A DNA stretch of 63,145 nucleotides, counting the filler, from Perkinsus chesapeaki ATCC PRA-425 (Eukaryota; Protista; Perkinsozoa): the NCBI GenBank assembly GCA_013115145.1. It is 7 parts of 7 records of this genome, joined end to end, with 100 filler letters (N's around TTAATTAATTAA, not from the genome) between each part and the next. Parts side by side here need not be neighbours in the genome. Positions count along the whole stretch, not along the records: positions 1,255 to 21,177 come from JAAPAO010000631.1; positions 21,278 to 52,058 come from JAAPAO010000432.1; positions 52,159 to 54,689 come from JAAPAO010001585.1; positions 54,790 to 57,513 come from JAAPAO010001531.1; positions 57,614 to 59,250 come from JAAPAO010001850.1; positions 59,351 to 63,145 come from JAAPAO010001355.1; 1 more part is not named here. The stretch is one strand, 5' to 3'. Position numbers and translations under genes: made by a program. The notes beneath the pieces were generated by a model. That model worked only from the letters and a program-made list of their open reading frames with translations. It made no database searches and was not told the DNA's origin. Below, piece by piece: positions 1 to 63,145 of the stretch. Position 1 is the stretch's first letter. Each line of letters begins with the position of its first letter.

Positions 1-1154
1 ATCTCTTTCTCCGCCGACACTCTGACCATACGAACGGATGCCTCTCCGTACGGCATGGGCTATCACGCGGCCTTACAGGGACCCTTTGAAGAACCGGTTT
101 GCCTCCTAGCCAAGGCCAAGTGCTGGAAAGGAAGTCAAGTATCATGGCACCAGAATCGACAAGAAGCCTACTGCCTTGGCCTCTCATTCGTCTTCTGTGA
201 CTCTTTAATCCCATATGTCAGTGGCCTTCAGCTGCGTTTCCTCACCGATTCTAGGACCGCCCTCTCCTGGATGAGAGGTGGTGAGAAGATGACTAGCCGG
301 TCCATTGAGCGGATCGCGATATCCCGGTTATGCGAGGCGGTGGCTGATCTTAAGGAGGCCTGGGTGCGGAGATTTGGGGTCCACCCTATCGTGGAACATA
401 TCTCGGCAGCCCAAAATGCCGACGCTGACACCCTCAGCCGTTTTGCTTCTGCATGGAAGATCCCACCTGCCGTCGTCTTTGATGGCCGTTTCAGTGATCC
501 CAAAAGTCGGGGCAGGTTCCCTCCTACGGTTTTGGCCCCCGAGGATGCCACCGACGATTCTGATATGGAGGCTATGGCGACGCTGCTGCTCATCATCTCA
601 GAGGAACGAGTCTACTATATCCCCGAAAACCTCGACGCGGCGATTGGTCGCCCGGCGCGACTGGAGTTACTGGCACTCCAGGAGCGTTCGTCCGAATCTC
701 GGGAGTTAGTGAGCAAGATCAGGGGGGCAGGAAACTCCGATGTCCCGGTGTCTACTAAGAGAGGCGACTTCATCTGCACTGAGGACGGCATATTGTTGCG
801 CCGATCCCGCCCTATAGCGGAATCTAGGGGCGCTCCGGCAAGGCTGTGCTTCTATATACCTTCCGATCTCCCGGAGGCTGTGGACTATGCTAAGAAACTC
901 TTGCAGACATACCATATTGAGTCTGGGTGTCTAAATGCTCGTTATGTTCGTTGGATCTTTTCAAGATCCTTCTTCATCAGCGGCATGAGAAGGCTGGCGC
1001 ATGATGTTTGTCGCTCATGCGATAAGTGTCAGTTCGCCCACAACAGGCGGTACTACTCTCTTCTCGATGGGGGACGTTCCCTGACTCATGGAATCCGCGG
1101 CTGTTGGGAGGTCGTTTCCGCGGATCTTGCTGAGATGGGGCCTGACAGGAAGGG
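1..1154 (+). mobile_element. LTR retrotransposon pol fragment (RNase H + integrase N-terminus), cut by contig ends
   Basis: Open frame from base 1: IRTDASPYG (RNase H D), NRQEAYCL (E), FLTDSRT (D), NADADTLSR, then integrase Zn-binding YHIESG...CRSCDKC and VVSADL (first catalytic D). Confidence 0.85.
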
Positions 1155-1254
1155 NNNNNNNNNNNNNNNNNNNNNNNNNNNNNNNNNNNNNNNNNNNNTT
1201 AATTAATTAANNNNNNNNNNNNNNNNNNNNNNNNNNNNNNNNNNNNNNNNNNNN
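1155..1254. other. Artificial contig linker (N44-TTAATTAATTAA-N44); identical linkers at 21178-21277, 52059-52158, 54690-54789, 57514-57613 and 59251-59350
   Basis: The same 100-nt design with a six-frame-stop 12-mer occurs six times, and ORFs on either side are truncated and unrelated. Plain N gaps without the linker lie at 45185-45283, 60471-60567 and 61674-61768. Confidence 0.97.
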
Positions 1255-1855
1255 CGAAGATTTCACTGCCCACGCGACCGGGATACATGTCACTCAATTG
1301 TTCCACCAGATCAGGAAAATCACTGTCAATGGAGGGGGCTAGACCAAGTATGCTGAGTGGTGGGGAAGAAGTAGGCGGAGGAGTTTGATCCATTATCAGA
1401 CCGAAGATGATGTTTTGAGCTACGAAACCACCGACGCTCAAGGTGCCTCTGTGCTGAAAGATCTTGGTCATGACTTTGTCTTCGTACTCGACAACTTCAA
1501 TCGGTTGGTGAGGCTGGCATGGAGCGGGGCACTGATAGCAACCAGGACTGGAGGTCTTACAGTACCCTGGTTTAGATGAGCGCTCAAGCCAATCTTTCCA
1601 GACAAGGGTGAGATGATAGGAACCGGTATCGATAAACATAGTCACTGTGTTACTGTCGGCTCCAACTTTGGTGAATAGACCACGGCCGACAGCCAGAAGG
1701 TTACCGTAAGTGATATTCAACTTCAGTGCCAGTCCGTAGCCAGCCAGTAGTAACCAAAGTGAAGTTATAAAGGAGAGCTTCTGACACATTGACAACATAA
1801 ACGAGATTATATACTGCTTCCAGCAACGGAAGAGGTTAAGCTGGCATAGTGACAT
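1255..1855 (-). CDS. Secreted pepsin-like aspartic protease, N-terminal half (3' end lost at the linker)
   Basis: Hydrophobic leader (FITSLWLLLAGYGLAL), catalytic MFIDTGSY, FGLI and ILGLAP motifs; single exon. Confidence 0.85.
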
Positions 1856-4094
1856 GGAAGGGCCATATGCGCCACGCTGACAGTGATGGCGTGGTCATGG
1901 CGACGGAAGAGACAGTATATAAAAAACTCGCTAGTATGAATAAAAATGTTTGATTGCATCGAAGCTCAGTATCATCATCGTAGAGAGACGTGATGTCCCG
2001 GAAAGTCAGCGAAATACTGCTAAGGCGAAGACGATCAAGAGACGCTGCTGAGATGGCCATTGGGGCATTCGGAGTAGAGCGCGGCGCAGATCTCTCCAGA
2101 TGGAAGCACAGCAGGGGAATTCGCACCTTCGAGTACTTCCGGAGGCTTTTACATGCCGATGGTTGAGTAATAACCTTGCACATCTGGCTGTTGTGAGTCT
2201 ACAAACCACACTCGGCGACGTTTGTATGTAGTCCGACTTTGCACCGTTTCGAGTCCTGCACTTTGTGTGGCGCAGCCGGGGGTCCGCGGTGATCCAAATG
2301 CATGATGCATGCAGTGATGAGGCACCCAGTGAACACGTGTATCTCTTATGATTTTGGCCTAGCACTACATGAGGAGACTTGGTTCTGAGTCACGCGCCTT
2401 CGTAACAGTGGGATGATGCAGGTTATTTCGTCTGCGGGTAGCAGCGTGTACAGCACGTCAGATTCTCACACTTCAGACGAAAAGCTCCGCGGGCTGTTGA
2501 TCTGAGCCCTCCAAAACGGACACTCGGAGCACATCACGCGTTTGTCGTAGGAGTGTATTGCATACATTCCCACCCTAATAGTGGCACCCTTAGTCGATGC
2601 ACTGTATTGACTCAGGGCAAACAAGTCTGCGCGTCGCTGCAGCTTTATTATGAAGTGTTCATGCGGCATGAACTTCATGCCCATTAACTTGCATTATGCA
2701 TGAATCATGCAATTAACTTGATGGAGCAGGTTTGGAGTTGGAGAGCATCCGGAGCTACCGAGAGTAATACCTGAAATACATACCCGCAGTAGGAAATTGA
2801 AACTACATAGCCTGACCGAGGCATCGCGTATACCTCGGCTTCAGGATGAAGCTAACCTTTGCTTCAGTAAAGGTAGAGCGTCTAGAATGTTCAGTTCGGC
2901 CGCACTAGTAGGGCTAATACCTGGGTAAATCTTTCTGACTTGGAGAAGTGCCTTAGTTGATGACACACTGCAATTTACTATCTACTGAATTATATTAGGT
3001 GACATCAAGTGGGAATTGTCTAATTGATGCCTTGTACTATGATAGTTCTACTATCCATTAGATAGTACAAGGCATCAGTTAGGTAAGTGGATAGTATCCA
3101 ACATCATCGATGCAGCGTGGAGCACTTTATCGATTCCGGGGCAAGTCGAGGGTGACATCCACAGTGCACTGATTCGTGATGCGTACTGTGTTGCACAGGA
3201 ATCTGGTATGCTGTAAGGCTTAGTCTTGCGGGAGATGAGACTATCCAACTGTTGATCATCCATGGTTTGATTACGCTGAGTTTCCAGCAGTGCGCTGCAA
3301 TTGCAAGAAGGATGCGTCGACGTCCGGAATTGAGCCTTGCTGCTCATAAACCATATTTGTGCTGCTCCCGTATATCACTGATAAACATACTCCTGAATGG
3401 AGCTGTTGCATTGAAGGAAAGTATTGAGGAAAGGCGAGCAAATTATGAATCTACTATCACCAACAGTTGAATAGTTCGCGGATCTGAGTATAGTAAGCGA
3501 GGGACCACCTCGGGTGGTGGACACCGGGTCGATGAGTTTTCCACGCGATGCTCAATTATTTTGGTGTTAAAAGGAGCTTTTGACAGTACAGAAATAAAGA
3601 GACCTACTGATAGCTATACTCCCTGCTGGAGCTAGCATAGGCTCACACTGCCCCCGGTTACTACGCCTGTGGTTCTCAGCATAAAAAGCTGGAAAGGAGA
3701 CGATAAGAATTTATGAGGCTTTAGAATGGATTCCCACACAAACCGTCAGATCCTCCGGTGTTCGTAAGATTTAGCAATTAAATTTTACCCGCCATGACGT
3801 TTCTTGTACTGATGACACTTTTGACAAGGCGTCTTCGTCTGGATTGTGTTTGCCACATCGGAACTATTTCAGTCATATTAGTCATTGCTGCATCAAATAC
3901 AGTATATAACACGGGTTCGCTCAAAGGGAGTAGTCTTATATCTCAAATCCGTTACTACTACAGTCCTCCAAATTAACTTAGAATATCACGTTTTTGTGAC
4001 CATTCTCCGCCAGATTTGCGACTCTATGCCCAAAACTCAGAGAGTCTCGTAAAACTAGTAACTTACTAGTTACAGAAAAAGTCAAATTTTCAAA

Positions 4095-5165
4095 ATGAAA
4101 CGAGTTCCGACTATCCTACTCTCATTTGGATGGAGTGAGGCAATCGTCAGGCTGCCGCTAACTGACGACGGTCACTACTTCATGACCGAGCTACTTGTAG
4201 AAAATCAACCATTGGGTATGGTGGTGGACACGGGTTCGATAAGCTTCCATGTGATGTCAAACCATCTGGTTTCTCATGATGGCCTGAAAGAGCGGGCTAT
4301 GGACGCATTGCAGAAGAAGAGCTTGAAAGTGAAGAAGTATGAAAATGTGCGAGTTTACATGGTGAGTGTCCAAGGTTCACTATCGTTACCATCAACTCAC
4401 AATATTCTCGAGATGGACTTCAATGTTGGTATTGGTGCACGAGAGGTGACACCAAGCGGCGAGGTGAGAGTATACCATGTGCATTCACTATTGGGCTTGG
4501 GCTTTCCTCGTCACCCATCTGGGTCATTCTTACAGCAGCTCATTGCTCATGGAGTAATTCAACAGGAGTATTTTACTGTGACGGTTGACAGATATGGTAA
4601 TGGCGAAGTACTCCTGGGTGAGCTGAAACCGCAAGACGCACAAGAGGCTGGTGAACTTGTCTATCTTCCGATTTACGTAGACTCACGTCACCGCAAGAGA
4701 TGGGAAGTTTATGTTACCAACATTCGCTGCTATTTTTCACCAGAGCGCTTTTTCAATGTGAAGGTGGAAGCGCCCGCCTTGATAGACACCGGTGCTCCTG
4801 GCATACACGGTCCGAAGAACCAGATCAATTTGCTAATAAGAGCCGCTAGTTTTGCTGCGAGTGAAGTACGTGGCAAGAACATAACAACGAACAACTCGCG
4901 CACGGTGTTCTATATTTCACTCGATGAAGTGAAATACTTGCCTAAGCTCCACGTATTCTTCAGCTTAGGAGGTGGTAAGACTATGTCCCTTGCCATTGAC
5001 CCACATCAATACATCAATCACGTGACGTCACCATCAGTCAAGTCGCGCCATGTTTTCATGGGGGCTAGCCAAGGGTGGTCCCTCGGTATGCCGTTATTTC
5101 GAGGTCGGTCCGTTCGATTCGACGCGATAAAGGGGGCCATAGGACTGGCTCTCACGGGAGCTTAA
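4095..5165 (+). CDS. Secreted pepsin-like (A1) aspartic protease, complete and intronless
   Basis: 356-aa ORF with a signal-like N-terminus, VVDTGS and LIDTGA catalytic motifs, SLLGLGF, and C-terminal WSLGMPLFRGRSVRFD. Confidence 0.92.
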   Translation: MKRVPTILLSFGWSEAIVRLPLTDDGHYFMTELLVENQPLGMVVDTGSISFHVMSNHLVSHDGLKERAMDALQKKSLKVKKYENVRVYMVSVQGSLSLPSTHNILEMDFNVGIGAREVTPSGEVRVYHVHSLLGLGFPRHPSGSFLQQLIAHGVIQQEYFTVTVDRYGNGEVLLGELKPQDAQEAGELVYLPIYVDSRHRKRWEVYVTNIRCYFSPERFFNVKVEAPALIDTGAPGIHGPKNQINLLIRAASFAASEVRGKNITTNNSRTVFYISLDEVKYLPKLHVFFSLGGGKTMSLAIDPHQYINHVTSPSVKSRHVFMGASQGWSLGMPLFRGRSVRFDAIKGAIGLALTGA

Positions 5166-5363
5166 CAAACACTCTTCATAATTATGTTGACTGACTGTGT
5201 TGTATTACTGTAGTTGTTTATCGTTCACATGGGCCGATGATGTTACCGCAAACATGAAAGCTTTGTGTTCCCCGAGTCGTGAATAAGGGCAGAAACTTCA
5301 AGACTTCTTAATCGAGTCACTCAACGAACCAAACATTAAAAGAAGTCCATAAAATTGATATCA

Positions 5364-6911
5364 TCAGAGTCTCGAAACCGAAGGCATCGAAGGCGTGTCA
5401 ACGTTGATCAAATGGGCTCTCAGAATAGCATGAAGTTCTTCTTCACATTGCATCATCAGGGCATGGCCAGATTCTGGCAACTCGATCACTTTTGTGAGCT
5501 CGGGTATTGACAGTCTAGCGACTTGCTTCGACGACTCCGGCGGAACAAGCTTATCCTTCCCGCCATAGACAATAAGAATCGGCATCTGACACAATCAGGG
5601 AACTGGGCTGACCAGACACTTCGAGTGGTGAAGTTACCCGCAAAACATCGTGGAACTGCCTAATTCCTTCTTCACCGACAGAGTGTTGTAATAGACCAGC
5701 AATCTGCTTTAAAACATCGGCAGCTTTGGTGTTTGGGAGCTTCTTGTACGCGTCGGCGACGTCAGGCGGTAAGCTCTCACGGCCGATACGACTGAAGACC
5801 TTGACTATTTCAGTCCTGATAAAACACAGTCCAAAGGTTAACCTGCTTACGAGAACTTGCTTGTGTTTATGGCGCCACTTCCTTGGGAAAAGTATCCGCA
5901 GTATAGGATGGTCAGCATTCACTTTGCCTGTAGTTGGATCCCTCAATGGGCCTCCTCCTCCTGACACTATCAGAATGAGCATATCAGTCATTGCGCGGAG
6001 AGATGGTAAACTAGACAAGCTTGCTTTGCAGTGGGTTGTTATCAAAACCAGTGACTTAATTCTGAACCGCAGCGACTTCTGAGAAATACTTGCTGGTGAG
6101 AGCGAAGTGTACGTCCGCTATACCTGGGCTATCATCAAACAAAGCCTCTGTGCAATCATACCGCCCATGCTGACTCCCATCAAATGGAAGTCGTGCCACC
6201 CACAGGCTTCAACGCATGCGATGGCGTCTTCAGCCATGGACGTTATCGTATGGGAGCGCCTGGAAAGAAAAAGATTTGTGACATTGCTAATACGAGGTGG
6301 AGGAAATCAACTACGCGCAGGATCATCCAATAGCATCGAATAAGCTCATTCCTCAAAGACCAAAGACGTTCCAGAAAACCCAACTGCAGTTTGCTTGGTT
6401 TTAACAACCGTAATGAAGTAGGGAGACGCATGTGAGATCTAACTGATATTTAATATCACATGGTTTGCCGTAAAGATGTAACTGAGAAGCGTACAACAGT
6501 GATACTTTCAGATGCATGATAGCTGAAATAGTTGCCTATTGCTAAGATACAGCTGGCAGATGAACAGAGTGTCATGTAGGAAATACATGCATAAATACAT
6601 TGAATGCCTCGAGCGCGTTCGACTGTACATGGATAATTTTCCCTTGTCTTTAGCAGGGTCAGCATAACTAAATCCGACACCACGGTTATCGACAAGGAGT
6701 AGCTCATAGCCGATGGAAGCTAGGAAGGCCGTCTGAAATGAGCAGTCTGCGAGGAATGGTCGATGAAGCAACTCACTTGCGGAGCCCAACATATATGTGG
6801 CATAGCAAGGCCCATAATCATCACTATGTGACCTTTAGCAGGGGCATCCTCATTTGATTTCACCACGGTATGATATATACGGTATCCATCCGGCCTGGTG
6901 ACCCACGGCAT
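5364..6911 (-). CDS. Alpha/beta hydrolase (multi-exon)
   Basis: Exons give MPWVTRPDG...IVMIMGLA, LLLVDNRGVGFS, nucleophile elbow HLMGVSMGGMIAQ (about 6150-6200), acid GGKDKLVP and SGHAL; GT-AG introns. Confidence 0.88.
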
Positions 6912-7399
6912 CCGAACGGGTAACAATAAACTACAACCAGAGCAGGAGCATTTCTGGAATATCTCTCACACGGACTCCGACGAGCGTTAGAAGCCGACAG
7001 CGGCGTGAATGAGCCTTACGCTAATCTGTTTATGTTGGACAATATTGCGGAAAGCACTCACCCAACATTGGCTTCACTCGACACAGTTTAACAGTAAAGA
7101 ACACCTTAACCGAATGTCGTGTAATGGACATAAATGGGACCGGGAGAAATGCTTCCGGTGTCAGTCTTTACGGCATGTCGACCGGGAGATACTCTGGGAT
7201 CGTTAAGGAACCTAAAATAGAACATATAGTTTTGGAGGAATGGTATCCGTTTTATAGATAAAAGGACGGGTAAATATTATTATATGAATAGATGATAGTA
7301 TACAAGGGAAGGCGTGCAGAGAAAAAACATGCCGCAATCAGTTAACGTCAATAAAGGCCCCCTCAACCTGATGGCTTCAGAAGTGGCTTTCGGACAGCT

Positions 7400-8900
7400 A
7401 CACATCAATGAGCACCCACTACGCTACTGAAATAGTTACAGAGGCAACGGTAACTACACTCTGGAAAAGTAGGCGCTGCAGATCCATGCTAACTAAGGGC
7501 TAGTAGAGAGAGTGCCATAAAGAAGTGCTGACCTTCTTGTTCTTGGAAAACTGAACTTGGCGCTCGAGACAACCTTGGTAGAATCAAACCCGCTGGGATT
7601 AGTGCTACTGCCTAAAACAGAAAATATGCCCTTTTCTTGATTGCCACCCATATCTCACTCAAAACGTCACGCCACTGAAGCTTGGCCTGTGGGCCTGAAG
7701 CATCCGAACTGCTCGAGGGGAAGCTGCCGAAGTATTCTGCTGGCCCAGGCACCTCCCTATTGCGATAGCGAAGGCTCGATACCTGAAATCGGAAATCGTG
7801 TTCCATCGTGTTCTCCCTAGATCGAAAGTCCACAGAAACTCATTGTTGGTCGATTCGATAAAGCTATGAAAAGGAGAAGCTTACAACTCCCCATAAAGAG
7901 CGGTCGACACTCGCACTCGGCCATAAGACTGCTACATGTATCGCTCAGTCATCTGCCTCAGAAATAACAACTCGTACGCAGCACGATCCTTCGGAACGCA
8001 ATTCTAGCCTCGAGTGCGGCGTTCGTTCTTCGCCTTTTCATCGTTGACAGACGGTCTTAGAACTACTCACATGTGTTGGCGAAGAAGGCAAATCTCAAGG
8101 AGGGTCCCATCTCTTAGGAGCTTTTGATTTCTATAATGAGGCGCGGAGGATACTGCAAAGCTCAGCTAAGTAAATTCCTCATGGGAATACTAACAGATAT
8201 ACCAACGACTATGCCAGACGATCTAGGGACTTGCCTCATCGTGCGGCTTCTGTAGCAAGTATCGATCTGCTCGACCAAAGGAATAGCTTGCACTTCTACT
8301 AATGGTTGGATGCACTTTCATATGTGTTCGACTTATTCCTATAGTTCTATCTGCACCAAAGATACCGTTAAAAGCACTAAAACGTAACCGACCACTTCCA
8401 CGGGCCTTCCGCCAATAATGAGTGCTCCCGAGCATCGAGCTTCCGACGCCTCTCACACTGACAATATACCTTATCAGCTACAACCGAACCAACGGAAGGG
8501 CTACTCGGCAGATAGGGTCTTGTCAAGTATGTGCTGCCGGATTCGCTCAACACAAGCCTCTCTGACGGCCTTGTGGGAAGGCTTCTCAGCTCCCAGCTTC
8601 ATCGCCTAATTATACCGTGGAAGGATATCAGAGTTTAGATGGTACGATTCTTTGACGTTGCTCAAGTGTATCGGCGCTGATATCTTTCCGTGCTTTATCG
8701 ATCGCTGCCCTGACTTCCTGAGGTATGCCGATAGTTGGCTCCGAACCTAATCACCACACTTGTGCATGCGTGCAAAAAGATACTCCAGAGCTTACAATAG
8801 CGTTTCCTGTCTGACATGTTCAACCATCCAGAGGTGCCTGTAACACTAGTAGCCTGATAGCCGCTGGCATTGCTGTTGCCGTGGTTGAATATTGTCATTG
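7400..8900 (-). CDS. Possible multi-exon hypothetical gene, or 3' extension of the upstream E3 ligase
   Basis: Exon-like open segments bounded by AG/GT (e.g. AMKLGAEKPSHKAVREACVERIRQHILDKT); no recognisable domain. Confidence 0.3.
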
Positions 8901-9228
8901 AATAGAGCAACCTCTTTCACCACTTCCGAAATTGACAGCCAAACAGTCGGCATGAATCACATCAGCACTTGATGGTAATAGGGGGTTTATAGGTAAAATG
9001 TGAAGGAATGATAACATATAGTAAACGAATGCAAATGTAATTATAATGGTAAATTGTTAACAACATAATCAAACTTAGTATAATCACCGCTCTCCGCCGG
9101 ACAACAGTCGACTAGTCAACGATGAAATGCCGCGGACAGCTAAACCTGAACATCGATAAATGACCAATTCCGAAGTGACTCCCGAAGTAATTTTAAGAAA
9201 CCGCCCAAGTGTTCATTAAATACACTTA

Positions 9229-12200
9229 CCCGCAGTCGCCTGTAGTGCAGTGCCAAAGGCTCCAAAGATCTCCTCGGCGACGCTGCCTGGTTGGTGCAAC
9301 AGACCAGTTCGACCAGCTCGTATAATACGGTCCACATCATAATGTATCGCGCTAGTCAGCTCCTGAAAATCTTGCTATCTTGACAAATCTTGCATTTCCT
9401 CAACACACCGCTATGATCTCCTTGTTCTCCTTAACTGCTAATATAATGCACATCATTTCCCGCCGTCTTTCTGGTGAGGAGACTGCTTCGTGATCGACTT
9501 TAAGTAGTGATGTTAGCAGCCTCAGAGATTTACCCAGACTCGACGTCCAGCTCGACAACAGGCGTATTGTTCTCATATACCTAAAAATCAACAAAAGATA
9601 CTCTTCGAGCCGACTCGATATGGGTCGATATTTTCCAGGTAAAGCATAAGTGCCGAGTAAGAGCTAAAGCGCAGGTAAGCAGCATTGAACAAGTGAAACA
9701 GAGATCCGATAAGGCTTGTGAAGTGATAACTTACCCTGGTGACGCTGGTGTGAAGTAGAGAACCACAAATGAACGGGCAAGAACGCCCTGAGCTGACTTG
9801 CAGAAATCAGAGGTTTCTTCCACTAGCGCCTGAAGGATGAACATGTGGAAATAATACGGATGATTTATAGACAAGAAAACGAGAAGCTTATTATGTAGCG
9901 GACTCGTCAGTATCGAAATCGCGAGTAGTTGTTAAGTATCGTTGTCGAGTAGCGGGAAGTACTCTGCAATCTGGCTGACACATTAGTATACCTAAAGTTT
10001 CGGTAAAAAAGTTTCGAACATCGGGCTTGAGAAGTCCTTTTCGTTCAGCACTCAACTGATAATTTCCTCAGGCACATTTCGAAGGGACAGTCCGCATTTG
10101 TAGTGTTCAAATTAAAGCCTTAGATCTCGTAAGCTGCATACATTCTCTTAGCATCCCTGACTCCATTTTGATTTGTTTCAAGAGAGGTCTCCTTAGAGAT
10201 ACTTAAGTCTGGCCAACTCAGTGGGGTGCTGCTACCCGAAACCCAAGATATTCAACGAAATTCTCACCTGTGTTGTTGGCTCCACTTCAACAGCCTCACA
10301 AAGCCTGCCCCACTGCTCGGTGGAAACCATCTCATCCAAATCCTCTGTGGCTTGGGCGTATCCTCGAATACAATCAGCTTTCAAACGCGAAGTCAAGAGC
10401 TTGGACAAAGCAGCACTTTGCTGACCTACACGAGAAAGTGAATAGGGATAGTGATAACAGCTCTCCTGTACACTGCGCAACATATTCTTAGAAAGTCGCG
10501 TTTCACCAGGTTACTTTTCGATTGAACCAGCGTCGTTGCTCCTCAATCCTCGAGCAACACGAGTTGCTAAGAGTATATAGAGTAGTCTATTCCTGCCTAC
10601 TAGGTGCTACAGGAATCCTATCCCATCCAAGCATAATATTATCCATAATATTTATTCCTTTTTTTCCATACAAGAATAAAAAACACTTCCCTTAACTTCA
10701 AGAGACTCCTTAAATTGAAGGAGTTATTTAAAAATTACGTGATGTTCTATTATTTTGTAACGGGTTAACAACAACTCTTCTATTATTATAATAGAAGAAG
10801 GTATAGAAGGAATTATTCAATCATCTTTTTTACTGGGAGGCGGGATTTAAATTATAATAGTATTATAATTTAAATCCCGCTTCCCAGTAAAAAATGAAAA
10901 AAGGCCTCACTTTTAACACTCGACGTGGAACCTCTTCGCTCGCTGTTGTTGTTCTCATTTCCCATACAGGTATAGTGTGATGGCTTCCACCGGGCTCCAC
11001 ACATATAACAGAACTCACCACCACATTGGCGACATGTCATATGGTTGCAACCATACGATCCTGAACACAATAATATCATCTGCGCTATTCGCAAAGTGAT
11101 CGAGGAAATTTTCCTCAAGTGCAAGCAAACGTTGTCATTTCAGTAATATAGAGCAAGTTGGTTATGTCGATGGTGTTATAATTTATAATATAGAGTTGGT
11201 TACTGTTATACAATATATGATATAGAGGTACTTGGTTATGTCGATGTTGTTATAATATATAATATAGAGGTACTTGGTTATGTCGATGTTGTTATAATAT
11301 ATAATATAGAGGTGCTTGGTTATGTCGATGTTGTTATAATATATAATATAGAGGTACTTGGTTATGTTAACACTGTTATACAATATATGATATAGAGTAG
11401 GTTCGACTGTTCAGTCGAGTTCACTAAGACTCGGGCCAGTAAATATGACACCGAAGAAACTAATGGCAATACGACCTTACGCAGAATGGGTGCAGAGCAA
11501 TCGATGCATTTGGTAGTGTGACTTTGAACCCAACCCTCAGACTCTTGGTCCTCAGCGCTTCGCTGTGCCTTCATCGCCTCTTCAAACTGCTCAACCTGCC
11601 CACCTAAAACCGATACGGAAATAACCAAGTCAAAGCAACTCTATTGCAAAGGTAAATCATTTAGTGAATCGATCCATTCATGACATTTCATCCCACACTT
11701 GACGCTACTCTTAAGAGTGATACATCCAAGCACGCTGCACGCATGCGCACAATTATTGACATTCAATTGTGTATTATTCTCCCTACTTAATACTCAATCT
11801 CCTTACCCACTTACATTTAGCTGGTTCATGAGGATCTTTCAAACAGGCGAAGCAGAATTCATGCCCGCAAGTGCACCGTACGGTAGTAGCTGTGGATTCA
11901 GTGCTGTCAAGCTTCACGCTTCGACCACATCCTGGAGCCGGACACCAACGAACCTGCAAGAAGCTCATCTTACGAGTCCCGTATCACCGTGTAAGGCAAA
12001 TATCTTTGTGCAATTTCAGACAATATTTTCGCTGTAGAGAAATTCGCGTTGAATAATATACCCTATATTTCCCGCGTTCACCAGTTCGGTTCTATTGTTA
12101 GTCGTTAATACCACTCCACTTGGAACGTAAAAACGAATGAGAAATTTCCAAACTCTTCTACTGGTAATAGCGCGCGCCCGTCTAATCGATTATTCCGAGT

Positions 12201-15200
12201 TGCCCGGTCGGCGCGAACATACGCAGATCTGCGAAATCTGTCAGATTTAATCTGAAGCTTGCTCCAGTTGTCCATAAACTCGCCGCGCACTCTTAGGAGG
12301 TCCCCAGGCTAGTCAAGCTAGTCAACATTGATAATGCTACTTGTTCCAAAATAGCGCCTGCTGTCTCTCGATCGTCCCGCTTACGTCTTTGGAGACATCA
12401 ACATAGTTCTGGGCGCGCATTCTTTCACATTGCTCGGCTGTGTGGTGATCGACCAGCAGTTTAACAACCTGAACAATGGACCCTTTTCTTACTGCTGTCG
12501 CCGGTATAACTTTTGGTGAACTTAGACAAAACGAGTGCGGGATAAATCTCTACCCGGGGATGTCTCTTGGCCTAGAGTGGAATCTGGATAGTGGAATGTA
12601 TTCCGGTATTCCTGGGTAGTGGAGTACTGGCACGGAATCTGGATACTTATCGCTCAAGTTTAAATGCGTTACTGTCAAGCCCAACATCGCAAAGGCATCA
12701 TTATCGCAACTCTTGACGAGGTCAGCACACTCATAAGGATGAATCACAGGATTGCCGTTTAGGACTAACTCGCTTAATGCAGATGATAAAACGAGTTTGG
12801 AACGTTTCAAGTAAAGTAACTTTGAATAGCTCACCTGATCTGGGATTCCCACACGACACCCTTCGGAAGGACACACCAGCAATCTTGCATCACCCTCCTC
12901 AATCCTCACCTGGAAACAAAGCAACGAAATCAAGCTTGTGAATCGTACACATGCTTTCACGTAAGATGGAGGAGAATAACGCGCCAAGGAAATTCAATAA
13001 ATTTTTGGAACCCGCTCCTATACTTCACGGTCGGGTCGAAATGTAAAGTAGTGAAACACTCGGCATGGAACGAGTACACGATCAGTAACGAAACTTTCGT
13101 TACGAAAGCTGTGTGGAAAACTTGCTCACTTTAATATGGCAAGCCAGACATTCATCGCATACAGGATGCTGGCACGGCAGTAGTTTATAGCATTTACTAT
13201 TATCGTCGGTGAGGTCATCAAAGCACACTGGGCAACGGAGAGGGCAACGTGGAGAGATACCTGAACAGTAACAGTGTGCATCATACACGCCGAAAATGAT
13301 TACCCGGATATCTGAAATAGCGTTATATATATGGAAATAGTCGACGTTGGTATAAATATTAGTTCATTATCCACATTTTTATGGTTTACAGAATGTGAGC
13401 GAGTGAAGAAGCAATGCTAGATAAAGCATTAGTGTATTCAAATGACATAGAAATTATGTGGTATGAATATTCTTAAATATTCTCAACTCTAAACATCCTA
13501 TGATGGGATACGGTGGAATACGGTCCTATGAATATATTAAAAACCTTACCAGAAGTCTGCAGTTCATCTCCCACTGATGTGTCTGCTGTAACCGAATCCG
13601 TAGAAGAAATACCTGTACACAGGAGGTCGACCATCATGTGTGCTTCAGAAACTTCATCACAATTTCCGGAATAGTCTCCAAAACCTTCAAAGACTTCGCC
13701 ATCGAACTAGCGAAGTCACACGGAAGACAGTCCTCAAACTGTCCCCATATTGTACTAAGTGAAAGTTACATAGTTAGATTGGTGGTATTCCAGAAGTGAT
13801 GCACTGATTGCCAGATTAAAAAAGTATACGTTTAAGCCGAAAACGTACACTTAACATGTAGTTATATTTTTCGACTAGTTGTTTGAGTTTTGCTTCCAGT
13901 CGTATTTTCCTGACTTATGGAATTCACTCACCTGGTGTATTTTTCTCCCTCTCGTTCGCCTCCTCAAGAAGATGCTTAGGTATCTTACTAACCCCAGCTT
14001 CCTTCAGCGCTCCAATAGGATCACTTTCAAACCTAGAGGAAGCCCTTTGATATTTTCGTGGCGCGCGACGCTCACGCTTTCGCAGCATCCTCGATCTCAT
14101 ATCGATGATATTTGAGGAGGTTCTCTGCATCAGAGCTGCTGAGGCCGCAATATAGGGACAACTGACAAAAAACTCGTGATTAAAAGCAAAGCAGCATCCA
14201 AGCCAGAGCCGATCTTCATACAAGCCTCGTAGTGCTTCAAGCATTCTAAGGGATCGCTAGGCTGTTAGACTTAGAAAACCAACAAATTGCATGCGCAGAA
14301 GTTTCCAGCGTTTCCAACTAGGACGATCATCTTCCCGTTTCGAAGTGTAGCAAATTTTCCCAATTTATGGCAGCGATCTTCGAAACCATCTGTGGTCAGT
14401 TTCTCAACAATGGTGGGACGTGAAAAGCGGACAGTGATGCGAATATAGCTGACCTCAGCTGTAAGCCGTTGAATCTCGAGTATTCGATCATCGTCGCTCT
14501 CCTGTACAATCGCGGATGAGCCAGCGCCCATTGACCAACTTCCAAGGTTGGTGCTCGTGCCTAGCAAAGCAACACGTGCGTCCATAACGTGTAGGGTGAA
14601 GGCGTATTCCGCGCTGGAGCCTAATGCGAATTTTGGCTGTTTGATAGGTGAATGGATCGATCTATTGATATAGCCAGTCAATCTAAATCGATCGCTTGAG
14701 CGATTACTCACGTCGCTTACACTTCTCATGTGTCTCAAATGTCCGATTCTGCTGTAGAACTTCTGATGCCCGTTCGAACCTCTCCCGAATGCCGCCTAGG
14801 CCAGTGAGATTGCTCCATGAGAGCGATCGTAACTGAATTGAACAGTAAAAGTAAAAGTAAAATGATAGATTTGCCAATCGTAAGTTTTAGTAATAGTAAA
14901 CAAGGTGAGAGCCCATTGGCTCGAAGAGAGCGTGTGTCTTTCAGACCTACACAACCTTGATCATCATCAATAACGAAATCCCGCTAGGTGAGAATCTCAA
15001 CGGAGAAAATGCGAGAGTAGAAAGGCGTACTGTTATACAAATTATAATGTTTACAGTACGCGACATCTAGAAATGCATCTAGTAATACACACAGCGGTAA
15101 TATGTGATGTAATTCCAGAAAAACTCGGCCATTGCACCTTCCTACGCGAATTTGAAAAAACGAAGTCAAGGCTTTGAATGATGATAGGGACCGGATTTCT

Positions 15201-15968
15201 ACTAAGCCTACACAGCTCAAATTGGGCCCTTCGACAGCTAAATCGATGGGAGTCTTGCCGTCGACATTCCGATAGTTCTGTCCTTGCCCATCCGGTAGAC
15301 GCCTCAGCAACGCACGGAGGGTCTCAGGAAGAGCACAAATAGAGCAGAGGTGTAACGGAGTGTTCAATGAAGAATCCACGACCTGACGAAAGATTCGAAA
15401 AATCTCAGAGTGCTATAAGCTGCTCACCAAAAGGTCGTCATCGTCCAGGAAACCAGTTGCTAATAAGTACAAGAGAATGCCCGCCTTTTGGGAATCAGAG
15501 CCGGGACTCCCGCACAGGCAATGAATGGGCAATGAAAACTTGTCGTTGCTGAACAAAAAAGACAAATGACTGCTGAATGTATCCCCGAAACTGCGGGCAA
15601 AGCCAGTCCACCTACCCCATAATATCGCGTTCTTCGTAGACGAAATCCTTGGCATTCGCACCGACGCTTAGCCACCTTTTATTATTCTTTTTGGCCCACG
15701 GTGTGAATATTCTATACCATTTAGCAGGCTTATTGAAGACTCTGGGGCGAACCTGGAAGAATATTGGCCGTGATAAAGCCAAAGGACATACCCTTACCTC
15801 GACGCATGCACGAACCTCGTCGAGGTCACCTCGTTCCAAGGCGTATTTGAGCCTCAACTGTAAATCGTATTGTACAGCATCCTCACTCACAGATTCATGA
15901 TGCCATGGTGCGTGAGGTGAGAAAGATCTTAGAAATGATGATGGCATAGAACAGTAATTAAACTGCAA
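9229..15968 (-). CDS. Ankyrin + RING1-IBR-RING2 + Ariadne-domain E3 ubiquitin ligase (ANKIB1/Ariadne-like), many exons; ends approximate
   Basis: Ankyrin NTPLHL...DGKTPIDLA (15200-15360); RING1 CPVCFDD...CQHPVCDEC and CPSEGC; IBR WCPAPGC...CTCGHEFCFAC...HEPAKC; RING2 TKCIDC...GCNHMTCRQCGGEFCYMC; Ariadne-like helix AQGVLARSFVVLYF (about 9730-9840). Confidence 0.88.
11146..11397. repeat. Intronic 42-bp minisatellite, about 6 degenerate copies
   Basis: Unit TATAGAGGTACTTGGTTATGTCGATGTTGTTATAATATATAA; the 14-aa periodic ORF YLYIIYYNNIDITK confirms the period. Confidence 0.9.
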
Positions 15969-16790
15969 TAATTGACGTTGGGTTCTCCAATCCTCACGGG
16001 AGGTTTAGGTAAAGATATTAAGCCGTGACATCCTCTACTTCCGAGCTAGCTCTATACCCGTACTGTTCCAATGCAAATTCCTTGGCTCCATGGGCTTTTT
16101 GTTTCTATAAGTCTCTGGTAAAATTGTGCTGCCTTGAAATGGTCACTATATCTCCACATTATACTTTACACTACTTCGAGCCTCGACGAAGAGCAATCGG
16201 GCGGGAGGGGGTGGATGTACACTTGTACCGTACAAGTACCGAGTACAACTGGAATACGCAAGCAGGAAGAAACGCTCAGTGACCCACGGTAATGGTGGCG
16301 CCATGCCCAGCTTCTTCGATCTCGCAAATCTTTATCCGTCCAGGGAAGGGAGTGATGCTGACTCAGCATTGCTGGATAAAATAACTAGTCAGCTATGTCA
16401 ACAATGCTTGAGATTCACGCAACACGTTTTTAGAGACCATCGTCGCACTTAAGTTATGTAGGAATAGCATCAACCCACAAAAGACACGGCGCCAATTCGC
16501 ATATGAAAAGGAGCCAGCAGTCGTTACGGCGATATGCAGGAAAGCTGTGAGCAGAAATCGGCCGATCGGCCATTTAGAGCGCACTCATTGAAGCTAAGCA
16601 TTAGCGAATGGGCTTCAAAGTTCACTCATAGACGAAACCCCATCAACGGTGGCTGTGGTGCGCAATGACGTCGCAGAGACCAGCTTTGCCACGTCGTCTG
16701 CAGTTTAGTGATGTAGCCTACAGCTATTTGCGCCCAACGCACGTCGTGCATGCATTAACTTCAGATTCCTTGTGACTACCCAAGAGAAAC

Positions 16791-17207
16791 ATGATGATGC
16801 TCCCCCCTGCCATCCTACTACTCCCGGTGTTCTACTTGCCTGGTGTCCTAGGAGAGCAGCCCTACGATGGAAAATATCGTTATTATTCTGAGCAGCGTGC
16901 GGGTATCGATGTGTTCCTGATGATCACTTCCCAAGTAGGAAATTTGTCTGTTACCGCTACCTGCGACAACATCGGTGATTACGGCTACAGCAATAGTTTC
17001 CAAGTGATTCGTGACAAAAAGCAAATCACTATTAATGGAACCTCCACAAACCCGGAATATCGGAGGATGTTGGACGGGCTCACTACGGGGTGCCCATTGT
17101 CCCCAAGGGCCTCGGTCCCCGATTTGGGTATATTCGTAGTAGATAGGAATTACACGGCTATGATATCTCACCTCGGGAACGAGAGGATCACTCTCAAAAG
17201 GATTTAA
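16791..17207 (+). CDS. Small secreted protein, intronless (paralog of 18729-19187)
   Basis: Signal peptide MMMLPPAILLLPVFYLPGVLG; shares DV.L...G.L...TCD, Y..LD....CP......PDL..F and LKR with the downstream paralog. Confidence 0.8.
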   Translation: MMMLPPAILLLPVFYLPGVLGEQPYDGKYRYYSEQRAGIDVFLMITSQVGNLSVTATCDNIGDYGYSNSFQVIRDKKQITINGTSTNPEYRRMLDGLTTGCPLSPRASVPDLGIFVVDRNYTAMISHLGNERITLKRI

Positions 17208-17589
17208 GCGAGGTTATATGGAGAACCACTAGGAATACATGAGTAGGTTCGAGATTAGTGCAGTTCAACACCATGTGATGGTTATTCTCAGTTTCAAACT
17301 GTGAGGAGCAAGAAGCCGTTCTCACTACCGCGGATGAAGCACCTTCACCGGAAGTTCTGTGTATTCCTTGGCTTGTAGATTACGGCGTTGTACGCAAAGA
17401 CAACACTTTTTTATTACCCCTTTCAACATGCTTTGTGTTGAAGTCCTACTATGGTATCCAGCCTTTGCTCTACCTGTCATAGCTATGATTGTCCGAGAAG
17501 GTCAGTCTGGCTCGTGATTCAGATTGATTGAAACTTGACAAAACGGGGAGCTCAACAGGACCCAGCGCCAATGCCGGCCATCGCGTTCT

Positions 17590-18545
17590 ACTAAAAAACC
17601 TCCATTTGACGATTTCATTGTGGGCAAGGCGCCCATTTCCTCTACGAAAGGCACAATGGAGCGAAGTTACATACGAGCATATGATACTCACTGGCAGCTT
17701 GTGCTATTCTTAGTTCACGGATATGATAGCCGAGTAGTATCAGTAATAGCGAGACCACCACAACGGTAAGCGCTATATCCCTTTTTGTGCGGCGTTTTCC
17801 TCGGTGTCCGCCGTAGAGTGAATGGGTACTAAGTAAGTACCTTGATGTATTTGTCAATCGAGCCGAAATGTTACCTTACGTGGAGCTTATCCGGTCCATG
17901 GCATTCTAACACGTCCCATTAGAGCATTTACATTTAGTGAAATCACTGAAGCCAGTCCGTCATTGCGACATGACAAATCAGCGGGAACGGATAGAGCCCT
18001 GTTATGCTCAAAGTAATCATCCTAGATCGATTCAACTGATTCAGTTGGCAATTCTATAGAGATCCATTAGACGAGATTAAATCTTATAGACAGACCCATA
18101 CTCTTGCATTCAAGTCGTCATGGAGCAGAGCATTTTCATGACTAATACGATACAGGCATGTGGCCGTTTTGTCATAAAACATTGGATATGAGAGTGCAGA
18201 AGTATCCCAATCACCGAGACCACTACTGACAGCCTTCATACTGTTAACCTATATAAAGCATTCTGGTTCAGTTTCCTCCACGCATAAGCCGTAGCGTGCG
18301 TACAGCGGCTCCACTGGAGCCAGCTACATGCTCCTCCTTCGCCTATAAGATCGCTCTCACTTTATGTATAATTTCGATCACTTACTACCGTCCGCCGGTA
18401 CCTTGATTAACATTTTGTATTCCACAAATGTATACCAGTACTTATAACCTGCAACTATTTTGTCAATGATAGTGCAGGGCTAGTTCGACTACATATCTGT
18501 AGACCTAAGAAGTTGTTAACAGCTATTATATTCAATACCACGAGA
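17590..18545 (-). pseudogene. Decayed multi-exon segment with a TM-like C-terminal exon, copy 1 of a tandem segmental duplication
   Basis: Colinear with 19480-20980 by direct reading. Both copies keep WSR..HA.A.AWRKL..NA.Y and CRNDGLASV..L..NA..MPW.G and both contain stops. Confidence 0.5.
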
Positions 18546-18728
18546 GTGGCTAAGAGCGTTCCTTGGAAGCTACACAGGGCTGAGAGTGTTGCCTTTAAGC
18601 TATATACGACCGCCTGATTTCCGAAGCCTTCCGTTCGGTTTGTTACAAGAATGCTTGCGTTGATACACTTATTCGTGAATGATATTTTTCCTTCACATCG
18701 CAGGTCTTAGCAGAAATTCTGATTCAGA

Positions 18729-19187
18729 ATGACCATCCTTCTTCCTCTGCTTCTAGGGCTGGCCGTCCGTGGTTCTAAAGAGTTCCCACTGAAAATATAC
18801 GGTGGCTTCTTTAGATGTATGAACTATCATATCGACTCAAATTGGTTCGATGTGATGCTCCGCGTATATCCCGAAAGGGGGCTTTTGGCGATGGCCTACA
18901 CCTGCGATGGCAAAACTTTCGGCACTTTCGAAGATACCTTCATGAAGGACGGTGACATGTTAGTGCTCAACAGCTCAACTCATCGTCATTCTGGAAAGTA
19001 CCAAAAATTCTTGGATGATTTTGGGGAGAGGTGCCCATCACTCCGCAAGAAGCCATCTTGGCCCGATCTTGCCAAATTCTTTCCCGTGATTGTTCCGGCT
19101 TTTCTTCCCTATGGAGCTATGGAATTTTATGTCAGCGGTTTCAAGTTAGCTTTGAAGAGAGATCCACCGCGGTCAACACCGTCGTAA
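18729..19187 (+). CDS. Small secreted protein, intronless (paralog of 16791-17207)
   Basis: Signal peptide MTILLPLLLGLAVRG; conserved Cys pair and motifs as in the upstream paralog. Confidence 0.8.
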   Translation: MTILLPLLLGLAVRGSKEFPLKIYGGFFRCMNYHIDSNWFDVMLRVYPERGLLAMAYTCDGKTFGTFEDTFMKDGDMLVLNSSTHRHSGKYQKFLDDFGERCPSLRKKPSWPDLAKFFPVIVPAFLPYGAMEFYVSGFKLALKRDPPRSTPS

Positions 19188-19479
19188 GTCACTATTCCTT
19201 GCAAAGTCATCAATAAATATCGAGTAGCTTTTTTTATTGTAATATTACTTTTATCGTAAAACCTCGGAGAGCAGTACCGAGAGCCTAGAAGGCTCGGTGC
19301 GCTCTTCAGTAGAAATATTATCAGTCAATTCGTAAAGAATAATTCTTTGTTGTCCACCAGCTACTCCCTCTCAAAGTCTTATCCATAATCAAACCTAGTC
19401 CCGTTGAGTTCGTCATTCAGTTCAGCAATCATTTCGGTCCACTGATGATCCTAACGTGGGATTCCTCGCTCAGTTGACG

Positions 19480-20980
19480 ATTTTATTGGGAGGCAATGCG
19501 CCATTTCCTATACGAGTGGCAATATGGAGCGAAGTTACGGAAGGGCATATGATGCTCACTGGGAACTTGCAATATGCTCAATCCATGGATATGACAGCCG
19601 GATAGCGATACCACCACCCGCGACCACCATAACGGCACGCCCAATATCCTTCTTTCGGTGCGGCGTTTCCCTCGGTGTGCGCCATAGAGCGAATGGAGCC
19701 CGTTACGTACTTCCTCTTTCTCTTGGATTTATCTAACGAAGGATTCAGTAGATCCTTAGGTATCCATAGTCTGAGGCCTTGCTCGGAAGCTCGTATCATC
19801 CGGAGAGCCGAACGAGCTTCGAGCTGGCCAAAGTAGTGAAAAGAATACTGACCGAATGCAGAACTGTCAGCGACCCGATTTCAGCTGGACACTGAGTGTC
19901 AGACACTCACATTGATATTCCGAGCACTGCCTAATTAGCATCTTCAACTCGCTAAGATTTTCTCATTATGGAAATCACGGTTGGTATAGCATACCCTATA
20001 AGGTGTACGAGCCTATCCGGTGAAGCCTGCAGTGAATAAACGGCCATAACTTGTATCACCGAACGCAGAGTGTTGCACGCTGACAGCGCGACGCTGTTCC
20101 ACTTGCAGTTAGTGCACATATGGAAAAGGTGTTACTTCTGTTAATCAATAAGTGCCTCAATGTATTTGTCCACTAAATGAAAATATCACCCTAGCAGCCT
20201 ATGTGGAGCTCATCCGATCCATGGCATTCCCACGTGTCCTACTCAAGCATTTGCACTTAGTGTCATCACTGAGGCTAATCCGTCGTTGCGACAAAGAGAA
20301 TCGTGGGGAACGGACACAGGCCCGTTACACCCAAAGTGATCATCCTAGATTAGCTCAACTGGTTTGAGTGGCGATTCTATGGAGACCCATTAGACGAGAT
20401 TCAATCTTATAGAGACAGACCCATACTCTTACATTCAAGTCACCATGGAGCGAATCTCTTCTACGACCAATACGATATACGCATGTGACTGTTTCGTAAC
20501 TGGGCATTGGAAATGAGAGTCTGCTGGTATCCCAAGCAGTTACTGCTTAGCAGTAAAACCACTACCGACAACCTTCATACTGTTAACCTATATGAAGCAT
20601 TATGCTCCAGTTTCCTCCATGCATGAGCCATAGCGTGCATGGAGCGGCTCCACAGTGGCTCCACGAAGAAGGGGCCAGCTATGTGGTCCTTCTCCGCCTA
20701 TAAGATTGCTCTGCCGTCAGGTATTATTTTGACCTCTGAGCCTTAACCCACAGATGTTTTCCAGTACTGGATACCTGCAACTATTCTGTTACTGGTGGTG
20801 CAGGGCTAGTTGTGTCGTAAGGGCTTTGGCGTTGCATCACCGGTGGTAGCGGATTCAGGCAAGCGTCGTTGTAAAAGAAGGCACTTCCTTGAGGCAGCCT
20901 CGGCTCTTAAGGCATCACAGCGCTTATATCTATGGACCTCAAAGTTGTTAATTGCTTTTATCTTCTAGAATACCGTAGTA
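19480..20980 (-). pseudogene. Copy 2 of the duplicated segment, with insertions at about 19720-20150 and about 20825-20925
   Basis: Block-by-block similarity to 17590-18545. Confidence 0.5.
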
Positions 20981-21017
20981 GTATTACTATGTATTATTAC
21001 TACGTGAGTAGCGGAAA

Positions 21018-21177
21018 GTGTTACCCGTAAACTGTATAAGTCTAAGAGTGTTACCCGTAAACTGTATAAGTCTAAGAGTGTTACCCGTAAACTGTATAAG
21101 TCTAAGAGTGTTACCCGTAAACTGTATAAGTCTAAGAGTGTTACCCGTAAACTGTATAAGTCTAAGAGTGTTACCCG
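21018..21177. repeat. Perfect 30-bp tandem repeat (5 copies plus a partial) running into the contig end
   Basis: Unit GTGTTACCCGTAAACTGTATAAGTCTAAGA at 21018, 21048, 21078, 21108 and 21138; no spacers. Confidence 0.97.
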
Positions 21178-21277
21178 NNNNNNNNNNNNNNNNNNNNNNN
21201 NNNNNNNNNNNNNNNNNNNNNTTAATTAATTAANNNNNNNNNNNNNNNNNNNNNNNNNNNNNNNNNNNNNNNNNNNN

Positions 21278-22767
21278 TGAATAGAGAGCAAGTACCAAAG
21301 TGTTTGATTACTGATCGAGAGAAAGGCTTCCTAAGTAAGTCATTCCAGAATTTTCTTCTCTCGTTACCGTTCACTATTCATCATGTAACCGGAGCACCCT
21401 ATCAGGGACCCCATGGTGGCCATTATGAACGACTTCATGCTGATATTACTAAATTCCTGAAAGGAGCACTAGTTGCCGCGGGTGAGAATACTTATTGTTG
21501 GTATCGCCATCTTAAACATGCTACTCAGCTTCACAATACTCTTCCTTATGATGAATGTATTGACTTATCTCCTATGGAGTTGTTTCGTGGGTATACACCC
21601 AGGAAGGCTATGGATAATGCTACTGTAGAAGAGACCATTGACAAGTTGCATATGGCCCCACCTCAGGTGTCGAAAGCTATCCGAGATGTTGCCCAGCAAC
21701 TCAAGGAAAATCGTGATATGAAATTCCGAGAGTACAAGAGGTTATGGGAATTACGAAGAAGTGAGGCTTTTGAGAAGGTCCTAGCTAAAGTCCAACAACA
21801 TCGAGATTTCCAGATTAATGTTGTGGTTTATCGCTGGAGACCTGCTGAGTCTAAGCTGAGTGCTTGTTGGGATGGTCCGTGGAGAATTATGGAGCTGCTT
21901 GGAAAAACCAGGGTGATATTATGTCTAATAAAAGACCCTGTTATTCAAAGCTATGAATCTGTGATTAATCTGAAGATAGCCAAATCATATGATGATTCTG
22001 TGTCAGCTTCTGATGACGAAAACGACCACTGGGTGGAGTGTACTAGATGTGGTAAATGGAGAATGGTGACTCGTGAAGAATGTGAACGATTCAAGAATGA
22101 AGATGATCTTGGGTGTGAGGATATGCCCTCGTCATGCGAAATTCGCATTGCGAATCCCCTTGTGACTGGGTGGTTTTAGGATATGATGATGAAGAGTCTC
22201 CCGAACCAGTTGATGAGTCTGAAGTATTACCAACCCCAATAAAGCAACTAAAAGGTTCTATGAGAGGATGTGGTTCCTTAGTAGTATTTTTAGTGCATGA
22301 CAATGATTTTATTCCTACTTTGACTCATTCTTTAGGAGTGATAGAAGAGGTAGATGAGTCAAATTCTTCATTTGTATTAAACACTGGAGAGGACTTAGTC
22401 TCAGTGAGTTCATCCCCAGAAGTTATATGCTATGTTTTTGAAGGTATTGTGAAGACCACTCCGCAAAGTTTTGCTCGACGACCATCTAACTTGATTAAGA
22501 GGACTCTGAGAGATGTTTATGGATGTGAGCTCACAATTTCTTCTTGAAGATGCATAGTTTTTAGATAACTATTGAGTCAGAGGCCGGCGGAGTGTGATAA
22601 TTGATGATTATCCATTTCACCGTGCTTCGCTCCGCTCGTCAATTGTGACATCTTAGGATGATTTTTTGTGTAAGATGTGTTTTACTTAGCCTAGCGCTAG
22701 GGGAACTCAACAATTTATTGTACATATTATATAAGCTTTCTACAATCATTTATTGATTGTGTTATCA
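21278..22767 (+). mobile_element. LTR retrotransposon 3' end: integrase core + GPY/F + CW-type zinc finger + extra C-terminal region, polypurine tract and probable short 3' LTR (about 22593-22767)
   Basis: LITDREKGF...APYQGPHGGHYE (D-37-E), WDGPW, HWVECTRCGKWR; the frame-shifted ORF 22134-22547 overlaps the end; AGGCCGGCGGAG|TG; TGATAA...TTATCA. Confidence 0.82.
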
Positions 22768-23139
22768 ATTCCTTAAGAACAAGGACAACAATTGCCGTAA
22801 CCAGACCTTCAACTACGTTACTAACGTACGAAGTATAACCACTAGCGGCTAGTAAACCTCAACACAGTCTACTGACTTAAGCTCTAGCCTAAGTCCCAGG
22901 CTAGTAAGAACCAGAAGCTCAACTCACTCCTGTCCTTAATCTAACCTAATGTGGCACGAGGTAAGCGCCTGCGCGGGGCCTTAGCACGCATGCACAAATA
23001 CGTGACGCCATCGGTGTCACGGCGCACAATACAATAACAGTAATAACAGAGTAATACCATCGAGTATAAACACCGGAAAATCGTACAATGGTTCACGAGT
23101 CTCCGTACACTGCGCTGGAGCGCACAACGAATTGCTATT

Positions 23140-23366
23140 GGACGAAAAGATCATGTACGAAACGCGCATTGTCAGCATATCTTTGCATGAAACAAGCATG
23201 AACGAAACAATCGTGGACGAAACCTTACATGGACGAAACAGATGTGTATGAAACGAGCACAATCACTTCGGACGAAACGATCCTGGATAAACTGCGATTT
23301 GAGCGAAACAATCTTGGACGGAACATGCCATGGACGAAACAATAATGGACGAATCGCGGTACACCC
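23140..23366. mobile_element. Right end of a GTACAC/ACGAAAC-array non-autonomous element
   Basis: Repeated (G/A)TG(G/T)A(C/T)GAAAC motifs ending ...CGCGGTACACCC; reverse-complement similarity to 50344-50460. Confidence 0.6.
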
Positions 23367-25149
23367 GTGTCGACCAAGTTGTGAAGAATCTTTTACCTAC
23401 TATGATATACACAAGTATACTAGAAAATACCATTAGAGAAGTATTGTTGCAACTTGCAAGCCGTGACAATGTAAGCAGTATCGAACTTCCATAATGGAAG
23501 TACTCAGTTACTGAGTCTCAGTAGGAGTCAAATGGGGCCCCATTACGGGGCACCTCAGTGAGGTGAGGCTGACTGCTAGCATCACGGGCCCTTCTGCTGA
23601 AGGTTTTAAGTTAAAACTTTTAACATAGACGCACACACCCTGCGCATGCGTGCGTCCGTAAAACGCGCACGCCCGAAAATGTGGCGCACCGAAAACTCGC
23701 ACTGAAGGGTCTTAGCCCCCACTGTGCTGGCTAGAGTAGAGAGTTTGCCCAATAGCTTCAGATGTTATTTAGCGGGTCGAAGGCCCGCTTTTAGGACAGA
23801 GCAGTAGTGTATTTACGCGTGTGCGGACACTCAGCCCCAATAGTGCGGACATTGAGCACCGCGGCCTTAGCCTTTCCGTGGAGGAGCCGGTGTAGCTTGA
23901 CTCAGCAGTACCATCACCACTCGGTAGACGCAATTCCTCAGTCGCAGGCATGAGAATGAGAGACTATCGAGTACGAGATTACAAGCTGAAACAAAGCAGA
24001 TATCTAGGTATGGGCATCGCGGTCTCATGTCGCCCCCGACCCGCCACGTATATAATGGGGGTGTGTTGCGGGAATCCCGCGCCCACGCTCACTCCCGCTA
24101 CGGGACTGCGGGGCGCACCGTGCCGGACTTCCCGGCCGCGGCGTGGCTGGATTATCCACGGGTGTCCCGCTCCGCGATGACCTGGGATCAGACAGTCTGA
24201 GATCAGTGATCTCAGGCCGTCTGAGCATCAGAGTCCGAGTACCACTTACGGGCCGTAAGTTACGGCGTGTGAGTCACGCGCCTAAAATTGTAGCGCGCGC
24301 CTGTTTGAGTGTGTGCCAATTCCTGGCACTCGCGGCCAGCGATGCATCATTATGGGGGTAACCGTTCCTTTGATTAGGTGGTAATTTATAGTGGTCTACC
24401 AGCGATCTAGGTAAATACCCTCTGAGTCTCAGCTAAACTAATCACCCGGTGATTATCACCGTTGTCGCCACGCCTTGAGCAAGTTGACGGTGCCGATTCG
24501 AACTTCGAATTTCGAAGCCGATCGACACTGTCGATCCTGCCGATCCGACAGGATCCCAGCCTTCTGAAGAGCCTCTTCTGAGCAATGACTGCAACTGAAG
24601 TTGTCACCGCTGGAAATCGCTCTTAGTGTAAAATTTACACTCTTAATAAGTTACTAATAATAACATACTGCAAAATTGGCCATGTAAATCGAAGCGTCCT
24701 GATTGGCTTCTTGTTTAGGGTTTCTTATTCTTATTATGGATTTATTCTTTGAACAAAGATAGCGCTCAAGTTGTGCAACTCAATTTATTACCCTATTGAG
24801 TGTATAGCGACGCTGTGATAGCGTGTTTACTCAATTATCAAGAAATAGCGCAGATGTCAAGCTCTTAAGGTTCCCCACTCTAAATTGGGATTTCAGATTC
24901 GGGCACTTCTCCCAGAGAAGTTGGGTGACTCTAAACATCCAAGTAGTTTTTGCATTCGATTTGCATCCCCCCTTCGTTTATCAGAAATTTCTTGGTGACC
25001 CCAATGGACTCCATTGAGTGGAGCTCCCGGTGTTCCAACCTTTTAACTGTCCAGTACGGCAACAGGCTACTGGCCGACAACTGTTTTTCTTGCGAGTGGC
25101 TATAACAGGCCCCCCACATAGGACCGACCACGAGTTCAGAATGTAATAC

Positions 25150-28100
25150 TAAGCCAATCACTATAGATTGTTAACACAGAGCGTATTAACTTAATAGAGA
25201 TTTATATTATTATTAAAAGTAATTACAAGTGCTACTAGCGTCATAGCTATAACACAACTTAAGGGACACAACAGGGACAGAACGGCACATCCGCCCTCCC
25301 AAGCATGCTCTAGCAATAGAGCAAAATCATAAAAACCATTCACAAATATTGATAATAACAGAAAAAATCAAAATGGAGTACTACAAGGCATCCGCTTAAC
25401 CCGAACTTAACCACTCTTTCAGTCTCTTTAGCTGAGCACGAGTACGAAGCTGTCCAAGACGAACCAATGGTGGTTCGATAAAAACAGGAAATGGCTCATC
25501 ATTAACGTCCATCACACGCTCAACTGAGGAACCAGATAAACGATAGACTGCCAGAATCTTATGACCAAGTGGACGACCGAACACCTTGTTCAGAAGACCG
25601 TAAAAAGTGTCTTCACGTAAATCATGGCCATCGCCGTCACAAATATCGTCAACATCTTCATTACTAAATTCTCCGTCCTCTCCAAACCAACGCTTCAGAT
25701 TACGTTGGTGCTGATTTCGAGGAATCTTTGAGTCAGCAGTGTCGACATCAAATGTAGCAGAACCAAGAATCTTCTTAATCCTAAAGGGGCCACGCCAATC
25801 CGTATCAAGCTGTGTTCGCCTAGGATTGCGAACAAGTACCAGATCACCAACCTTAAAGGAATACGTAGTAGGTGGGGTCGAACTCTCTAGCCTCTTCGAA
25901 TAGGAAGCACGATTGCGTTCCCAAACTTCTCTCCAGAGATCACAAATCTTCTTACGTCTGTCACTATAAGAGTAACTCTTAAAGAGTTTAACAGTTCAAT
26001 CATAGCATCAGTTGAAATATCGTCACGGCCTATACGGTCACATATCTCAGGCTTAGAACAAAGGAGGCTTAAACTGGCGGGAAAAATAGCATCGTAGCCA
26101 AAAACCAAAGCATGCGGAGTAAATCCACTGTCTTCATTAGGCTGAAGATTCAGCCTGAGTTGAATCAAAGGCAGATCCAAATGCCATTGGGAAGCTGATG
26201 ACTCAGCGGATAGTGACCTCAACGCACTCGTTATCAGCCTATGGCGGACTTCATAAAAACCTCCGACCCAAGGCGCTCTTGACATAATAGTGCGTCCTTT
26301 AAAGCCCCAAGCATGCAAAGCTGCCTGAACAGCCTCAGTAAGCAGCTGAGCACCATTATCGTGAATCACAGTTCGAGGCGCTACACGAATATTGACTGGA
26401 TAACCCCAACGGGAAAAAGCTATAGATATGCCACGAGAAACCTCATCAGCACGGGCAGAGCAAAGACTGACCAGTTCAGTATACCGGGTGAGGAGACAGG
26501 CTGTACTTAAGACAAAGCGAGCACCATTAGTAGAACAGGGCAATGGACCATATAAGTCAAGTCCTACCACCATCCATGGAGATACTGGTTGATCGAAACG
26601 TTTAATGGGATTCTTAAAACCACCACTACCACCACTAGATAGTTGGCATGCAGGACAAGACCTTACCCAAGAAGCAATCAAACGCCGCATTTTGGAGAAC
26701 CAAATTAGTCTCCGAAGCACATTATGAATAGTAAGCGCACCAGTATGCTGAAGGGAGCGATGAAACTCTTGAACCAGCTGCTGAACACGTGGATGGTCAG
26801 AAGGCAACACGAACTGTGAATAGAATTCACCAGAAGGCCCACGATCACAACCACGCTTCAAAATACCAGCATGCGTCCAGGTAGCAACCATAAGACAATC
26901 CTTTTTCTTCAATGGTAAAGGAAGCAATATTACCAGAACTCATTTTAGCAATAATAGAACTTATCAAAGGATCTGCTTGTTGGATTGCCATAACTTCTTC
27001 ATTCGAAACAGGACCAGATAATGAAGCAAGATGAACATCAACCGAACCAGAGGATATGTCCTCGTGAATGCTAGAGAGACGATCAGCAAACCGATTCAGG
27101 CGACCAGCAATATGATCAATCTGGACAGAAAAACCAAGACCTTTCAAAAACATTAACGTTTCTTGCACACTCTCGTAGAGGCGTCTCAAAACTACATAGT
27201 CAATACCTCGATTAGACTTCACCTTAGGTAGCCCAACAGATTTGGCCACAGTACTGTCAGTTAAGATCTTAATGGTCTCTAGTTGAGGGAAGAAACTATT
27301 CTCTACAAAAGATAATACTCTTTGACAAGCGTTGGCCAAGCAGAAAGTTTCACGACGATTAGCATGCCAAGCATTCTTAGGAAAGGATTTACTTTCGGCG
27401 TAAATGACCATAGATTTCGACTCAATAGTAGGTTACAAAGACATAACAAAACCATAACCATCGCCAGAAGCATCACAAAAGACATATAGGCACGTACATG
27501 AGGAAGGCAAGCATACATTAATACGCCGATCAATATTCCAATAGTGTAAAGCTTTCTGAAGATGCAATCGACAAATTCTCAAAGTTCTGGACTCAAGGCG
27601 TTGATCCCACGAACTAGATTTGCCAGAGTAACACCGGACTTTGTCAGCGTGAGCACGGGCCAGGGTATGGTTCCAGTATCGTAGGCCATCACGGAACATA
27701 CCAGCATATTGGAAACATTGACGTTTAGAAATAACTTGATATGGATCGAACGTAATTTCTGGTCTTTCAACTTGTAGTGAAGAGCCGTTCCACCACCAAA
27801 GGAAGCCTAGCCATTTAGAACCATTAGGGTGATCAGATAACCCTCGCCATGTGCACCTTTTCTCAAGAGGAGCACAAAATCCAAATAAGAGAATACAATA
27901 CACAGGGCCTTCTCAACTGACGCTACCTCTGCCGGGGGTCCTACTAGTAAAAGATCGTCTAGCAATCGTATTACTATCACTGAGCCACAATCAATCAAAG
28001 ACAAGATCACATTAATACAAGTTTCCAAAGAAGATGGACCACAGCTTAGTCCAAAACAGAGACGCCGAGTTCGGAATGCTAAAGAGGCAAGACGGACACG

Positions 28101-30812
28101 AACAAGGTGGCGAATATGGATCTTTAAGAAAGCACGTTTCAAATCCAATTGACGAACAGTATGGCCAGGGCGAAGGGCAGCCAGCAACTGTCGATGACAA
28201 TCGAGAACACTGTTAGAGGAAGAACTGGCTCTAGGGGAGACCCTATTAGGGACTCTAAAGTCTAGCACTGGTCTTATGGGAGTGGTTTTTGCCAATTGCC
28301 GTATTGGGAAAATAGTCCCCTCGGGCATTCCTTTTGGTCGAGGAAGAGGGTCTGGTTGCCACCAATTATTAGAACAATACATCTTCGTTTCCTCAAATAA
28401 GATAGACTTCTCCTCATCAGATGGGGAATTAACCATGCGAGTAGAGTCCCAAGACGCGCCACCAGAGGTATCCATAGGCCAGTCAATTTCAAATTTGAAC
28501 TTTTGCTCGAGAGTGTCTAGAGAGTCGCCTTCACCACACCGACAAACATACAATACATACCCAGGTGCATTCTGCACAGGAATAGGCTTCCCAGCAAGGT
28601 CATCAGTTAGTCGGTTAACGGTCTGAATCATCAAATCAGTCGATACTTGGATATGATGGACTCGATAATTCCCATCAACAGGGAAGATCAAAGGTGCGAC
28701 AGATGCACCGGCAGAATACCCGACCGTGGACTCGGGCGGTGGCAGAGCTACAAAATCATTGTCACTAAGGACGTCGCTGCCCGAAGAATCCCGGACAAGA
28801 GCAATGTCACCTTTGTGCCACGATAAAATAGAGGCATCCGGGTTCTCGCCTTTGCCAGTAAGCCCAGCAAAGTTCGTCGAAACAGACTGGGAACCATCAC
28901 CAAAACTCGAGATCTCAGACGATAACGTAGGGCAGAGAGGCTCGTGATAGCGAGCAGAGCATAGGCGCAACATTTCTCGGGCTCTATTGGTATCACAAGT
29001 CAGCAAAGAAGAAAGAGCAAGCATTCCCACTTCTTGCACCATAGCAATGCTGTTGCGTCCAAGAAGCACAGTAGGGCGAGCCCCTTCCACAGAAAGAAAA
29101 GGCAAAATAACACTCTGACCAGAAGCATTGGAGACTGGGACCAGCAACCTCCTCCTTAGCATGAATACCAGAAGTAGCCACTCCGTTGAGCAAAATCGTA
29201 CCAACAGAAAAACGAGCAATATCGGGCAATTCAGCGACTAAGCTAGAGTCCAGCAAACCAACATCGGCTCCAGTATCAACCAAGCATGACAGCTGCTTAC
29301 CGGCAACGGAAAAGTCGACAGTACATGGTGAAAAGGCAACTGACGTAGATATAGGAGATATCACTGATGCATCCACAACATGTACGCTTTCCTGATCACT
29401 CTTACCAGTACATGGCGCCGTACAGACTGATGATCGATGATCACGAGCGGAACAGTAACCGCATGATAAATCATCTTCGCTCCAACTACACACTTCAACT
29501 GCGTGGTAGCTTCCGCATTTAGGGCATCTCGAAGAGTAATCAGCTATTGAACCAGACTGACACTGATCCGCATTATGGCCTTTCACGAAGCATCTATAAC
29601 AGCGACCACGCGGAATAACCTTCCTATCAGAATTAGACGAGGAGGGGGTAAGTTCCTGTTTGTGATCATTACGCTCCTGATTATTCTGCTCAGAAGTCTT
29701 ATTAGCTTGACTCTTGGCAGCGTCTCGTCGGTTGATAGAACCACCAAAGATTCGCGATATCTTCTTATTAAGCTTTTCAAAATGTAATAAATCGGCCTTG
29801 ACATCCTCCAAAGATAATGAACGCGTGCGGCTACCATGGGACTCTTGCAACTTCAACGCAATAGACTGGTCAGCAGCATCCAATAGCTTAGCGACCAATT
29901 CAGACTCTTCCAACTGCTTAGACGTAACGCTCTCGTAAATAGATTTCTCTTTGTCAAACTGAGACAGGAAATCAGACACCGATTGATTCGTTGATTGGGA
30001 GAAAGATTGCCATCGTCTCAACGCATCAGGGGTAGTCCATGTCTTCCCATATCGATTATCGAGAGTAGAAAAAATCTCATCAACAACCATAGCCTGAGAT
30101 AAAGTAGAGCATTTAGGCGAATCAACAATGCCACATAGTTCTCGTCGAACAGACTCAGATAACCCACGTAGGACATAATGATCAGCAGTAACACCAGAAA
30201 GCCGCATAATTGATAATTGGAGCTTAATGTCCTTCCGCCACAAGTGATAAGGTACGGCAGAATCATTGGGTTTAAACTCAGCAGGCTGAGGTAGATCGTA
30301 TGCCAAGGTAATAGCATCAGAGTTCAAAGCGCCAGGCGAGGTAGATAAAGCAGATGATGATTCATCAGTCAGACCACATACACGTACATATTACAACTGA
30401 AGATCACGAGCATTAGGAAGATTAAGTTCCACAGGTAGACGAGAAATCCCAGCACGGCGTTGAAGGAGACGTACTGATAGCAAAATAGTAAGCTAATGTT
30501 GAGCACCATAACCAGGTGCCAGACACTCAACCACAAGCAAAGCCCAGCTGAAGCAAAACCGCATTCTATCAGCAATAGATGCCGATAACTCATTCTTGGA
30601 CGGATCACCAAGATTAGAGTTTACAGTAAGAATGAGTGCATTCAGAGCTTTAGCATGATGTGATGATGTCGACGCTTCTTGGATTTCAGCAAAAACATCG
30701 TCCAAGCTAGAAAGCTCAACTTGAGCAGGTTGACATACTTCAAAAAGTCTAGAGATGGTGTTGTTCTCCTGCATCGGGTACCAAATAAGCCAATCACTAT
30801 AGATTGTTAACA
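25150..30812 (-). mobile_element. Near full-length, frameshifted BEL/Pao-like LTR retrotransposon (gag-PR-RT-RH-IN)
   Basis: Three Zn knuckles (CYRC..GH..C etc.), protease LVDTGA, RT RPVLDFR / DLKRAF / FGLSCGP / RLLDDLL, RNase H FCDAS / NRRE / LTDS / ADRLS, integrase H..H..C..C, GLDLYGP, HDNG, RAPWVGGFYE. PBS-like TGGTACCCG at 30783; PPT GGGAGGGCGGA|TG at 25300-25290; 27-bp LTR-end identity between 25150-25176 and 30786-30812. Confidence 0.92.
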
Positions 30813-31266
30813 GCAAAGCTGACAAACACGTCGTCCTCTTCTTCGTCCGCATGCTCGATATCAGTATTTTCTTCCTCTTCAGGCATATCTTCGCCCCATT
30901 TCATATCACTTATGCATTTTATCACTGCCTCCCGTCCTTCTTCGTCAGTGACCTTAGCATATTGTGGGTAGGTCACGTTTCTGGTTTCAGAGAGCAAATA
31001 ATTCCCTGCACGTACCCATTTGTTGGTCTTTGTGTATTGAAAATACTTCGCCAGGTTAACCGCTGTGTGCTCCTCTGTGATTTCCTCAAGCCCGATTATC
31101 GTCGACTTCATTACCGTCTTGGTGGGTTGTTCTTGATCCTCTGGGCAATGGTGTACGACGACGCCCATCACGCTTTGGTTGGATTTTCTCTGCCATGAAT
31201 CGGCTGTGATGGAAACAACACTCTGCTTCTGTAAAATAGTTTTGGCATTCTCCATGCGGTCTTGAA
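30813..31266 (-). mobile_element. hAT transposase relic (internally deleted)
   Basis: VSITADSW...SVMGVVVH...IIGLEEITEEHTAVNLA matches the hAT TxDxW...H...HTg.nla region; acidic tail; truncated on both sides by other elements. Confidence 0.75.
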
Positions 31267-31267
31267 G

Positions 31268-31498
31268 GGGTGTATAACGATTGGTACACATAAATTACGT
31301 ACACACGAAACTCGTACACAGAATTTTTGACTTTCAACTGGTACACCAAATTCCCGTACACTCAAATCTCTGTCGACAAAATGTGATACACCAAAAATTG
31401 GTTCAGAGCCAAGTAGTACACAAAAATTCCGTTCACATAAGTGTCGTACACTAAGATTTGGTTCAGTTTGATTTCGTACTCCTCGAACTCGTACACCC
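31268..31498. mobile_element. About 230-bp MITE-like element with an internal array of (C)GTACAC motifs and GGGTGTA...TACACCC termini
   Basis: More than 10 GTACAC-like motifs; the first 120 bp or so are about 90% identical to 51865-51985. Confidence 0.65.
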
Positions 31499-31535
31499 GA
31501 TGACTCGTACATTTATGCGATTTTTTTTCAGTTTA

Positions 31536-31662
31536 GTAGGGAGATTACTCATTTGTTAATCCAGAGGTTGAGCGTTCAATTACCAGAGGCGACATAATTG
31601 GCAAACTTTGTCTGTCCGGCGGAGCAATTAGCACTTCTGGGGAGATCAATATTGAGTCAATG
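31536..31662 (+). mobile_element. tRNA-derived (SINE-like) repeat, copy 1
   Basis: Near-identical inverted copy at 49909-50035; T-arm-like GAGCGTTCAATT(A/C)CC and an anticodon-arm-like ...TTGTCAATCCAG. Confidence 0.55.
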
Positions 31663-31668
31663 ACGTAG

Positions 31669-34600
31669 AGACCACGTAGACCAAGCAAGGACCAACGTCG
31701 TAGACCACAAGCACAAGATTCTCAACAGACGTTACATGACCTTTGGAAAACGCCTGTTGTAGAAGTTCATTCAGTGAAGACAGAAGATTCATCAAATGCA
31801 ACAGCGGATACGTCACAAGCCGTGAGACCTTATGTGGCCTATGATAAGCTCAGACGAGAAGCTCGATGCCTACGATGTTTTCAACGAGGACATACTGCAA
31901 GGGACTGCTCAAATCCACTGCCTCAACTACTAGAGGCCAGGTGTCTATGCTGTGGTAGGACTGGTCATGCAAGTAAAAACTGCAGATTGGCTGCTCGTAA
32001 TAAGCAGTTAACTTGTATTCGGTGTGGTGGTCTCCATCATGTCCCGGCAATATGTAGAGGCCGGCTTATGCAAAATGTTACAAAGAAGGAAGCATCAAAA
32101 GAAGAGGCAACAGCGGCTGCAGCTTCCGAGGATAAGCAGGACGGAGAGGCTCCTACGACCAATGCATACTCTCTTTTGCCTGCCACTGATGCGACATGGC
32201 TCGCACATTCTTCAGATAAGCCTCTACATTCTATGCCATTGACTGTGGATATGAGTATTATTCCTGTGACTGGTGACAAAGAGCCGAAGACTCTAAGGAT
32301 GTTACTGGATACTGGCGCTGCTAGATCGTTCGTGGCTGAGGATTGGCGAGATAATAATATGGGCTTTATACATGGAACTCGTGAAGAAGAAGTTGATGTT
32401 ATGTTGGCTGATAAGAGAAGGTTCACGGCGAGACAATCCGTATTGTTATATGTCTCCCCACCAGGGAAAACCGGACCATTGCCAATCTGGTGTCTCGTGA
32501 GTTCTTCTCTTTCTACTCCTGTGATTCTCGGCATGGCTAGTTTGAGATCCTTGCGACTTATGTTGTATCTCTCTCCTGATTCTGTTCTTTTAAAGTCCGG
32601 TGTCTCTGACTCCGCAATCCGTTCTTTATCTAGTTCCACTAGTGAGGATACTGGGTGTAGAGCCATGGCTAGTGATAAGGTAGTTTCATTGTTGTATAAG
32701 GCCTCAGAGTCTCAATTCGGGGAGAAGCAGGTGGGCCTTGATCTTATGTTATTATGTGAACCGGAGTGTCATCAATCTATGCTCTGTTCTGTGTTAACTG
32801 AGAGGATGCCTCCGGAATTTTCTGACTTGGAAGGATCCACGCTTCCATCCTCGGAAAGAGGCCTTGAGGATCCCTCTTCACCTAGTTCTGATGAAGATGG
32901 GAATAATAAGACTCTATTTGTTGGGCTTACTCCCGCTGACCACTTGACTATTGAAGGTCAGAAAAAGGATGTGAGTCGTTACACTTATAGTATACCATGG
33001 CTTGCGGACAAACGCCCAGTTGTCCCAGATAGGAGAACTATAGAAAAAGCTATCCATGCTGATCGTAAGTTCTGTGATCGCTTGCAGGAGTCAGGACACT
33101 TGGATGCTTATTCTGCAGTTTTTGATAAGTATTTACTGCATGGTATTATAGAAGTTGTTCCTCCTGAGCATTATGTTCATTGCAAAGCTCTTCTCCGCCA
33201 TTTTGCTGTGCACTCTGATTCTCGCACCACCCCAGTAAGACCGGTCCTTGATGGTAGGGCCTTTGCTGGCTTGATTGGTTCGGGATTAGGAAATAAGAGC
33301 TCTAAAGACCGTGTGTTGAGAAGTACTTTGAGAGCCTTAGGAGGATTTCGTCTTTATAAGTGTGCTGCCACATTAGATGTCACAATGGCATTTTACATGT
33401 TATTACATACCTATGATGACTCCTTTTATTTCTGTATACCATTTAGAGGTCGTTTATATAGACTCCGAGCTCCCCCAATGGGGGGACCCCATTCACCAGG
33501 TTGTCTACTGGATGCAATGCAACGACTCTGTGATGAAGCTTTATCTGACTTTGTGTGCCTCTATCCGCATCTAGTTAAGAATGGACTTGTACCTGTGTGC
33601 TTTTGCTTCTATATGGACGATCTCGTGGTTGGAGCGGACACTCCTCAGTTATTGAGTTTGGCTATCAGGTGCTTGCTGACAGTCTGTGACCGCCATGGCT
33701 TCAACTGCAGTGAAAAGAAGAGACAAATTGGGCCACCAGAAGGCGCTAATGCGGCACATGTCCTTGGACTACAGTGGAATAAGAATGATCAAATCTGTAT
33801 TGTGCTGCCAGACCCCTCCTCCCTACCACCCCCTTATTCGTGTCCTTCTAATGATAACCTGTTGGCTGTGACGATTCGAGACCTTATGGGCTATGTTGCT
33901 CGAATCTATAATCCTCTGGGGTTCATTGGACATATGCTGTTGGCTATGAGATTGGTGGTTAAAGAAGAGTTAGACCGCACAGTGGACAAGGATTTGGATT
34001 CTTTTATTACAATTCCTTCCTATGACTCGATATTAAGGTTCACAGAAGACCTGGCCCGTTTCCCAGGCATACCGCGAGTCTTGTCCGTGCGGGAGGATCC
34101 TACTATATGTGTATTTATGGATGCGTCTGGCTTTGGATATGGTATAGTGGTGACTGATTCTCTCTTCAATATTATTCGTTGTAATAGCAAAATTATCAGT
34201 GGTCCTAGGACAGCATGGTCTATCGTTAAGAAGGAACTGTATGCACTTCAGCAGTCTGTCATTTTCTATGAGGAAACTTGCTTAGCACTCTTAGCTGTGG
34301 ATAAACCTCTACAACTGGTTCCACAATTCTACACTGATAATGCTGCTGATTATTTCAGACTAAGGAAGGCTATGCAGTATGCGGAAGAAGAGGACTCTTC
34401 GCAGCCTTGGCCACCCAAGCATCTTGACATACGCCCTTGGGAGGCCAAAGTCTTACTGCAACTTGCTAAGGATATCAAAGACTTACAAGGTTCAGTGTAT
34501 CATTTGGCTGGACGTCACAATCCAGCGGATGCCTTTTCCCGCGGCAACGCTATCTCTGTTCTACCCCAAGTAGATGAAGGACTGAAACTAGCAGTGGAGG

Positions 34601-36267
34601 TAGCGCGCCGCCGGGAAGGCTTATCTTATGACTATGACTATGAGACTGAGTATAAATTGGGAAATGAAGAATGTTTGTGTACTATTCAATTATCTGATTC
34701 TGAGAACCCAGTAAGTCTGAAAGAAGCTATTATTTCTATGCAATATGGAGACTCTACATTGGGAAGGTTATTAGATCCTGAAAAGTTCGGTTGTCCAGAG
34801 CCGAGATTACTCCGTAAATATTCTGTTATTTATCCTAGAGACGGAACGCCCAAATATGTAGTTAATGCCGTTACGGACGGCCTTGTTGTTCCGTATGGTC
34901 GGCAGTCAGATGTCGTTAAGGCGTTGCATCTCTTCTATTCTCATTTAGGGAGCCACAAGTTGTACAAAAGCACTGTGCATGACTTTGACTGTGGTTCTCT
35001 GAAGAACTTTGTTTCTTGTCAACACGATTGTGAGGTCTGCCGTGTCCAAAGAGGCTATAGGTCTCTAAGTCATCGCCTTGGCAGGTCTCTTTCTCGGACA
35101 GATAGGGCCTGGGAAGTCTTAAATGTGGATCTCATTGGCCCTTTTATGCAAAAAGACCGTGTGGTTTATGATTCGAAGGTGGAATCTACTATGTGTTTGG
35201 TCTTGGTGGATTCATACACTGGATTTCTGGCTTATTCAGTGCTACATGACTATGCTCCAGGCATTGAAGTGGCAAAAAGTTTGAATGGGATATGCTTGGA
35301 TCATCAGTATCCGAAAGGTATTGTTTCAGACAATGACTCTAGGTTCTGCTCCGTACCGGTATCATCTTGGGCTCTTGGAATGGGCATAAGATGGGCTACT
35401 GTGCCCCCACATTGTTCACGTTGGAATGGTTGGGCAGAATCGAAGCATAAACTTATAAATTATTTCCTAAGGGCGTTGCTGACTGAGTGTGGCTATGATA
35501 AGCCTTATCAGATAAGGCAAGCTGGTATAATCTTATGGGTCGTGTCATTTTCCTTTGTAATAGTGTGACTCGTCCAAGCCTCTCAGCTTCTATCCAAGTT
35601 CTCTACACTATGTACATGGACGTGGGTTACCCCCTAGTATGAATGCTCAAGGTTCTCTTTCTCCGGCAGCGGCGGCCTTTCTCGATAAGAATATACCTTT
35701 GAAGATGCCATCTAATGATGAATTAGAACTTATGATATTGGATTATTCACGGAGGCTGACTGAAGATTCAAAGTGGGTTGCTGTTGATGCCGAGAACTTA
35801 GATGCGACACTTCGTTCGCGTAAGGTATTAGCCGATGAGTCTGTGCTTCGTAGCAATTTTGATACTTTGAAGGTAGGCAATTCTGTGTTGCGATTCAATT
35901 ATAATCGTAATAAGTTGGATCCATACTGGAATCCTGTAGTCTATAAAGTGATCTCTATCAGAGGTCAGATCGCAGCTATTACTAGTGATCCTCTCCGTGC
36001 CAGACCTTTCTTTGAGTATATCGGCAACCTTAAGCGTATTGAAGTCTGATTATTGATTATTTAACTATGAGCTCTGGCTTGGCCTGTGGCCGCCGCGGGA
36101 GTGTTGACTGTGCCTTGCAATCTTGATGCTCTTGCTATTCCTTGCTGTATATGAAATAGCTGTGGTTCTTGTGGCTGTGGTACTAAGTTGACAATTATAC
36201 CGATAGTTATCCCGCACTAGTGGTTATCTTGCGTTCCTACGTACCCTTAAGGATAAGATTCTCAACA
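31669..36267 (+). mobile_element. BEL/Pao-like LTR retrotransposon, 5'-truncated: gag-pol ORF 31774-35568, integrase tail 35639-36049, 3' LTR 36102-36267
   Basis: Three CCHC knuckles, LLDTGA, RT LDVTMAF / FYMDD, Pao-type TIRDLMGYVARIYNPLG, FMDASGFGYG, KKELYAL, YTDN, NPADAFSR, integrase VDLIGP / SDND / AESKH. PPT GGCCGCCGCGGGAG|TG; LTR termini TGTTGA...TCAACA. Confidence 0.95.
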
Positions 36268-36622
36268 AAACGGCTGAACCGTTTCTGTTTGTGCTTGTGC
36301 AAAGCCAACTTCAATTAACAGTGAAGCCCGAATCAACGGTAAATCACAATAACAACAACTATAACTTATAGCTATAACACCCACAGAAATATAGCTAATC
36401 GCTTTCCTGCAATGTGCACGAACCCTAATGAGGAAACATTTCACGACTCGTGAAATGTTTCCTAGGCTCGTGAATCACGAGCCTAGCGCTCGCCACAAAG
36501 AGAAGGTGCTACAGTAGAGTCACGCGCCCCAGGGCCGCCCACAGTCACGCGCCATTAAATTATTATGGACTCCCGTGGAGGCTCAATATTCTTGCGGCAC
36601 TAAATTGTCTCACCAGTCACTA

Positions 36623-37683
36623 CAGCCCGACGCAATGAAATAGGATATTTCGTTTCTTATCTATTTGTCACTCAATATCAAGCGTCGTGATATGAAATTT
36701 CAAACATGAGCACTATGACAAGAATAAAAAACGTGACACTAAATCGATCAACCGTTTCATGGCTAACTATTGATATCTTGGCGCGCGAAGTTTTCATTTG
36801 GATGAAAAACTTTAATTTAATTAAAAAATTTAATTTGGATGGCCCAGACGGAGTCTATCATTACTGGAAGCTTCCCAAGTCTCCCGGGCTACAGAGGTCG
36901 AAGCGTAGCTTCGGTGGAGGGTCAGTGATGGTGTGGGGAGCCATATGCGGGGACCAGAAGCTGGCGCTGGTAGTGGTGGATACTCGTTTGGATTCTGCGA
37001 AGTACCAGCAGCTCCTAACCGACCACCTCCTCCCGGTTTTAAAGGCCGGCATGGTCTTCCAACAAGATAACGCTCCGTGTCATGCCTCTCGTAGTACTAA
37101 AACGTGGTTAGAGGACAACAACGTGCCAACTTGCTCTTGGCCATCGTTGAGTCCAGATCTTAACCCCATTGAAAGTGTTTGGGGTAAGCTGGCTATGATG
37201 GTTTACAAGCCTGGCAGCCCTTCTTACACGAGCGTGGGGCAGTTGAAGGAGGCTATATTTGGGGCGTGGGACAATATGGAGGTGGAATTCGTCAGGAAGT
37301 GCACCCGTTCCATGCGGAAGAGGCTGTGCAAAGTTCTGGAGGAAAAAGGAGAGTCAATTGACTATTAGTTTCTGATTTACGTGTAGCATGTGATTATGTA
37401 TGTGTCTTAGTTCCTAGTATCAAGTTTTCAGCCTTTGAGTTGACCAGTGGGTGGAGAAACACAACCAAGTCTAAAGTATTCTATTTCATTGCGTCGGTTC
37501 TGCGCGCGCTGAAAGTTTCGCGCGCCAAGATATCAGTGGATAGGCATGAAACGGCTGATCGATTTAGTGTCACGTTTTTTATTCTTGTTATAGTACTCAT
37601 ATTTAAAATTTCATATCACAACGCTTGATATTGAGTGAGAAATCTGAAAAATACGAATTATTCTATTTCATTGCGTCGGGCTG
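36623..37683 (+). mobile_element. Tc1-family (DD34E) element, internally deleted, with about 175-bp TIRs and a TA duplication
   Basis: TA|CAGCCCGACGCAATGAAATAG...CTATTTCATTGCGTCGGGCTG|TA; KKFNLDGPDG, VWG, QQDNAPCH...SPDLNPIE (34-residue spacing); the N-terminal HTH is absent. Confidence 0.95.
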
Positions 37684-38399
37684 TACATGCAACTGCATGA
37701 CAATAAATGAGTTTAAATGCCTTCGGGGGGTGTTGAACCTGCGTGGGCGTCAACTCCACTATCCTGCAATAGCTACTGGCCAGGCGGTACTGGACCAGCA
37801 CTGGTTGGCTGCATATTACTAGTATTTTCCAATGTGTCCGACGTATCTTGTATGTCTATTTTGAGTCATAGTTTACGAGTCTGTACAGTTTGCGTTTAAT
37901 CAGTAAAGGAGTTAATACATCTAATAACTTGTTACCATCGTTTATCGTACGCGTCGTTCTGTCACAACCGTGCATTATCTTTATGCACCAACGATTCCAT
38001 ATCTATCACGAGGGAGGAAGAATTGTCAAGTGAGTCAATAGACTCGGCTTCTACCGCGACCCGCAACGTTGATTAATGCAGAGGTAGTTCAACTATTGGA
38101 TGACTCATAAACTCCAACTTTTAACTCAACACTACAATATGCGATACGCTAATATGCATCCAACGTGAACATCTTCAAGCCAACTGTAGAAGTAGAACAC
38201 ACAGAAAATATAACGTCGTTCAAGTATCATACCTACATGATCCAAAAGAAGTCGTACTCGAAGGCAGGTGGGTGCCTCAGAACGCGCACCGAGCATTCCA
38301 GGCACCGATGTTAACGCAAGGAGAATGTGAACTTCAGAGTATGAAGACCTGTTACGCTTATACTAAATTATCATTCAGTTTCGAATTACTTGTGCACTC

Positions 38400-39623
38400 A
38401 TGATCACACGTACCGCAGACGGAACCCGTATAAACAAGCCAGCCAGATATAGGCAGTCGGATACCAATACAGCTACGAACTCTGGGAGTAGACCCGATTC
38501 TAGACCGAAGGCTTTACCCAAGACCAAAACTAAGCCTATAATCAAAGCGAAGAGTAAGCCTAAGGCCAGACTGCCGGGTAGGGGAAGAGGAAAAGGAAGA
38601 GGTCAACCAAAAAAGACCTATCCGGCTTCCACTATTCCACCTACATTTATTCACGCTGATATCTCCTCTCTGCCATATGGTTCTTTAGCAGGGTTGGGAG
38701 CCCACAACTCACTAGTGAGCCCACAGAATACAATGCCATTAGCATGCAACTCCGTATCCTCATTACAGGAACCCAGCAGAGTTGATGGACCTGAGATACC
38801 TGATGTATACGATCCTATTGATGACCGATTCTCAGATGACGAAATCAGTGAATGTGGCTCGACAGGAACACGAGTAGTTGCACCTTTATCAAGCAATGCT
38901 ACCGGTGATGGCTCCGCCCGAGCTATTCCTACTAATTTTAATGCTGGGCGTGGATCGAGTACAACTAACCCTATTTATTTTGAATTTCCGACTTCACAGG
39001 CGGATTATGACATTAATGAATGCTCACCTGAGGATCCCGTACTGAGGTGTGCGGTATCCTCCTCGTCTTGGTTTGATAAGCCACCTTCAGGTTTCTTACC
39101 GGACTGACTACCGAGGAGCTCGAAATCTTGCTGGATCCAACCTCAAACGAGGAAACGCTGAGGCAACTTGGGACTGGAAACAACGAAGCAGGTAAGCCGG
39201 TTTGTGGTGAGGTATACTCACTGTTCCGTAAAGCGAAAGAAGCTTCTCCACTGTCCTCGCCATCGAATACTGCTAGAGAACAACAGACAGGGATACCTCC
39301 ACCCGTCCAAGTCATATCACAACTATACTATCATTATTCAGTCACCCGGAACGTAGGTACTCCAAGAGATACAACTCCTCCTGGGAACCAGACCATGCTC
39401 TTCCTCAAGGGTACTTCCTGCCGAGCACAACGTCGTCGAACCCAATAATGAAGAAATGACAGATGTTGACACAAGTGACCTAACAGAAGCTCATGACAGC
39501 GATGCTCCGGAAGAAGTTCCAGCAAGGCGGGGAAGCGGTATAAATTGGCACCATGTCGAAGATTTTGACGAAGAAGATATTGCTCAAGCCTGGCTCGATA
39601 ACAGACATTATTGCTCGAACAGG
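38400..39623 (+). mobile_element. Probable N-terminal exons of the MULE transposase (basic GRGRG segment, acidic linker, NWHHVEDF motif), with stops
   Basis: ORF 38400-39107 and open segments ending at a GT donor near 39623; same strand, directly upstream of the catalytic ORF. Confidence 0.45.
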
Positions 39624-40326
39624 TAAATCGTATACCATGGTACCTGGGAACCGCATAAGGTTTTTGTTGTAAGTATTACTATATATACAAAATTAGCACG
39701 CGCACAATATGAATTTGAATATGAATATGAATTTCCGCAAATTCGAAATTTGTACCACCTGCTTTCATCTCCATGGTTAACGTAACATATCCTTGAGTTC
39801 TGCCTGGTAGAACTCTAATCGACATGTTCTACCACGCCGTTAGTCTAGCACGTTTAGCGAGCTATTCGGCAACGCAAGATTGAGACGCCAGCATTCTTCT
39901 AATTCTCCAGACATGTCTAGCAATTCTATATCAAGCCACAGAGCATCACGAACAAAAATCGTATACATCATCACCGTTTACACACGTATAGATAGACAAA
40001 TTTGATGGGTGTAAAAATTCTTTTCGTATTCATCAGTCTGCATTCCGTTTCTGCGTGACACTGTCAGATTTCTTTCGGAAATGACTACCTAGAATTATCA
40101 GGGCAAAACGCTGATTGTGTGAAATTAGAACAAATTGCGAAATACAAAAAACTATATTATGAATAGTTAAGATTTTTCAGGATTTTTCTTCTCGAAATAA
40201 ACGTCCGATTTGAAAATCCAATGTCCCCGGAGAATTGGTATTTGAAATCTATCGTGAAACCTTCCTCTCGTAACATAACGCGCGTTCTACATGACACATT
40301 CGCTTACACTCGATTTCTAAATTCAG

Positions 40327-41619
40327 GTGCGCTCGAATTTCACCGAGGACGCACGAGGCATAAGCTTCCAAATAATATTCTCCACCCGAAGGTGTATCGA
40401 AGCATCTCGCACGTCGGCTATGTTGTGCACTGATGCAACACATAAGCTTACCTTCCATAACTATCCAGTGCTGCCTCTCGGTCTGGCGGATTATCATAAC
40501 CACACCTTCCCTATTGCGCTGGGTTTGTGCGGTCATGAGCGGGCTGCAGACTACAAAGAGCTCCTGAGATCGATGGATATCGGTGCCTTGCGCATGGGAT
40601 TGCTTGCTCACTCACCGCAGTTCGTCATGGCGGATGGGGACCCAGCCATAACAGCGGCTGTGAATGAAGTTTTCCCGAATGCTGGTAGATCAATGTGTTG
40701 GTTTCACATGAAACGGAATGTTGAAGATTATATGGAAAAGGACCTGAAAATGGACGATGATGCAATTTTCCCGATTATGCGTGATTTAGCGTACATTCAA
40801 CTCGCCGTTACAGAACAAGCGTTCACAAAAATGTTTGAGCTCTTTAACGAGTTATATAAAGATGATCATCCTAGTCTCTTAGCATATATTAGAAGGCAAT
40901 GGATGGAAAATCCTCCCTACAACTCCTGGTATGAGGGTTTTGCCCCTCGCCTTCCGTCCACAAATAATAGTTTAGAATCAATGAATAACCAATTGAAAAT
41001 TAAAGTTCTTCGGGAGAAACTTCCTCTAGGATCTTTTATTGCTAAAATCACTCAAAAAATTGTCTATGAGTATAGCCTAGCGCTGGATAGCGATCTGGGA
41101 ACAACTGATAGAGTATTCGAGCATATAGACGAAGTTAAAGTTCCGAAAACACTTTTCGCTAGCGCCGCAAGATGGGCTTCAGCGGAGCCCATGCATATAA
41201 TTAGAATTCCGTCGACAGGCGGAGCTTACGCGTTCGTTAGATCCCGTGGAGCTAGCGCGTCGTATTTGAATCTAGATCATATACATCAGTATCTCGGTAC
41301 TCTTTTTGGCACCTACGAACATCAAGATTTTGCCTCCATGGCGGGGATGATCAGCAAAATATATATGATTACTATACCACCTAATGTTAGCAATTGGCGT
41401 CATTTTTACTGTACTTGTCCGTCGTTCCTGAAAAACAAAACCTGTTTCCACTGTATTGGCATCGGATCAAGACAGGGCCTCCTCAACCAAGAAGACCGTT
41501 TCTCTATGCCCATACAGAGAAACCCTAGGCGACAGAGGAGAGCAAGCAAAGCCCGCAAGGCACTTAGCAGGAGTCTCACATTAGATGCTGCCGCTCAAGA
41601 CCGTTTCCATCACTACTAG
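40327..41619 (+). mobile_element. MULE (Mutator-like) transposase catalytic domain + SWIM zinc finger
   Basis: LCTDATHKL, FVMADGDPAI, CWFH, TNNSLESMN; SWIM CTCPSF...CFHCIG. Confidence 0.93.
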
Positions 41620-42301
41620 CTGCTCATTTGAGTCCCTGCGGAGTAATGTATACGATGTAGGTAGTTTCAGTTAGTACCTGAAAGGCTTGTGTTCAAATGG
41701 GGATAATGTCGGGGATTTACAAGTAGCCTTACCGACTTAGGAGTTTGAGGAATCACACAGGGCGCCCAGTTTTGTTAATATCTTTAGGAGTACAGCTAAT
41801 ATTTCGGCAACACGTTCCGATGCTTCCTAACGGCTTCACATTTATTATGAGGTCCGTCGGACCTGGCCCGAACCCCGGGCCCCGAAGAGGTTGGTGAAAA
41901 AAATATGATCAAACAATTTGTATTACGACTAATATTATGAATATCCTTCCAAATTGGAAGTTCCAATTTATGGTCTAAATTTTTTAATATGAATTTTCAT
42001 AATGAATTATAATAGTAACATCCGAAAAACAACATATTCGCTTACGGATCATTATTACTGCATTTGATGATCCCTTACTGCATTCCGTTTTTCATCATTC
42101 CTCATTATTTTTTTCATTAGCCAATTTGTCATAATGTCGAAAATTCTCATTTCATCCTTAGACCTGGTAATATTTTTCTGTTTCACTCTGAAACTCTAAT
42201 AAGTATAATTATTGCTGTCAGTTGTAGAATTATTACTCAAATATATTATTCAATACATTATTTAAATTATGATACATTTTATTTAATTATCCGATGATAT
42301 T

Positions 42302-43022
42302 TGGGATATCAGGAGAGCACCTGCGCATCGATTCCAATCTCCAAGACGTCTGCCAGTGGGCTTACCAAAACCGTCCTCCGCGGTCCATCATTGCCGATAG
42401 TGTTCTCCAAAACAGGTATTATGAAAGCGAGGGACTTGCCACTGCCCGTTCTAGCTTGCCCAGGGACCGATATAGACCAGGTTAATGGATGGTAGACGAC
42501 GAAAATCACGTGATGGCATACGTCTCGGGCTGCTAAAGCATAATGGAAAGCACTCCTCTGTATCGGGGTCATCCTTAAGTCATCATCATAAAGTGATGTG
42601 ACTCACTGTGAGTCACTCACAGACTGTGACTGGCAATCCGCCAGTGAGAACCCCCAAATCTGAATCAACAATATATCAAAAATCGAAGGCAACAAACACT
42701 ACTTCGTCGCTGCTGCTGAGGCTCTTCCTCCTGACTACGGCGCTACCGCCCACTATACCACGACGTTACTCAAAGTGGTCGGCATACTCTTCCTATAATA
42801 GTAATAGACTATTACACTACTGGGTTGGCTGCGACTTACCTGTCTAGGGCATTCGATAACAAGCCTGTTTTCCAAGTCACCTATTTCAGCACCCTTTTCG
42901 TGCCTTAGACCCATCCTACGGTGCTCCCCCCTTTCACAGCCCTCAGTACCATGCCTGCCCTTCCCTCCCTTTCTCTTTTTTATCCTTTTCTTACCCTCCC
43001 TTCCGTCAAGGCTTGTTGCCAC
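42302..43022 (-). pseudogene. DBP4: DBP4/DDX10 DEAD-box helicase 5' pseudogene fragment
   Basis: Basic N-terminus, Q-motif MTPIQ, motif I GQARTGSGKSLAFIIPVLE, then a frameshifted YRQ*WTAEDGFG|GALLIS truncated at motif Ia; introns retained. Confidence 0.8.
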
Positions 43023-44119
43023 CGTAATGCTTTGTAGAAGGCTGTACTGCTGACTGTGTTCTGGCCATATACAATAGCACTACCGCAATATAGTACAAGT
43101 TGTACAGGTAAACTGTTGTACTGTACAACACTTAAACACTGTAACATTCCCATCAAATAGGACAACACCTTTAGTAATACAACAACATCGACAAGCCTCA
43201 TGCATTCTTCTCCTCCAACGCACCAAGAAGCCTAAGCATCTCTATACCCTCCGGCCGTCCTATTTAACACTATCTACCTACCTCACAGCCCTCGCTCTAG
43301 TGCCTTCATTTGCCAACAGCCTAGCCCGATCCACCGCATTTATCCCTCCCATATCGATAGGCTATCGATTAGACGTGTCACGTCTAAGTTAGACGGTCTA
43401 ACGCTATCGAAGAGAGCAACAACCCGACTGTATCAACATCGGCATTGGACTCCTAAAGTGTCCGAATCAACTGCAGGCTGTTAGCTATAGAACCATCCTG
43501 GTAGCACAACCTTATCATGGCCCGTAGCTGCAGCTAGGTTAACAGGAGCGTTAGCCGGACCGCACGCTTCACGGTGTCCATCTTGCACGAGTTAGCGTCT
43601 CTCCCACACTAGACAACGCAAGTCAATGACACAATCGGATACAGCTAATGGGTTATCCATTATGGATAATCTCTGTTGATAATTGGACTTCTTACGCAAG
43701 ACCGGTACTACCGGTCGAATCGCTACTCCATCGTCGAAGCAGCATATCTGAGCAGCCGTCACAACATCCGGCTGCGATCTTGCGCTCTTCACTGATCTTG
43801 CATATACCTCATGTTAAGAGCCGTCGTGATCTATTCTAGTACCACCCGAGACGATTTAGTGACGGGGTGATCCGCCGCAGCCTCCCGTGGACTCCCTGTC
43901 TGTCGGGCGTCGTTGTTGTTATGATTTGAGTTTGATAAACGATTCTGTGATATTTCCTTCACTAAATGAGTTATGGAAAAGAGGCATTCTACTCCGGAAC
44001 TACCTGTTCTAGAATCGGGTTTCCAGAATACGGTTATTATTCTATTTGAGCTCATTTCGATATGAATTAAACAGTTGTTCATACCTACTTCTTCCAGGGA
44101 TATCGTCGTCATCTGAGTT

Positions 44120-45110
44120 GTTGATCATTTGTAGTATTCTTATAGATATGAATGATGATAAAGATGATGTTGTTAATATATGGAATAATAAAATGTAAGG
44201 TGAATGATGTTTAAGTGAATAGTATTATTAGATACATGATTATTGGTTTTAAATCATCATATATGATAATAAATAATGATAATTATAATGATTATATAGA
44301 TGATAATATTATTAAAAAGGTATTATTAATATTATTCATATTATTAGTATTATTAGTTATATAATATTATATCTTATAAAGAAGATGCTAATAACAGTAA
44401 TAATATAATAGATACATTATCACCATCATTAATACAAAATGATAATAAAAGGTTATCATTATATTATAAAGATATTAATAATGATTATGAAGATAATAAA
44501 TACGATGTTGATATTAGATGTAATAATATTAGAAAACATGTTTGGTGTGATGGTAAAACTGGTAGAATATATTCACAATGTTATAATAATATTAATATAT
44601 ATGTAATAATTTGGTATATATTAATATTATTATATTGTTTATTAGTGGTGCTCTGATACATCAACGTTGAATGATGATGATGGAATATATAAAGTAATAA
44701 TAATATAATATGTTGTTATAGTGGTGTTATTATAGATTTCAATAACATATATACCAGATCCTAATAGTGCATCATCATCATCGTGTATACCTAAAATTTC
44801 AACAACAACAACAACAACAACAACTAGTAGTAGTACATTAAATACGTTAGGTAAAGGAGATGAGGAGGATAAATTAAGGATTAACGAAGATTATTTTATA
44901 GAAGGAATAAATAATGATGATATTAGTAAATTATTTAATATATCTAATACGGCATTTATTGATGAGTATTATATTAAACAAGAATGTAATATAAAGGTAG
45001 TAGATGAACTAGAAGTGATATATGATAACGCAGATAAATTGAATAATAACATATCATTGAATTATCATATTAATATTGGTAAACCACCTAGATTAGATAT
45101 TAACACAGGT
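44120..45110 (+). CDS. AT-rich multi-exon hypothetical gene
   Basis: Open exon 44740-45110 (about 120 aa) ending at CAG|GT, plus smaller open exons upstream; no domain recognised. Confidence 0.4.
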
Positions 45111-45112
45111 AG

Positions 45113-45390
45113 AATGGAGGATAATAAAGGGGGAATGGAGGATAATAAAGGGGGAATGGAGGATAATAAAGGGGGAATGGAGGANNNNNNNNNNNNNNNN
45201 NNNNNNNNNNNNNNNNNNNNNNNNNNNNNNNNNNNNNNNNNNNNNNNNNNNNNNNNNNNNNNNNNNNNNNNNNNNNNNNNNNNGAGGATAATAAAGGGGG
45301 AATGGAGGATAATAAAGGGGGAATGGAGGATAATAAAGGGGGAATGGAGGATAATAAAGGGGGAATGGAGGATAATAAGGGGGGAATGGA
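45113..45390. repeat. 21-bp tandem repeat spanning an assembly gap
   Basis: Unit GAATGGAGGATAATAAAGGGG on both sides of the N run. Confidence 0.95.
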
Positions 45391-45588
45391 GTAAGGGGTA
45401 TTTTAATCTGATAATGATACGTTATCATATATGATCATTATCAACATGATTAGTGTTATAATTATCACCCTTATTATTTAGAACTGATCAAGTTAGATAA
45501 TTAATAATTATCATGATATTATATCAATAATTGTCTAGTTGTACTTGCGTATTAAGTTGTTCTTCTTCTTCTTCTTCTTCTTCTTGTT

Positions 45589-47035
45589 ATGTGTGATAAT
45601 ATTATTATAATAACTGGTGTTACTGGATTATTTGGTAACGCCTTATTAGAAGAATGTATTAATTATCTTATACCAAATACGATAAATAATAAATATGAAG
45701 ATAGATATTATTTCTGTATTGTTGGAAGGGATAAAGTAAGACTATTAATAATAAATGTACTATATATTGTATTACGCATAGTTGTTATTATTATTAGGAT
45801 AAATTAGAATACACATGGAAATCGATATACAATAAATATAATAATAATAAATATATTAATATTACCTATGAAACAGTAAGTTGAATAATAATAATAACAA
45901 TATTATTAATTATATTATTATCAATTGATAATAATATTATGTTATAATCAGTTTATAATCGATTTTATGAAATCAACAAGTGAAGATATAAAATCTTTTT
46001 GGTATGATATATTATTACCAACTACAACAATTTCAAGAAGAGGAAATAGAATAAACAATAATAGTGATAGGAAAATATATGCATTTATGAATGCAGGTAA
46101 TGTGTAGTGTTGGTGGTCGGTAATGTGTAGTGTTGGTGGTCGGTAATGTGTAGTGTTGGTGGTCGGTAATGTGTAGTGTTGGTGGTGTTGGTGGTGTTGG
46201 TGGTTGGCAAGGTGTTACGTTAGTGAGTGGTGGTTAGGTGATATTGAACCATTGGGGCATATTAATGATATAATAAAAGATGATATATTATCGATTGATA
46301 ATGCTATACATCTTAATTTAACATCATTTATTGTAATAATAATAACAATAACAAGAAGAGCATTGTTGTTGTTATTATTATTTGTAGATATCAACGTCAA
46401 GTATTGTAGATTATTTTAATAATGATATATTATATATTATTAATACAACATCATTATTAGCTGATGTACCTATGGGAGGTATGATTATATATGGAATGGT
46501 ACTACTATTACTACCACTATTGATTGTTATTATTATTATAAGGTTAAAAGATCAAGAGATTATATATTACGATCATTAGAATATGAAAATAATAACAATA
46601 ATAAACATCATCATTATTTGAATTGGTCACCAGGACCAATGTTAGGGAGAATGACGTGTAATAATAATATTAGGGTACATTAAGGAAAATTAGTAGTAGT
46701 AGATTTAATTTTTATTATTATTATTATTAATAGATGATATAATTAATAAATGTAAGGATATGAGAACATATAATATATTTAATAATATGCTAATACAACA
46801 TAAACAAAGAGAAGGAGAAGAAGAAGAGATATCATCATCTTCATCATCATCATCATCATCATCGCTGTCGTCGTCGTCAAGGGCAGAAGGAGAGGGGAGA
46901 AGGAGAACAGATGGAAATCCAACATTTGTTAATCCAATAATATCAGCTAGGAAATGTATTAAATGTTTATTAGAAGATAATTATATAAATGGTAATAATC
47001 ATGTTGATTATTATGATGTATATCCAACATTATAA
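45589..47035 (+). CDS. SPR: Sepiapterin reductase-like short-chain dehydrogenase (multi-exon, AT-rich)
   Basis: ITGVTGLFG Rossmann motif; FMNAG|DIEPLG...LNLTS; YGMVK (YxxxK) RSRD...LNWSPGPM; C-terminal SARKCIKCLLEDNY..G.HVDYYD parallels the SPR SAQKL..LLEKD.F.SG.HVDFYD ending. Confidence 0.8.
46096..46205. repeat. 23-bp tandem repeat (about 4 copies) starting at an intron donor
   Basis: Unit GGTAATGTGTAGTGTTGGTGGTC at 46096, 46119, 46142 and 46165. Confidence 0.93.
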
Positions 47036-47311
47036 TTATTATTGAATAATAATAATAATCATATCAACATAGTATAGTACCAACAACAATAATAATCACC
47101 GCAGTAGTAGCCATTATAATAATTACATATGTTTCTGATAATACTCATATTGATGATACTGATATAGTTGTTCTAGTTCTTGTTGTTAAGGGTAGTGCTA
47201 CTTATTGCTGCTGCTGCTGTCGCCTTGTTGTTGTTGTTGTTTATATCGATAATAATGGTTATTGTGAGAAGTGATGAAACTGGGAGGATAAAAGACTACT
47301 CAAATAGAAGT

Positions 47312-48137
47312 ATGATGAGATTATCCAAAGGTAGTAGTAATATTATTATTTCATTTACAATCATCATCATCATCATTTATAATTATGGTTAGATAATAAT
47401 AATAAAGATGATGATAATGATAGTAGTAGAAAAAGAAGGACGATATTGCACGTATCTAATCTTACACGAAATATTAATGAGGATCATTTATATGAGATAA
47501 TAGGTAATAGTAGCCATCACCACCGCCATAATAATAATAATAATAATATAATTAATAATAACCATTATATTATTATTAATTGACAAGGTACATTCTGTGG
47601 TGATAATAATGATGATATTATTAATATTGAGTTAGCTATAGATGATAAGGTAAATTTACCTAAAGGTTATGCACATATTACATTATCTAATGAAAAAGCA
47701 GCAAAAGATATTATATATTATCTTAATAATGGACAAATTGATGGTAATATAATTAATGTAATACAACTTATAATGATAATAATAATATTGTTGATATACT
47801 ATATATTAGATAAGATACGCTCATAATAATAGTAAGGGTGGTGGCAATGATGGCAATTTGGCAAATGATGATTATAATAATAATAAAAGAAAACGAAGAG
47901 ACGATGATAATATGATGGAAGACAACGACGATAAGAATAATAAAGGTTATAATAAATAATACAGATATTTTAATTATTATTATTATTGCTGCAGCAGCAA
48001 TAAGCTCTAACAGCAGCCGTGTCCGCCCCCGCCATCACCACCGTTCTCCTTCGTCATCATCATCTAGGACATCATCATCACATGATGATGCTGTTCCTCG
48101 TCAAGAACATAATAATAGAAATCGAAAATCCGAATAA
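47312..48137 (+). CDS. RNPS1: RNPS1/SR45-like RRM splicing/EJC factor
   Basis: LHVSNLTRNINEDHLYEI|...LPKGYAHI...AAKD...LNNGQIDGNII matches the RNPS1 RRM (LTRNV.KDHI.EIF...KGYAYV...GGQIDG); R/S-rich tail. Confidence 0.82.
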
Positions 48138-48738
48138 GGAGTTGGTATAACCAACCTTATTTAGGTGATACTACATACGTATTACCTATATGGGATATGT
48201 AATATAGAATCTATCAGATTCTGTGGGGGTGGGTGGTGGAGGAGGAAGAAGAAGAAGAAGCATCAGCATTTGAGTTGCAGGTTGAATAATGAACCTTATT
48301 GTTATTATAAGATTTGTGTTGTTATTATTATCAGTATTAATATTATTTAGTTAATTATTATAATGATCTCTCTACTATGCAACTACTATAAAGAACACGT
48401 GCATATTATAAATAGGATAATATCTTCATCTTCATCATCATATAATCAAAGGTCTATAATAGTCTATAATAATAATTGCAGTATTAGTAGTAATAATAAT
48501 AATAGGTATTATTCAAATATAGTAATAAATAATATAAGTTAATTAATTATTATTATAATTACGTATAGGTTAATAATAATATCATACCACTTAACCCGTA
48601 CGCATCAGTAATGATATCTAATAATAATATCAAGTATCAATCTATAAGGCGTGTAAAGTAATAATAATATAACTATTATACTACTCTTAAGTATTATTAT
48701 TATCATCATCATTCATCTTGTTATTATTAGTAATAAAT

Positions 48739-49052
48739 ATAGATGGATTAACAATATATCTGAAGGAAACTATAAGTAGTATTATTATTGTCATATTCAT
48801 ATGTGACAAGAACAACAATTTACAGTATTATAAAAACAAGCAGCACATGCTTTTAGTATTAATCGTTTTATTATTGGTAAACATGGTCCATCACATTATG
48901 GTAAATGGTGGACAAGACGGTTTAGGTAATATTAAGATCAATAATGATAATGATAATACTATTTTAGACATAATCGTGGATGTCGAGGTGCGTTTGGTAC
49001 AAGATATGTAAATGATAATGCATTACGTTATCAATCTATGAGACATGGTTAA
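48739..49052 (+). CDS. Small basic multi-exon hypothetical protein
   Basis: Spliced exons give AHAFSINRFIIGKHGPSHYGKWWTRRFR|HNRGCRGAFGTRYVNDNALRYQSMRHG*; the 5' end is uncertain. Confidence 0.5.
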
Positions 49053-49819
49053 TGATTATCTTATTTGTTTCTGTAATAATAATGATAAATATTAAGTTAT
49101 AATAATAACAATAATTAACTGATCCATCAATCAGCTGGTACACGGATCATCTCGTATTGTTTGGACGAGACATAGTATTATCAGATTACCGCGTAGCCGG
49201 CGGTGGCGGTAATCACCTTGATCGGCTGTTGTCGTTTTTATTAAGGACACTCCAGCTTTTTCCAAGCTTACTATCATGTATTTTTCCTTTTCCTGTGAAT
49301 AATATACGTAACACCTCTAAGTTCGGGTAGGTAAACGACTCCGGGTGAGTGAACTTTTCAACAGGTACTAGAAAAGCAACATGTATAAAAAACAAAACAC
49401 AAAGTTAACATAAGATCCAACATTAAAAATGTTACAACAGTACTACAGCATTTCCCGGTTACACAAACCCCCAAACCGAAAAGATGTTGTAATGGCAAAT
49501 CTCCGGTTTATTCGCCTCAATCATCATTCCACAGTGTATGCACATATATGCATCACGAACATCCAACAAATACACGGATTCAGCACAACGTAAACGATGA
49601 ACCACGGAGCTAATACGGCTAATACAGGATTTGGAAGCTTAATGCTTCGCCATAGCAAGTTGCAACTCATTGTTGAGCTGAATCAAAGGGGTCACCACTC
49701 TATGCCCCTTTCGGCCCGCAACTGGTGCGGGCCGAAAGTATTCAGGACTAGACATAGTCCTGTAGACAGCGAAAGTAGACAGTAGACTTTCAGCTCCTCA
49801 CCCTCCCATGAACTCAAAA

Positions 49820-49892
49820 TACTCCGGGTCAGACTCGAACCGATAACTTTACCCAGGGCAGAATGCCCTTATACCACTACAGCAATCCGAGT
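49820..49892 (-). tRNA. Degenerate tRNA-like sequence (Pro-like pseudo-tRNA or SINE head)
   Basis: A-box TGTAGTGGTA, B-box GGTTCGAGTC, partly paired acceptor ends and a damaged anticodon arm (TCTGCCCTGGGT). Confidence 0.45.
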
Positions 49893-49908
49893 ACACAATT
49901 CAATGTCG

Positions 49909-50035
49909 CATTGACTCAATATTGATCCCCCAAAAAGCGCTAATCGCTCCGCCGGACAGACAAATTTTGCCAGTTATGTCGCCTCTGGGAATTGAACGCT
50001 CAACCTCTGGATTGACAAACTAGTGATCTCCCTAC
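49909..50035 (-). mobile_element. tRNA-derived (SINE-like) repeat, copy 2
   Basis: Inverted near-identical match to 31536-31662. Confidence 0.55.
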
Positions 50036-50343
50036 TCGTCGCGTCTTCCGGCACGGAAACAGCTTAAAAATCTTTTGTTCGAGTCTCAGCTGTCCGACTT
50101 GGATTTATGGGTAATCGAGGTCGTAGAATTCGACAGAAAAGGAAATAAGGCGAAATTCGATCTGGCTGGCGAAGAATTTACCCGCCTTTGGCGCGCATTT
50201 CTATATGACACGTCCTGTAGAGATCTGCACTGATCAGTCAAGCATTTCTTTGACGATTTTGCGCTGTTTGTGTTACAAAGCTTTTTGTCCCGTAGCTTCT
50301 GTTCACTCACCACTGTATTGTCTCCTTACCCTTACTGATTATT

Positions 50344-50460
50344 GGGGTACCTCGGTTCGTACACTTTTGTTTCGTACATGCTCGTTTCATACACTTTTTC
50401 AGATCTTTTCGTACACATCTGCTTCGTATATGCTCGTTTCATACACGTTTCCCCGTTTGC
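50344..50460. mobile_element. Left end of a GTACAC-array element
   Basis: GGGGTACCTCGGTTCGTACAC followed by TTTC(G/A)TACAC motifs; mirror of 23140-23366. Confidence 0.55.
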
Positions 50461-50655
50461 GCATTTTTTGGCCATATGTGGCAAAAAAATACCGGTCCAG
50501 GGAGAGTGACTAACAGCTACTGTATTATTGATATCATAAGCTAATAGCCACGATGCCACTTCTTGCGGTACCAAATTACCGTCATCACAACAGCGTACAT
50601 ATCTAGGACAGCCACATAGACTAAAGGCATAAATATACGCATACATGAAGACTCT

Positions 50656-51700
50656 TCATTGAAGAGCGGTCATGATACATGAAGAGTCTACCGGTTCGGA
50701 AAGCGGAAGCAAAACAGTGAAGCCGGTATAAGCACAGGTTACAGTAAGTATTTCAGACCAATGGAGATTGAACTCCGCCTCAAGCTCTCGACCCAACATA
50801 GATATATCAGATCGCACAGCAAACCATGGCAAAGGAACTTGTAGAGGTCTTGAACTTGTCTTGGAACTTGTCTTGACCACCAAAAAGCTTGCTGTATCAT
50901 TCCACACAAGAGCCGATACACAAAGAATCGAAAATTCGTGAAACTCATTCATTATGGTCATACACAGGTCAGCATAGTCAGGCCAAACAGCTTGTTTTAT
51001 GACGGGCCTATCAGCACGCCTTCTACCCTTGTGAAATAAGCAATCTTTCTCTATGCAGAACTCTCGGGCTTCTTTGCGATCTTCAAGACAAGCTTCTCGG
51101 ATCTCCTGCCACTGTTCATCATTCTTTTGCTGAACAGGTAACCATACCAGCGCCTCCGGGTAAGTCGGTTCCAGAGAAAGAGACCAACAAAGACATACTC
51201 TTATCATTGGGGATAGTGTAATGATGCATTATCTCATTCACCTCCTTTTCGATATGGGGGTCGACATCGAGCTTTGTCTGGGGCACCTCCGCGACTAAAA
51301 CTTCGACGCCATTATCAGCTTCTTGTTTGGCCAACTTCCGGCCCGACAAATCAACCCACTTTAAGGCATCGACTTCTCTCGGCACCCATAAGCATCGATC
51401 CACATAAGGCTCAAGAAGCTTCCAATGCTTTGTCCATAGACCAGCATAGGGTTCGGCAGTATAACCAAAATCTCCTTGAACGTATTTGCACGTCTTACAT
51501 AAATTGGCATTATCATCCAAGCTAATAATCTTGTTGCCTCGCGAGGCATCTGGATTATCAGACACCATCGTTCACATCAGTTCAGCTCCTCGTTCACGCC
51601 ATGCAGAGCTTCGAAGCTGCTCTCTCTTTTTTCAAATGCCACCGCAAAGTCGAACTGATAGAGTCCTGTAGACCCGACCATTCTCCGGTGTGGGCAATAA
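50656..51700 (-). mobile_element. Decayed LTR retrotransposon pol relic (RNase H end to integrase core)
   Basis: DNPDASRG (end of RNase H), a VQQKND..W linker, FHE, and LTVTCAYTGF integrase strand; frameshifts. Confidence 0.65.
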
Positions 51701-51864
51701 GACACCCCCCGGACCAATCTTATAAATTCATTCCTCTAGTTTGGAGAACAGAGAGGGACAGGCGGTCGAGGCATTGACAAGAACGATTGAGGATCATATC
51801 GTACAGTGCAAGCTCGCAGAGTGCCTATTCGTGTAGCCCTTTTCCCGGATAAGGCAAATATATA

Positions 51865-51985
51865 GGTGTATAACAATTGGTACACATAAATCACGTACCC
51901 ATAAAACTCGTACACAGAATTTTTGACCTTTAACTGGTACACCAAATTCCCGTACACTCAAATCTCTGTCGACGAAATGTGATAC
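51865..51985. mobile_element. Truncated copy of the 31268 GTACAC element
   Basis: About 90% identity; stops abruptly where CAGAGCTCTG begins. Confidence 0.7.
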
Positions 51986-52058
51986 CAGAGCTCTGCATTC
52001 GGGTCCCGACATCGTCGGGACCCGAGGTCCGACCCGAGCCCGATCGGGTTTCGGGCCT
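51986..52058. mobile_element. Terminus of a hAT-like element (CAG... start, CCGA/TCGG subterminal motifs), cut by the linker
   Basis: CAGAGCTCTGCA start at an insertion junction; repeated CCCGA/TCGGG; 12-bp hairpin 51999-52025. Confidence 0.45.
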
Positions 52059-52841
52059 NNNNNNNNNNNNNNNNNNNNNNNNNNNNNNNNNNNNNNNNNN
52101 NNTTAATTAATTAANNNNNNNNNNNNNNNNNNNNNNNNNNNNNNNNNNNNNNNNNNNNTGGCGCCTCGCACCGAACGCACTCACAATTGAGCCTCGTCTC
52201 ATTTTACCACACTGCCTAGCGTTATAGTGCATACCGCGAGTAGAGCTGATACTATCAGTTGATGAACTCTTGAGAACAACTGTTACTCCTTTGTTGTGTA
52301 ACGCAACGAGTAATCAATACTACAGCCCCGGGGCTGTATCTAGGAGCGCACAATCTGCACTTAACTTATACACGCATGCACAGTCTTTGTGCGCAACTCA
52401 TTAATATTGTGCTCCGAAGCTGTAGAAGGAATGGCGAAGGTTTAATACAATGGGCAACGCTTCAGGACATAACAAGTAATGGGAAAATCAGCAGTATAGC
52501 GAGATAGTAAACAATCTGGACCCAGTGGGATTGTGGCACAATATCAGCTTGGCAACGCTTGCGTCGCCCCATTCGCAAACCTGCTGTCTGCACCTTCATC
52601 TTCTAATCGTTGATGACTTCGAGGGCACCGGGATCACTTAGTAGGATTAGACGGTTGCGGAAAACCACTAATCATCTCGCATAACTCGTTATCTGTTTAC
52701 AGAGGACGTGGTAGCCAGAAATCCTGTTGTTTCGCAAACGAACAATCCGCTCCACAGGCGCCGCGCCATGGTCGCCGTTTCGAGCATATGTTATTAACAT
52801 AACGTTATTGCATATTCCTTTGAGGGAATAAAACGTCGGAA

Positions 52842-53270
52842 TTGGCAGTTATTTCAAATAACTTATTTGCAAACATGAACGCCATGTTTATTATCGCCGC
52901 GGTCATTGGCCAGACCATTTCAGCTCCAATATATCTCACTGACAAATATGTTCGCTGTTTATCGTTTACCAATGCAGTAGTCTACAGTATCCAGTTCTTT
53001 GATAATCGTACGATGGAATTAATAAGTAGAAGAGAAGGCCTGCCGGATAAGAAATATAAATGTGTATATAGACTGCAAGAAGTCCAAGATTATATCCAAG
53101 CCATCGTTGGTGGTAAAGAATGCAACGACTTGATAAGATCGTATCCACAAATTCTGGACGACACTTTTCTGAGTATGAGAGTGATAGAGACCGATGCAGG
53201 GCGTCGTCTTGTTGTGATGCAAAAGGGAGACAGGGTGTTCTACAGACTCCCCCTCGCACCAGAATGCTAG
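52842..53270 (+). CDS. Small secreted protein, intronless
   Basis: MNAMFIIAAVIGQTISA signal-like leader, about 130-aa mature part with Cys residues. Confidence 0.7.
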   Translation: MAVISNNLFANMNAMFIIAAVIGQTISAPIYLTDKYVRCLSFTNAVVYSIQFFDNRTMELISRREGLPDKKYKCVYRLQEVQDYIQAIVGGKECNDLIRSYPQILDDTFLSMRVIETDAGRRLVVMQKGDRVFYRLPLAPEC

Positions 53271-53751
53271 TCTATCTTAATCATTAAGACTTAATGATGG
53301 CACCATTAATAGAGATGAAGCGCCTCAACATCCCTCTTGTCAGACAAGACTTGTCTCGACGATCTCAAGTTAAGGTTCTTGGGTCAGATTCTGAATCACC
53401 TCAGCTAGACAATGCATTGCCTTTAATACCAATATTGCTAACTAGTACTAATACTTTAATTCTTGAATATTCTTGAGCTGTGACATTTGCCCATCGTAGC
53501 TTTTCCGTCATATATTAGTCTTTGCTGTGCAGGGCTGCTTTGTGCGCCACTAGATGTAGGCAAGTTGTGTGTCACAATGTCAATGTCAGCCTAATTCTCT
53601 TGTCTGACGATTAAGATCGATTAAGATGGAGTGCGCTTACCGTTGTAGCGTGAGTGATTACTCCCACAGTTGTACGTATGTACACAATTATACTCGTCTA
53701 AATACGGCCTGTTGCGCTCCTAGTACGCGGACGGCTAACTGAACTACTATC

Positions 53752-53880
53752 ATTGGTGCCCAGACCCAGGGTTGACGCCGTTCAAGTTAGAGTCAAGGTT
53801 AGAGCCTTTCGCTGGCGACAAGGACGTCGCCCTTTGGTTACGTGAATTTGAGACGGTCGCGGCCGCAAGTCGTTGGACTG
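53752..53880 (+). mobile_element. PBS + gag N-terminus relic of an LTR retrotransposon
   Basis: ...CA-T-TGGTGCCC (PBS-like) followed by LEPFAGDKDVALWLREFETVAAASRWT, a typical gag start. Confidence 0.6.
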
Positions 53881-54047
53881 TGTTATGATTGTAGGTCCTT
53901 TGGATGCGGCCGATACGTTCTAAGTTTGTGTTGCTTGATGTCCCATTATGTCTGTGTAAACTGTCCCACTTAAGCTTGCTCCGTTTATGAAGCTAGTGGA
54001 TCGAGTGTAATCATATACGAATTACGTCAAGTTTTATTTATTTCAAT

Positions 54048-54548
54048 ATGACCAATCTTTTGAGTTCCAGCGCAAACGGTACGGATCACAACAACAATGG
54101 TACCCTTCCGCAGGATGTGACCGCTACCTATGAGCCTTCTGTTGTCCCCTTGCCTGGTTCGACAACACGAAGCTGTGCCCCTGAAGTGGCCATCGATGCT
54201 GGAACGGCCCGCCGTATTTTGTCCGAGGTTTTCAAAGTGGAGCACGGTCTATTGGTATTTATGACTCCTGATGAAGTGAATACTTTTATCAACTCGGTTG
54301 AGGACTTGCCAACACGCCTGGCTCTCCGGCGTTGCTGGGCAGTGGTGTCTGCCGAAGGTCCTGTGCGTGGACTTGATAAGAAGCTGTCGTCTAAGGTTCC
54401 GCCGGCGGTAGCTGGCCCAACCTATCATGCTGAGCTCCCTGTTGGTTCTAGGCGGAGACCTGCAAGTACAGTCTCTTTTGATCATCTGTATGCTGACTCT
54501 CAAGGTCAACACAGTGATATCAAGACGATGACTGCTATTGGTTACTAA
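54048..54548 (+). CDS. Hypothetical ORF, possibly TE-derived
   Basis: 166-aa open frame; no motif recognised. Confidence 0.35.
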   Translation: MTNLLSSSANGTDHNNNGTLPQDVTATYEPSVVPLPGSTTRSCAPEVAIDAGTARRILSEVFKVEHGLLVFMTPDEVNTFINSVEDLPTRLALRRCWAVVSAEGPVRGLDKKLSSKVPPAVAGPTYHAELPVGSRRRPASTVSFDHLYADSQGQHSDIKTMTAIGY

Positions 54549-54789
54549 CCAATAGCAGTTACTAACCAATGGTTAGCTTCCCGTACCAGAGGACCAGCCT
54601 TTCCAAGGTCCTTGGACCAAGGAAGAGATGATCAACGAAGTGTTGCTTACTTCTGTCGAGAGTTGGCGTTGACTGGTCAACTCTATGCTNNNNNNNNNNN
54701 NNNNNNNNNNNNNNNNNNNNNNNNNNNNNNNNNTTAATTAATTAANNNNNNNNNNNNNNNNNNNNNNNNNNNNNNNNNNNNNNNNNNNN

Positions 54790-55957
54790 CAGAAAATAAT
54801 GGTTGTGACATAACCATATATTCAACACCAAGAGCAACAAGTAATGATGCTGCACCACATAACGAACCAATACAGAATCTTACCAAAACAGATGGCATTA
54901 AATTATACTTTTTAAGCAATGGGAATAGAACTGTATCAACCAATACACTAGTAATAACAACAGCAATTGGATCAACATTTTGCATCATCTGTGCTGGCAT
55001 ATTCCAACCAAATAGATTAGTATCCATTTTCTTACCTTGGGTTAAAAATGCAGTTGTCATATTATTATATGCCATAACAAATGGTATAATGAGGGAAAAT
55101 AAAGGCACTAAACGGAATAATGCCTTCGCATCCTCAATAAAACCATCCTTAAAACGACCACCATTAGAAGCCTTATTCTTTTCCATAGAACATCTTGTCA
55201 ATGAAAAGAATATAACTTTAAGAATCTCCAATACTGCAGAACCTTGCGGTTTTGGTTTAACATAACGACCCATCATATTACCAACAATAAATACAATTGT
55301 AGCAATTATAAAGGCAACCAAAGGGAATAAAAAGCTTGCAGTAAACGATACAGATTCCACAAGAATTGGTGTAACAATACCGCCAACAATAGAACCAAGA
55401 TTTATAGAAGCATAAAAATAAGTGTAATATCTTGTAATAAGATCTTTATGCTCTTGAGGATGAAATTGTTGAGCACCCATAACATTTACACAACTTTTAA
55501 TACCACCAGCACCAAATGCAATGAGGAATAAAAGTGATAAATGTATCATCCATGGTTGACTTATTGAATGTATTGTTGAAAGTGTTAATAAAGCCAAACC
55601 AGCCATATATACGAATGAGAATACTAATATAGTTAAATATAAGCCAAGTATAGTATCCGATATAACAGCTGATAATAATGGTGTAACATATAATATAGCA
55701 TTAAATGTTGATATATAAGAATTGGCTGATGCATCATCAACCCCAAGATACTCCTTCAAGAATATTTGAAGGTTTGGCGTTAAACCATAGAAAGCCAGCC
55801 GTTCACATAGTTCTTGCAATAGAACAAATAACACGGCTTTTGCCATTGGATGCTTGTAGTAGTGATAAACATTACCAGATACATCAGTCCAGGTATAAGG
55901 CCTTTCACTATTCATAGGAGTATTAGGAGATGGGGTTGGTGAGGAGGTGATAGTCAT
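54790..55957 (-). CDS. POT/PTR2 proton-dependent oligopeptide transporter (3' end lost at the linker)
   Basis: QELCERLAFYG (ExxERFxYY), GAGGIKSCVNVMGAQQF (PTR2 signature), FYASINLGS; multiple TM helices; intronless over the visible part. Confidence 0.95.
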
Positions 55958-57728
55958 CTAGAGTAATAACTTATATTTGAATGATGATTATTTTTGCTAG
56001 CATAATTGACGCTAGATTGAGACACTTAGTCCTATTCATTATTCAATCACAATTGTCTCCATTGAGTGGAAGGGGACAATCCTTCAAGCTAGCTCAAACC
56101 AATCAATAATGAGGGGGAATCGGGCCGAGGGGACACCAGTACGTGGCGAAATAAGCACGTCGACTCGTGGTGAAGCTGTAAGTCATAGGACTATGCACCA
56201 TTTGATGATGTAGCTCTACTAGTAACGAGTGATACTAGTTAATAGGCTGTACCGTGTATTTGATAAGAGCCTAATTGTATGCCATAACCGAATAATGACG
56301 CCGTAGACACGTAGAGCTATCGGATGAGATGCAAATATCTAACCCAAAAAATGTCTCCACAAATGTCTTTTTATAGGCGTAGCGTTCGCATGGCATCAGA
56401 CTACGCATGACAATGCAAGGTGTAAGCGTATAGATGAGTTGTTGCCGGATAAGGTTGAACGAATCCATCCCTATAGTTGCCCATGAACGTATTTCACTTT
56501 TTTATGTGTAGCACAAGATATTGTGTGGAGCATGAAATAGCGACTACATTCCGAGGACTGCTACAGTTTTTTTGGGGCTAGGACAGATTCACCGTCGAGT
56601 TGGGTGTATCTCGCTCGTCCTAGTGCGCTGCGAGATATCCAGCCGTTGCTCACGAGTTGCAATGCCGTTGGCTTCAACTCTTGCGGCTAGCTTAAGAAAG
56701 AGCACAGATGGTAAGGCATCATTAGGCGCCATCCGCTTAATTTCTTTGCTCCGGTTTCGGAAGGTGTCAGTGTCGCCTGCCACGCCGAATCGACACCTGT
56801 AAAGTCCTGTGACTATTGTCATGTACAGTGGCAGCACACTGGCATATGATGAGCAAACGGTGCTCACCCCATGACTTACACCACCTGTCTCGTCTTCTCT
56901 CTCACTCCTCGGAAAAGTAGCGGTTTTACCGAGTAAAATTTACACCTCCCACGGAAAATGAGATATAAAACACATCACGTCAAGTCGTTAAAGACTATTT
57001 CACCGCGGAGGCATTATGAAGGGTCATAATTTATATAATATCATACTTTTGGGCATGGCACCTGATGAAGGACCTGATGAAAGGGTGCTGTTATAGGGAA
57101 AGCAATTCAACATTGTAACTCCTCTTGAGGCCACAGAAGACCAAACAGAAGTAGACTTACGATGACGCAACATAGTTGTTTCCTGGAACGTTTAATCTAC
57201 TAGAAATATGAAATGTAGTAGGATATCGCATAAGCCGAACTCTTTGCAGGAAAGCTACAAGTATACAATCAACATCACACCAATATAAATTTTTGAGATA
57301 GAAGGGGTTTGGATAGAGCCACGCAATGAGCGAGAGCGAGAGCATGGCGTGTAATTGTATAGTGTTTGTGGTACATGTGTTGGCATATCATATTCCACAC
57401 CAGATATCCAAACTGCGTTAACCTAAACACTCACGGTTAAAGGGTACTTGGATCGATTAGTGCAGAGTCCTTCGTACGTGAATGCATCTTCCAAGAAAAT
57501 ATAAAAAGGCACCNNNNNNNNNNNNNNNNNNNNNNNNNNNNNNNNNNNNNNNNNNNNTTAATTAATTAANNNNNNNNNNNNNNNNNNNNNNNNNNNNNNN
57601 NNNNNNNNNNNNNTAAGGTGTTGTCGTATTAGATTATTAATAGTGTTGAATTCGCCTGAGCGAGATCGATTCACTAAGTGCCTGCTTCAGAGTACTAACT
57701 CTACTACCGAAGTCTCAAAAGACACCAA

Positions 57729-58337
57729 CATGGCTAACGCTACCAATACTGGGAAAGGCAATATCAACACACGGCCAGCCGGTGATGGGAAAGTTTCCGG
57801 AGGGCAATCACCGCCGCAGTCCGAAGTATGTCATATCGGATCTAGGCTACAGTATCTTTATTCCTAGGTTTTTTTTCAGGGAGACCTGGTTCGTCTTGGG
57901 CAAGTATCAGTTCGAATTACTGAAAAATCTGGTAGCCTGGCGCATTTGATGGGGCCGAACTACTGGCGTTGCTCATCTCAGGCAGACGAGGTATCCGGTT
58001 CGAGAGTGAGTCTAAAAAAGCGAAAACTTTAAGCATCGCTTTCGCTGATGACTCGTCTTCCTACACTGTCGTTATTCCTCCTGGTGGGCACAGATCTTTC
58101 GAGATCAAGCCTAAGCACTACAACAAAGATTCTATCCTCTTAACATCTGACGTTGGTGAGCAGAAGACGCTTCCTCTCTTGTGGAAGACTCTCCCGATTT
58201 ACAGTGAACAAAATACAGCCAATGGCACGAGTGCCTTTAAGACCGTATCAGCTCCACCTAATGAGACTCCACAGAGGAAGTCTCGTCGGCTTCTGACTGC
58301 CAAGAGAACGCCGTCGCCTGACTTCGTTCCCAGGTAA
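57729..58337 (+). CDS. Possible spliced hypothetical gene or TE ORF
   Basis: Open segments separated by a GTATGT...CAG intron-like stretch; no motif recognised. Confidence 0.3.
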
Positions 58338-58875
58338 GGCGGCTATTCCTTCGTTCTTTGACAAGAACTTCTTGTACGTGGCACGAAAACACTTTGTTTC
58401 AGCAGCTTTCTCTGTTTCTCGCGAACTTGCTTTGGGGTTATGTTAGTTGGTCAATTTGGCCTTCATGCGTGCAAGCTTTTCATTAACATTGTTCCGTTAA
58501 TATTTCCGGAGCCGTGACTGGCCTTTTGCGTGCCACGAGTAGAGTATAACACTATACCTGTCGCGTGGAGTAACACAGTTAGTGATTGACTCACTGTGAG
58601 TCTCCCACGCGTGGCGCGCTACGCGCCACATATCGGCGACGTCACGCCGCACTGTCTGCGCTCCGAATTGCGCCGGGCTGCAAACAGTTGCTAAAATTGA
58701 TAAACTGCGAGCCCCAGTTTGCGGCTGCATAATATGCAGTGCATATTCTATATAATGAACCAGCGCTCACTACCAGAGGAACGTATACAGCCTGTGTAAT
58801 ACAGGATATCAGATTTACAGAGATTCTCTGTTAATGCTGTACCAGGTTTTTAGTGTCACCCACTTTCCCACTTAA

Positions 58876-59250
58876 ATGTACTACCCAAGGCGCAAGTGGC
58901 AGCATGTCATGACGTATGACATACAAGCCGATAGTAGCGACCCGTTCTGGTCGGCCCTGGTGCACTATATGCCACCTCACACTTGTAAGCAACAGTATAA
59001 TCCATCGAATCCTAATGAGATGAGGTGGGAGTGTGCTGATCATACCGGGTGTGACAGAAAGATTCGCATAGTCAAAGAGGGGGCTCAAATGAAGATTTCT
59101 GTTTCTGGTAATGTCTCCACTTGGCGGATATTGTATGGCTTGATTCACCCTCTTTTCAGGAGAACATACTGGACAGCCAAGAGACTTGAAACGAGTCCGG
59201 CTCCCGCCTCATGTCGAGCAGCATATCCTCAATGCCGCGGCTCGAGGAGA
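58876..59250 (+). mobile_element. MULE-type transposase N-terminus (WRKY/GCM1-like Zn finger), cut by the linker
   Basis: KWQHV...RWECADHTGC...ISVSG|EHTG after removing a GT...CAG intron. Confidence 0.65.
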
Positions 59251-59360
59251 NNNNNNNNNNNNNNNNNNNNNNNNNNNNNNNNNNNNNNNNNNNNTTAATT
59301 AATTAANNNNNNNNNNNNNNNNNNNNNNNNNNNNNNNNNNNNNNNNNNNNTATAATACTA

Positions 59361-59794
59361 CAGGGTGTCCCGAAAAAATGTGCCTTTTTGAATAACTTCC
59401 TCAGGAGGGCGAATATTTCGACGACACGTGCGACGTTCGAAAGCTCTCGAGAGTGACTATCTAATGGCGGAGGCTCTGCCGCAGAGGTGCTTCATTTCAG
59501 AGTATCTTTAAATTGGACATCTCACCACTGACAGCTAAAGATTATTTAATACCGCCGCTCAGCAGGGTGGTATGGGGCAACATTTACAAGGCAAAATCTG
59601 ACATTTTCCATTGAAACCGATTTTTTTTGAATTTTGTAATTCAAATTTCTCGTTAACCCAATCGAATATCATCATGGGCCGTATGGCGTTAGATAGTCAC
59701 TCTCGAGAGCTTTTGAGCGTCGCACGTGTCGTCGAAATATTCGCCTTCCTGAGGAAGTTATTCAAAAAAGCACATTTTTGGGGGGGACACCCTG
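59361..59794. mobile_element. Tc1/mariner-type MITE, 434 bp, about 105-bp TIRs, TA duplication
   Basis: TA|CAGGGTGTCCC...GGGACACCCTG|TA; the arms align in inverted orientation over about 105 bp. Confidence 0.92.
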
Positions 59795-59810
59795 TAGTTT
59801 CAACTTCGCC

Positions 59811-62800
59811 AAATCCTTTTGCTTTTCCCCAGGACCTACTGCCGGAACTAGGGCGATGTTGGGCAAGGACAAAGGGCTTTGGGAACGCATGAGTAAGCAG
59901 GAGGCTGAGGCTCGTGCTGCCAAACTGCAAAGATTGAAGGAGGAGGCTGCTGAGAAAGAGAGACAGGAAATCGAGGCGACTAAGGTACGGAGCTATTTGG
60001 TATTTGAAATTGGATAATTCTATCAGTTTCGAGCGCCACCGGTTTGCAAGGCCAGAGGGGCGTCCGCCAATACGAGTGTTGTGTCGGTTTCATCCGCTGC
60101 CACTGGAGGAGGGCAGAACAGTGTCAGTGTGAATGAGGTCGTTGAGAGGATGAGCAGTAGGGCCGGCTGGTATGAGGAAGAGAATGGTCTTGATGGGTTT
60201 AGAGAACGCTGTGGTCTCACGTAGAGCGAGGTTGGAACAACTTAGTCAACAATATTCAGCTGAAGAGAAGGCGAGGATCGAGGCGACTAGGGTAGGCTTG
60301 GTGGGAGGAGGGGGGTATTGGGATAAATTATATGCAGGGGTGAGAGGAGGGCTCGAGGCTGGTTATTATTGAAGATTAAGCAGAACACTGTACTAGATAG
60401 ATTGGCTAACAAAAACGATCACAAACGTAGTTGGTAAGGCTACGACTCGTAGCCTACCAGCCCTATAATANNNNNNNNNNNNNNNNNNNNNNNNNNNNNN
60501 NNNNNNNNNNNNNNNNNNNNNNNNNNNNNNNNNNNNNNNNNNNNNNNNNNNNNNNNNNNNNNNNNNNTGTTTTAATAAAAACCTTTCTATTGTTCATGTC
60601 CCCGTAGGGAATACATTTACTTTGTTCTATCGCAATGCTATGAGTCTCTTTTATTAATCTCCTTCCCATCGTCGCTTCTTTCAGTTTAAGAAGCCAATCA
60701 AAAATAAAGCAGCGGGGGAGGTTAATATAAGGAAGACTACAGATAGATTGTGAGCTTTGGGGTGCAATGCCATACTCATTATCTGAGGTTGATGCGTGCA
60801 TTATAGAGAGCGATTAGATACGCTGAGGGAGAGAAGAGGAGGGCGAAATTGGAGCAAATGCAAGAGGAAGCTGAATTGAAGGAGATTGCAAAGTGTCAAG
60901 GATTCAGGCCCAAAACAACACATGACGGTGAGAGCGGCATGCGTTCAGCTTTATAATATCCTCGCGAGTTCTTGTGGCGAAATTATTTCGACGAGAAAGA
61001 CTTGAACGTCTGCGGTTGGCGAGTTGGTGAATTAGCGGCATTATACTTGCATAAATGCGTTGTGTTTTATGGATTGTGTATTTTGATTAATTATAAATAC
61101 TTTTTGGCCGCCAGGTGTAGTTGGAATAATCTCAGCGACCATTCTGACATTTTCTGCGTGGAATATTGTAATTGACGAATCGCTGGGAGTGGTTATTTCC
61201 GGCGAATCGGGCAGTTCTTTGAGCCTCAAGCTGCTTTGAGTTTGGCCTCGATTCAAGCTGAACATTTGGTAACTGGTCAGGCTCAGGTAATGTCTTCCAG
61301 CCTCCACCAAGAATAAAGAAGGCTGTTGAAGGAGCAGACAAGGTTTGTAATCGAAAGGTCCCTGGTTCGATCCCCACGACCAACATATTTCTCAGGATAA
61401 AACCGACAGTACGAATCGAAAGAGCTTCGGCCATCAGCGTCTGTAATTCGTGGCGCGCGTGAATATGGCAGCGGAAGTATTCTGGAGCAGGTACGCCGAG
61501 TCGAAGGCTCGGAAGGAGCGGATTGAGAAATTAGCTCTGGCGATCAAAGCTGAAGAGGACAAGGAATGTAAGCGGTGTGGAAGCGTTGCAGCAGTTTGAT
61601 ACGCTTGTCGTGAGCTGTTGGGAAGGATAGGAAATCGGACTAATGTGTGACGTAATTTTGCGGAAGCGCGATGNNNNNNNNNNNNNNNNNNNNNNNNNNN
61701 NNNNNNNNNNNNNNNNNNNNNNNNNNNNNNNNNNNNNNNNNNNNNNNNNNNNNNNNNNNNNNNNNNNNATATAATTTTGTGGATGGGTTTGTGTTACCAA
61801 ATTTGGCATTACCAAGTTCGAGAGGTGGCAAAGGGAGATAAGTGTTGAATTTGACGTTATTATTACTTATTAATTTATCAAATAGTGACTAATTAATAAT
61901 TGTAAATAGTATGCATTAGATGACACAATACGATGCTTAGGAATAACACTGTTCAGTGACCTTATTCAATATAAGTCCCGGGTTGTGACCTCACCAGGGA
62001 CTGGTCTCCGTAGTGGGCAACTTGATGATCATCATGCTCGTAGGCACCCATCAACCGAATCTGCGTAAATCACTTGGCCGCTATAAACCTTCTTCGGTTA
62101 CCAACGCGTCACTAAGTGGGATGAAGTCCCCTACGGGTGGAATGAGCGTCCATGAAAATCTGTATAGGGAAAGAGCCACGAGAGAGGAGCGCATAAGGAA
62201 GATGCGGGAGTAAGAAAAAATAGTTTACTGAGTGGCGAGACTTCCTTTCAGGGAGAAGGAAGCATTGGAGGTGTCTAGTTTGGCATCGTCACGTGTGACG
62301 CCGAAAACCCCGACGAGAAGGGACATTCACACAACTCTGTAGAGGCGAGGGCAAATCTGGTGGGAATGATTTTGAGCAGGCATGATGAGGTTTATAGGAA
62401 GAAAGCGGAAAGCGAGGCGAGGGAGGTCGAGAAGGAGGAGATTGTTCAGAACTTTTTGGATTCGACAAGACGGACTTCTGCTAGACCAGGACTGCACAAT
62501 CGCTTGTAGGTCACTTCGACGGTTGTAGTGGAATGTGTAGTCCTTTCGCTGAGGGCTTATTCGTGTTTCATTCGGATTCCTGTCACAATACCTTGAAGCT
62601 TCAAAAAATGCATTCTTGTTGAATGGGTAAACTGGGTAGTACAGCTCGAGTGGTCTCGTGGAACGCTACTGGCTCATCCAAGCCAGGCAGCTTCGTACAA
62701 TTTCGGCAGTAAATGCAACGGGGCGGCGGCGGTGGTCGGCGTTCAGTGTTGGGATACTCGGGTAGGTTTGAAGAGTCTAAGTTGAGACACGAAGCATTGA

Positions 62801-62900
62801 TGAAGAAGGTTAAAGCGAAGGAAGAAGAGGAAGGAGCAGCTGTTATGAAGAAAACAGGTTGGCAAGGAGCTGCTTGTGAGATCTGCGGCGCTGTAGATTG
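59811..62900 (+). CDS. Repetitive charged coiled-coil protein (multi-exon)
   Basis: Repeated exon units of the type (W/Y)..RY/LY...R..K(L/I)E.....E..E...C/F.P, each ending in a GT donor. Confidence 0.6.
61325..61390 (+). tRNA. tRNA-derived fragment (3' half) in an intron
   Basis: TTTGTAATCGAAAGGTCCCTGGTTCGATCCC resembles an anticodon arm, variable loop and T arm; no intact 5' half. Confidence 0.4.
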
Positions 62901-63145
62901 GTAACTAATAGCTCTTGTGAGCTTCGATAAGCCTTGTTTTGCCGCCAATGGGCGGACATCGTACTTGTTATTCTCGCAATATGATTAAGAGATAGACTCG
63001 TAAAGGTTTGACTGGAGTGATGGTAGGAATGATTACTGTTAGCAGCATGTAACAAAAAACTGGCAGCTGGCAGCTGGCAATGGGCTGAGGTCGTTGGAGT
63101 ATTAGCTTGTATGTTAATAAGATTGACTAGCGAAACGAATGATAT

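Follow-up and report, generated by a model that had tools for sequence, protein, structure and literature searches.

Transposon sequences and palindromic scars in the window

The window, i.e. the whole stretch of 63,145 nucleotides analysed here, joins seven contigs of Perkinsus chesapeaki and contains retrotransposon, aspartyl protease, peptide transporter and Tc1 frames as well as a MULE transposase frame on the plus strand (40321..41619). Precise MULE excisions would be invisible in it. An internally deleted hAT transposase remnant on the minus strand (30812..31267) corresponds to residues 189-261 (96%) and 589-667 (94%) of P0122, a partial 780-aa protein of P. chesapeaki carrying PF05699. 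P0122 keeps D211, D280, C329/H332, W473 and E748 and is, judging from these residues, a hAT transposase with the DDE, CxxH and W signatures whose catalytic competence is predicted. In a limited, word-seeded search one of 11 matches was a near-whole hAT transposase of the P0122 family in Perkinsus; no relative of P0122 was found among metagenome contigs, nor one of alignment A2 among viral contigs. The region 24005..25149 (minus strand) is likely the 3′ non-coding end of the same element as the remnant, other contigs joining 25149 to 30812. Its terminus at 24005 is presumably hAT-like, and a search for the partner end and a downstream duplication found neither; seven scars of the kind described below lie within these 1.1 kb. 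A further terminus with subterminal repeats (51986..52058, plus strand), which we take to be hobo-like, is cut by the contig end, and no partner end was found for it either. Searches of the window yielded no 8-bp duplication flanking an element with 14-bp inverted ends, and no intact element with 7-10-bp duplications and inverted ends that would stand; element matches at 59453 fall inside a MITE's own inverted repeats.

Scattered over the window is a 22-bp motif composed of an 8-mer S as S[1-7]+rc(S)+S[2-8], called a scar here. Twenty copies are exact, 12 have one mismatch and 16 have two, together 48 in 62,326 non-N bases or about one per 1.3 kb, a higher density than the one per 2-3 kb estimated in the first-pass annotation. 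The 15 exact and seven one-mismatch copies listed there are all correct, and five of each class had been overlooked. As also stated there, exact or one-mismatch copies occur on five of the seven contigs; a sixth carries one two-mismatch copy. The exact scars are found at 12234..12255, 13087..13108, 20534..20555, 22134..22155, 23502..23523, 23603..23624, 24245..24266, 24440..24461, 24496..24517, 25967..25988, 35496..35517, 41946..41967, 42600..42621, 43381..43402, 50645..50666, 52848..52869, 53275..53296, 53335..53356, 54602..54623 and 58725..58746, those at 12234, 22134, 25967, 35496 and 52848 being the additions. Three of them (22134, 25967 and 35496) lie inside retrotransposon reading frames, the second in an integrase region and the latter two at a frame change, and none was found in the tested aspartyl protease, peptide transporter, MULE and Tc1 frames of the window. 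The scar at 23502 abuts that at 23479, the one at 43381 is nested with two further odd palindromes (centres 43361 and 43378), and 12 bases downstream of the scar at 50645 there is an unscarred copy of its 8-mer preceded by the same 4 bases.

Copies with one mismatch are located at 3034..3055 (inside a longer inverted duplication, 3020-3082), 18709..18730, 19887..19908, 20076..20097, 23479..23500, 24643..24664, 25002..25023, 41850..41871, 43647..43668, 58581..58602, 58784..58805 and 60439..60460, with 18709, 20076, 23479, 24643 and 58784 newly detected. The two-mismatch copies (2570..59487) start at 2570, 15813, 16355, 18026, 18300, 19327, 24626, 24803, 33471, 41866, 42794, 47030, 47532, 52787, 56924 and 59466; those at 24626 and 41866 overlap the one-mismatch scars at 24643 and 41850, respectively.

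Unit length and geometry of the scar

The frequency of the motif was compared with 100 local second-order Markov resamples of the window (500-bp blocks). At a unit length (k) of 8 the resamples contained on average no exact copy (maximum 0), 0.12 one-mismatch copies (maximum 1) and 1.46 two-mismatch copies (maximum 6). Since only about 1.5 two-mismatch copies are expected by chance, most of the 16 observed are likely aged scars; mismatches are spread over the three arms (12/15/13), which is what ageing predicts. We also scanned 128 geometries, combining k from 5 to 12 with the loss of 0-3 bases per junction. All 20 exact copies at k=8 have lost one base at both junctions, while the other 15 loss combinations gave none. 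With one-base loss, exact copies were absent at k=6, 7, 10, 11 and 12, and a single 25-bp version with a 9-bp unit was present (2657..2681). The sharp peak at an 8-bp unit over resampled controls, which the first-pass annotation had anticipated, is thus borne out within the window. A weaker excess of mismatched copies exists at shorter units (18 one-mismatch copies vs 6.3 in the null at k=6, 36 two-mismatch copies vs 10.5 at k=7).

In 20 of 22 sites with a perfect core the base at the centre of the palindrome is complementary to the lost one, again as had been proposed, and palindromes with arms of at least 7 bases are predominantly odd-centred in the window (82 vs 7 even-centred). A control set of 80 hAT-bearing loci from other organisms (444,710 bases), which were picked with hAT proteins other than that of P. 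chesapeaki and are partly redundant and mostly short, contained 67 odd and 74 even palindromes, no exact scar and three one-mismatch matches, one of them a duplicate. The RAG-type geometry, even-centred and without loss of a base, gave 0 copies for k=5-12 in the window. RAG nicks at the signal border, producing even-centred palindromes, and the earlier suggestion that it resembles hAT transposases in cutting one nucleotide into the flank has to be corrected. V(D)J coding joints owe their P nucleotides to hairpin opening, as is proposed below for the scars, but they differ in their even-centred palindromes and in having no target duplication for annealing. Two places in the window, both within an AT-rich tract, show the classic 16-mer footprint in which both inner bases are complemented, and one plain S+S duplication occurs outside that tract.

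The scars are mildly clustered: 15 of 46 sites lie at most 100 bases from another (null 6.8, p=0.014), which fits the local hopping of transposons. The target bias of the scar 8-mers is weak. At 32 sites T3/A6 accounts for 30/64 positions (47%, p=0.001 uncorrected) and T2/A7 for 24/64 (38%, p=0.09), against a background of 27%.

Comparison with unscarred copies and a second sample

An ancestral site with a single S, as assumed in the first-pass annotation, agrees with the explicit empty-site comparisons, which cover two sites and give a gain of 14 bases at both. The scar at 20534 is aligned with a diverged paralogous gene copy at ~18209 through a gap of exactly 14 columns. At the scar at 35496, other copies of the retrotransposon are 14 bases shorter, these bases being absent at 35497 in three runs of one sample. 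Related contigs aligned to 24004-25149 have, among the matches listed, net gaps of 54/711, 40/593 and 42/440 bases, which are not assignable to single scars. To read these totals as seven missing scars is ruled out, one related contig being already 35 bases short within 24004-24304. At the two-mismatch site 33471 related contigs show only 3 gap letters, so this copy is either shared or due to chance.

Contigs of a second study contain eleven of the scar sites without a single difference, among them the exact copies at 12234 (identical there), 13087 and 20534 and the one-mismatch copies at 18709, 19887 and 20076. Some bins of 23403-43402 are without cover in this second sample, and over the 9.4 kb compared it is identical to the window, so that filled alleles are poorly detectable there. 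No filled allele at a scar site was seen among the matches listed from related and second-sample contigs.

A proposed origin of the scars

We consider that each 22-mer is an 8-bp site grown by 14 bases, and that it most probably arose when a hAT-type transposon inserted there and was later excised. Insertion would duplicate the 8-bp target S. At excision the transposase would nick one base into each flank, and each flank would be sealed as a hairpin with the complement of the lost base at its tip. A host nuclease might then open each hairpin 8 or more bases away from its tip, on the side producing a 3′ overhang; the left end would thereby carry rc(S) and the right end S. The two ends could anneal across all 8 bases, surplus flaps being trimmed before ligation. 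The product derived in this way for annealed, hairpin-opened flanks is exactly the motif observed, as the first-pass annotation had worked out. The uniformity of the scars would follow, as the 22-mer is the same wherever the two hairpins are opened, provided that both openings lie 8 or more bases from the tip.

Joins elsewhere along the same overhangs would be rarer and give longer arms, and the four long-arm variants of the window, each keeping both half-units of one 8-mer, are what a hairpin origin predicts. They lie at 10776..10894 (longer palindromic arms with filler between them), 24521..24551 (right unit with two mismatches, arms overlapping by ~4 bases), 36431..36486 (arms of 16 and 12 bases with a 2-base overlap at the join) and 54531..54576 (left arm of 14 bases, right unit intact). 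Of the earlier proposal of hAT excision, the unit, the centre base, the single-S origin and the presence of a hAT transposase in the species have held, together with these long arms; since no filled S-element-S site was found in the window or among the matches listed, the agent of excision is one that we infer. Points that count against hAT excision are this missing filled site, the small number (two) of explicit empty-site comparisons, the single near-whole transposase of the P0122 family, the contrast with published hAT footprints described below, the 9-bp unit at one site, and the weak bias of the scar 8-mers, which does not clearly show a known hAT target consensus. One such consensus is nTnnnnAn.

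Among known systems, the scar is best read as a variant of hAT-type hairpin footprinting, the new aspect being a single full-length 22-mer that has accumulated in a natural genome. Complement-centred palindromes are shared with Ac/Ds in plants, Saccharomyces cerevisiae and Candida albicans. In the Ac/Ds reports, the complement of the base adjoining the element lies at the centre of the P-nucleotide palindromes, P-arms in yeast reach up to 20 bases, and hairpin opening followed by microhomology joining accounts for 85-100% of footprints in Arabidopsis and 88-89% in yeast, as cited there (PMC5873905, PMC1978519). However, the footprints in these reports come from assays and are varied and mostly short, with 28 kinds in 128 Candida clones and a longest P-arm of 3 bases (PMC5873905), whereas in the natural genome analysed here the detectable footprints are mostly a single full-length product, whose two arms span the whole duplication and which adds 14 bases. 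As very short or deleting footprints would go unseen without empty sites, the scarcity of short varied junctions is a difference rather than an exclusion. TcBuster and other animal-cell hAT elements likewise make an 8-bp duplication, flank hairpins and short palindromic insertions, but PMC3499496 reports few-base insertions and deletions of up to 50 bp, and its target consensus nnnTAnnn is not clearly seen in the scar 8-mers.

Loss of classical end joining does not account for the repair bias, at least not in P. marinus, where Ku70, Ku80 and Lig4 are scored present, the POLA/POLQ group is present and RAD52 absent in a table that does not cover Artemis/Pso2 (PMC6635534 Table S1); the accessible part of PMC8062965 contains nothing on P. 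marinus repair pathways. It is conceivable, though we think it rather unlikely, that the process is genus-wide in Perkinsus, with a hAT-type transposase visiting sites throughout the genome mostly without staying. Hairpin opening unlike that by Artemis (at least 8 bases from the tip, with Ku/Lig4 intact) would then stamp a fixed, frameshifting 14-base gain at each visit, leaving scars that far outnumber resident elements and form a datable, base-exact map of where the transposase has acted.

Cut-and-paste excisions are normally invisible or ambiguous in genomes, which makes it difficult to measure how often they occur in nature and how wide a range of targets they affect. In the present case every event seems to produce a mark that identifies itself: the original 8-bp target is legible in it even when no outgroup is available, and its three arms grow old through point mutations. 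A single assembly is then enough for a direct count of how often excision occurs, which targets are chosen and how much local hopping there is. The scar is also a sign that this alveolate parasite opens DNA hairpins in an unusual manner, at a distance from the tip. A frameshifting class of 14-base mutations matters for gene-family decay and for annotation, and the scars may serve as homoplasy-poor markers for isolate typing. In the literature searched, which did not include the key papers on hAT footprints and cleavage, we found no description of such scars in Perkinsus. If they are healed transposon wounds, earlier jumps can be read from the genome of this shellfish parasite, which is seldom possible.

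The same hairpin-and-anneal repair might act behind another main agent that makes 8-bp duplications, i.e. a MULE, Merlin or P element or an undescribed relative of hAT, MULE or Dada, but we regard this as improbable. The MULE frame in the window, the one 9-bp scar and the weak target bias would suit such an agent; to our knowledge neither Merlin nor P forms a flank hairpin, which counts against them. Merlin (8-9 bp) and relatives of Dada occur in P. marinus according to PMC8101967 and PMC3706591, but Dada duplications are there given as 6-7 bp with RNA genes as targets. For MULEs, duplications of 8-10 bp and hairpins in the flanks are described, and Muta1 combines a flank hairpin and an 8- or 9-bp duplication with duplication-dependent repair (PMC5499845). 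That repair is mostly precise (>90% of excisions in yeast), restoring one S instead of adding 14 bases, and the 8 or 9 bp of Muta1 are hardly matched by 20 exact scars at k=8 vs one at k=9 and none at k=10.

An equally improbable course is that a transposase joined an element to the target and that, once 7 of the 8 gap bases were filled, this intermediate was immediately converted into the same pair of hairpins, most scars never having held a resident element. By geometry the end product is the same, the 62 kb contain about 48 scars but not one intact element flanked by an 8-bp duplication, and RAG strand-transfer products are resolved by target hairpins. The missing filled alleles would also agree, but the comparisons are weak on this point, the second sample being identical to the window where compared. 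Moreover, the hAT remnants and termini indicate that stable insertions do happen, and the one-base offset, a direct consequence of ordinary hAT excision, would need a special assumption.

Ordinary hAT excision is also favoured over replication template switching at quasi-palindromes (forward, back on the other strand, and forward again), which would involve no transposon and which we judge very unlikely. Formally the scar is a triplication with an inverted middle, and inverted repeats near the inferred empty sites are slightly longer than random (5.55 vs 4.77, 0/300 resamples), but this excess fades when sites adjoining other scars are left out (16 of 20 kept, 5.0 vs 4.63, p=0.09). Junction microhomology is at chance level, with none at 29 of 40 junctions (null 75%), and the scar 8-mers are no more self-complementary than expected at random (p=0.17). 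Template switching would fix neither the 8-bp unit nor the one-base loss, and it is largely refuted by the fixed unit length. Finally, an artefact of library or assembly has next to no probability: some libraries do contain short fold-back chimeras and the window is a fragmented draft, but copies carry aged mismatches, related copies are without the 14 bases, and the recurrence of scars in the second study refutes it.

Scar counts and geometry

The scar, S[1-7]+rc(S)+S[2-8] with S an 8-bp target site, occurs in the window (seven contigs with spacers between) in 20 exact, 12 one-mismatch and 16 two-mismatch copies, a density of 1 per 1.3 kb; 100 local Markov resamples, serving as the null, gave means of 0, 0.12 and 1.46, respectively. 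All 22 sites listed in the first-pass annotation were correct at re-scan, although ten further sites with at most one mismatch had been overlooked, and the sharp peak at a unit length (k) of 8 that it had proposed as a check was borne out against these randomised controls. Among 16 geometries examined at k=8, the sole one present is that in which each junction has lost a single base; the same geometry gave a single site (2657) at k=9 and no exact copies in the window at k=6, 7, 10, 11 or 12. Mismatches are spread evenly over the three scar arms (12/15/13), and palindromes with arms of at least 7 are odd-centred in 82 cases versus 7 even-centred.

Clustering is mild, with 15 of 46 sites within 100 bases of another (null 6.8, p=0.014); the excess of those at most 30 bases apart (6 versus 2.1 expected, p=0.09) is not significant. 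Scars adjoining or overlapping each other (23479-23523, 24626-24664, 41850-41887 and 43354-43402) look as if older scars had been hit again. The 5-kb AT-rich tract at 44100-49500 (GC 0.23-0.27, strong G skew, short tandem repeats, in a contig of 45% GC) holds no exact or one-mismatch scar; the classic plant 16-mer footprint occurs twice in the window, both times inside this tract. Because footprints that are very short or remove bases can be recognised only against an empty site, the 22-mer is called only the main detectable outcome, a majority among all footprints not being established.

Part of the region was found in five sequencing runs, of which X1 was left out of the recurrence count as it may be the source. 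Contigs of X2 and X4, runs from a second study, match the window without a single difference over 11420-19265, 19236-19386 and 19357-20980, and this identity over the compared stretches means that their sample carries no polymorphism information. Eleven scars recur in these contigs (3 exact, 3 one-mismatch, 5 two-mismatch), and we reject an artefact because these sites are present in an independent library: the scar is real. In X1, the depth of single-copy sequence drops from ~100 for the second contig (11420-20980) to 66-69 for the third (25404-43402), a gap that perhaps reflects unequal copy number. In 80 hAT-bearing loci from other organisms (444,710 bases) there were 0 exact scars and three with one mismatch, one of them a duplicate; under the same filter, palindromes numbered 67 odd and 74 even in these controls versus 77 odd and 6 even in the window. 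By this comparison, the scar is not general among hAT-bearing DNA.

Unscarred copies and proposed hairpin geometry

Comparison with unscarred copies indicates that the scar derives from a single S, an ancestral state that the first-pass annotation had proposed and that is now supported at two sites. At 20534, the alignment of a paralogous gene pair shows a 14-column gap exactly at the scar; at 35497, other retrotransposon copies in runs X2, X3 and X4 are without the 14 bases. The scars at 35496 and 25967 sit at frame changes of retrotransposon frames. Over 24004-25149, related contigs are shorter by net totals of 54/711, 40/593 and 42/440 bases, which would be compatible with several absent scars; since these are net totals and one X1 contig already lacks 35 bases within the first 301, they are not attributable to single scars. 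Short frames with signal-peptide-like starts at 16700-20900 and 52824-53270, among them a paralogous pair (17877-18485 and 20200-20811), bear several scars and are candidates for a decaying secreted-protein family.

In Ac/Ds, P-nucleotides centre on the complement of the element-adjacent base and the majority of joints are made through microhomology (PMC5873905). Where an 8-bp duplication flanks the element, S[1-7] followed by rc(S) would be read along the left hairpin and rc(S) followed by S[2-8] along the right. Were the two opened at least 8 bases from the tip, on the side that leaves 3′ overhangs, these overhangs would have the full 8-mer in common, and annealing with flap trimming should give the 22-mer independently of the exact opening points. 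Opening on the opposite side would yield S+rc(S[2-7])+S, a form absent from all 22 sites whose 6-base core is perfect; both centres are complementary in 20 of these. Four long-arm variants (10776, 24521, 36431 and 54531) retain both half-units of one 8-mer, joined by 2-4-base overlaps or filler, as distant hairpin opening with a join elsewhere predicts. Hit-and-run resolution, a possible but less likely route in which an insertion intermediate is resolved at once without a resident element, would leave the identical end product.

Candidate cutting agents

A hAT fragment in the window matches a protein entry of P. chesapeaki at 100% identity, and an internally deleted transposase copy at 30812-31267 matches P0122, a partial hAT transposase of this species (780 aa, PF05699) that keeps D211, D280, C329/H332, W473 and E748. 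What we take to be hAT-like termini start at 24005 and 51986; a search for their partner ends found none. The assignment to hAT is nevertheless not firm, because no filled site (S-element-S) was found in the window or in the related-contig comparisons made, target bias is weak (T3/A6 in 30/64, T2/A7 in 24/64), only 1 of 11 P0122 matches is from Perkinsus and the window has a MULE transposase frame. MULEs, too, make hairpins in the flanks and duplications of 8-10 bp; excision of the MULE Muta1 in yeast, however, was >90% precise (PMC5499845). Merlin and Dada relatives occur in P. marinus (PMC8101967, PMC3706591).

Other elements include a Tc1/mariner element at 36621-37685 (176-bp inverted repeats, DDE_3 frame), multi-copy in every run compared, and a MITE at 59357-59798 with Tc1/mariner-like ends. 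The inverted repeats of the MITE measure ~110 bp, and a two-mismatch scar (59466) lies just within the left one. A high-copy repeat with GTACAC-type subterminal repeats is present twice (31269-31662 and 49909-51985), its summed X1 depth being ~40x single copy, and a retrotransposon integrase region at 21278-22544 has at its end a CW-type zinc finger (PF07496, scoring below cut-off).

Repair background and known footprints

Replication template switching fails as the origin of the scar, given the fixed scar length and chance-level junction microhomology (29 of 40 junctions without any; null 75%), and the apparent excess of inverted repeats near the sites that would favour it fades once 4 sites adjoining other scars are dropped (p=0.09). 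Returning to hairpin joining, a lost classical end-joining pathway is not the evident cause, since Ku70, Ku80 and Lig4 are scored present in P. marinus, as is the POLA/POLQ group, with RAD52 scored absent (PMC6635534 Table S1); the hairpin-opening step is more likely to be what differs.

Hairpin footprints of hAT elements are as such already known (PMC5873905, PMC3499496, PMC1978519), and the identical 22-mer may be among the rarer classes in published footprint tables from yeast or fungi. What seems new is one full-duplication product built up at this density, of which we found no description in the open literature that was searched.

The peptide transporter at 54790-55957 is closest to Perkinsus proteins, with 94% identity to P. 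marinus and 86% to P. olseni, whereas among the whole P. chesapeaki matches listed the best reaches only 75%.
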